64,000 nt of DNA, taken from contig OZ296650.1 in NCBI GenBank assembly GCA_965655095.1, positions 7,998,001 through 8,062,000 on the forward strand, written 5' to 3'. The stretch's first letter is position 1. Every line of letters starts with the position of its first letter. This document shows positions 1-64,000 of the stretch, piece by piece. A program made the translations under genes and the position numbers. The notes beneath the pieces were generated by a model. The model ran no database searches and was not told where the DNA came from. It saw only the letters and a list, made by a program, of their open reading frames with translations. Origin of the DNA: Haplodiscus bocki (Eukaryota).

Positions 1-1064
1 TAAGCTGAACTCGGCCAACACGGATCGACATTTGTTTGTAGTTAACTGATCATGCAAGTTTTACGTTTTTGCTGACGTCACTGTTAGAATAGAATTTTTC
101 TTGCTCTCAAGTTCCGCTTTAGACAACTTAACAATATTGAAGATCATGATTACAACCTAATATGTTTTCCAACACATCCCTGTAGACAGACACCAATTCA
201 ATCTGAGCGTAGGAAAAAGGATGAACTTTAACGTTCGTTTGAAGAGAGACCAAAGAACCACTGGCTTAGTTGAACTGAGGCATAATCTAACAAGTTTTGT
301 TAGTAGTAATCTGATCATCCAATTTTCACGACCTGCTGGACCTGTAAGGGAGATTGAAGAGATCTTCGTGCTCTCAAGGGGTTGCTTCTAAAGTTTGAAC
401 AACATTGAAGACCATGATTACATAAGAGGACGTTTTCGAGCAAATCGTCGTAGTCAGACACCAATTTAACAGGAGCGTAGGAAAAAAGAACCAATTTTGC
501 TGTTCGTTTCAAGAGACACTAAAAAAAACACTGGCTAAGTTGATCTCAGGCAACACCTATCGAACTGTGTAAGTAGTTGTCTGATCATGCAGGTTTTTTA
601 ACTTTTCTGACCTGGTGGGGAGAAAACAATCTTTCTTGCCCCCAAGAATCCACGTCAGACATCTGAAAAACGTCGAAGATCATGATTACATCATAGGTTG
701 TATTGAAACAATTCGCCGTAGCCAGACACTGTCTTAGTCTGGTCGTTTGACTAAAGAACGAACTGAAAACCTCGTAATAATTAAGGCCACAAAAGCAGTG
801 TCTTAGATGAATTCAGACAACAGAGATCGAGATTTGTATGCAGTCGTCCTATCATGCCAGTATTACAATTTTTTTGACCTGTTTGGGAGACTGAAGATGT
901 TCCTGCTCTCAAGAGTTCGTGTTAGACGTCTGAATAACATTGAAGATCTTGATTACACCGAAAGCTGTAATAAAACACTTCGTTTTAGTAAGACACTATG
1001 TTAGCTTGGTCGTTTGACTGAAGATCAGGTTGAAAAAAACGTAAGAAGCAAGACCGCAGAAGTA

Positions 1065-4000
1065 TTGGCTTAGTTCAACGCAGGTAACACCCTATCGAGT
1101 TTTGTCTGTAGTAATCTGATCTTTCAAGTTTCACAATTTTCTTTACCCATTCGGGAGATTTAAGATCTTCCTACACGCAAGAAGTCGCATCTGAAGTCTG
1201 AAAAACACTGAAAATCCTGATTACATCATCAGATGTGTTCAACTACTTTCGCTGTAGTAAAACACTAACATAGCTTAAGCGCAGGATTGTAGAACGAACG
1301 AAAAAGTAATTTATGAGCAAGACACAGAAGAATTGGCTCAGTTGAACTCAAACAACGAGCATCCAGCTTTGTTTTTAGTCATCTTATCATGCAAGTTTTA
1401 CGACTATCCTGACCTGTTGGGGAAATTTTAGATTTTCCTATTCTTAAGTGTTCGCGTTAGACATCTGAACAACATTGAAGACCATGATTACATCATAGGT
1501 TGTGTTGGAACAATTCGCCGTAGCCAAACACTGTCTTTGCCTGGTCGTTTGACTAAATAACGAACTGAAAACCTCGTAATTTTTAAGGCCACAAAAGCAG
1601 TGTCTTAGATGAATCCAGACATCAGAGATCGAAATTTGTATGCAGTCGTCCCATCATGCCAGTATTACAATTTTTTTGACCTGTTCGGGAGATTGAAGGT
1701 GTTCCTGTTCTCAGGAGTTCGTGTTAGACCTCTGCATAGCAATGAAGATCTTGATTACATCGAAAGCTGTAATAAAACACTTCGTTTCAGTAAGACACTT
1801 TATTAGCCTGGTCGTTTGACTAAAGAGGGGGTTGAAAAATTCGTAACAAGCCAGACCACAGAAACATTGGCTTAGTTGACCTCCAAAACCACCCTATCGA
1901 GTTTTGTCTGTAGTAACCTGATCTTGCAATTTTCACGATTTCCGTCAGCGATTCGGGAGATTTAAGATATTCTTGAACCCGAGGATTAAGTCTGAAGCCT
2001 GAAAACCACTGAAAATCCTGATTACATCATCAGTTATGTTCAAATACTTTCGCTGTAATAAAACTCTAACATGGCTTGAGCGTAGGACTGTAGAACGAAC
2101 GATAAAGTGCAATATAAGTAAGACACAGAAGAACGGGCTCAGTTGATTTCAAACAACAAGGATCGAGTTTTGTTTTTAGTTATCTGATCATGCAAGTTTT
2201 ACGACTAACCTGACATGGTGGGGAGATTTTAGATTTTCGTATTCTTAAGTGTTCGCGTCAGACATCTGAACAACACTGAAGATCATGATTACATCCTAAA
2301 ATGTATCCCAACACATCGTTGTAGTCATAAACCAACTTAACTTGAGCGTGTGAAGAGAGAGCGAGCTAAAATTCTCGGTTCAAGAGAGACCACTGACCCA
2401 CTGGTTTAGTTGAACGCTGGCAACAACTATCGAGTTTTGTCTCTAAGAAACTGATTTTGAAATTTTCACAAATTTCCTGACCTGGTCCGGAGATTGTTGA
2501 TCATTCTGCTCTCAAGGGTTCGTGATAGAACTCTGAACAACATTGAAGATCCTGTGTGTGTTCAAATACTCCGCTGCAGTAAGACACTAACTTAGCATAA
2601 GCATCTGATTGAAGATCGAACTACAAAATTCCTTATAACGAAAGCCACAGAGGCACTGACTAGGTTGAACTTAGCCAACATGGATCGAGCTTTGTTTGTA
2701 GTTAACTGATCATGCAAGTTTTACGTTTTTGCTGACGTCACTGTTAGAATAGAATTTTTCTTGCTCTCAAGTTCCGCTTTAGACAACTTAACAATATTGA
2801 AGATCATGATTACAACCTAATATGTTTTCCAACACATTGCTGTAGACAGACACCAACTCAATCTGAGCGTAGGAAGAAAGAATGAACTTTAACGTTCGTT
2901 TCAAGAAAGACCAAAGAAGCACAGACTTAGTTGAACTCAGGCAAAATCTATCATGTTTTGTTAGTAGTAATCTGATCATCCCAAGTTCACGACTTTCTGG
3001 ACCTTTTAGGTAGATTGAAGATCTTCGTGCTCTCAAGGGTTTTCGTCTAAAGTCTGAACAACATTGAAGATTATGATTACATAATAGGACGTTTTCCAGC
3101 AAATCGTCGTGATCAGACACCAATTTGAGATGAGCGTAGGAAGAAAGAGCGAATTTTACTGTTCGTTTCAAGAGACACTAGAGAAACACTGGCTAAGTTT
3201 AACTCAAACGACAAGGATTCAGCTTTGTTTGTAGTTATCTGATCATCCAAGTTTTACAACTATCCTAACCTGATAGAGGGATTTTAGAATTTCTTGCTCT
3301 CAAGTGTTCGCGTTAGACATCCGAACAGCATTGAAGATCACAATTACATCATAGGTTGTATTGAAACAATTCGCCGTAGACAGACACTGTCTTAGCGTCG
3401 TCGTATGTTTAAAGAACAAACTGAAAAGTTCGTAGGAAACAAGACCACAGAAGCAGTGTGTTAGATGAATTCAGACATCGCAGATCAAGTTTTGTATGCA
3501 GTCGGCCTGTCATGCCAGTTTTACGATTTTTTTTACCTTTTCGGGAGATTGAAGTTGTTCCTGCTCGCAAGATTTCGTGTTACATGTCTGAATAGCATTG
3601 AAGATGTTGATTACATCGAACTCTGTAATAAAACACTTCGTTTTAGTAAGACACTGTGTTAGCTTGGTCGTCTGACTAAAGAACGGGTTAAAAAATTCGT
3701 AATAAGCAAGAACACTGAAGCATTGGCTTAGTTCAACGCAGGTAACACCCTATCGAGTTTTGTCTGTAGTAATCTGATCTTTCAAGTTTCACAATTTTCT
3801 TTACCCATTCGGGAGATTTAAGATCTTCCTACACGCAAGAAGTCGCGTCTGAAGTCTGAAAAACACTGAAAATCCTGATTACATCATCAGATGTGTTCAA
3901 CTACTTTCGCTGTAGTAAAACACTAACATAGCTTAAGCGCAGGATTGTAGAACGAACGAAAAAGTAATTTATGAGCAAGACACAGAAGAATTGGCTCAGT

Positions 4001-6390
4001 TGAACTCAAACAACGAGCATCCAGCTTTGTTTTTAGTCATCTTATCATGCAAGTTTTACGACTATCCTGACCTGTTGGGGAAATTTTAGATTTTCCTATT
4101 CTTAAGTGTTCGCGTTAGACATCTGAACAACATTGAAGACCATGATTACATCATAGGTTGTGTTGGAACAATTCGCCGTAGCCAAACACTGTCTTAGCCT
4201 GGTCGTTTGACTAAATAACGAACTGAAAACCTCGTAAATTTTAAGGCCACAAAAGCAGTGTCTTAGATGAATCCAGACATCAGAGATCGAAATTTGTATG
4301 CAGTCGTCCCATCATGCCAGTATTACAGTTTTTTTGACCTGTTCGGGAGATTGAAGGTGTTCCTGTTCTCAGGAGTTCGTGTTAGACCTCTGCATAGCAA
4401 TGAAGATCTTGATTACATCGAAAGCTGTAATAAAACACTTCGTTTCAGTAAGACACTTTGTTAGCCTGGTCGTTTGACTAAAGAGGGGGTTGAAAAATTC
4501 GTAACAAGCCAGACCACAGAAACATTGGCTTAGTTGACCTCCAGTACCAACCTATCGAGTTTTGTCTGTAGTAACCTGATCTTGCAATTTTCACGATTTC
4601 CGTCAGCGATTCGGGAGATTTAAGATATTCTTGAACCCGAGGATTAAGTCTGAAGCCTGAAAACCACTGAAAATCCTGATTCCATCATCAGTTATGTTCA
4701 AATACTTTCGCTGTAATAAAACTCTAACATGGCTTGAGCGTAGGACTGTAGAACGAACGATAAAGTGCAATATAAGTAAGACACAGAAGAACGGGCTCAG
4801 TTGATTTCAAACAACAAGGATCGAGTTTTGTTTTTAGTTATCTGATCATGCAAGTTTTACGACTAACCTGACATGGTGGGGAGATTTTAGATTTTCGTAT
4901 TCTTAAGTGTTCGCGTCAGACATCTGAACAACACTGAAGATCATGATTACATCCTAAAATGTATCCCAACACATCGTTGTAGTCATACACCAACTTAACT
5001 TGAGCGTGTGAAGAGAGAGCGAGCTAAAATTCTCGGTTCAAGAGAGACCACTGACCCACTGGTTTAGTTGAACGCTGGCAACAACTATCGAGTTTTGTCT
5101 CTAAGAAACTGATTTTGCAATTTTCACAAATTTCCTGACCTGGTCCGGAGATTGTTGATCATTCTGCTCTCAAGGGTTCATGATAGAACTCTGAACAACA
5201 TTGAAGATCCTGTGTGTGTTCAAATACTCCGCTGCAGTAAGACACTAACTTAGCATAAGCATCTGATTGAAGATCGAACTACAAAATTCCTTATAACGAA
5301 AGCCACAGAGGCACTGACTAGGTTGAACTTAGCCAACATGGATCGAGCTTTGTTTGTAGTTAACTGATCATGCAAGTTTTACGTTTTTGCTGACGTCACT
5401 GTTAGAATAGAATTTTTCTTGCTCTCAAGTTCCGCTTTAGACAACTTAACAATATTGAAGATCATGATTACAACCTAATATGTTTTCCAACACATTGCTG
5501 TAGACAGACACCAACTCAATCTGAGCGTAGGAAGAAAGAATGAACTTTAACGTTCGTTTCAAGAAAGACCAAAGAAGCACAGACTTAGTTGAACTCAGGC
5601 AAAATCTATCAGGTTTTGTTAGTAGTAATCTGATCATCCCAAGTTCACGACTTTCTGGACCTTTTAGGTAGATTGAAGATCTTCGTGCTCTCAAGGGTTT
5701 TCGTCTAAAGTCTGAACAACATTGAAGATTATGATTACATAATAGGACGTTTTCCAGCAAATCGTCGTGATCAGACACCAATTTGAGATGAGCGTAGGAA
5801 GAAAGAGCGAATTTTACTGTTCGTTTCAAGAGACACTAGAGAAACACTGGCTAAGTTTAACTCAAACGACAAGGATTCAGCTTTGTTTGTAGTTATCTGA
5901 TCATCCAAGTTTTACAACTATCCTAACCTGATAGAGGGATTTTAGAATTTCTTGCTCTCAAGTGTTCGCGTTAGACATCCGAACAGCATTGAAGATCACA
6001 ATTACATCATAGGTTGTATTGAAACAATTCGCCGTAGACAGACACTGTCTTAGCGTCGTCGTATGTTTAAAGAACAAACTGAAAAGTTCGTAGGAAACAA
6101 GACCACAGAAGCAGTGTGTTAGATGAATTCAGACATCGCAGATCAAGTTTTGTATGCAGTCGGCCTGTCATGCCAGTTTTACGATTTTTTTTACCTTTTC
6201 GGGAGATTGAAGTTGTTCCTGCTCGCAAGATTTCGTGTTACATGTCTGAATAGCATTGAAGATGTTGATTACATCGAACTCTGTAATAAAACACTTCGTT
6301 TTAGTAAGACACTGTGTTAGCTTGGTCGTCTGACTAAAGAACGGGTTGAAAAATTCGTAATAAGCAAGAACACTGAAGCATTGGCTTAGT
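1065..6390. repeat. 10-monomer HOR, 2658 bp, two near-identical tandem copies
   Basis: ORF pairs are offset by exactly 2658 (1609/4267, 2788/5446, 3465/6123), and 2658 = 9x267 + one 255-bp monomer. Only scattered substitutions separate the copies. Confidence 0.95.
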
Positions 6391-7337
6391 TGAACTCAGG
6401 TAACACCTTATCGAGTTTTGTCTTTAGTATTCTGATCTTTCAAGTTTCACATTTTTCCTTACCCAATCGGGAGATTTAAGAACTTCCTACACCCAAGAGA
6501 TCAAGTCTGAAGTCTGAAAAACATTGAAAATCCTGATTACATCATCAGTTGTGTTCAAATACTTTCGCTGTATTAAAACACTAACATAGCTTAAGCGCAG
6601 GATTGTAGAACGAACGAAAAAGTAATTTATAAGCAAGACACAGAAGAATTGGCTCAGTTGAACTCAAACAACGAGCATCCAGCTTTGTTTTTAGTTATCT
6701 TATCATGCAAGTTTTACGACTAACCTGAAATGGTCGGGAGATTTTAGATTTTCTTGCTCTCAAGTGTTCGCGTTAGACATCTGAACAACCTTGGAGATCA
6801 TGGTTACTTCATAAGATGTTTCCCAACACATCGATGTAGTCATACACCAACTTCACTTGAGCGTATGAGGAAAGAGCGAAATTAAATTCTCGATTCAAGA
6901 GAGGCCACTGAACCACTGGCTTAGTTGAACGCTGGCAACAACTATCGAGTTTTGTCTCTTAGAATCTGATTTTGCAATTTTCACGAATTTCGTGACATGG
7001 TCCGTAGATTGTTGATCTTTCTGCTCTCTGGGGTTCGTGTTAGAACCCTGAACAACATCGAAGATCCTGTGTGTGGTCAAATGCTTCGCTGCAGTAAGAC
7101 ACTAACTTAGTTTAAGCATCTGATTGAAGATCGAACTACAAAATTCCTTTTAACGAAGGCCACAGAAGCACTGACTAAGTTGAACTCAGCCAACACGGAT
7201 CGAGTTTTGTTTATAGTTAATTGATCATGCGAGTTTTAAGTCTTTGCTGACCTGGCTGGCAGAATAGAGTTTTTCTTGCTCTCAAGTTCCGCTTTAGGCA
7301 ACTGAACCCGATCGAAGATCATGATTACATCCTAAGA

Positions 7338-8580
7338 TGTTTTCCAACACATCCCTGTAGACAGACACCAATTCAATCTGAGCGTAGGAAAAAGGATGAA
7401 CTTTAACGTTCGTTTGAAGAGAGACCAAAGAACCACTGGCTTAGTTGAACTGAGGCATAATCTAACAAGTTTTGTTAGTAGTAATCTGATCATCCAATTT
7501 TCACGACCTGCTGGACCTGTAAGGGAGATTGAAGAGATCTTCGTGCTCTCAAGGGGTTGCTTCTAAAGTTTGAACAACATTGAAGACCATGATTACATAA
7601 GAGGACGTTTTCGAGCAAATCGTCGTAGTCAGACACCAATTTAACAGGAGCGTAGGAAAAAAGAACCAATTTTGCTGTTCGTTTCAAGAGACACTAAAAA
7701 AAACACTGGCTAAGTTGATCTCAGGCAACACCTATCGAACTGTGTAAGTAGTTGTCTGATCATGCAGGTTTTTTAACTTTTCTGACCTGGTGGGGAGAAA
7801 ACAATCTTTCTTGCCCCCAAGAATCCACGTCAGACATCTGAAAAACGTCGAAGATCATGATTACATCATAGGTTGTATTGAAACAATTCGCCGTAGCCAG
7901 ACACTGTCTTAGTCTGGTCGTTTGACTAAAGAACGAACTGAAAACCTCGTAATAATTAAGGCCACAAAAGCAGTGTCTTAGATGAATTCAGACAACAGAG
8001 ATCGAGATTTGTATGCAGTCGTCCTATCATGCCAGTATTACAATTTTTTTGACCTGTTTGGGAGACTGAAGATGTTCCTGCTCTCAAGAGTTCGTGTTAG
8101 ACGTCTGAATAACATTGAAGATCTTGATTACACCGAAAGCTGTAATAAAACACTTCGTTTTAGTAAGACACTATGTTAGCTTGGTCGTTTGACTGAATAT
8201 CAGGTTGAAAAAAACGTAAGAAGCAAGACCGCAGAAGCATTGGCTTAGTTCAACGCAGGTAACACCCTATCGAGTTTTGTCTGTAGTAATCTGATCTTTC
8301 AAGTTTCACAATTTTCTTTACCCATTCGGGAGATTTAAGATCTTCCTACACGCAAGAAGTCGCGTCTGAAGTCTGAAAAACACTGAAAATCCTGATTACA
8401 TCATCAGATGTGTTCAACTACTTTCGCTGTAGTAAAACACTAACGTAGCTTAAGCGCAGGACTGTAGAACGAACGAAAAAGTAATTTATGAGCAAGACAC
8501 AGAAGAATTGGCTCAGTTGAACTCAAACAACGAGCATCCAGCTTTGTTTTTAGTTATCTTATCATGCAAGTTTTACGACT
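7338..8580. repeat. Near-identical copy of ~163-1405 (about 4.6 monomers), offset 7175 bp (27 monomers)
   Basis: Identical translated ORFs at 315/7490 and 807/7982. Rare variants are shared, such as TGATCTCAGG, CACTAAAAAAAACAC and GAAGAGATC. Confidence 0.9.
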
Positions 8581-11500
8581 AACCTGACATGGTCGGGATT
8601 TTTTAGCTTTTCTAATTCTTAAGTGTTCGCGTTAGACATCTGAACAACACTAAAGATCATGGTTACATCCTGAAATGTATCCCAACACATCGCTGTAGTC
8701 ATACACTAACATAACTTGAGCGTGTGAAGAGAGAGCGAACAAAAATTCTAGATTCAAGAGAGACCACTGACCCACTGGTTTATTTGAACACTGGCAACAA
8801 CTATCGAGTTTTGTCTCTAAGAATCTGATTCTGCAATTTTCACAAATTTCCTGACCTGGTCCGGAGATTGTTGATCTTTCTGCTTTCAAGGGTTGGTGAT
8901 AGAACTCTGAACAACATTGAAGATCCTGTGTGTGTTCAAACACTCCGCTGCAGTAAGACACTAACTTAGCATAAGCATCTGAGTGAAGATCGAACTACAA
9001 AATTCATTATAACGAAGGCCACAGAAGCACTGACTAGGTTGAACTTAGCCAACACGGATCGAGCTTTGTTTGTCGTTAAATGATTATGCAAGTTTTACGT
9101 TTTTGCTGACGTGACTGGCGGAATAGAACTTTTCTTGCTCTCAAGCCCCCTTAGACGACTTAACATTATTGAAGATCATGACTACATCCTAAGATGTTTT
9201 CCAACACATTGCTGTAGACAGACACCAATTCAATCTGAGCGTAGGAAAAAAGAATGAAATTTAACGTTCGTTTCAAGAGAGACCAAAGAAGCACTGGCTT
9301 AGTTGAACTCAGGCAAAATCTATCAGGTTTTGTTAGTAGTAATCTGATCATCCAAAGTTCACAAATTTCTTGACCTTTTAGGTTGATTGAAGATCTTCGT
9401 GCTTTCAAGGGTTTGCGCCTAAAGTCTGAACAACATTGAAGATTATGATTACATAATAGAACGTTTTCCAGCAAATCGTCGTGATCAGACACCAATTTAA
9501 GATGAGCGTAGGAAGAAAGAACGAATTCTACTGTTCGTTTCAAGAGACACAAGAGAAGCACTGGCTAAGTTTAACTCAAACGACAAGGATTCGGCTTTGT
9601 TTGTAGTTATCTGATCATGCAAGTTTTACAACTATCCTGACCTGGTAGGGAAATTTTAAATTTTCTTGCTCTCAAGTGTTCGCGTTAGACATCTGAACAG
9701 CATTGAAGATCACGTTTAAATCATAAGTTGTACTGAAACAATTCACCGTAGCGAGACACTGTCTTAGCCTGGTCGTATAACTAAAGAACAAACTGAAAAC
9801 TTCGTAGTAAACAAGACCACAGAAGCAGTGTCTTAGTTGAATTCAGACATCGCAGATCAAGTTTTGTATGCAGTCGGCCTGTCATGCCAGTTTTACGATT
9901 TTTTTGACCTTTTCGGGAGATTGAAGATGTTCCTGCTCGCAAGATTTCGTGTTACATGTCTGAATAGCATTGAAGATCTTGATTACATCGAAAGCTGTAA
10001 TAGAACACTTCGTTTTAGTAAGACACTATGTTAGCTTGGTCGTCTGACTAAAGAACGGGTTGAAAAATTCGTAACAAGCAAGAACACTGAAGCATTGGCT
10101 TAGTTGAACTCAGGTAACACCTTATCGAGTTTGCCTTTAGTATTCTGATCTTTCAATTTTTACAATTTTCCTTACCCATTCGGGATATTTAAGAAATTCC
10201 TACATCAAAGACATTGTATCTGAATTCTGAAAAACATAGAAGGTCCTGATAACAACGTCAGATGTGTTCAAATACCTTCGCTGTAGTAGAACACTAACAT
10301 AGCTTAAGCGCAGGATTGTAGAACGAACGAAAAAATAAGTTATGAGCAAGACACAGAAGAATTGGATCAGTTGAACTCAAACAACAAGAGTCGAGCCTTA
10401 TTTGTAGTTAACTGATCATGCAAGTTTTACGTTTTTGCTGAAGTGACTGGCAGAATAGAGTTTTTCTTGCTCTCAAGCTCCGCTTTAGACAACTGAACAT
10501 TATTGAAGATCAGGGTTACATCCTAAGATGTTTTCCAACACATCCCTGTAGACAGACACCAGTTCCATCTGAGCGTAGGAAAAAAGAATGAAATTTAACG
10601 TTCGTTTCAAGAGATACCAAAGAAGCACTGGCTTAGTTGAACGCAGGCAAAATCTAACAAGTTTTGTTAGTAGTAATCTGATCATCCAATTTTCACGACC
10701 TGCTGGACCTGTAAGGGAGATTGAAGAGATCTTCGTGCTCTCAAGGGGTTGCTTCTAAAGTTTGAACAACATTGAAGACCATGATTACATAAAAGGACGT
10801 TTTCCAGCAAATCGTCGCAGTCGGACACCAATTTAACATGAGCGTAGGAAGAAAGAACGAATTTTACTGTTCGTTTCAAGAGACAATAAGAAAGCACTGG
10901 CTAATTTGAACTCAAGCAACACCTATCGAACTGTGTTTGCAGTAATCTGATCATGCAGGCTTTTTTACGGTCCTGACCTTGTGGGGAGGAAATAAATTTT
11001 CTTGCCCCCAAGAATCCACGTCAGACATCTGAAAAACGTTGAAGATCATGATTCCATCATTGGTTCTATTGAAACAATTCGCCATTGCCAAACACTGTCT
11101 TAGCCTGGTCGTTTGACTAAAGAACGAATTGAAAACCTCGTAATAATTAAGGCCACAAAAGCAGTGTCTTCAATGAATTCAGACATCAGAGATCGAGATT
11201 TGTATGCAGTCGTCCCATCATGCCAGTATTACAATTTTTTTGACCTGTTCGGGAGATTGAAGATGTTCCTGCTCTCAAGAGTTCGTGTTAGACGTCTGCA
11301 TCCATAGCAATGAAGATTTTGATTACATCGAAAGCTGTAATAAAACACTTCGTTTCAGTAAGACACTTTGTTAGCCTGGTCGTTTAACTAAAGAAGGGGT
11401 TGAAAAATGCGTAACAAGCAAGACCACAGAAGCATTGGCTTAGTTGAACTCAAGTACCACCCTATCGAGTTTTGTCTGCAGTAATCTGATCTTGCAATTT

Positions 11501-14500
11501 TCACAATTTCCCTTGCCGATTCGGGAGATTTAAGATCTTCCTGAACCCGATGATTGTGTCTGAAGTCTGAAAACCACTGAAGATCCTGATTACATCATCA
11601 GTTATTTTCACATACGTTCGCTGTAGTAAAACTCTAACATAGCTTAAGCGTAGGACTGTAGAACGAATGATAAAGTACATTATAAGTAAGACACAGAAGA
11701 ACGGGCTCAGTTGAACTCAAACAACAAGGATCGAGTTTTGTTTCTAGTTATCTGATCCTGCAAGTCTTACGACTAACCTGACATGGTGGGGAGACTTTAG
11801 ATTTTCTTAATCTTAAGTGTTCGCATTAGACATCTGAACAACACTGAAGATCATGATTACATCCTAAAATGTATCACAACGCATCGTTGTAGTCATACAC
11901 CAACTTAACTTGAGCGTGTGAAGAGAGAGCGAACTAAAATTCTCGATTCAAGAGAGACCACTGACCCACTGGTTTAGTTGAACGCTGGCAACAACTATCG
12001 AGTTTTGTCTCTAAGAATCTGATTTTGCAATTTTCACAAATTTCCTGACCTGGTCCGGAGATTGTTGATCATTCTGCTCTCAAGGGTTCGTGATAGAACT
12101 CTGAACAACATTGAAGATCCTGTGTGTGTTCAAACACTCCGCTGCAGTAAGACACTAACTTAGCATAAGCATCTGAGTGAAGATCGAACTACAAAATTCA
12201 TTATAACGAAGGCCACAGAAGCACTGACTAAGTTGAACTTAGCCAACACGGATCGAGCTTTGTTTGTAGTTAACTGATCATGCAAGTTTTACGTTTTTGC
12301 TGGCGTGACTGGCAGGAGAGAATTTTTCTTGCTCTCAAGTTCCGTTTTAGACGACTTAACAATATTGAAGATCATGATTACATCCTAATATGTTTTCCAA
12401 CACATTGCTGTAGACAGACACCAACTCAATCTGAGCGTAGGAAGAAAGAATGAACTTTAACGTTCGTTTCAATAAAGACCAAAGAAGCACACACTTAGTT
12501 GAACTCAGGCAAAATCTATCAGGTTTTGTTAGTAGTAACCTGATCATCCAAATTTCACGACTTTCTGGACCTTTTAGGTAGATTGAAGATCTTCGTGCTC
12601 TCAAGGGTTTGCGTCTGAAGTCTGAACAACATTGAAGATTATGATTACATAATAGGACGTTTTCCAGCAAAACCTTGTGATCAGACACCAATTTAGCATG
12701 AGCGTAGGAAGAAAGAACGAATTTTACTGTTCGTTTCAAGAGACACTAGAGAAGCACTGGCTAAGTTCAACTCAAACGACAAGGATTCAGTTTTGTTTGT
12801 ATTTATCTGATCATGCAAGTTTTACAACTATCCTGACCTGGTGGGGAGATTTTAGATTTTCTTGCTCTCAAGTGTTCGCGTTCGACATCCTGACAACCTT
12901 GGATATCATGGTTACTTCATAAGATGTTTCCCAACACATCGTTGTAGTCATACACCAACTTCACTCGAGCGTATGAGTAAAGAGCGAAATTAAGTTCTCG
13001 ATTCAAGAGAGGCCACTGAACCACTGGCTTAGTGGAACGCTGGCAACAACTATCGAGTTTTGTCTCTTAGAATCTGATTTTGCAAGTTTCACGAATTTCG
13101 TGACATGGTCCGTAGATTGTTGATCTTTCTGCTCTCAAGGGTTCGTGTTAGAACCCTGAACAACATCGAAGATCCTGTGTGTCGTCAAATGCTTCGCTGC
13201 AGTAAGACACTACCTTAGTTTAAGCATCTGATTGAAGATCGAACTACAAAATTCCTTTTAACGAAGTCCACAGAAGCACTGACTAAGTTGAACTCAGCCA
13301 ACACGGAACGAGTTTTGTTTGTAGTTAACTGATCAAGCGGGTTTTAAGTCTTTGCTGACCTGGCTGGCAGAATAGAATTTTTCTTGCTCTCAAGTTCCGC
13401 TTTAGACAACTGAACCCTATTGAAGATCATGATTACCTCCTAAGATGTTCTCCAACACATCCCTGTAGACAGACACCAATTCAATCTGAGCCTGGGAAAA
13501 AAGAATGAACCTTAACGTTCGGTCGAAGAGAGACCAAAGAAGCACTGGCTTAGTTGAACTCAGGCAAAAAATATCTTTTTGTTAGTAGTAATCTGATCAA
13601 CTAAATTTCACGACTTTCCTGACTGTTACGTAGATTGAACATCCTCCTGCCCTCAACGGTTTGGGTCGAAAGTCTGATCAACATTGAAGATCATGATTAC
13701 ATAAAAGGACGTTTTCCAGCAAATCGTCGCAGTCGGACACCAATTTAACATGAGCGTAGGAAGAAAGAACGAATTTTACTGTTCGTTTCAAGAGACAATA
13801 AGAAAGCACTGGCTAAGTTGATCTCAGGCAACACCTATCGAACTGTGTAAGTAGTAATCTGATCATGCAGGTTTTTTAACTTTTCTGACCTGGTGGGGAG
13901 AAAACAATCTTTCTTGCCCTCAAGAATCTGCGTCAGACATCTGTAAAACATTGAAGATCATGATTACATCATAGGTTGTATTGAAACAATTCGCCGTAGC
14001 CAGACACTGTCTTAGTCTGGTCGTTTGACTAAAGAACGAACTGAAAACCTCGTAATAATTAAGGCCACAAAAGCAGTGTCTTAGATGAATTCAGACAACA
14101 GAGATCGAGATTTGTATGCAGTCGTCCTATCATGCCAGTATTACAATTTTTTTGACCTGTTCGGGAGACTGAAGATGTTCCTGCTCTCAAGAGTTCGTGT
14201 TAGACGTCTGAATAGCATTGAAGATCTTGATTACACCGAAAGCTGTAATAAAACACTTCGTTTTAGTAAGACACTATGTTAGCTTGGTCGTTTGGCTGAA
14301 GATCAGGTTGAAAAAATCGTAACAAGCAAGACCGCAGAAGCATTGGCTTAGTTCAACGCAGGTAACACCCTATCGGGTTCTGTCTGTAGTAATATGATCT
14401 TGCAAGTTTCACGATTTTCCTTACCGGTTCGGGATATTTAAGAACTTCCTACATCCAACAGATTGTATCTGATGTCTGAAAAACATAGAAGATCCTGATA

Positions 14501-17500
14501 ACAACATCAGATGTGTTCAAATACCTTCACTGCAGTAAGACACTAACTTAGTTTGAGCATCTGATTGAAGATCGAACTAAAAAATTCGTTTTAACGAAGG
14601 CCACAGAAGCACTGACTAAATTGAACTCAGCCAACACGGATTGAGCTTGGTTTGTTGTTAACTGATCATGCAAGTTTTACGTTTTTGCTGACGTGACTGG
14701 CAGAATAGAATTTTTCTTGCTGTCAAGTTCCGCTTTAGACGACTTAACATTATTGAAGATCATGACTACATCCTAAGATGTTTTCCAACACAATGCTGTA
14801 GACAGACACCAAATAAATCTGAGCGTAGGAAGAAAGAATGAACTTTAACGTTCGTTTCAAGAAAGACCAAAGAAGCACAGACTTAGTTGAACTCAGGCAA
14901 AATCTAACAAGTTTTGTTAGTAGTAAGCTGATCATCCAAATTTCACGACCTGCTGGACCTGTTAGGTAGATTGAAGAGATCTTCGTGCTCTCAAGGGGTT
15001 GCGTCTAAAGTTTGAACAACATTGAAGATCATGATTACATAATAGGACGTTTTCCAGCAAATCGTTGTAATCAGACACCAATTTAAGATGAGCGTAGGAA
15101 GAAAGAACAAATTTTACTGTTCGTTTCAAGAGACACTAGAGAAGCACTGGCTAAGTTTAACTCAAACGACAAGGATTCAGCTTTGTTTGTAGTTATCTGA
15201 TCATGCAAGTTTTACAACTATCCTAACCTGGTAGGGAGATTTTAGATTTTCTTGCTCTCAAGTGTTCCCGTTAGACACCTAGACAACTGAACAGCATTGA
15301 AGATCACGATTACATCATAGGTTGTATTGGAACGCTTCGCCGTAGACAGACACTGTCTGATCCTGGTCGTATGACTAAAGAACAAATTGAAAATTCGTAA
15401 TAAACAAGACCACAGAAGCAGTGTCTTAGATGAATTCAGACATCGCAGATCAAGTTTTGTATGTAGTCGGCCTGTCAAGCCAGTTTTACGACTTTTTTGA
15501 CCTTTTCGGGAGATTGAAGATGTTCCTGCTCGCAAGATTTCGCGTTACAAGTCTGAACGGCATTGAAGATCTTGATTATATCGAAAGCTGTAATAAAACA
15601 CTTCGTTTTAGTAAGACACTATGTTAGCTTGGTCGTTTGACTAAAGAACGGGTTGAAATATTCGTAACAAGCAAGAACATTGAAGCATTGGCTTAATTGA
15701 ACTCAGGTAACACCCTATCGAGTTTTGTCTTTAGTATTCTGATCTTTCAAGTTTCACAAATTTCCTTACCCTTTCGGGAAATTTAAGATCCTCCTACTCA
15801 CAAGAGATCGCGTCTGAAGTCTGAAAAACTTTGAAAATCCTGCTTACATCATCAGTTGTGCTCAAATACTTTCGCTGTTTTAAAACACTAACCTAGTTTA
15901 AGCGTAGGATTGTAGATCGAACGATAAAATACGTTATGAGCAAGACACAGAAGAACTGGCTCAGTTGAACTCAAACAACAAGGATCGAGCATTGTTTGTA
16001 GTTATCTGATCATGCAAGTTTTGCGACTATCCTGAACTGGTGGGGAGATTTTATATTTTCTTGTTCTCAAGTGTTCGCGTTAGACATCTGAACAACCTTG
16101 GAGATCATGGTTACTTCATAAGATGTTTCCCAAAACATCGATGTAGTCATACACCAACTTCACTTGAGCGTATGAGGAAAGAGCGAAATTAAGTTCTCGA
16201 TTCAAGTGAGGCCACTGAGCCACTGGCTTAGTTGAACGCTGGCAACAACTATCGAGTTTTCTCTCTTAGAATCTGATTTTGCAATTTTCACGAAGTTCGT
16301 GACATGGTACGTAGATTGTTGAACGGGTTCACGTTAGAACTCTGAACAACATTGAAGATCCTGTGTGTGATCAAATACTTCGCTGCAGTAAGACACTAAC
16401 TTAGTTTAAGCATCTGATTGAAGATCGAACTACAAAATTCCTTTTAACGAAGGCCACAGAAGCACTGACTAAGTTGAACTCAGCCAACACGGATCAGGCT
16501 TTGTTTGTAGTTAACTGATCATGCAAGTTTCAAGTCTTTGCTGACCTGGCTGGCAGAATAGAGTTTTTCTTGCTCTCAAGTTCCGCTTTAGGCAACCGAA
16601 CCTTATTGAGAACATGATTATATCTTAATATGTTTTGCAACACATCGTTGTAGACAGACACCAATTCAATCTGAGCGTAGGAAAAAAGAATGAACTTTAA
16701 CGTTCGTTTCAAGAAAGACCAAAAAAGCACTGGCTTTGTTGAACTCAGGCATATTCTAACAAGTTTTGTTAGTAGTCAACTGATCAGCCAAATTTCACGA
16801 CCTGCTGGAGTTGTTAGGTAGATTGAAGAGATCTTTGTGCTCTCAAGGGGTTGCGTCTAAAGTCTGAACAACATTGAAGATCATGATTACATAAGAGGAC
16901 GTTTTCCAGCAAATTGTCGTAGTCAGACACCAATTTAACAAGAGCGTAGGAAGAAAGAACGAATTTTACTTTTCGTTTCAAGAGATACTAAAGGAGAACT
17001 GGCTAATTTGAACTCAAGCAACACCTATCGATTTGTGTTTGTAGTAATCTGATCATGCAGGCTTTTTTACGTTCCTGACCATTTGGGGAGAAAATAAATT
17101 TTCTTGCCCCAAGAGTCCACGTCAGACATCTGAAAAACGTTGAAGATCATGATTCCATCATTGGTTGTTTTGAAACTCTTCGCCGTAGCCAGACACTGTC
17201 TTAGCCTGGTCGTATCATTAAAGAACCAACTGCAAACTTCGTAAAAAACAAGACCACAAAAGCAATGTGTTAGATGAATTGAGACATCGCAGATCAAGTT
17301 TTGTATGCAGTCGGCCTGTCATGCCAGTTTTACGATTTTTTTGACCTTTTCGGCAGATTGAAGATCTTCCTGCTCACAAGATTTCGTGTTACACGTCTGA
17401 GTAGCATTGAAGATCTTGATTACATCATCAGTTGCGTTCAAATACTTTCGCTGTAGTAAAACACTGACATAGCTTAAGCGTAGGATTTTTGAACGAACGA

Positions 17501-17704
17501 CGAAATACGTTATGAGCAAGACACAGAAGAACTGGCTCAGTTGAACTCAAACAACAAGGATCGAGCTTTGTGTGTAGTTATCTGATCATGCAAATTTTAC
17601 GACTAACCTGAACTGTTGGGGAGATTTTAGAGTTTCGCATTCTTAAGTGTTCGCGTTAGACATCTGAACAACATGGAAGACCATGATCACATCATAGGTT
17701 GTGT

Positions 17705-18785
17705 TGAAACAATTCGCCGTAGCCAAACACTGTCTTAGCCTGGTCGTTTGACTAAAGAACGAACTGAAAACCTCGTAATATATAAGGCCACAAAGGCAGT
17801 GTCTTAGATGCATTCAGACAACAGAGATCGAGATTTGTATGCAGTCGTCCTATCATGCCAGTATTACAATTTTTTTGACCTGTTCGGGAGACTGAAGATG
17901 TTCCTGCTCTCAAGAGTTCGTGTTAGACGTCTGAATAGCATTGAAGATCTTGATTACACCGAAAGCTGTAATAAAACACTTCGTTTTAGTAAGACACTAT
18001 GTTAGCTTGGTCGTTTGGCTGAAGATCAGGTTGAAAAAATCGTAACAAGCAAGACCGCAGAAGCATTGGCTTAGTTCAACGCAGGTAACACCCTATCGGG
18101 TTCTGTCTGTAGTAATATGATCTTGCAAGTTTCACGATTTTCCTTACCGGTTCGGGATATTTAAGAACTTCCTACATCCAAGAGATTGTATCTGATGTCT
18201 GAAAAACATAGAAGATCCTGATAACAACATCAGATGTGTTCAAATACCTTCGCTGCAGTAAGACACTAACTTAGTTTGAGCATCTGATTGAAGATCGAAC
18301 TAAAAAATTCGTTTTAACGAAGGCCACAGAAGCACTGACTAAATTGAACTCAGCCAACACGGATCGAGCTTGGTTTGTTGTTAACTGATCATGCAAGTTT
18401 TACGTTTTTGTTGACGTGACTGGCAGAATAGAGTTTTTCTTGCTGTCAAGTTCCGCTTTAGACGACTTAACATTATTGAAGATCATGACTACATCCTAAG
18501 ATGTTTTCCAACACATTGCTGTAGACAGACACCAATTCAATCTGAGCGTAGGAAAAAAGAATGAAATTTAATGTTCGTTTCAAGAGAGACCAAAGAAGCA
18601 CTGGCTTAGTTGAACCCAGACAAAATCTAACAAGTTTTGTTAGTAGTAATCTGATCATACAAATTTCACGACCTGCTGGACCTGTTAGGTAGATTGAAGA
18701 GATCTTCGTGCTCTCAAGGGGTTGCGTCTAAAGTATGAACAACATTGAAGACCATGATTACATAACAGGACGTTTTCCAGCAAAT
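17705..18785. repeat. Close copy of ~13982-15062 (4 monomers), offset 3723 bp (14 monomers)
   Basis: ORF pairs 14085/17808 and 14750/18473 are both offset by 3723. Both blocks carry the variant TATCGGGTTCTGTCTGTAGTAATATG. Confidence 0.85.
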
Positions 18786-21700
18786 CGTCGTAGTCAGACA
18801 CCAATTTAACAAGAACCTAGGAAGAAAGAACGAAATTTACTGTTCGTTTCAAGAGACACTAAAGACGAACTGGCTAAATTGAACTCAAGCAACACCTATC
18901 GAACTGTGTTTGTAGTAATTTGATCATGCAGCCTTTTTTACGTTCCTGACCATTTGGGGAGAAAATAAATTTTCTTGCCCCAAGAGTCCACGTCAGACAT
19001 CTGAAAAACGTTGAAGATCATGATTCCATCATTGGTTGTATTGAAACACTTCGCCGTAGCAAGACACTGTCTTAGCCTGGTCGTATCACTAAAGAACAAA
19101 CTGCAAACTTCGTAAAAAACAAGACCACAAAAGCAATGTCTTAGATGAATTCAGACATCGCAGTTCGAGCTCTGTATGCAGTCAGCCTGTCATGCCAGCA
19201 TTACGATTTTTTTACCTGTTCGGGAGATTGAAGATGCTCCTGCTGGCAAGATTTCGTGTTACACGTCTGAGTAGCATTGAAGATCTTGATTACATCATCA
19301 GTTGTGTTCAAATACTTTCCCTGTAGTAAAACACTAACATAGCTTAAGCGTAGGCTTTTTGAACGAACGACGAAATACGTTATGAGCAAGACACAGAAGA
19401 ACTGGCTCAGTTGAACTCAAACAACAAGGATCGAGCTCTGTTTGTAGTTATCTGATCATGCAGGTTTTACAACTATTCTCACCTGGTGGGTGGAATTTGG
19501 ATTTTCTTGCTCTCAAGTGTTCGCATTAGATATCTGAACAGCCTTGAAGATCATGATCATATCATAAGCTGTTTCCCAACACATCGTTGTAGTCATACAC
19601 CAACTTCACTTGAGCGTATGAGGAGAGAGCGAACTTAACTTCTCGGTTAAAGAGAGACCGCTGAACCACTGGCTTAGTTGAACGCTGGCAAGAACTATCG
19701 AGTTTTGTCTCTAGTAATCTGATTTTGCAATTTTCACGAGTTTCGTGACCTGGTCCGTAGAGTTTTGATCTTTCTGCTCTAAAAGGTTCGTGTTACAACT
19801 CTGAACAACATTGAAGATCCTGTGTGTTCTCAAATACTTCGCTGCAGTAAGACACTAATTTAGTTTGAGCATCTGATTGAAGATCGAACTAAAAAATTCG
19901 TTTTAACGAAGGCCACAGAAGCACTGACTAAATTGAACTCAGCCAACACGGATCGAGCTTGGTTTGTTGTTAACTGATCATGCAAGTTTTACGTTTTTGT
20001 TGACGTGACTGGCAGAATAGAATTTTTCTTGCTCTCAAGTTCCGCTTTAGACGACTTAACATTAATGAAGATCATGATTTAATCCTAAGATGTTTTCCAA
20101 CACATCGCTGTAGACAGAAACCAATTCAACCCGAGCGTAGGAAGAAAAAACGAACTTTAACGTTCGTTTCAAGAGAGACTAAAGAAGTACTGGCTTAGTT
20201 GAACTCAGGCAACAACTATCGAGCTTTGTTTGTGGTAATCTGACCATGCAAATTTTTTAACATTCTAGAGGTGGTATTGAAGAAAAATTTCTTGCTCTCA
20301 AGAGTCCGCGTCACGTATCTGAACAAATTTGGGGATCATTGTCACATCGTGCGATTTTTTACAACACATCGTTACAGTCACACAGCAACCTAATTTGAGT
20401 GTATGAAGAAAGAACGAACCTAAAATCTCGATTCAAGGGAGACCACTGAACCAATGGCTTAGTTGAACGCTGGCATCAACTATCGAGTTTTGTCTCTATT
20501 ATTCTGATTTTGCAATTTCCACGAGTTTCGTGACCTGGTCGGTCCGTAGATTTTTGATCTTTCTGCTCCAAAAGGTTCGTGTTAGAACTCTGAACAACAT
20601 TGAAGATCCTGTGTGTGTTCAAATAATTCGCTTCAGTATGACACTAACTTAGTTTAAGCATCTGATTGAAAATCGAACTACAAAATTTGTTACAACGAAT
20701 GCCACAGAAGCACTGACTAAGTTGAACTCAGCCGACACAGATCGAGCTTTGTTTTTAGATAACTGATCATGCAAGTTTTACGTCCTTGCTGACCTGGCTG
20801 GCAGAATAGAGATTTTTCTGCTCTCAAGTTCCACTTTAGACAACTGAACATTTTTGAAGATCATTATTACATCCCAAGATGTTTTACAACACATCGCTGT
20901 AGACAGACACCAACTCAATCTGAGTGCAGGAAGAAAGAATGAAATTACCGTTCGCTTCAAGGGAGACCAAAGAAGCACTGGCTTAGTTGAACTCAAGCAA
21001 AATCGATCAAGTTTTGTTAGTAGTAATCTGATCATCCAATTTTCACAACTTTCTTGACCTATTAGGTAGACTGATAGTCTTCCTGCTCTCCAGGGGTTGC
21101 GTCTAAAGTCTGAACAACCTTGAAGCTCCTGATTATTTCATCAGATGTGTTCAAATACTTCGCCTTATCAGGACGTTAACTTAGTTTTAGCGTATGGTTG
21201 AGGAACGAGTTAAAAATTTATTCGTTATAAGCAAGACACAGAAGCACTGACTTAGTTTAACTCAGGCACCAAATATGAGACATTGTTTGGAGTAATCTGA
21301 TCATGCTGGTTTTTTAACATTCCTGATCTGGTGGGGAGAAAATAAGTTTTCTTGCCCTCAAAAGTCTGCGTCAGACATCTGAAAAACATTGAAGATCTTG
21401 ATTACATCAACAGTTGTATTGAAACACTTCACTGTAGCCAGACACTGTCTTTGCCTGGTCCTTTGACTAACGAACGAACTGAAAACCTCGTAATAAATAA
21501 GGCCACAAAAGCAGTGTCTTAGATGAATTCAGACATCAGAGATCAAGATTTGTATGCAGTCGTCCTAGCATGCCAGTGTTACGATTTTCTGGACATGTTT
21601 GGGAGATTGAAGACGTTCCTGCTGTCAAGAGTTCGTGTTAGACGTCTGAATAACATTGAAGATCTTGATTACACCGAAAGCTGTAATGAAACACTTCGTT

Positions 21701-23385
21701 TTGTTTAGACACTTTGCTAGCCTGGTCGTTTGACTAAAGATCGGGTTGAAAAATTCGTAACAAGCAAGACCACAGTCGCATTGGCTTAGTTGAACTCAAG
21801 TACCACCCTATCGAGTTTTGTCTGTAGTAATCTGATCTTGCATTTTTCACGATTTCCCTTACCGATTCGGGAGGTTAAGGATTTTCGTGAACACGAGGAT
21901 CGTGTCTGAAGTCTGAGAAACATTGAAGATCCTGATTACATCATCAGTTGTGTTCAAATACTTTCGCTGTATTAAAACACTAACGTAGCTTAAGCGTAGT
22001 ATTGTAGATCGAACGATAAAGTACCTTATGAGCAAAACACAGAAGAATTGGCTCAGTTGAACTCAAACAACAAGGATCGAGCTTTGTTTGTAGTTATTCG
22101 ACCATGCAAGTTTTACGACAATCTTGACCTGGTGGGGAGGTTTTAGATTTTCTTGCTCTCAAGTGTTCGAGTTAGACATCTGAACAACCTTGAAGATCTT
22201 GATTACATCATAATATGATTTCCAACTCATCGCCGTAGTCAGACACCAACTTAACCTGAGCGTAAGAGGAAAGAACGAATTTTACAGTTCGTTTCAGAAG
22301 AAACCAAAGAAGAACTGGTTTAGTTGAACTCACGCAACTCCTATCGAACTTTATTTGTAGTAATCTGATCATGCCTTTTTTTAACTTTCCTGACCCGGTT
22401 GGGAGAAAACAGTTTCTCTTGCTCTCAAGTGTCAACGTTACACATCTGAATAACTTTGAGGATCATGATAACATCATAAGATATTTTCCAACACATCGCT
22501 GTAGTCATACGCTAAGTTAAGTTGACCATATGAATAAATTAAGAACTTAAAGTTTCAATTCAAGAGAGACCGCTGACCACTGGCTTACTTGAACACTGGC
22601 AAAACCTATCGAATTTTGTCTCTAGTAATCTGACTATGCAGTTTTCACGAATTTCCTGACCTGGTCCAGCGAACGTTGATCTTCTTGCCCTGAAGGATTT
22701 GTGTTAGAAGTCTGAACCACTTTGAAGATCCTCATTATATCAAAAGACGTATTCAATTCAAACATTTCGCTGTAGTCAGACACTATCTCAGCCTGTTCGT
22801 TTGATTAAAGAAGGAACTTAAGTCTTCGTAATAAGCAAAACCAGTGAAGCATTGTCTTAGTTGAACTCAGATGTCACAGATCAAGATTAAAGTGCTGTAG
22901 TCCAATCGCTCAAAGTGTACATTTTCCTTGAACTGGTCGGGAGATAAAAGATCATCCTGCTCTCAAAAATTCGTGCAAGATCTCTGAAGAGCATTGAAGA
23001 TCTCGATCACATCATCAGATGTGTCCATATACTTCGCCATAGCAGGACGTTAACTTGGTTTAAGCGTATGATTGAAGAACGAACTATAAACTTCGTAATA
23101 AGCAAGACCACTGAAGCAGTCTCTTGGTTGAACTGAGACATCACAGATCAAGTTGTGTTTGTGATTATCTGATCATGCAAGTTTTTAAACTATCCTGACC
23201 TGGTGGGGGATTTTGGACTTTCTTGCTCTCAAGTGTTTGCATTAGACATCTGAACAGCCTTGAAGATCATGACAACATAAGATGTTTCCCAACACATCGT
23301 TTTAGTCATACACCAACTTAACGTGAGCGTATGAAGAAAGAACGAACTTAACTTCTCGATTCCAGAGAGACCACTCAACCACTGG

Positions 23386-26300
23386 CTTAGGTGAACGCTG
23401 GCAAGAACTATCGAGTTTTGGCTGTAGTAATCTGATTTTGCAATTTTCACGAGTTTCGTGACCTGGTCCGTAGATTGTGATCTTTCTGCGCTAAAAGGTT
23501 CGTGTTAGAACTCTGAACAACATTGAAGATCCTGTGTGTGCTCAAATACTTCGCTGCAGTAAGACACTAACTTAGTTTAAGCATCTGATTGGAGATCGAA
23601 CTAAAAAATTCGCTATAATCAAGACCACAGAAGCACTGACTAAGTTGATTTCAGCCAAAACGGATCAGGTTTTGTTTGTAGTTAACTGATCATGCAAGTT
23701 TTAAGTGTTTGCTGACCTGGCTGGCAGAATAGAGTTTTTCTTGCTCTCAAGTTCCTCTTAAGACAACTGAACCTTATTGAAGATCATGATTACATCCTAA
23801 GATGTTTTCCAACACATCGCTGTAGAGAGACACCAATTCAACCTGAGCGTAGGAAGAAAGAATGAACTTTAACGTTCGTTTCAAGAGAGAACAAAGAAGT
23901 ACTGGCTTAGTTGAACTCAGGCAAAATCTATCAAGTATTATTAGTAGTAATCTGATCATCCAAATTTCACGACCTGCTGGACCTATAACCTAGATTGTAA
24001 ACCTTCCTGCTCTCAACGGATTGCGCTAAAGTCTGAACAACATTGATGATCAAGATTACATAATAGGACGTTTTCCTGCAACTCGCCGTAGTCGGACACC
24101 AATTTAAATTGAGCGTAGGAAGAAAGAGTGGATTTAACTGTTCTTTTCAAGGGAGACCAAAGAAGCACTGGATTAGTTGAACTCACGCAACAACTATCGA
24201 TCTTTGTTTGTGGTAATCTGACCATGCAATTATTTTAACATTCTAGAGGTGGTGTTGAGAAAAAAATTTTTCTTGCTCTCAAGAGTCCGTGTCACGTATC
24301 TGACCAAATTTGAGGATCATTGTCACATCGTGCGATTTTTTACAACACATCGTTATAGTCACACAGCAACCTAATTTGAGTGTATGAAGAAACAACGAAC
24401 CTAAAATCTCGATTCAAGGGAGACCACTGAACCAATGGCTTAGTTGAACGCTGGCATCAACTATCGAGTTTTGTGTCTAGTAATCTGATTTTGCAATTTT
24501 TACGACTTTCGTGACCTGGTCAGTAGATTGTTGATCTTTCTGCTCTAAAAGGTTCGTGTTAGAACTCTGAACAACATTGAAGAATATGATTACATCATAA
24601 GTTGTATTGAAACACTTCGCCGTAGCCAGACACTCTCTGAGCATGGTCGTTTGACTAAGGAACGAACTGAAACTTGGTAATAATTAAGACCACAAAAGCA
24701 GTGTCTCAGATGAATTCAGAAACCACAGATAAAGCTTTGTATGCAGTCGTCCAATCATGCCAGTATTGCGATTTTTTTCACCTGTTTATTAGATTGAAAG
24801 TCTTCCTGCTCTGAAGCGTTCGTGTTAGAAGTCTGAACCACATTAAAGATCCTGATTACATCAAAAGGTGTTTTCAAACACTTCGTTTTTGTAGGACACC
24901 ATCTTAGTCTGTTTGTTTGACTAAAGAAGGAACTTAAGTGTTCGTAATGAAAAATAACAAAGAAGCAGCCTCTTAGTTGAACTCAGACTTCATGCATCGA
25001 GTGTTGTATGCAATCGTCTTATCATGCATGTTTACGAGTTTCTTGATTTGCTCGGGAAATTGAAGATCTTCCTGCTCTCAAAAGTTCTCGTTAACGAATG
25101 AATAACATTTGAGATCCCGATTGCATCATCAGTTGTGTTCCAATACTTCGCTGTAGAATGACTTTAACATATCTTAATCGTAGGATTGTAGAACGAACTA
25201 CAAAATACGTTATAAGCAAGACACCGATAACTGGCTCAGTTGAACTCAAACAACAGGGATCGAGTTCTGTTTGTGGTTATCTGATAATGCTTGCTTTAAA
25301 ATTTCAAGACTTGGTCGGGAAAATGTAGATCTTCTTGTTCTCAGGGGTTCCTGTTTGAAGCTTGAACAACATTGAAGATAGAAATTACATCAAAAATGTG
25401 TTGAAAAACTTCGCCGTAGTCAGACACTCCCTTAGCTTGGTCGTTTGACCAAAGAACGAATAGAAAATTTCGCAAAAAGGAAGAACACTGAAGCACTGTC
25501 TTAATTGAAAACATAGAAAACTCAGCCAGTCGTGTTTGTAGTATTCTGAATATGAAAGTTCCCGAAAAGTCTTGACCTGGTCGAAAGAATGTAGATCTTC
25601 TGACTCTGTAGAGTTCATGTCAGACGCCTGAACGACCTTGAATTTCAACAAAACAAAATAAGATGTGTTCAAACACTTCCCTGTAGTTTGATACTAACTT
25701 AGTTTTAGCGTATCATTGAAGAACGAAGTTTATTGTTCATTGAAAGTAAAACCATTGAAGCAATGTATTTCTCAGTTGAACTCAAACATCGAGAATCAAG
25801 ATTTAACTGCAGTCGTCCTGGTACGCAAGTTGTACGACTTTCTTGACCTGGTTGGGAGTATGAAAAATTTCTTGCCTTCAAAAGTTTGCGTTAGAAATCT
25901 GAACAACATTGAGGATCATGGTTTTATCATAGGATGTTTTCCAACACATCGCTGTAGTCAGACACCAACTTAGTTTGACCTTATGAAAAAAAACGAACGC
26001 TACTCTTCGTATCAAGAGAGACCACTGAACCACTGGCTTAGTTGAACGCTGGCAACAACTATCGAGTTTTGTCTCTAGTAATCTGATTTTGCATTTTTCA
26101 CGAATTTCCTGAAGTGGTCCTTAGAATGTTGATCTTCCTGCTCTGAAGAATTCGTGTTAGAAGTCTGAACGACTTTGAAAAGCTCGATTACATCAAAAGA
26201 TGTAGTCAGACATTATCTTGGTCTGTTCGCTTGATTAAAGAAGGAACTTGAGTTTTCGTAGTAAACAAGATCAATGAAGCAGTGTTTTAGTTGAACTCAG

Positions 26301-29300
26301 ATTTCAGAGTGCGAGCTTCAAGTGCAATAGTCCAATCACGCAGTTTTCATGTCTTTTTTGACCTGTTCGGAGCATTGAAGATCTTCCTGCTCTCAAGGCG
26401 TCGTGTTTGAAGTCTGAACAACATCGAAGATCATGATTACATCAAAAGTTGTATTCAATAATATGGCCGTAGTCAGACACTATCATAGCTGGTCGCTTGA
26501 CTAAAGATTGAATTCAAAACTTCGAAACAGGCAAAGCCACTGAAGCACTGTCTTAGTTGAACCCAGACAATACCTATCGAGTTTTGTCTGTAGTAATCTG
26601 TTCATGTCTGTTTCAGCACTTTCCTGACCCAGTGGCAAGAAAGTAGATCTTCCTGCTTTAAAAGGTTCGTGTTAGAAGTCTGAACATTACTGAAGACCTT
26701 GATTACATCATAAGGTGTTTTCCAACACATCGCCGTAGTCAGACACCAATTTAAACTGAGCGTAGGAAGAAAGAACGAATTTTACTGTTCGTTTCAACAG
26801 AGACCAAAGGAGAACTGGTTTAGTTGAACTCACGCAACTCCTATCGAACTTTATTTGTAGTAATCTGATCATGCCTTTTTTTAACTTTCCTGACCCGGTT
26901 GGGAGAAAACAGTTTTTCTTGCTCTCAAGTGTCAACGTTACATATCTGAATAATTTTGAGGATCATGATAACATCATAAGATAATTTACAACACATCGCT
27001 GTAGTCATACGCTAAGTTAAGTTGACCATATGAATAGATTAGGAACTTAAAGTTTCAATTCAAGAGAGACCGCTGACCACTGGCTTACTTGAACACTGGC
27101 AAAACCTATCGAATTTTGTCTCCAGTAATCTGACTATGCAATTTTCACGAATTTCTTGACCTGGTCCAGCAAACGTCGATCTTATTGCCATGAAGGATTT
27201 GTGTTAGAAGTCTGAACCACTTTGAAGATCCTCATTATATCAAAAGACGTATTCAATTCAAACATTTCGCTGTAGTCAGACACTATCTCAGCCTGTTCGT
27301 TTGATTAAAGAAGGAACTTAAGTCTTCGTAATAAGCAAAACCAGTGAAGCATTGTCTTAGTTGAACTCAGATGTCACAGATCAAGATTAAAGTGCTGTAG
27401 TCCAATCGCTCAAAGTGTACATTTTCCTTGAACTGGTCGGGAGATAAAAGATCATCCTGCTCTCAAAAATTCGTGCAAGAGCTCTAAAGAGCATTGAAGA
27501 TCTCGATCACATTATCAGATGTGTCCAAATACTTCGCCTTAGCAGAATGTTAACTAAGTTTAGGCGTATGATTGAGAACGATCTATAAACTTCGTAATAA
27601 GCGAGACCACTGAAGCAGTCTCTTAATTGAACTGAGACATCACAGAGCAAGTTTTGTTTGCGGTTATCTGATCATGCAAGTTTTACAACTATCTTGACCC
27701 GGTGGGAAGATTTTAGATTTTCGTGCTCTCAAGAGACCGTGTTAGACATTTGAACAACATTGAAGGTCTTGATTACATAATAAGATGTTTTCGCACAAAT
27801 TGGCGTAGTCAGACACCAATTTAACTTGAGCGTAGGAGGAAGGAACGATTTTTACTGTTCTTTTCAAGAGAGACCAAAGAAGCACTGGCTTAGTTGAAAT
27901 CACGCAACAACTATCGAGCTTTATTCGTGGCAAACTGATCATGCAAGTTTTTCAAATTTCTTGAGCTGGTGGGGAGAAAAAAAATTTCTTGCTCTCCAGA
28001 TTCCACGTTACAAATCTAAAAAATTTGAGGATCATTATCACATAATACAATTCTTTCCAACACATCGTTGTAGTCATACACCAACTTAAATTGAGCGTAT
28101 GAAGATACAACAAACTTAACTTCTCGATTCAAGAGAGACCACTCAACCACTGGCTTAGCTGAACGCTGGTCACAACTATCGAGTTTTGTCTCTAGTAATC
28201 TGATTTTGCAGCTTTCACGACTTTCGTGACCTGGTCCGTAGATTGTTGATCTTTCTGCTCTAAAACATTCGTGTTAGAACTCTGAACAACATTGAAGATC
28301 CTGTGTGTGCTCAAATACTTCGCTGCAGTAAGACACTAATTTAGTTCAAGCATCTGATTGAAGATCCAACTACAAAGTTCGTTATAACGAAGGCCACAGA
28401 AGCACTGGCTAAGTTGAACTCAGACAACACGGATCAAGCTTTGTTTGTAGTTAACTGATCATGCAAATTTTAAGTCTTTGCTGACGTGGCTGGCAGAATA
28501 GAGTTTTTCTTGCACTCAAGTTCCGCTTTAGACAACTGAACCTTTTTGAAGATCATGATTACATCCTAAGATGTTTTCCAACACATCGCTGTAGACAGAC
28601 ACCAATTCAACCTGAGCGTAGGAAGAAAGAATGAACTTTAACGTTCGTTTCAAGAGAGACCAAAGAAGTACTGGCTTAGTTGAACTCAGGCAAAATCTAT
28701 CATGTTTTATTAGTAGTAATCTGATCATCCAAATTTCCTGATCTGCTGGACCTGTTAGCTAGATTGAAAATCTTCCCGCTCTCAAGGGATTGCTCTAAAG
28801 TCTGAACAACATTGAGGATCAAGATTACATAATAGGACGTTTTCCTGCAACTCGCCGTAGTCGGACACCAATTTAACTTGAGCGTAGGAAGAAAGAGTGG
28901 ATTTCACTGTTCTTTTCAAGGGAGACCAAAGAAGCACTGGATTATTTGAACTCACGCAACAACTATCGAGCTTTGTTTGTGGTAATCTGACCATGCAAGT
29001 TTTTTAACATTCTAGAGGTGGTGTTGAGAAAAAAAATTTGTTGCTCTCAAGAAACCGCGTCACGTATCTGAACAAATTTGAGGGTCATTGTCACATCTTA
29101 CGATTTTTTCCAACACATCGTTATAGTCACACACCAACCTAACTTGAGCGTATGAAGAAAGAACGAGCTTGAGTTCTCGGTTCAAGAGAGACCACTGAAC
29201 CACTGGCTTAGCTGAACGCTGGCAACAACTATCGAGTTTTGTCTCTAGTAATCTGATTTTGCAATTTTCACGAATTTCGTGACCTGGTCCTTAGATTGAT

Positions 29301-32300
29301 CTTTCTGCTCTAAATTGTTCGTGTTAGAACTCTGAACAACATTGAAGATTTAATTACATCATAAGTTGTATTGAAACACTTCGCCGTAGCCAGACACTCT
29401 CTGAGCATGGTCGTTTGACTAAGAAACGAACTGAAAATTCGTAATAAATAAGACCACAAAAGCAGTGTCTCAGATGAATTCAGAAACCACAGATAAAGCT
29501 TTGTATGCAGTCGTCCAATCATGCCAGTATTGCGATGTTTTTCACCTGTTTATTAGATTGAAGGCCTTCCTGCTCTGAAGCGTTCGTGTTAGAAGTCTGA
29601 ACCACATTAAAGATCCTGATTACATCAAAAGATATTTTCAAACACTTCGTTTTTGTAAGACACCATCTTAGCCTGTTTGTTTGACTAAAGAAGGAACTTA
29701 AGTGTTCGTAATGAAAAATAACAAAGAAGCAGCGTCTTAGTTGAACTCAGACTTCATGCATCGAGTGTTGTATGCAATCGTCCTATCATGCATGTTTATG
29801 AGTTTCTTGATTTGCTCGGGCAATTGAAGATCTTCCTGCTCTCAAAAGTTCTCGTTAACGAATGAATAGCATTTGAGATCCCGATTGCATCATCAGTTGT
29901 GTTCCAATACTTCGCTGTAGAATGACTTTAACATATCTTAAGCGTAGGATTGTAGAACGAACTACAAAATACGTTATAAGCAAGACACCGATAACTGGCT
30001 CAGTTGAACTCAAACAACAAGGATCGAAAAATATAGATCTTGCTGTTCTCAGGGGTTCGTGTTTGAAGCTTGAACAACATTGAAGATAGAAATTACATCA
30101 AAAGATGTGTTGAAAAACTTCGCCGTAGTCAGACACTCCCTTAGCTTGGTCGTTTGACCAAAGAACGAATAGAAAATTTCGCAAAAAGGAAGAACACTGA
30201 AGCACTGATTTAATTGAAAACATAGAAAACTCAGCCAGTCGTGTTTGTAGTATTTTGAATATGAAAGTTCCAGAAAAGTCTTGACCTGGTCGAAAGAATG
30301 TAGATCTTCTGACTCTGTAGAGTTCATGTCAGACGCCTGAATGACCTTGAATATCAACAAAACAAAATAAAATGTGTTCAAACACTTCCCTTTAGTTAGA
30401 TACTAACTTAGTTTTAGCGTATCATTGAAGAACGAAGTTTATTGTTCATTGAAAGTAAAAGCAATGAAGCAATGTATTTCTCAGTTGAACTCAAACATCA
30501 AGGATCGAGTTTTAACTGCAGTCGTCCTAGTACGCAAGTTGTACAATTTTCTTGACCTGGTTGGGAGTATGAAAAATTTCTTGCCTTCAAAAGTTTGCGT
30601 TAGAAATCTGAACAACATTGAGGATCATGGTTTTATCATAGGATGTTTTCCAACACATCGCTGTAGTCAGACACCAACTTAGTTTGACCTTATGAAAAAA
30701 AACGAACGCTACTCTTCGTATCAAGAGAGACCAGTGAACCACTGGCTTAGTTGAACGTTGGCAACAGCTATCGAGTTTTGTCTCTAGTAATCTGATTTTG
30801 CATTTTTCACGAATTTCCTGAAGTGGTCCTTAGAATGTTGATCTTCTTGCTCTGAAGGATTTGTGTTAGAAGTCTGAACGACTTTGAAAATCATGATTAC
30901 ATCAAAAGATGTAGTCAGACATTATCTTGGTCTGTTCGCTTGATTAAAGAAGGAACTTGAGTTTTCGTAGTAAACAAGATCAATGAAGCAGTGTTTTAGT
31001 TGAACTCAGATTTCAGAGTGCGAGCTTCAAGTGCAATAGTCCAATCACGCAGTTTTCATGTCTTTTTTGACCTGTTCGGAGCATTGAAGATCTTCCTGCT
31101 CTCAAGGCGTCGTGTTTGAAGTCTGAACAACATCGAAGATCATGATTACATCAAAAGTTGTATTCAATAATATGGCCGTAGTCAGACACTATCATAGCTG
31201 GTCGCTTGACTAAAGATTAAATTCAAAACTTCGAAACAGGCAAAGCCACTGAAGCACTGTCTTAGTTGAACCCAGACAATAATTATCGAGTTTCGTCTGT
31301 AGTATTCTGTTCATGTCTGTTTCAGCACTTTCCTACTTTCCTGACCCAGTGGCAAGAAAGTAGATCTTCCTGCTTTAAAGGGTTCGTGTTAGAAGTCTGA
31401 ACATTACTGAAGATCTTGATTACATCATAAGCTGCTTTCCAACACATCGCCGTAGTCAGACACCAATTCAAACTGAGCGTAGGAAGAAAGAACGAATTTT
31501 ACTGTTCGTTTCAACAGAGACCAAAGGAGAACTGGTTTAGTTGAATTCACGCAACAACTATGGAGCTTTGTTTGTGGTAATCTGACCATGCAAGTTTTTT
31601 AACATTCTAGAGGTGGTGTTGAGAAAAAAAATTTCTTGCTCTCAAGAGTCCGCGTCACGTATCTGAACAAATTTGAGGGTCATTGTCACATCTTACGATT
31701 TTTTCCAACACATCGTTATAGTCACACACCAACCTAACTTGAGCGTATGAAGAAAGAACGAGCTTGAGTTCTCGGTTCAAGAGAGACCACTGAACCACTG
31801 GATTAGTTGAACGCTGGCAACAACTATCGAGTTTTGTCTCTAGTAATCTGATTTTGCAATTTTCACGAATTTCGTGACCTGGTCCGTAAATTGTTGATCT
31901 TTGTGCTCTAAAAAGTTCGTGTTAGAACTCTGAACAACATTGAAGAATATGATTACATCATAAGTTGTATTGAAACACTTCACCGTAGCCAGACACTCTC
32001 CGAGCATGGTCGTTTGACTAAGGAACGAACTGAAAATTCGTAATAAATAAGACCACAAAAGCAGTGTCTCAGATGAATTCAGAAACCAAAGATAAAGCTT
32101 TGTATGCAGTCGTCCAATCATGCCAGTACTGCGATTTTTTCCACCTGTTTATTAGATTGAAGGCCTTCCTGCTCTGAAGCGTTCGTGTTAGAAGTTTGAA
32201 CCACATTAAAGATCCTGATTACATCAAAAGATATTTTCAAACACTTCGTTTTTGTAAGACACCATCTTAGCCTGTTTGTTTGACTAAAGAAGGAACTTAA

Positions 32301-35300
32301 GTGTTCGTAATGAAAAATAACAAAGAAGCAGCGTCTTAGTTGAACTCAGACTTCATGCATCGAGTGTTGTATGCAATCGTCCTATCATGCATGTTTATGA
32401 GTTTCTTGATTTGCTCGGGCAATTGAAGATCTTCCTGCTCTCAAAAGTTCTCGTTAACGAATGAATAGCATTTGAGATCCCGATTGCATCATCAGTTGTG
32501 TTCCAATAATTCGCTGTAGAATGACTTTAACATATCTTAAGCGTAGGATTGTAGAACGAACTACAAAATACGTTATAAGCAAGACACCGATAACTGGCTC
32601 AGTTGAACTCAAACAACAAGGATCGAAAAATATAGATCTTGTTGTTCTCAGGGGTTCGTGTTTGAAGCTTGAACAACATTGAAGTTAGAAATTACATCAA
32701 AAGATGTGTTGAAAAACTTCGCCGTAGTCAGACACTCCCTTAGCTTGGTCGTTTGACCAAAGAACGAATAGAAAATTTCGCAAAAAGGAAGAACACTGAA
32801 GCACTGTCTTAATTGAAAACATAGAAAACTCAGCCAGTCGTGTTTGTAATAGTCTGAATATGAAAGTTCCAGAAAAGCCTTGACCTGGTCGAAAGAATGT
32901 AGATCTTCTGACTCTGTAGAGTTCATGTCAGACGCCTGAATGACCTTGAATTTCAACAAAACAAAATAAGATGTGTTCAAACACTTCCCTGTAGTTTGAT
33001 ACTAACTTAGTTTTAGCGTATCATTGAAGAACGAAGTTTATTGTTCATTGAAAGTAAAACCATTGAAGCAATGTATTTCTCAGTTGAACTCAAACATCGA
33101 GAATCAAGTTTTAACTGCAGTCGTCCTAGTACGCAAGTTGTACGACTTTCTTGACCTGGTTGGGAGTATGAAAAATTTCTTGCCTTCAAAAGTTTGCGTT
33201 AGAAATCTGAACAACATTGAGGATCATGGTTTTATCATAGGATGTTTTCCAACACATCGCTGTAGTCAGACACCAACTTAGTTTGACCTTATGAAAAAAA
33301 ACGAACGCTACTCTTCGTATCAAGAGTGACCACTGAACCACTGGCTTAGTTGAACGCTGGCAACAACTATCTAGTTTTGTCTCTAGTAATCTAATTTTGC
33401 ATTTTTCACGAACTTCCTGAAGTGGTCCTTAGAATGTTGATCTGTGTTAGAAATCTGAACCACTTTGAAAATCATGATTACATCAAAAGATGTAGTCAGA
33501 CATTATCTTGGTCTGTTCGCTTGATTAAAGAAGGAACTTGAGTTTTCGTAGTAAACAAGATCAATGAAGCAGTGTTTTAGTTGAACTCAGATTTCAGAGT
33601 GCAAGCTTCAAGTGCAATAGTCCAATCAAGCAGTTTTCATGCCTTTTTTGACCTGTTCGGAGCATTGAAGATCTTCCTGCTCTCAAGGCGTCGTGTTTGA
33701 AGTCTGAACAACATCGAAGATCATGATTACATCAAAAGTTGTATTCAATAATATGGCCGTAGTCAGACACAATCATAGCTGGTCGTTTGACTAAAGAACG
33801 AATTCAAAACTTCGAAACAGGCAAAGCCACTGAAGCACTGTCTTAGTTGAACCCAGGCAATACCTATCGAGTTTCGTCTGTAGTAGTCTGTTCATGTTTG
33901 TTTCAGCACTTTCCTGACCCAGTGGCGAGAAAGTAGATCTTCCTGCTCTAAAGGTTTCGTGTTAGAAGTCTGAACATTACTGAAGATCTTGATTACATCA
34001 TAAGGTGTTTTCCAACACATCGCCGTGTTCAGACACCAATTTGAACTGAGCGTAGGAAGAAAGAACGAATTTTACTGTTCGTTTCAAGAGAGACCAAAGG
34101 AGAACTGGTTTAGTTGAACTCACGCAACCCCTATCGAACTTTATTTAAAGTAATCTGATCATGCCTTTTCTTTAACTTTCCTGACCCGGTTGGGAGAAAA
34201 CAGATTTTCTTGCTCTCAAGTGTCAACGTTACACATCTGAATAATTTTGAGGACCATGATAACATCATAAGATGATTTCCAACACATCGCTGTAGTCATA
34301 CGCCAAATCAAGTTGACCATATGAAAAAAAAGATCTTAAAATTTCAATTCAGGAGAGACCACTGAACCACTGGCTTATTTGACACTGGCAAAACTTATCG
34401 ATGTTCCTGCCCTGATGTTGGTCTTCCTGCCCTGAAGGGTTCGTGTTAGAAGTCTGAACCACTTTGAAGATCCTCATTATATCAAAAGACGTAATCAATT
34501 CAAACACTTCGCTGTAGTCAGACACAATCTCAGCCTGTTCTTTTGATTAAAGAAGGAACTTAGGTCTTCGTAATAAGCAAAACCAGTGAAGCAATGTCTT
34601 AGTTGAACTCAGATGTCACAGATCAAGATTTAAGTGCTGTAGACCAATCGCTCAAAGTGTACATTTTCCTTGTTCTGTTCGGGAGATAAAAGATCATCCT
34701 GCTCTCAAAATTTCGTGCAAGAGCTCTGAAGAGCATTGAAAACCTTGATCACATCATCAGATGTGTCCAAATACTTCGCCTTAGCAGGACATTAACTAAG
34801 TTTAAGCGTATGATTGAAGAACGAACTATAAACTTCGTAAAAAAACAAGACCACTGAAGCAGTCTCTTGGTTGAACTGAGACGTCACAGATCAAGTTTTG
34901 TTTGTGATTATCTGATCCTGCAAGTTTTACGACTATCTTGACCCCGTGGGGCGATTTTAGATTTTCTTGCTCTCAAGAGTCCGTGTTAGACATTTGAACA
35001 ACATTGAAGGTCTTGATTACATAATAAGATGTCTTCGCACAAATTGGCGTAGTCAGACACCAATTTAACTTGAGCGTTGGAAGAAGGAACGATTCTTACT
35101 GTTCGTTTCAAGAGAGACCAAACAAGCACTGGCTCAGTTGAACTCACGCAACAACTATCGAGCTTTATTTGTGGTAAACTGATCATGCGAGTTTTTCAAC
35201 TTTCTTGAGCTGGTGGGGAGAACAAAAATTTCTTGCTCTCCAGATTCCACGTTACAAATTTAAAAGAATTTGAGGATCATTATCACATAATACGATTCTT

Positions 35301-38300
35301 TCCAACACATCGCTGTAGTCATACACCAACTTAGCCTGAGCGTATGAAGATAGAACGAATTTAACTTCTCGATTCAAGAGAGACCACTCAACCACCGGCT
35401 TAGTTGAACGCTGGCAACAACTATCGAATTTTGTCTCTAGTAATCTGATTTTGCAATTTTCACGAATTTCGTGACCTGGTCCGTAGATTGTTGATTTTTC
35501 TGCTCTAACACGTTCGTGTTAGAATTCTGAACAACATTGAAGATCCTGTGTGTGCTCAAAAATTTCGCTGCAGTAAGACACTAACCTAGTTCAAGCATCT
35601 GATTGAAGATCCAAATACAAAAATCGTTATAACGAAGGCCACAGAAGCACTGACTAAGTTGAACTCAGCCAACACGGATCAAGCTTTGTTTGTAGTTAAC
35701 TGATCATGCAAGTTTTAAGTCTTTGCTGACCTGGCTGGCAGAATAGAGTTTTTCTTGCTCTCAAGTTCCGCTTTAGGCAACCGCACCTTATTGAAGATCA
35801 TGATTACATCTTAAGATGTTTTGCAACACATCGTTGTAGACAGACACCAATTCAACTTGAGCGTAGGAAGAAAGAATGAACTTTAACGTTCCTTTCAAGA
35901 GAGACCAAAGAAGTATTGGCTTAGCTGAAATCAGGCAAAATCTATCAAGTATTATTAGTAGTATTCTGATCATCCAAATTTCTCCATCTGCTGGACCTGT
36001 TGGCTAGATTGAAATTCTTCCTGCTCTCAAGGGATTGCGCTAAAGTCTGAACAACATTGAGGATCATGATTACATAATAGGACGTTTTCCTGCAAATCGC
36101 CGTAGTCAGACACCAATTTAACTTGGGCGTAGGAAGAAAGAGTGGATTTCACTGTTCGTTTCAAGGGAGACCTAAGAAGCACTGGATTAGTTGAACTCAC
36201 GCAACCACTGTCGAGCTTTGTTTGTGTTAATCTGACCATGCAATTTTGTTAACATTCTAGAGGTGGTGTTGAGAAAAAAAATTTCTTGCTCTCAAGAGTC
36301 CGCGTCACGTATCTGAACAAATTTGAGGATCATTGTCACATGGTGCGATTTTTTCCAACACATCGTTATAGTCACACACCAACCTAACTTGAGCGTATGA
36401 AGAAAGCACGAACTTAAATTCTCGATTCAAGAGAGACCACTGAACCACTGGCTTAGCTGAACGCTGGTCACAACTATCGAGTTTTGTCTCTAGTAATCTG
36501 ATTTTGCATTTTTCACGAATTTCGTGACCTGGTCCGTAGATTGTTGATCTTTGTGCTCTAAAAGGTTCGTGTTAGAACTCGGAACAACACTGAAGATCAA
36601 GATTACATCATAAGTTGCATTGAAACAATTCGCTGTAACCAGACAGTCTCTGAGCATGCTCGTTTGACTAAGGAACGAACTGAAATTTCGTAATAAATAG
36701 GAGCACAAAAGCAGTGTCTTAGATGATTTCAGAAACCACAGTTAGAGCTTTGTATGCAGTCGTCCAACCATGCCAGTATTGCGATTTTTTTCACCTGTTT
36801 TTTAGATTGAAGGTCTTCCTGCTCTGAAGCGTTCGTGTTAAAAGTCTGAACCACATTAAAGATCCTGATTACATCAAAAGATGTTTTCAAGCACTTCGTT
36901 TTTGTAAGACACCATCTTAGCCTGTTTGTTTGACTAAAGAAGGAAATTAAGTGTTCGTATTGAAAAATAACAAAGAAGCAGCGTCTTAGTTGAACTCAGA
37001 CTTCATGCATCGAGTGTTGTATGCAATCGTCCTATCATGCATGTTTATGAGTTTCTTGATCTGCTCGGGAAATTGAAGATCTTCCTGCTCTCAAAAGTTC
37101 TTGTTAACTAATGAATAACATTTTAGATCCGGATTACATCATCAGTTGTGTTCAAATACTTCGCTGTAGAATGACTTTAACAAATCTTAAGCGTAGGATT
37201 GTAGAACGAACTATAAAATACCTTATTAGCAAGACACCGATAAATTGGCTCAGTTGAACTCAAACAACAAGGATCGAGTTCCGTTTGTGGTTACCTGATA
37301 ATGCATGCTTTAGAATTTCAAGACCTGATCGGGAAAATGTAGATCTGCTTGTTCTCAGGGGTTCGTGTTTGAAGCTTGAACAACATTGAAGATAGAAATT
37401 ACATCGAAAGATGTGTTCAAAAACTTCGCCGTAGTCAGACACTCCCTTAGCTTGGTCGATTGACCAAAGAACGAATAGAAAAATTCGCAAAAAGCTAGAA
37501 CACTGAAGCACTATCTTAATTGAAAGCATGAAAAACTCAGCCAGTCGTGTTTGTAGTATTCTGAATATGAAAGTTCCAGAAAAATCTTGACCTGGTCGAG
37601 AGAATGTAGATCTTCTGATCTGTAGAGTTCATGTCAGACATCTGAAGGACGTTAAATATTAAAAACACATAGTAGGATGTGTTCAAACACTTCCCTGTAG
37701 TTAGAAACTAACTGAGTTTTAGCGTATCATTGAAGAACGAAGTATATTGTTGGTTGAAAGTAAAACCTCTGAAGCAATGTATTTCTCAATTCAAACTCAA
37801 ACATCAAGGATCGAGTCCTAACTGCAGTCGTCCTAACACGCCAGTTGTTCAATTTCTTGATCTGGTTGGAGGTATAGAAAATTTCTTGCTTTCAAAAGTT
37901 CGCGTTAGACATCTGAACAACATTGAGGATCATGATTTTGTCATAGGATTTTTTCCAACACATCGCTGTAGTCAGGCACCAACTTAGTTTGACCTTATGA
38001 AAAAAAGTAACGCTACTCCTCGTATCAAGAGAGACCACTGAACCACTGGCTTAGTTGAACACTGGCTACGCCTATCGAATTCTGCGACTAGTAATATAAA
38101 TATGCAATTTTCACGAATTTCCTGAGGTGGTCCTGAGAATATTGATCTTCCTGCTCTGTAGGGTTCGTGTTAGAAGTCTGAAACACTTTGAAGATCATGA
38201 TTACATCAAAAGGTGTATTCAAACACTTCGCTAGAGTCAGACATTATCTTAGCCTGATCGCTTGATTAAAGAAGGAACTTGAGTATTCGTAATAAACAAG

Positions 38301-40147
38301 ATCAAGGACGCAGTGTCTTATTTGAACTCAGATTTCAAAGTGCGAGTTTTAGGCGCAGTAGTCCAATCACGCAGTTTTCATGTGTTTTTTGACCTGTTCA
38401 GAAGGTTGAACATCTTTCTGTTCTCAAGGCGTCGTGTTTGAAGTCTGAACAACATCGAAGATCATGATTACATCAAAAGTTGTATTCAATAATATTGCCG
38501 TAGTCAGACACTAACATAGCTGATCGTTTGACTAAAGAACGAATTCAAAACCTCGAAACAGGCAAAACCACTGAAGCACTGTCTTAGTTGAACCCAGACA
38601 ACACCTATCGAGTTTCGTCTGTAGTAACCTGTTCATGTTCGTTTCAGCACTTTCCTGACCCAGTGGGGAGAAAGTACATGTTCCGGCTCTAAAGGGTTCG
38701 TGTTAGAAGTCTGAACAACACTGAAGATCTTGATTACATCATAAGGTGTTTTCCAACACAACGCCGTTGTCAGACACTGATTTAAACTGAATGTAGGAAG
38801 AAAGAACGATTTCTACTGTTCGTTTCAAGAGAGACCAAAGAAAAACTGGTTTAATTGAACTCACGCAACCCCTATCGAACTTTATTTGTGGTAATCTGAT
38901 CAAGCCTTCTTTTTTTAACTTTCCTGACCCGGTTGGGAAAAATTGATTTTCTTGCTCTCAAGTGTTAACGTTACACATCTGAATAACTTTGAGGATCGTG
39001 ATAACATCATAAGATGTTTTTCAACACATCGCTGTAGTCATACACCAACCTAAGTTGACCATTTGACAAAATTAAGAACTTAGGTTTCAATTCAAGAGAG
39101 ACCACTGAACCACTGGCTTATTTGAACACTGGCAAAACCTATCGAATTTTGTCTCTAATAATCTAGCGAACGTTGCTCTTCCTGCACTGAAAGATTCGTG
39201 TTAGAAGTCTGAACCACTCTGAAGATCCTCATTACATTAAAAGACGTATTCAAACACTTCGCTGTAGTCAGACACTATCTTAGCCTGTTTGTTTGATAAA
39301 AGAAGGATTTTAAGTCTTCGTGATAAACAAAACCAGTGAAGCATTGTCTTAGTTGAACTCAGATATCACAGATCAAGCTTTAAGTCCTGTAGTCCAATCG
39401 TTCAAAGTGTACATTTTCCTTCACCTGGCCGGGAGATAAAAGATCATCCTGCTCTCAAAAATTCGTGCAAGAGCTCTGAAGAGCATTGAAAATCTTGATC
39501 ACATCACCAGATGTGTCCAGAAACCTCGCCCTAGCAGGACGTTAACTAAGTCTAAGCGTATGATTGAAGAACGAACTATAAACTTCGTAATAAGCAAGAC
39601 CACCGAAGCAGTCTCTTGGTTGAACTGAGACATCACAGATCAAGTTTTGTTTGTGATTATCTGGTCATGCAAGTTTTACGACTATCTTGACCCGGTGGGG
39701 CGGTTTTAGATTTTCTTGCTCTCAAGAGTCCGTGTTAGACATTTGAACAACATTGAAGGTCTTGATTACATAATAAGATGTTTTCGCACAAATTGGCGTA
39801 GTCAGACACCAATTTAACTTGAGCGTAGGAAGAAGGAACGATTTTCACTGTTCGTTTCAAGAGAGACCAAAGAAGCACTGGCTTAGTTGAACTCACGCAA
39901 CAACTATCGAGCTTTATTTGTGGTAAACTGATCATGCGGGTTTTTCAACTTTCTTGAGCTGGTGGGGAGAACAAAAATTTCTTGCTCTCCAGATTCCACT
40001 TTACAAATTTAAAAAAATTTGAGGATCATTATCACATAATACGATTCTTTCCAACACAACGTTGTAGTCATACACCAACTTAACTTGAGCGTGTGAAGAG
40101 AGAGCGAACTAAAATTCTCGATTCAAGAGAGACCACTGAACCACTGG
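23386..40147. repeat. 18-monomer HOR (~4.75 kb), three copies; the second is expanded to 28 monomers by an internal duplication
   Basis: The same subtype order G-A-B-H-G'-D-M-N-O-P-Q-R-S-I-J-K-L-T starts at ~23386, ~28154 and ~35399. ORF offsets are 4769 (24013/28782), 7245 (28782/36027), 7244 (27742/34986) and 4749 (34986/39735). Confidence 0.9.
28950..34130. repeat. 10-monomer tandem duplication (~2599 bp) inside the second 18-mer
   Basis: ORF pairs 30049/32648 and 30425/33024 are offset by 2599. Both copies share a private ~56-bp deletion (GGATCGAAAAATATAGATC at ~30021 and ~32620). Confidence 0.9.
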
Positions 40148-43100
40148 CTTAGTTGAACGCTGGCAACAACTATCGAGTTTTGTCTCTAGTAATCCGATTT
40201 TGCATTTTTCACGAAGTTCGTGACCTGGTCCGTAGATTGTTGATCTTTGTGCTCTAAAAGGTTCGTGTTAGAACTCTGAACAACATCGGAGATCATGATT
40301 ACATCATAAGTTGTATTGAAACACTTCGCCGTAGCCAGAAATTGTCTGAGCATGGTCGTTTGACTACGGAACGAACTGAAAACTTCTTAATAATTAGGAC
40401 CACAAAAGCAGTGTCTTAGATGAATTCAGAAACCACAGATCAAGTTTTGTATGCAGACGTCCAATCATGCCAGTATTGCGACATTTTCACCAGTTTACTA
40501 GGTTGAAGGTCTTCCTGCTCTGAAGCGTTCGTGTTAGAAGTCTGAACCACATTGTAGATCCTGATTACATCAAAAGATGTTTTCAAACACTTTGTTTTAG
40601 TAAGACACCATCTTAGCCTATTTGTTTGACTAAAGAAGTAACTTAAATGTTTGTAATGAAAATTAACAACGAAGCAGCGTCTTAGTTGAACTCAGATTGC
40701 AAAGAGCGAGCTTTAATTGCAGTATACCAATCACGCAGTTTTCATGTCTTTTCTGACCTGTTTGGAGGATTGAAGATCTTCCTGCTCTCAAGGCGTCGTG
40801 TTTGAAGTCTGAACAACATCGAAGATCATGATTACATCAAAAGTTGTATTCAATAATATGGCCGTAGTCAGACACTATCATAGCTGATCGTTTGACTGAA
40901 GAACGAATTCAAAACCTCGAAACAGGCAAAGCCACTGAAGCACTGTCTTAGTTGAACCGAGACAACACTCGCCGAGTTTCGTCTGTAGTAATCTGTTCAT
41001 GTATGTTTCAGCACTTTCCTGACCCAGTGGCGAGAAAGTAGATCTTCCTGCTCTGAAGGGTTCGTGTTAGAAGTCTGAACAACACTGAAGATCTTGATTA
41101 AATCAGAAGGTGTTTTCCGACTTATCGCAGTAGCCGTTCACCAAATCAACGTGAGCGCATGAAGAGTGAACGGTCTTTAAAATCATTTCAAGGAAGACCA
41201 CAGAACCACTGGTTTAGTTGAACTCAGGAAACTCCTCTCGAAAATTGCTTCTAGTAGTCTGATCTTGCAAGTTTCAGAACCTTCATGACTTAGTGGGGAG
41301 AATGTAGATATTCTGCTCTCAAGGGTTCGTGTTGAACATCTGAACAACATTAAAGATACTGATTACATCAGGGGATGTATTCAAACCAATCGATGTAGTC
41401 AGACACTATCTTAGCTTGGTCGTTTGACTGAAGAACGAACTGAAGGCTTCGTAATAAACAAGACCAATGAAGCAGTGTCTTAGTTGAACTCAGATTGCAA
41501 AGAGCGAGCTTTAAGTGCAGTAGTCCAATCACGCAGTTTTCATGTGTTTTTTGACCTGTTCGGAAGATTGAAGATCTTTCTGTTCTCAAGGCGTCGTGTT
41601 TGAAGTCTGAACAACATCGAAGATCATGAATACATCAAAAGTTGTATTCAATAATATGGCCGTAGTCAGACACTATCATAGCTGATCGTTTGACTGAAAA
41701 ACGAATTCAAAACCTCGAAACAGGCAAAACCACTGAAGCACTGTCTTAGTTGAACCCAGACAACACCTATCGAGTTTCGTCTGTAGTAATCTGTTCATGT
41801 TCGTTTCAGCACTTTCCTGACCCAGTGGGGAGAAAGTACATCTTCCTGCTCTAAAGGGTTCGTGTTAGAAGTCTGAACAACACTGAAGATCTTGATTGCA
41901 TCATAAGGTGTTTTCCAACACATCGCCGTAGTCAGACACCAATTTAAACTGAGCGTAGGAAGAAAGAACGAATTTTACAGTTCTTTTCAAAAGAAACCAA
42001 AGAGGAACTGGTTTATCTGAACTCACGCAACCCCTATCGAAATTTATTTGTAGCAATCTGATCATGCATTTTTGTAACTTTCCCGAGCCGGTTGGGAGAA
42101 AAAAGATTCCGTTGCTCTCAAGTGTCAACGTTACACATCTGAGGAACTTTGAGGATCATGATAACATCATAAGATAATTTCCAACACATCGCTGTAGTCA
42201 TACGCTAAGTTAAGTTGACCATATGAATAAATTAAGAACTTAAAGTTTCAATTCAAGAGAGACCGCTGACCACTGGCTTACTTGAACACTGGCAAAGCCT
42301 ATCGAAGTTTGTCTCTAGTAATCTGACTATGCAATTTTCACGAATTTCTTGACCTGGTCAAGCGAACGTTGATCTTCTTGCCCTGAAGGATTTGTGTTAG
42401 AAGTCTGAACCACTTTGAAGATCCTCATTACATCAAAAGACGTATTCAAAAACTTCGCTGTAGTCAGACACTATCTTAGCCTGTACGTTTGATAAAAGAA
42501 GGATTTTAAGTCTTCATGATAAACAAAACCAGTGAAGCATTGTCTTAGTTGAACTCAGATATCACAGATCAAGCTTTAAGTGCTGTAGTCCAATCGGTCA
42601 AAGTGTACAATTTCCTTGACCTCGTCGGGAGATAAAAGATCATCCTGCTCTCAAAAATTCGTGCAAGATCTCTGAAGAGCATTGAAGATCTCGATCACAT
42701 CATCAGATGTGTCCATATACTTCGCCATAGCAGGACGTTAACTTGGTTTAAGCGTATGATTGAAGAACGAACTATAAACTTCGTAATAAGCAAGACCACT
42801 GAAGCAGTCTCTTAATTGAACCGAGACATCACAGATCAAGTTTTGTTTGTGATTATCTGATCATGCAACTTTTACGACTATCTTGACCCGGTGGGGAGAT
42901 TTTAGATTTTCTTGCTCTCAAGAGACCGTGTTAGACATTTGAACAACATTGAAGGTCTTGATTACATAATAGGATGTTTTCGCACAAATTGGCGTAGTCA
43001 GACACCAATTTAACTTGTTAGTAGGAAGAAGGAACGATTTTTACTGTTCGTTTCAAGAGAGACCAAAGAAGCACTGGCTTAATTGAACTCACGCAGCAAC

Positions 43101-46100
43101 TATCGAGCTTTATTTGTGGTAAACTGATCATGCAAGTTTTTCAACTTTCTTGAGCTGGTGGGGAGAAGAAAAATTTCTTGCCCTCCAGATTCCACGTTAC
43201 AAATCTAAAAAAATTGAGGATCATTATCACATAATACGATTCTTTCCAACACATCGTTGTAGTCATACACCAACTTAAATTGAGCGTATGAAGATAGAAC
43301 GAACTTAACTTCTCGATTCAAGAGAGACCACTGAACCACTGGCTTAGGTGAACGCTGGCAACAACTATCGAGTTTTGTCTCTAGTAATCTGATTTTGCAT
43401 TTTTCACGAATTTGGTGACCTGGTCCGTAGATTGTTGATCTTTGTGCTCTAAAAGGTTCGTGTTAGAACTCTGAACAACATTGAAGATCATGATTACATC
43501 ATAAGTTGTATTGAAACACTTCGCCGTAGCCAGATACTGTCTGAGCATGGTCGTTTGACTAAGGAACGAACTGAAAACTTCTTAATAATTAGGACCACAA
43601 AAGCAGTGTCTTAGATGAATCCAGAAACTACAGATCAAATTTTGTATGCAGTCGTCCAATCATGCCAGTATTGCGATATTTTCACCAGTTTACTAGGTTG
43701 AAGGTCTTTCTGCTCTGAAGCGTTCGTGTTAAAAGTCTGAACCACATTGTAGATCCTGATTACATCAAAAGATGTTTTCAAACACTTCGTTTTAGTAAGA
43801 CACCATCTTAGCCTATTTGTTTGACTAAAGAAGGAACTTAAGTGTTTGTAATGAAAAGTAACAACGAAGCAGCGTCTTAGTTGAACTCAGATTGCAAAGA
43901 GCGAGCTTTAATTGCAGTAGTCCAATCACGCAGGTTTCATGTCCTTTTTGACCTGTTCGGAGGATTGAAGATCTTCCTGCTCTCAAGGCGTCGTGTTTTA
44001 AGTCTGAACAACATCGAAGATCATGATTACATCAAAAGTTGTATTCAATAATATGGCCGTAGTCAGACACTATCATAGCTGATCGTTTGACTGAAAAACG
44101 AATTCAAAACCTCGAAACAGGCAAAGCCACTGAAGCACTGTCTTAGTTGAACCGAGACATCACTCACCGAGTTTCGTCTGTAGTAATCTGTTCATGTATG
44201 TTTCAGCACTTTCCTGACCCAGTGGCGAGAAAGTAGATCTTCCTGCTCTGAAGGGTTCGTGTTAGAAGTCTGAACAACACTGAAGATCTTGATTACATCA
44301 GAAGGTGTTTTCCAACTTATCGCAGTAGTCATTCACCAAATCAACCTGAGCGCATGAAGAGTGAACGGTCTTTAAAATCATTTCAAGGAAGACCACAGAA
44401 CCACTGGTTTAGTTGAACTCAGGCAACTCCTATCGAAAATTGTTTCTAGTAATCTGATCTTGCAAGTTTCAGAACATTCATGACTTAGTGGGGAGAATGT
44501 AGATATTCTGCTCTCAAGGGTTCGTGTTGAACATCTGAACAACATTAAAGATGCTGATTATATCAAGGGGTGTATTCAAACCAATCGATGTAGTCAGACA
44601 CTATCTTAGCTTGGTTGTTTGATTGAAGAACGAACTGAAGGCTTCGTAATAAACAAGACCAATGAAGCAGTGTCTTAGTTGAACTCAGATTGCAAAGAGC
44701 GAGCTTTAAGTGCAGTAGTCCAATCACGCAGTTTTCATGTGTTTTTTGACCTGTTCGGAAGATTGAAGATCTTTCTGCTCTCAAGGCATCGTGTTTGAAG
44801 TCTGAACAACATCGAAGATCATGATTACATCAAAAGTTGTATTCAATAATATGGCCGTAGTCAGACACTATCATAGCTGATCGTTTGACTGAAAAACGAA
44901 TTCAAAACCTCGAAACAGGCAAAACCACTGAAGCACTGTCTTAGTTGAACCCAGACAACACCTATCGAGTTTCTTCTGTAGTAATCTGTTCATGTTTGTT
45001 TCAGCAATTTCCTGACCCAGTGGAGAGAAAGTAGATCTTCCTGCTCTAAAGGGTTCGTGTTAGAAGTCTGAACAACACTGAAGATCTTGATTACATCATA
45101 AGGTGTTTTCCAACACATCGCCGTAGTCAGACACTGATTTAAACTGAACGTAGGAAGAAAGAACCATTTTTAATGTTCGTTTCAAGAGAGACCAAAGAAG
45201 AACTGGTTTAATTGAACTCACGCAACCCCTATCGAACTTAATTTGTGGTAATCGGATCATGCCTTTTTTTAACTTTGCTGACCCGGTTGGGAGAAAAAAG
45301 ATTCCGTTGCTCTCAAGTGTCAACGTTACACATCTGAGGAACTTTGAGGATCATGATAACATCATAAGATAAATTCCAACACATCGCTGTAGTCATACGC
45401 TAAGTTAAGTTGACCATATGAATAAATTAAGAACTTAAAGTTTCAATTCAAGAGAGACCGCTGACCACTGGCTTACTTGAACACTGGCAAAACCTATCGA
45501 ATTTTGTCTCTAGTAATCTGACTATGCAGTTTTCACGAATTTCCTGACCTGGTCCAGCGAACGTTGATCTTCTTGCCCTGAAGGATTTGTGTTAGAAGTC
45601 TGAACCACTTTGAAGATCCTCATTACATCAAAAGACGTATTCAAAAACTTCGCTGTAGTCAGACACTATCTTAGCCTGTCCGTTTGATAAAAGAAGGATT
45701 TTAAGTCTTCGTGATAAACAAAACCAGTGAAGCATTGTCTTAGTTGAACTCAGATATCACAGATCAAGCTGTAAGTGCTGTAGTCCAATCGGTCAAAGTG
45801 TACATTTTCCTTGACCTGGTCGGGAGATAAAAGATCATCCTGCTCTCAAAATTTCGTGCAAGAGCTCTGAAGAGCATTGAAGATCTCAATCACATCGTCA
45901 GATGTGTCCATATACTTCGCCATAGCAGGACGTTAACTTGGTTTAAGCGTATGATTGAAGAACGAACTATAAACTTCGTAATAAGCAAGACCACTGAAGC
46001 AGTCTCTTAATTGAACCGAGACATCACAGATCAAGTTTTGTTTGTGATTATCTGATCAAGCAACTTTTACGACTATCTTGACCCGGTGGGGAGATTTTAG

Positions 46101-49100
46101 ATTTTCTTGCTCTCAAGAGACCGTGTTAGACATTTGAACAACATTGAAGGTCTTGATTACATAATAAGATGTTTTCGCACAAATTGGCGTAGTCAGACAC
46201 CAATTTAACTTGAGAGTAGGAAGAAGGAACGATTTTTACTGTTCGTTTCAAGAGAGACCAAAGAAGCACTGGCTTAATTGAACTCACGAAACAACTATCG
46301 AGCTTTATTTGTGGTAAACTGATCATGCAAGTTTTTCAACTTTCTTGAGCTGGTGGGGAGAAGAAAAATTTCTTGCTCTCCAGATTCCACGTTACAAATC
46401 TAAAAAAAATTGAGGATCATTATCACATAATACGATTCTTTCCAACACATCGTTGTAGTCATACACCAACTTAAATTGAGCGTATGAAGATAGAACGAAC
46501 TTAACTTCTCGATTCAAGAGAGACCACTGAACCACTGGCTTAGGTGAACGCTGGCAACAACTATCGAGTTTTGTCTCTAGTAATCTGATTTTGCATTTTT
46601 CACGAATTTCGTGACCTGGTCCGTAGATTGTTGATCTTTGTGCTCTAAAAGGTTCGTGTTAGAACTCTGAACAACATTGAAGATCATGATTACATCATAA
46701 GTTGTATTGAAACACTTCGCCGTAGCCAGACACTGTCTGAGCATGGTCGTTTGACTAAGGAACGAACTGAAAACTTCTTAATATTTAGGACCACAAAAGC
46801 AGTGTCTTAGATGAATTCAGAAACCACAGATCAAGTTTTGTATGCAGTCGTCCAATCATGCCAGTATTCGATATTTTCACCAGTTTACTAGGTTGAAGGT
46901 CTTCCTGCTCTGAAGCGTTCATGTTAGAAGTCTGGACCACATTGTAGATCCTGATTACATCAAAAGAAGTTTTCAAACACTTCGGTTTAGTAAGACACCA
47001 TCTTAGCCAATTTGTTTGACTAAAGAAGGAACTTAAGTGTTTGTAATGAAAAATAACAACGAAGCAGCGTCTTAGTTGAACTCAGATTGCAAAGAGCGAG
47101 CTTTAATTGCAGTAGTCCAAGCACGCAGGTTTCATGTCTTTTTTGACCTGTTCGGAGGATTGAAGATCTTCCTGCTCTCAAGGCGTCGTGTCTTAAGTCT
47201 GAACAACATCGAAGATCATGATTACATCAAAAGTTGTATCCAATAATATGGCCGTAGTCAGACACTATCATAGCTGATCGTTTGACTGAAAAACGAAGTC
47301 AAAACCTCGAAACAGGCAAAGACACTGAAGCACTGTCTTAGTTGAACCGAGACAACACTCATCGAGTTTCGTCTGTAGTAATCTGTTCATGTGTGTTTCA
47401 GCACTTTCCTGACCCAGTGGCGAGAAAGTAGATCTTCCTGCTCTGAAGGGTTCGTGTTAGAAGTCTGAACAACACTGAAGATCTTGATTACATCAGAAGG
47501 TGTTTTCCAACTTATCGCAGTAGTCATTCACCAAATCAACCTGAGCGCATGAAGAGTGAACGGTCTTTAAAATCATTTCAAGGAAGACCACAGAACCACT
47601 GGTTTAGTTGAACTCAGGCAACTCCTATCGAAAATTGTTTCTAGTAATCTGATCTTGCAAGTTTCAGAACATTCATGACTTAGTGGGGAGAATGTAGATA
47701 TTCTGCTCTCAAGGGTTCGTGTTGAACATCTGAACAACATTAAAGATGCTGATTATATCAAGGGGTGTATTCAAACCAATCGATGTAGTCAGACACTATC
47801 TTAGCTTGGTTGTTTGATTGAAGAACGAACTGAAGGCTTCGTAATAAACAAGACCAATGAAGCAGTGTCTTAGTTGAACTCAGATTGCAAAGAGCGAGCT
47901 TTAAGTGCAGTAGTCCAATCACGCAGTTTTCATGTGTTTTTTGACCTGTTCGGAAGATTGAAGATCTTTCTGTTCTCAAGGCATCGTGTTTGAAGTCTGA
48001 ACAACATCGAAGATCATGATTACATCAAAAGTTGTATTCAATAATATGGCCGTAGTCAGACACTATCATAGCTGATCGTTTGACTGAAAAACGAATTCAA
48101 AACCTCGAAACAGGCAAAACCACTGAAGCACTGTCTTAGTTGAACCCAGACAACACCTATCGAGTTTCGTCTGTAGTAATCTGTTCATGTTTGTTTCAGC
48201 AATTTCCTGACCCAGTGGAGAGAAAGTAGATCTTCCTGCTCTAAAGGGTTTGTGTTAGAAGTCTGAACAACACTGAAGACCTTGATTACATCATAAGGTG
48301 TTTTCCAACACATCGCCGTAGTCAGACACTGATTTAAACTGAACGTAGGAAGAAAACGTTTTTTACTGTTCGTTTCAAGAGAGACCAAAGAAGAACTGGT
48401 TTAATTGAACCCATGCAACCCCTTTCGAACTTCATTTGTGGTAATCTGATCATGCCTTTTTTTTAACTTTGCTGACCCGGTTGGGAGAAAAAAGATTCCG
48501 TTGCTCTCAAGTGTCAACGTTACACATCTGAGGAACTTTGAGGATCATGATAACATCATAGGATAATTTCCAACACATCGCTGTAGTCATACGCTAAGTT
48601 AAGTTGACCATATGAATAAATTAAGAACTTGAGGTTTCAATTCAAGAGAGACCGCTGACCACTGGCTTACTTGAACACTGGCAAAACCTATCGAATTTTG
48701 TCTCTAGTAATCTGACTATGCAATTTTCACGAATTTCTTGACCTGGTCCAGCGAACGTTGATCTTCTTGCCCTGAAGGTTTTGTGTTAGAAGTCTGAACC
48801 ACTTTGAAGATCCTCATTACATCAAAAGACGTATTCAAAAACTTCGCTGTAGTCAGACACTATCTTAGCCTGTCCGTTTGATAAAAGAAGGATTTTAAGT
48901 CTTCGTGATAAACAAAACCAGTGAAGCATTGTCTTAGTTGAACTCAGATATCACAGATCAAGCTTTAAGTGCTGTAGTCCAATCGGTCAAAGTGTACATT
49001 TTCCTTGACCTGGTCGGGAGATAAAAGATCATCCTGTTCTCAAAAACTCGTGCAAGAGCTCTGAAGAACATTGAAGATCTCAATCACATCATCAGATGCG

Positions 49101-51596
49101 TCCATATACTTCGCCATAGCAGAACGTTAACTTGGTTTAAGCGTATGATTGAAGAACGAACTATAAACTTCGTAATAAGCAAGACCACTGAAGCAGTCTC
49201 TTAATTGAACCGAGACAACACTCATCGAGTTTCGTCTGTAGTAATCTGTTCATGTGTGTTTCAGCACTTTCCTGACCCAGTGGCGAGAAAGTAGATCTTC
49301 CTGCTCTGAAGGGTTCGTGTTAGAAGTCTGAACAACACTGAAGATCTTGATTACATCAGAAGGTGTTTTCCAACTTATCGCAGTAGTCATTCACCAAATC
49401 AACCTGAGCGCATGAAGAGTGAACGGTCTTTAAAATCATTTCAAGGAAGACCACAGAACCACTGGTTTAGTTGAACTCAGGCAACTCCTATCGAAAATTG
49501 TTTCTAGTAATCTGATCTTGCAAGTTTCAGAACATTCATGACTTAGTGGGGAGAATGTAGATATTCTGCTCTCAAGGGTTCGTGTTGAACATCTGAACAA
49601 CATTAAAGATGCTGATTATATCAAGGGGTGTATTCAAACCAATCGATGTAGTCAGACACTATCTTAGCTTGGTTGTTTGATTGAAGAACGAACTGAAGGC
49701 TTCGTAATAAACAAGACCAATGAAGCAGTGTCTTAGTTGAACTCAGATTGCAAAGAGCGAGCTTTAAGTGCAGTAGTCCAATCACGCAGTTTTCATGTGT
49801 TTTTTGACCTGTTCGGAAGATTGAAGATCTTTCTGTTCTCAAGGCATCGTGTTTGAAGTCTGAACAACATCGAAGATCATGATTACATCAAAAGTTGTAT
49901 TCAATAATATGGCCGTAGTCAGACACTATCATAGCTGATCGTTTGACTGAAAAACGAATTTAAAACCTCGAAACAGGCAAAACCACTGAAGCACTGTCTT
50001 AGTTGAACCCAGACAACAACTATCGAGTTTCGTCTGTAGTAATCTGCTCATGTTTGTTTCAGCACTTTCCTGACCCAGTGGAGAGAAAGTAGATCTTCTT
50101 GCTCTAAAGGGTTCGTGTTAGAAGTCTGAACAACGCTAAAGATCTTGATTACATCATAAGGTGTTTTCCAACACATCGCCGTAGTCAGACACTGATTTAA
50201 ACTGAACGTAGGAAGAAAGAACCATTTTTAATGTTCGTTTCAAGAGAGACCAAAGAAGAACTGGTTTAATTGAACCCACGCAATCCCTATCGAACTTCAT
50301 TTGTGGTAATCTGATCATGCCTTTTTTTTAACTTTGCTGACCCGGTTGGGAGAAAAAAGATTCCGTTGCTCTCAAGTGTCAACGTTACACATCTGAGGAA
50401 CTTTGAGGATCATGATAACATCATAAGATAATTTCCAACACATCGCTGTAGTCATACGCTAAGTTAAGTTGACCATATGAATAAATTAAGAACTTGAGGT
50501 TTCAATTCAAGAGAGACCGCTGACCACTGGCTTACTTGAACACTGGCAAAACCTATCGAATTTTGTCTCTAGTAATCTGACTATGCAATTTTCACGAATT
50601 TCTTGACCTGGTCCAGCGAACGTTGATCTTCTTGCCCTGAAGGATTTGTGTTAGAAGTCTGAACCACTTTGAAGATCCTCATTACATCAAAAGACGTATT
50701 CAAAAACTTCGCTGCAGTCAGACACTATCTTAGCCTGTCCGTTTGATAAAAGAAAGATTTTAAGTCTTCGTGATAAACAAAACCAGTGAAGCATTGTCTT
50801 AGTTGAACTCAGATATCACAGATCAAGCTTTAAGTGCTGTAGTCCAATCGGTCAAAGTGTACATTTTCCTTGACCTGGTCGGGAGATAAAAGATCATCCT
50901 GCTCTCAAAAATTCGTGCAAGAGCTCTGAAGAGCATTGAAGATCTCAATCACATCATCAGATGTGTCCATTTACTTCGCCATAGCAGGACGTTAACTTGG
51001 TTTAAGCGTATGATTGAAGAACCAACTATAAACTTCGTAATAAGCAAGACCACTGAAGCAGTCTCTTAATTGAACCGAGACATCACAGATCAAGTTTTGT
51101 TTGTGATTATCTGATCATGCAACTTTTACGACTATCTTGACCCGGTGGGGAGATTTTAGATTTTCTTGCTCTCAAGAGACCGTGTTAGACATTTGAACAA
51201 CATTGAAGGTCTTGATTACATAATAGGATGTTTTCGCACAAATTGGCGTAGTCAGACACCAATTTAACTTGAGAGTAGGAAGAAGGAACGATTTTTACTG
51301 TTCGTTTCAAGAGAGACCAAAGAAGCACTGGCTTAATTGAACTCACGCAACAACTATCGAGCTTTATTTGTGGTAAACTGATCATGCAAGTTTTTCAACT
51401 TTCTTGAGCTGGTGGGGAGAAGAAAAATTTCTTGCTCTCCAGATTCCACGTTACAAATCTAAAAAAATTGAGGATCATTATCACATAATACGATTCTTTC
51501 CAACACATCGTTGTAGTCATACACCAACTTAAATTGAGCGTATGAAGATAGAACGAACTTAACTTCTCGATTCAAGAGAGACCACTGAACCACTGG
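40148..51596. repeat. 12-monomer HOR, 3195 bp, three copies (the third contains a 7-mer duplication)
   Basis: ORFs at 41368/44563/47758 and 41901/45096 are spaced exactly 3195. Subtype order is G'-D-R-S-U-R-S-I-J-K-L-T. Confidence 0.93.
47342..51069. repeat. 7-monomer tandem duplication, 1863 bp
   Basis: Identical ORFs at 47758/49621. A hybrid junction monomer lies at 49205. Confidence 0.92.
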
Positions 51597-54500
51597 CTTA
51601 GGTGAACGCTGGCAACAACTATCGAGTTTTGTCTCTAGTAATCTGATTTTGCATTTTTCACGAATTTCGTGACCTGGTCCGTAGATTGTTGATCTTTGTG
51701 CTCTAAAAGGTTCGTGTTAGAACTCTGAACAACATTGAAGATCATGATTACATCATAAGTTGTATTGAAACACTTCGCCGTAGCCAGACACTGTCTGAGC
51801 ATGGTGGTTTGACTAAGGAACGAACTGAAAACTTCTTAATAATTAGGACCACAAAAGCAGTGTCTCAGATGAATTCAGAAACCACAGATAAAGCTTTGTA
51901 TGCAGTCGTCCAATCATGCCAGTATTGCGATGTTTTTCACCTGTTTATTAGATTGAAGGCCTTCCTGCTCTGAAGCGTTCGTGTTAGAAGTCTGAACCAC
52001 ATTAAAGATCCTGATTACATCAAAAGAAGTTTTCAAACACTTCGTTTTAGTAAGACACCATCTTAGCCTATTTGTTTGACTATAGAAGGAACTTAAGTGT
52101 TCGTAATGAAAATTAACAACGAAGCAGCGTCTTAGTTGAACTCAGACTTCATGCATCGGGTGTTGTGTGCAATCGTCCTATCATGTTTGTTTATGACTTT
52201 CTTGATATGCTCGGGAAATTGAAGATCTTCCTGCTCTCAAAAGTTCTTGTTAACGGTTGAATAACATTTGAGATCCCAATTACATCATCAGATGTGTTCA
52301 AATACTTCGCTGTAGAATTATTTTAACATATCTTAAGGTATGATTGTAGAACGAACTATAAAATACGTTATAACCAAGACACCGATAAACTGGCACAATT
52401 GAACTCAAACAACAAGGATCGAGTTCTGTTTGTGGTTATCTGATAATGCATGCTTTAGAATTTCAAGACTTGGTTGGGAAAATGTAGATCTTCTTGTTCT
52501 CAGGGGTTCGTGTTTGAAGCTTGAACAATTTTGAAGATAGAAATTACATCAAAAGATGTGTTGAAAAAGTTCGCCGTAGTCAAACACTCCCTTAGCCTGG
52601 TCGTTTCACCGAAGAACAAAGGGAAAAGTTCGCAAAAAGCAAGAACATTGAAGCACTGTCTTAATTGGAAACAAAAAAATCTCAGCCAGTCGTGTTTGCA
52701 GTTTTGTGAATATGAAAGTTCCAGAAAAGTCTTGACCCGGTCGAAAGAATGTAGGTATTCGGACTCTATAGAGTTCATGTCAGACGCCTGAATGACCTTG
52801 AATATCAAAAATACATAATAAGATGTGTTCAAACACTTCCCTGTAGTTAGATACTAACTTAGTTTTAGCGTATCATTGAAGAAGGAAGTATATTGTTCGT
52901 TGAAAGAAAAACCATTGAAGCAATGTATTTCTCAGTTGAACTCAAACATCAGGGATCAAGTTTTAAATGCAGTCATCCTAATACGCAAGTTGTACGATTT
53001 TCTTGACCTGGTTTTGAGTTTAAAAATTTTCTTGCTTTCAAAAGTTTGCGATAGACATCTGAACAACATTGAGGATCATGATTTTATCATAGGATGTTTT
53101 CCAACACATCGCGGTAGTCAGACACCAACTTAGTTTGACATTTTGAAAAAAGGAACGCTTCTCTTTGTATCAAGAGAGACCACTGAATCACTGGCTTAGT
53201 TGAACACTGGCAACACCTATCGACTTCTGTGACTAGTAATCTGACTATGCAATTTTCACGAATTTCCTGACCTGGTCCAGCGAACGTTGATCTTCTTGCC
53301 CTGAAGGATTTGTGTTAGAAGTCTGAACCACTTTGAAGATCCTCATTACATCAAAAGACGTATTCAAAAACTTCGCTGCAGTCAGACACTATCTTAGCCT
53401 GTCCGTTTGATAAAAGAAAGATTTTAAGTCTTCGTGATAAACAAAACCAGTGAAGCATTGTCTTAGTTGAACTCAGATATCACAGATCAAACTTTAAGTG
53501 CTGTAGTCCAATCGGTCAAAGTGTACATTTTCCTTGACCTGGTCGGGAGATAAAAGATCATCCTGCTCTCAAAAATTCGTGCAAGAGCTCTGAAGAGCAT
53601 TGAAGATCTCAATCACATCATCAGATGTGTCCATATACTTCGCCATAGCAGGACGTTAACTTGGTTTAAGCGTATGATTGAAGAACGAACTATAAACTTC
53701 GTAATAAGCAAGACCACTGAAGCAGTCTCTTAATTGAACCGAGACATCACAGATCAAGTTTTGTTTGTGATTATCTGATCATGCAACTTTTACGACTATT
53801 TTGACCCGGTGGGGAGATTTTGGATTTTCTTGCTCTCAAGAGACCGTGTTAGACATTTGAACAACATTGAAGGTCTTGATTACATAATATGATGTTTTCG
53901 CACAAATTGGCGTAGTCAGACACCAATTTAACTTGAGAGTAGGAAGAAGGAACGATTTTTACTGTTCGTTTCAAGAGAGACCAAAGAAGCACTGGCTTAA
54001 TTGAACTCACGCAACAACTATCGAGCTTTATTTGTGGTAAACTGATCATGCAAGTTTTTCAACTTTCTTGAGCTGGTGGGGAGAAGAAAAATTTCTTGCT
54101 CTCCAGATTCCACGTTACAAATCTAAAAAAATTGAGGATCATTATCACATAATACGATTCTTTCCAACACATCGTTGTAGTCATACACCAACTTAAATTG
54201 AGCGTATGAAGATAGAACGAACTTAACTTCTCGATTCAAGAGAGACCACTGAACCACTGGCTTAGGTGAACGCTGGCAACAACTATCGAGTTTTGTCTCT
54301 AGTAATCTGATTTTGCATTTTTCACGAATTTCGTGACCTGGTCCGTAGATTGTTGATCTTTGTGCTCTAAAAGGTTCGTGTTAGAACTCTGAACAACATT
54401 GAAGATCATGATTACATCATAAGTTGTATTGAAACACTTCGCCGTAGCCAGACACTGTCTGAGCATGGTCGTTTGACTAAGGAACGAACTGAAAACTTCT

Positions 54501-55907
54501 TAATAATTAGGACCACAAAAGCAGTGTCTTAGATGAATTCAGAAACCACAGATCAAGTTTTGTATGCAGTCGTCCAATCATGCCAGTATTGCGATATTTT
54601 CACCAGTTTACTAGGTTGAAGGTCTTCCTGCTCTGAAGCGTTCATGTTAGAAGTCTGGACCACATTGTAGATCCTGATTACATCAAAAGAAGTTTTCAAA
54701 CACTTCGTTTTAGTAAGACACCATCTTAGCCTATTTGTTTGACTATAGAAGGAACTTAAGTGTTCGTAATTAAAATTAACAACGAAGCAGCGTCTTAGTT
54801 GAACTCAGAGTTCATGCATCGGGTGTTGTGTGCAATCGTCCTATCATGTTTGTTTATGACTTTCTTGATATGCTCGGGAAATTGAAGATCTTCCTGCTCT
54901 CAAAAGTTCTTGTTAACGGTTGAATAACATTTGAGATCCCAATTACATCATCAGATGTGTTCAAATACTTCGCTGTAGAATTATTTTAACATATCTTAAG
55001 GTATGATTGTAGAACGAACTATAAAATACGTTATAACCAAGACACCGATAAACTGGCACAATTGAACTCAAACAACAAGGATCGAGTTCTGTTTGTGGTT
55101 ATCTGATAATGCATGCTTTAGAATTTCAAGACTTGGTTGGGAAAATGTAGATCTTCTTGTTCTCAGGGGTTCGTGTTTGAAGCTTGAACAACTTTGAAGA
55201 TAGAAATTACATCAAAAGATGTGTTGAAAAAGTTCGCCGTAGTCAAACACTCCCTTAGCCTGGTCGTTTCACCGAAGAACGAAGGGAAAAGTTCGCAAAA
55301 AGCAAGAACATTGAAGCACTGTCTTAATTGGAAACACAAAAATCTCAGCCAGTCGTGTTTGTAGTTTTGTGAATATGAAAGTTCCAGAAAAGTCTTGACC
55401 CGGTCGAAAGAATGTAGGTATTCGGACTCTATAGAGTTCATGTCAGACGCCTGAATGACCTTGAATATCAAAAATACATAATAAGATGTGTTCAAACACT
55501 TCCCTGTAGTTAGATACTAACTTAGTTTTAGCGTATCATTGAAGAAGGAAGTATATTGTTCGTTGAAAGAAAAACCATTGAAGCAATGTATTTCTCAGTT
55601 GAACTCAAACATCAGGGATCAAGTTTTAAATGCAGTCATCCTAATACGCAAGTTGTACGATTTTCTTGACCTGGTTTTGAGTTTAAAAATTTTCTTGCTT
55701 TCAAAAGTTTGCGATAGACATCTGAACAACAATGAGGATCTTGATTTTATCATAGGATGTTTTCCAACACATCGCGGTAGTCAGACACCAACTTAGTTTG
55801 ACCTTTTGAAAAAAGGAACGCTTCTCTTTGTATCAAGAGAGACCACTGAATCACTGGCTTAGTTGAACACTGGCAACACCTATCGACTTCTGTGACTAGT
55901 AATCTGA
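50569..55907. repeat. 10-monomer tandem duplication, 2663-2664 bp
   Basis: ORF offsets are 51185/53849 (2664), and 52500/55163 and 52876/55539 (2663). The hybrid junction is at CTAGTAATCTGA, 53233. Confidence 0.92.
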
Positions 55908-58900
55908 TGCAATTTTCACGGATTTTCGGAAGTGGTCCTGAGAATGTTGATCTTCCTGCTATGAACGGTTCGTGTTAGAAGTCTGAAACACTTTGAAGAT
56001 AATGATTACATCAAAAGATGTATTCAAACACTTCGCTGTAGTCAGACATTATCTTAGCCTGTTCGCTTGATTAAAGGAGGAACTTGAGTATTCGTAAGAA
56101 AAAACAAGATAAAGGAAGCAGTGTCTTAGTTGAACTCAGATTTCAAAGAGCGAGCTTTAAGTGCAGTGGTCCAATCACGCAGTCTTCATGTCTTTTTTTA
56201 ACTGTTCGGAGCATTGAAGATATTCCTGCTCTCAAGTCGTCGTGTTTGAAGTCTGAACAACATCAAAGATCATGATTACATCAAAAGTTGTATTCAATAA
56301 TGTGGCCGTAGACAGACACTACCATAGCTGGTCGTTTGACTAAAGAACGAGTTCAAAACTTCGAAACAGGCAAAGCCACTGAAGCACTGTCTTAGTTGAA
56401 CCCAGACAACACCTATCGAGTTTCGTCTGTAGTAATCTGTTCAAGTTTGTTTCAGCACTTTCCTGACCCATTGGCGAGAAAGTGGATCTTCCTGCTCTAA
56501 AGGGTTCGTGTTAGAAGTCTGAACAACACTGAAGATCTTGATTACATCATAAGCTGTTTTCCAACACATCGCCGTAGTCAGACACTGATTTAAACTGAAC
56601 GTAGGAAGAAAGAACGATTTTTACTGTTCGTTTCAAGAGAGACCAAAGAAGAACTGGTTTAATTGAACTCACGCAACCCCTATCGAACTTTATTTGTGGT
56701 AATCTGATCATGCCTTCTTTTTTTAACTTTCCTGACCCAGTTGGGAAAAAATAGATTTTCTTGCTCTCAAGTGTCAACGTTACACATCTGAATAACTTTG
56801 AGGATCATGGTAACATCATAAGATGTTTTCCAACACAACGCTGTAGTCATACACCAACCTATGTTGACCATTTGACAAAATTAGGAACTTACGTTTCAAT
56901 TCAAGAGAGACCACTGAACCACTGGCTTATTTGAACACTGGCAAAACCTATTGAATTTTGTCTCTAGTAATCTAGCGAACGTTGCTCTTCCAGCCCTGAA
57001 AGATTCGTGTTAGAAGTCTGAACCACTTTGAAGATCCTCATTACATCAAAAGACGTATTCAAACACTTCGCTGTAGTCAGACACTATCTTAGCCTGTTCG
57101 TTTGATTAAAGAAGGAACTTAAGTCTTCCTAATGAACAAAACCAGTGAAGCATTGTCTTAGTTGAACTCAGATATCACAGATCAAGCTTTAAATGCTGTA
57201 GTCCAATCGTTTAAGTTGTACAGTTTCCCTAAACTGGTCGGGAGATGAAAGATCTTCCTGCTCCCATGAACTCGTGTAAGACCTCTGAAGATTATTGAAG
57301 ATCCTGATCACATCATCAGATGTGTTCAAATACTTCGCCCTAGCTGGAAGTTAACTAAATTTAAGCGTATGATTGAAGAACGAATTAAAAACTCCGTAAT
57401 AAACAAGACCACTGAAGCAGTCTCTTGGTTGAACTGAGACATCACAGATCAAGTTTTGTTTGTGATTATCTGAACATGCAAGTTTTACGACTATCTTGAC
57501 CCGGTGGGGAGTTTTTAGATTTTCTTGCCCTCAAGAGTCCGCGTCAGACATCTGAAAAACATTGAAAATCATGGTTACATCACAAGTTGTATTGAAACAC
57601 TTCGCCGAAGCCAGACACTGTCTGAGCATTGTCGTTTGACTAAAGAACGAACTAAAAACTTCGTAATAATTAGGACCACAAAAGCAGTGTCTTAGATGAA
57701 TTCAGAAAAAAACAGATCAAGCTTTGTATGCTGTAGTCCTATCACGCCAGTACTGCGATTTTTTTCACCTGTCTATTATATTGAATGTCTTCCAGCTCTG
57801 AAGCGTTCGTGTTAGAATTCTGAACAACATTGAAGATCCTGATGACACCAAAAGTTGTTTTTAAACACTTCGTTTTAGTAAGACACCATCTTAGCCTGTT
57901 TGTTTGACTAAAGAAGGAATTAAGTGTTCGTAATGAAAAATAACAACGAAGCAGCGTCTTGGTTGAACTCAGACTTCATGCATCGGGTGTTGTGTGCAAT
58001 CGTCCTATCGTGCTTGTTTATGACTTTCTTGATACGCTCGGGAAATTGAAGATCTTCCTGCTCTCAAAAGTTCTTGTTAACGGTTGAATAACATTTGAAA
58101 TCCCAATTACATCATCAGATGTGTTCAAATACTTCGCTGTAGATTTACTTTAACATATCTTAAGGTATGATTGTAGAACGAACTAGAAAATACGTTTTAA
58201 GCAAGACACCGATGAACTGGCTCAATTGAACTCAATCAACAAGGATCGAGTTCTGTTTGTGGTTATCTGATAATGCATGCTTTAGAATTTCAAGACTTGT
58301 TTGGGAAAATGTAGATCTTCTTGTTCTCAGGGGTTCGTGTTTGAAGCTTGAACAACTTTGAAGATAGAAATTAGATCAAAAGATGTGTTGAAAAACTTCG
58401 CCGTAGTCAGACACTCCCTTAGCCTGGTCGTTTCACCGAAGAACGAAAGGAAAAGTTCGCAAAAAGCAAGAACATTGAAGCACTGTCTTAATTGGAAACA
58501 AAAAAATCTCAGCCAGTCGTGTTTGTAGTTTTGTGAATATGAAAGTTCCAGAAAAGTCTTGACCCGGTCGAAAGAATGTAGGTATTCGGACTCTATAGAG
58601 TTCATGTCAGACGCCTGAATGACCTTGAATATCAAAAATACATAATAAGATGTGTTCAAACACTTCCCTGTAGTTAGATACTAACTTAGTTTTAGCGTAT
58701 CATTGAAGAAGGAAGTATATTGTTCGTTGAAAGAAAAACCATTGAAGCAATGTATTTCTCAGTTGAACTCAAACATCAGGGATCAAGTTTTAAATGCAGT
58801 CATCCTAATACGCAAGTTGTACGATTTTCTTGACCTGGTTTTGAGTTTAAAAATTTTCTTGCTTTCAAAAGTTTGCGATAGACATCTGAACAACAATGAG

Positions 58901-61900
58901 GATCTTGATTTTATCATAGGATGTTTTCCAACACATCGCGGTAGTCAGACACCAACTTAGTTTGACCTTTTGAAAAAAGGAACGCTTCTCTTTGTATCAA
59001 GAGAGACCACTGAATCACTGGCTTAGTTGAACACTGGCAACACCTATCGACTTCTGTGACTAGTAATCTGATGCAATTTTCACGGATTTTCGGAAGTGGT
59101 CCTGAGAATGTTGATCTTCCTGCTATGAACGGTTCGTGTTAGAAGTCTGAAACACTTTGAAGATAATGATTACATCTAAAGTTGTATTCAATAATATGGC
59201 CGTAGTCAGACACTATCATAGCTGGTCGTTTGACTCAAAAACGAATTCAAAACTTCGAAAGAGGCAAAGCCACTGAAGCACTGTCTTAGTTGAACCCAGA
59301 CAAAACCTATCGAGTTTCGTCTGTAGTAATCTGTTCATGTTTGTTTCAGCACTTTCCTGACCCAGTGGCGAGAAAGTAGATCTTTCTGCTCTAAAGGGTT
59401 CGTGTTAGAAGTCTGAACAACACTGAAGATCTTGATTACATCATAAGGTGTTTTCCAACACATCGCCGTAGTCAGACACTGATTTAAACTGAACGTAGGA
59501 AGAAAGAACGATTTTTACTGTTCGTTTCAAGAAAGACCAAAGAAAAACTGGTTTAATTGAACTCACGCAACCCCTATCGAACTTTAATTGTGGTAATCTG
59601 ATCATGCCTTTTTTTTAACTTTCCTGACCCGGTTGGGAAAAAGAAAGATTTTCCTGCTCTCAAGTGTCAACGTTACACATCTGAAAAACTTTGAGGATCA
59701 TGATAACATCATAAGATGTTTTCCAACATATCGCTGTAGTCATACACCAACCTATGTTGACCATTTGACAAAATTAGGAACTTAGGTTTCAATTCAAGTG
59801 AGACCACTGAACCACTGTCTTATTTGAACACTGGCAAAACCTATCGAATTTTGTCTCTAGTAATCTGACTATGCAATTTTCGCGAATTTCATGACCTGGT
59901 CCAGCGAACGTTGCTCTTCCTGCTCTGACGGGTTCGTGTTAGAAGTCTGAACCACTTTGAAGATCCTGATTACATCAAAAGACGTATTCAATTACTTCGC
60001 TGTAGTCACACACTATCTTAGCCTGTTCGTTTGATTAAAGGAGGAAATTAAGTCTTCCTAGTGAACAAAACCAGTAAAGCATTGTCTTAGTTGAACTCAG
60101 ATATCACAGATCAAGCTTTAAATGCTGTAGTCCAATCGTGCAAGTTGTACAGTTTCCCTAAACTGGTCAGGAACTGAAAGATCTTCCTGCTCCCATGAAC
60201 TCGTGTAAGACCTCTGAAGAACATTGAAGATCCTGATCACATCATCAGATGTGTTCAAAAACTTCGCCCTAGCTGGAAGTTAACTAAATTTATGCGTATG
60301 ATTGAAGAACGAATTAAAAACTTCGTAATAAACAAGACCACTGAAGCAGTCTCTTGGTTGAACTGAGACATCACAGATCAAGTTTTGTTTGTGATTATCT
60401 GAACATGCAAGTTTTACGACTATCTTGACCCGGTGGGGAGTTTTTAGATTTTCTTGCCCTCAAGAGTCCGCGTCAGACATCTGAAAAACATTGAAAATCA
60501 TGGTTACATCACAAGTTGTATTGAAACACTTCGCCGAAGCCAGACACTGTCTGAGCATTGTCGTTTGACTAAAGAACGAACTAAAAACTTCGTAATAATT
60601 AGGACCACAAAAGCAGTGTCTTAGATGAATTCAGAAAAAAACAGATCAAGCTTTGTATGCTGTAGTCCTATCACGCCAGTACTGCGATTTTTTTCACCTG
60701 TCTATTATATTGAATGTCTTCCAGCTCTGAAGCGTTCGTGTTAGAATTCTGAACAACATTGAAGATCCTGATGACACCAAAAGTTGTTTTTAAACACTTC
60801 GTTTTAGTAAGACACCATCTTAGCCTGTTTGTTTGACTAAAGAAGGAATTAAGTGTTCGTAATGAAAAATAACAACGAAGCAGCGTCTTGGTTGAACTCA
60901 GACTTCATGCATCGGGTGTTGTGTGCAATCGTCCTATCGTGCTTGTTTATGACTTTCTTGATACGCTCGGGAAATTGAAGATCTTCCTGCTCTCAAAAGT
61001 TCTTGTTAACGGTTGAATAACATTTGAAATCCCAATTACATCATCAGATGTGTTCAAATACTTCGCTGTAGATTTACTTTAACATATCTTAAGGTATGAT
61101 TGTAGAACGAACTATAAAATACGTTTTAAGCAAGACACCGATAAACTGGCTCAATTGAACTCAATCAACAAGGATCGAGTTCTGTTTGTGGTTATCTGAT
61201 AATGCATGCTTTAGAATTTCAAGACTTGTTTGGGAAAATGTAGATCTTCTTGTTCTCAGGGGTTCGTGTTTGAAGCTTGAACAACTTTGAAGATAGAAAT
61301 TGCATCAAAAGATGTGTTGAAAAACTTCGCCGTAGTCAGACACTCCCTTAGCCTGGTCGTTTCACCGAAGAACGAAGGGAAAAGTTCGCAAAAAGCAAGA
61401 ACATTGAAGCACTGTCTTAATTGGAAACAAAAAAATCTCAGCCAGTCGTGTTTGTAGTTTTGTGAATATGAAAGTTCCAGAAAAGTCTTGACCCGGTCGA
61501 AAGAATGTAGGTATTCGGACTCTATAGAGTTCATGTCAGACGCCTGAATGACCTTGAATATCAAAAATACATAATAAGATGTGTTCAAACACTTCCCTGT
61601 AGTTAGATACTAACTTAGTTTTAGCGTATCATTGAAGGAGGAAGTATATTGTTCGTTGAAAGAAAAACCATTGAAGCAATGTATTTCTCAGTTGAACTCA
61701 AACATCAGTGATCGAGTTTTAAATGCAGTCATCCTAATACGCAAAATGTACGATTTTCTTGACCTGGTTGGGAGTTTAAAAATTTTCTTGCTTTTAAAAG
61801 TTTGCGATAGACATCTGAACAATATTGAGGATCATGATTTTATCATAGGATGTTTTCCAACACATCGCGGTAGTCAGACACAAACTTAGTTTGACCTTTT

Positions 61901-64000
61901 GAAAAAAAGAACGCTACTCTTTGTATCAAGAGAGACCACTGAATCACTGGCTTAGTTGAACACTGGCAATACCTATCGAATTCTGTGACTAGTAATCTGA
62001 TGCAATTTTCACGGAGATTCCGAAGTGGTCCTGACAATGTTGATCTTCCTGCTCTGAACGGTTCGTGTTAGAAGTCTGAAACACTTTGAAGATAATGAAT
62101 ACATCAAAAGATGTATTCAAACACTTCGATGTAGTCAGACATTATCTTAACCTGTTCGCTTGATTAAAGAAGGAACTTGAGTATTCGTAAAAAAACAAGA
62201 TAATGGAAGCAGTGTCTTAGTTGAACTCAGATTTCAAAGAGCGAGCCTTAAGTGCAGTGGTCCAATCACGCAGTCTTCATGTCTTTTTTTACCTGTTCGG
62301 AGCATTGAAGATCTTCCCGCTCTCATATCGTCGTGTTTGAAGTCTGAACAACATCGAAGATCATGATTACATCAAAAGTTGTATTCAATAATATGGCCGT
62401 AGACAGACACTATCATAGCTGGTCGTTTGACTAAAGAACGAGTTCAAAACTTCGAAACAGCCAAAGCCACTGAAGCACTGTCCTAGTTGAACCCAGACAA
62501 CACCTATCGAGTTTCGTCTGTAGTAATCTGTTCATGTTTGTTTCAGCACTTTCCTGACCCAGTGGCGAGAAAGTAGATCTTTCTGCTCTAAAGGGTTCGT
62601 GTTAGAAGTCTGAACAACACTGAAGATCTTGATTACATCATAAGGTGTTTTCCAACACATCGCCGTAGTCAGACACTGATTTAAACTGAACGTAGGAAGA
62701 AAGAACGATTTTTACTGTTCGTTTCAAGAAAGACCAAAGAAAAACTGGTTTAATTGAACTCACGCAACCCCTATCGAACTTTAATTGTGGTAATCTGATC
62801 ATGCCTTTTTTTTAACTTTCCTGACCCGGTTGGGAAAAAGAAAGATTTTCCTGCTCTCAAGTGTCAACGTTACACATCTGAAAAACTTTGAGGATCATGA
62901 TAACATCATAAGATGTTTTCCAACATATCGCTGTAGTCATACACCAACCTATGTTGACCATTTGACAAAATTAGGAACTTAGGTTTCAATTCAAGTGAGA
63001 CTACTGAACCACTGTCTTATTTGAACACTGGCAAAACCTATCGAATTTTGTCTCTAGTAATCTGACTATGCAATTTTCGCGAATTTCATGACCTGGTCCA
63101 GCGAACGTTGCTCTTCCTGCTCTGACGGGTTCGTGTTAGAAGTCTGAACCACTTTGAAGATCCTGATTACATCAAAAGACGTATTCAATTACTTCGCTGT
63201 AGTCACACACTATCTTAGCCTGTTCGTTTGACTAAAGGAGGAAATTAAGTCTTCCTAGTGAACAAAACCAGTGAAGCAATGTCTTAGTTGAACTCAGATA
63301 TCACAGATCAAGCTTTAAATGCTGTAGTCCAATCGTGCAAGTTGTACAGTTTCCCTAAACTGGTCGGGAACTGAAAGATCTTCCTGCTCCCATGAACTCG
63401 TGTTAAGACCTCTGAAGAACATTGAAGATCCTGATCACATCATCAGATGTGTTCTAATACTTCGCTGTAGTGAAACACTAACTTAGTTTAAGCGTATGAT
63501 TGACGAACGAATTATAAACTTCGTAATAAGCAAGACCACTGAAGCAGTCTCTTGGTTGAACTGAGACATCACAGATCAAGTTTTGTTTGTGATTATCTGA
63601 TCATGCAAGTTTTACGACTATCTTGACCCGGTGGGGAGACTTTAGATTTTCTTGCCCTCAAGAGTCCGCGTCAGACATCTGAAAAACATTGAAAATCATG
63701 GTTACATCACAAGTTGTATTGAAACACTTCGCCGAAGCCAGACACTGTCTGAGCATTGTCGTTTGACTAAAGAACGAACTAAAAACTTCGTAATAAATAG
63801 GACCACAAAAGCAGTGTCTTAGATGAATTCAGAAACTACAGATCAAGCTTTGTATGCTATCGTCCTATCATGCCAGTACTGCGATTTTTTCACCTGTTTA
63901 TTATATTGAATGTCTTCCAGCTGTGAAACGTTCGTGTTAGAATTCTGAACCACATTGAAGATCCTGATGACACCAAAAGCTGTCTTTAAACACTTCGCTT
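54528..64000. repeat. 11/12-monomer HOR domain (unit lengths ~3164, 2929, ~3198 bp)
   Basis: ORF offsets are 55163/58327 (3164) and 58327/61256 (2929). D-type monomers start at ~54528, 57691, 60620 and 63818, with order D-M-N-O-P-Q-R-S-I-J-K-L/C. Confidence 0.88.

What the first reader, a model, noticed from the sequence alone, without database searches (positions are those of the whole stretch)
1..64000. Multi-tier HOR satellite resembling alpha-satellite organisation, built on an unfamiliar 267-bp monomer
Seen: neighbouring monomers are strongly diverged, while copies n monomers apart are nearly identical, with n = 7, 10, 11, 12 or 18 in different parts of the window. Known: this is the defining HOR pattern of primate alpha satellite and some plant and animal centromeres. 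Inference: this is a candidate (peri)centromeric domain of a satellite family that I do not recognise and that may be undescribed.
Basis: partly seen in the sequence, partly recalled or inferred. Interest (0 to 1): 0.72.

Follow-up and report, generated by a model that had tools for sequence, protein, structure and literature searches.

The report
Single-locus satellite grown from a repeat
The window is real non-coding satellite DNA with higher-order repeats, but it is one 143-kb array at a single site that grew from a short repeat inside an old copy of a chromosome-end repeat, and nothing in the sequence points to a centromere.

Summary
Observation confirmed. The window holds 242 head-to-tail 267-bp monomers on one strand, with no interruption, gene or known RNA. 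Neighbours are about 66% identical. Blocks 7, 10, 11, 12, 14, 18 and more monomers apart are 93-99.5% identical, far beyond chance.

The window is 45% of one array, C3:7,988,245-8,131,318 (about 143 kb, 536 monomers), on a 135-Mb contig. An array-type 22-mer has 71 matches in the 1.5-Gb genome: 69 in this array, 2 elsewhere on C3.

About 40 other sites carry only 2-4 full monomers inside a young, non-coding composite repeat (copies 98-100% alike), mostly within 100 kb of contig ends. The array's left flank is colinear with the sequence upstream of those short arrays (76.6% over 1,750 bp) and starts with the same truncated monomer. The young monomers lie near the array's consensus (91%).

So the satellite is an in-place expansion of an internal repeat in an old copy of that element. 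It diverged for a long time, then had blocks re-copied locally.

The centromere reading is not supported: one chromosome, 6% from its end, no CENP-B box. CENH3 binding is untested.

The scan has already found other higher-order and transposon-born satellites on other DNA of this genome. This is a new member of a known kind.

The parts
1..64000 (+). Uninterrupted head-to-tail array of 242 monomers of about 267 bp. It is the central 45% of a 143-kb array at C3:7,988,245-8,131,318.
1..22870 (+). Higher-order domain 1. The basic unit is a 10-monomer string (types ABCDEFDGHI), repeated about 13 times with deletion variants.
   Evidence: (type string)
1085..6667 (+). Youngest 10-monomer repeat of domain 1: period 2,658 bp, copies 99.0% identical. 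A further copy of 280-1351 lies 7,175 bp on, at 99.5%.
22871..64000 (+). Higher-order domain 2. The basic unit is a 14-monomer string (UVWXYZabcQRSde), with or without 4 more monomers (IATN), giving 18. It is repeated about 11 times with deletions and internal duplications.
24454..34123 (+). Repeats of 18 and 10 monomers (periods 4,768 and 2,595 bp), 96.6-97.1% identical.
39630..49214 (+). Three copies of a 12-monomer repeat (period 3,195 bp), 96.6-98.0% identical.
47352..51079 (+). 7-monomer repeat (period 1,863 bp), 98.6% identical.
50546..55872 (+). 10-monomer repeat (period 2,664 bp), 98.8% identical.
56406..61965 (+). 11-monomer repeat (period 2,894-2,929 bp), 97.5% identical.
385..464 (+). 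Example (second monomer) of the box of about 65-80 bp at monomer positions 106-185. The box is also present in two 117-bp repeats and in neighbouring 324-bp-repeat modules of the young composite element. It contains the slowest-changing 20-bp stretch of the monomer.

Best explanation
The window is part of a single-locus satellite that grew in place from the short internal tandem repeat of a dispersed, non-coding composite repeat.

Proposed history:
1. An old copy of that composite repeat sat at C3:7.985 Mb. Its internal 268-bp repeat, which is 2-4 full copies in today's young copies, was amplified early into an array.
2. The monomers then drifted apart without array-wide homogenisation. Each is now about 25% from the element-borne monomer, the same as the unique flank.
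3. Much later, blocks of 7-18 monomers were re-copied locally, most likely by unequal exchange or replication slippage between out-of-register repeats. This produced two families of higher-order repeats at 93-99.5% identity and most of today's 143 kb.

Shown: the array structure, the single location, the shared left junction and flank, and the near-consensus position of the element monomer.

Inferred: the order of events, the duplication mechanism, and that the array is neutral heterochromatin-type DNA, not a centromere.
For: Extent and single locus:
- Probes and motif hits place the array at C3:7,988,245-8,131,318, all on the + strand, with no gap over 60 bp in the 108 kb that I read.
- The array-type 22-mer AATCTGATCATGCAAGTTTTAC, at up to 2 mismatches, has 71 hits in 1.5 Gb. 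69 are in the array, 2 lie at C3:0.81 and 1.39 Mb, and the control gives 0.

Shared junction:
- L056:1502-3218 (C3 left flank running into the array) is colinear with L060:1501-3231 (a young copy) at 76.6% over 1,750 bp.
- Both arrays open with the same truncated monomer, profile positions 205-267 and 203-267.
- The flank homology reaches about 2.9 kb upstream.

Ancestry:
- Young element monomers are 98.5-100% alike and 91% identical to the array consensus.
- Array monomers are 75% (68-80%) identical to the element monomer and 68% to each other, a star-like pattern.
- Element monomers score 258-266 bits against the array profile, while array pieces average 157-171 bits.

Direction of origin:
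- Monomer positions 106-185 are a box also found in two 117-bp repeats and in 324-bp-repeat modules of the same composite (80-90% identity). The monomer is therefore built from element sequence.

Local re-copying:
- Identity falls with distance. Pieces at 8.10-8.13 Mb have their own repeats and are only about 0.755 identical to window monomers.
- Left-edge monomers match nothing above about 0.70.

Neutral decay:
- No covariation in candidate hairpins.
- Transition/transversion ratio about 1 and CpG observed/expected 0.83.

Precedent:
- Expansion of short arrays inside transposable elements into satellite DNA is a described route (PMC10048060; PMC7492417; PMC3879986).
Against: - The right end does not show the element's downstream part. 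The array stops inside a monomer (position 67) next to sequence with no other match in the genome. Only one of the two junctions supports the model.
- I did not show that the composite repeat is mobile. No target-site duplication or empty site was examined, no coding capacity was found, and no inverted match longer than 8 bp links its candidate ends. It could instead spread by exchange between chromosome ends.
- Long-range order rests on the assembly alone.
Confidence: 0.8

Rival explanations
1. The array is the functional centromere, or pericentromere, of chromosome C3.
For: - Higher-order repeat organisation and lack of genes resemble many centromeric satellites.
- No transposon insertion in 108 kb read.
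- No paper describing cnidarian centromere DNA was found, so no alternative is established.
Against: - Only C3 has a long array; no other contig carries the array-type monomers.
- It lies 8 Mb (6%) from the end of a 135-Mb contig.
- Its young relatives are chromosome-end repeats.
- 143 kb is small for a 135-Mb chromosome (my own judgement, not a tool result).
- No CENP-B box.
- Each higher-order variant has only 2-4 copies and there is no homogenised core.
- Earlier scan notes (unverified) report a satellite family of about 177 bp on several pieces, including mid-C3.
- In one karyotyped stony coral all 14 chromosome pairs are metacentric or submetacentric (PMC9005458). The species here is unknown, so this is only context.
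Confidence: 0.07
2. The direction is reversed: a pre-existing long satellite on C3 was the source, and the dispersed element picked up the array edge (flank plus a few monomers) and spread it.
For: - The shared junction alone is symmetric with respect to direction.
- Capture of satellite repeats by transposable elements has been proposed in the literature (PMC10048060).
Against: - The monomer contains a box that also occurs, outside any 268-bp repeat, in sister modules of the composite.
- The element monomer lies close to the centre of the monomer radiation.
- A second old copy at C3:9.165 Mb has the same upstream flank next to its own array.
Confidence: 0.1
3. The array is a chain of independent insertions of small diverged elements, each landing at the joint of the previous one. 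This follows the earlier scan notes on Helitron-like chains and would replace in-place duplication and drift.
For: - The composite repeat is modular. The module carrying the 268-bp repeat ends at one fixed point and is followed by different modules in different copies.
Against: - No source copies exist. Nothing elsewhere in the genome is closer than 75-77% to window monomers.
- Monomer types recur in fixed order as blocks, as expected from block duplication.
Confidence: 0.02
4. The pattern is an assembly artefact: mis-joined or collapsed reads of a simpler array.
For: - Only contig-level data from one study were available, and none spans a higher-order unit.
Against: - Monomer variants are present in contigs of two samples.
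- The register is perfect across 64 kb, with dozens of distinct monomer types in consistent order.
Confidence: 0.02

Closest known systems
Primate alpha satellite higher-order repeats
   Same: - Head-to-tail monomers with strongly diverged neighbours.
- Near-identical copies n monomers apart, and structural variants of the repeat unit.
- Older, unhomogenised monomers at an edge.
   Different: - 267-bp monomer against 171 bp (my own knowledge).
- No CENP-B box.
- Each variant has only 2-4 copies, with no long homogenised core.
- One locus on one chromosome.
- No evidence of kinetochore function.
Satellite-like central repeats of non-autonomous Helentrons/Helitrons (Cg_HINE in oyster, PMC7492417; DINE-TR1 in Drosophila and others, as reviewed in PMC10048060)
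   Same: - The same monomer occurs as a short array of variable copy number inside a dispersed non-coding element and as a long stand-alone array.
   Different: - Helentron hallmarks were not found. No inverted match over 8 bp links the candidate ends, and only a weak 5-bp hairpin lies before a CTAG near the 3' end.
- The carrier is a multi-module chain holding several unrelated tandem repeats.
- Mobility was not shown.
Non-autonomous Helitrons carrying ordered arrays of several satellites at chromosome ends in Paramecium (PMC13085455)
   Same: - The young composite repeat holds several different tandem repeats in a fixed order (periods 188, 268, 117, 324, 351, 31 and 9 bp).
- It lies mostly within 100 kb of contig ends.
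   Different: - Here the host is an animal.
- No Helitron protein or terminal signature was verified.
- Interstitial copies also exist, on C2 and C3.
Tandem-repeat-containing MITEs of bivalves (DTC84, PMC3879986)
   Same: - A short internal array of satellite-type monomers within a dispersed non-coding element.
   Different: - The carrier here is many kilobases long and modular.
- No terminal inverted repeats were seen.

Membership tests
Satellite DNA with higher-order repeat organisation | Long uninterrupted head-to-tail array of non-coding monomers | tested here: met
   242 monomers on one strand with no gap over 30 bp; no ORF over 131 aa, no tRNA, no Rfam family.
Satellite DNA with higher-order repeat organisation | Neighbouring monomers diverged, while copies a fixed number of monomers apart are near-identical, beyond chance | tested here: met
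   Identity at lag 1 is 0.663. Blocks at lags 7-31 are 93-99.5% identical. Longest same-lag run is 15 monomers, against at most 3 in 100 order shuffles.
Centromeric satellite | Occupied by CENH3/CENP-A nucleosomes | not testable with these tools
   No chromatin data. No RNA or ChIP run was found among the holders of this sequence.
   The array-type motif has 69 of 71 genome hits in this one array and none outside C3. Other chromosomes carry only 2-4 full monomers inside a chromosome-end repeat.
Centromeric satellite | Position coincides with the primary constriction | not testable with these tools
   The array lies 8 Mb from the end of a 135.2-Mb contig. The species' karyotype is unknown.
Alpha satellite (primate) | Monomer of about 171 bp, CENP-B box in a subset of monomers | tested here: not met
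   The monomer is 267 bp. The pattern TTCGNNNNANNCGGG has 0 matches.
Satellite born from the internal tandem repeat of a dispersed element | The same monomer family occurs as short arrays inside a dispersed repeat | tested here: met
   About 40 copies carry 2-4 full monomers plus two partial ones, mostly 98-100% alike (a few older copies 93-97%).
Satellite born from the internal tandem repeat of a dispersed element | The long array sits in the element's frame: same flank and same junction | tested here: inconclusive
   Left side met: 76.6% colinear over 1,750 bp with the same truncated first monomer. Right side not met: the array ends inside a monomer next to unique sequence.
Helentron/Helitron non-autonomous element (HINE) | Subterminal inverted repeats of 11-12 bp, 3' palindrome, microsatellite in the left flank (PMC7492417) | tested here: inconclusive
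   No inverted match over 8 bp between candidate starts and the module end. Only a 5-bp hairpin lies 15 nt before a CTAG near the end. The 5' boundary of the module is uncertain.

The most novel reading that the evidence does not exclude
The array, born from a chromosome-end repeat, has been taken over as the centromere of chromosome C3, or the roughly 70-bp box kept in each monomer is a protein-binding site present in about 500 copies. Either way it would be a directly datable case of a mobile-element repeat turning into functional chromosomal DNA in a cnidarian, a group for which I found no description of centromere DNA.
Probability: 0.07. Interest if true: 0.6.

Novelty: new member of a known kind. 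Interest (0 to 1): 0.3.

Why it matters
It gives a clean, datable example of how a satellite with higher-order repeats is born. The seeding element, the birth junction, the old diverged monomers and the young re-copied blocks are all visible in one assembly. The flank divergence serves as an internal clock for the monomer radiation.

It also shows that higher-order repeat structure alone is not evidence for a centromere in this genome. The same scan has found several such arrays here.

Practically, the 267-bp probe should make a good single-locus cytogenetic marker for one chromosome end region.

Tried and rejected
- Coding repeat (267 = 3 x 89): rejected. No ORF exceeds 131 aa and stops occur in all frames.
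- RNA genes: none. Rfam gathering search gave 0 and tRNA search gave 0.
- 'Ancient dimer' of two halves (another note on this window): the best self-alignment of the consensus scores 16, against 16.1 +/- 2.3 for shuffles.
- Conserved hairpins or dyads in the monomer: four candidate helices pair no more often than when the 3' columns are shuffled. Examples are 0.843 vs 0.844 and 0.654 vs 0.655.
- Methylation-type CpG decay: none. Retention at CpG is 0.68-0.71, against 0.68 at other G, and CpG observed/expected is 0.83.
- CENP-B box: 0 matches.
- Helentron-type subterminal inverted repeats: none over 8 bp.
- Proteins near the array: a 193-aa open stretch in the right flank and a 152-aa one in L034 have no Pfam match.
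- Metagenome scan for the conserved 22-mer, hoping for host-derived contigs that would name the host: 0 hits.
- RNA evidence: no RNA run holds the sequence.
- A fuzzy-regex search for the module end timed out and was replaced by blastn-short.
Full report
**1. What is in the window**

TRF reports a 267-bp period across the window, with only 64-66% matches between successive copies. A profile HMM built from 20 monomers finds 242 hits. All are on the + strand, and no gap exceeds 30 bp from base 1 to 63,999. Of 241 spacings, 183 are 265-268 bp. GC content is flat at 0.37-0.40. No 24-mer has its reverse complement in the window.

Nothing looks coding or like a known RNA. The longest ORF is 131 aa, and there is no tRNA and no Rfam family.

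**2. Higher-order structure**

Mean identity between neighbours is 0.663, and the median over all monomer pairs is 0.667. Even so, 74% of monomers have another copy at 95% or more.

Clustering at 85% gives about 35 monomer types. Their order shows two domains.
- Domain 1 (window 1-22,870) is built on a 10-monomer string, repeated about 13 times with deletion variants.
- Domain 2 (22,871-64,000) is built on a 14-monomer string, with or without 4 extra monomers (giving 18). It is repeated about 11 times, with derivatives of 7, 10, 11 and 12 monomers.

Block copies are 93-99.5% identical, and the coordinates are listed under parts.

Shuffling the order of monomers gives same-lag runs of at most 3, against 15 observed. 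It gives a mean of 0.09 runs of 3 or more, against 39 observed.

**3. Extent and uniqueness**

The window is G000:C3:7,998,001-8,062,000, on a 135.2-Mb contig of a 1.5-Gb genome. Earlier scan notes call the organism an animal, reportedly a coral. I could not verify that.

Probes and flanking pieces place the array between C3:7,988,245 and 8,131,318. That is 143,074 bp, or about 536 monomers, all on the + strand. There is no gap over 60 bp in the 108 kb that I read.

A 22-mer typical of the array monomers (AATCTGATCATGCAAGTTTTAC, up to 2 mismatches) has 71 matches in the genome. Of these, 69 lie between C3:7,989,609 and 8,131,301, including the stretches I could not fetch. The other two lie at C3:0.81 and 1.39 Mb. 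The reversed control gives 0.

A second motif, shared with all relatives (AACATTGAAGATCATGATTACA), has 155 exact and 475 near matches. They fall into three groups:
- this array;
- a second array on the opposite strand at C3:9,154,120-9,164,883, at least 11 kb long with a periodicity of about 9 monomers;
- roughly 40 short arrays.

**4. The short arrays and their carrier**

The short arrays have 2-4 full monomers of 268 bp plus a partial monomer at each end. They sit in a repeat whose copies are mostly 98-100% identical over 900 bp at more than 30 loci, with a few older copies at 93-97%.

On chromosome-scale contigs, most copies lie within about 100 kb of a contig end:
- C4 at 14 kb;
- C5 at 25 and 60 kb, and at 17 and about 100 kb from the far end;
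- C6 at 42 kb;
- C8 at 22 kb from the end;
- C11 at 93 kb from the end.

Interstitial copies lie on C2 (33.9 and 103.0 Mb) and C3 (2.59 and 2.62 Mb). Many small unplaced contigs also carry copies.

The carrier is non-coding. No open stretch reaches 130 aa in the 10-kb pieces that flank the short arrays, except a 152-aa stretch in L034 that has no Pfam match.

The carrier is modular. It contains tandem repeats with periods of 188, 268, 117, 324, 351, 31 and 9 bp in a fixed order, and a short (TTAGGG)n run lies nearby. The module carrying the 268-bp repeat ends at one fixed nucleotide, and different modules follow it in different copies.

Earlier notes interpret such chains in this genome as Helitron-like. 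I saw the modular joints but could not verify Helitron or Helentron hallmarks.

**5. Origin of the array**

- Shared flank. The 1 kb left of the C3 array matches the sequence upstream of the short arrays at about 40 loci, at 75-77% and in the same orientation.
- Shared junction. The alignment is colinear from the flank into the array: L056:1502-3218 against L060:1501-3231, 76.6% over 1,750 bp. Both arrays open with the same truncated monomer, at profile positions 205-267 and 203-267. The homology extends about 2.9 kb upstream and begins at a module boundary that is also seen in the young copies.
- Near-consensus element monomer. Element-borne monomers are 91% identical to the array consensus. 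Array monomers are 75% (68-80%) identical to the element monomer and 68% to each other. Element monomers also score far better against the array profile (258-266 bits) than the array pieces do on average (157-171 bits). This is a star-like radiation from a sequence close to the element's monomer.
- Timing. Monomer divergence from the element (25%) matches flank divergence (23%). The first amplification therefore happened early in the life of this old copy, with no array-wide homogenisation since.
- Direction. Monomer positions 106-185 are a box that also occurs, at 80-90% identity, in two 117-bp repeats after the short array and in the neighbouring 324-bp-repeat modules. The monomer is made of element sequence, which favours 'element repeat expanded' over 'element captured a satellite'.
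- Weak point. The right end does not fit. The array stops inside a monomer (position 67) next to sequence found nowhere else in the genome.

**6. Later history**

Identity falls with distance along the array.
- Left-edge monomers match nothing above about 0.70.
- The window has its own blocks.
- The pieces at 8.10-8.13 Mb have their own 10-monomer repeats and are only about 0.755 identical to window monomers.

The higher-order repeats therefore come from local block duplication, most simply by unequal exchange (inference).

Rough dating (inference, with assumed rates):
- With a Jukes-Cantor correction, the flank distance is about 0.28, while block copies differ by 0.5-7%. The re-copying is therefore roughly 10-50 times younger than the monomer radiation.
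- Under an assumed 1-5 x 10^-9 substitutions per site per year, this means tens of millions of years for the radiation and about 0.5-20 million years for the blocks.

**7. Signs of function**

None are convincing.
- Candidate hairpins show no covariation.
- Substitutions look neutral, with a transition/transversion ratio of about 1 and no CpG decay.
- There is no CENP-B box.
- No RNA run holds the sequence.

The only hint is that the slowest-changing 20-bp window (retention 0.878, against a null 95th percentile of 0.868, P = 0.008) lies in the shared box. The lineages are not independent, so this is weak.

**8. Centromere question**

- The family is on one chromosome only, 6% from its end.
- The array is small compared with the chromosome (my own judgement).
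- It derives from a repeat that otherwise lives at chromosome ends.
- Each higher-order variant has only 2-4 copies.

CENH3 binding remains untested, so I keep about 7% for a centromere role.

I found no paper describing centromere DNA in a cnidarian. In one karyotyped stony coral all chromosomes are metacentric or submetacentric (PMC9005458), which is context only.

**9. Comparison with what is known**

The layout works like alpha satellite, but it fails membership of that family on monomer length and on the CENP-B box. The birth route matches what is described for tandem repeats carried inside Helitron/Helentron-type and MITE-type elements (PMC10048060, PMC7492417, PMC3879986). The multi-satellite, chromosome-end carrier recalls the Helitron-borne satellite arrays at Paramecium chromosome ends (PMC13085455). 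Membership of the carrier in those transposon families is not shown.

The scan has already reported several higher-order satellites and transposon-born satellites on other DNA of this genome. This one is another member of that kind.

**10. Limits**

- No comparison with Dfam, Repbase or nt was possible.
- The species is unknown to me.
- The second array and the far right flank could not be read.
- Long-range order rests on the assembly, since public runs gave only short contigs.

Noticed in passing
G000:C3:9,154,120-9,164,883 (outside the window; not fetched): A second array of the same family, at least 11 kb long, lies on the opposite strand 1.1 Mb away. Motif hits recur about every 2,417 bp (9 monomers). 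The same upstream flank lies at C3:9,165,313-9,166,331, 75% identical to the main array's flank. This suggests a second expansion from another old copy.
   Followed up: partly
L027, L028, L031, L033, L048 (C11, C8, C4, C2, C304): A young (98-100% identical), non-coding composite repeat holds several unrelated tandem repeats in fixed order (periods 188, 268, 117, 324, 351, 31 and 9 bp). It lies mostly within 100 kb of contig ends on at least six chromosome-scale contigs. Modules are swapped between copies at fixed joints.
   Followed up: partly
L027:1465-1551 (C11:91,722,465-91,722,551): An interstitial run of 14.5 perfect GGGTTA units (the TTAGGG telomere motif) lies inside the composite repeat, about 100 kb from the contig end.
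   Followed up: no
L048:2155-2362; L027:5665-5760 and 7408-7500; window monomer positions 106-185: A box of about 65-80 bp is shared at 80-90% identity by the 268-bp monomer, two 117-bp repeats and the 324-bp-repeat modules. It contains the slowest-changing stretch of the array monomers (P = 0.008). It could be a binding or processing site of the carrier element.
   Followed up: partly
L048:2433-2468: The module carrying the 268-bp repeat ends with a 5-bp hairpin (CTGCT-CAA-AGCAG), then 15 nt, then CTAG and AGA. This loosely resembles a Helitron 3' end. No matching 5' signature or subterminal inverted repeat was found.
   Followed up: partly
L056:2746-3996 and L008 (C3:7,988,245-7,991,000): The left-most monomers of the array match no other monomer above about 0.70. 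They form an old, never re-copied edge, so the array has an age gradient on this side.
   Followed up: partly
window 41761-42011 (note s1-356436): The idea that the 267-bp monomer is an ancient dimer is not supported. The best self-alignment of the consensus scores no better than shuffled sequence.
   Followed up: yes
L050:3173-3751 (C3:8,132,922-8,133,500): A 193-aa open stretch runs off the end of the fetched right flank, 1.6 kb beyond the array. It has no Pfam match.
   Followed up: partly
L033:5411-7800; L034:4737-8300: A 1,191-bp unit starting TAGAAGGTAGTAACG is repeated 2-3 times in tandem upstream of the 268-bp module. Its copy number differs between loci.
   Followed up: no
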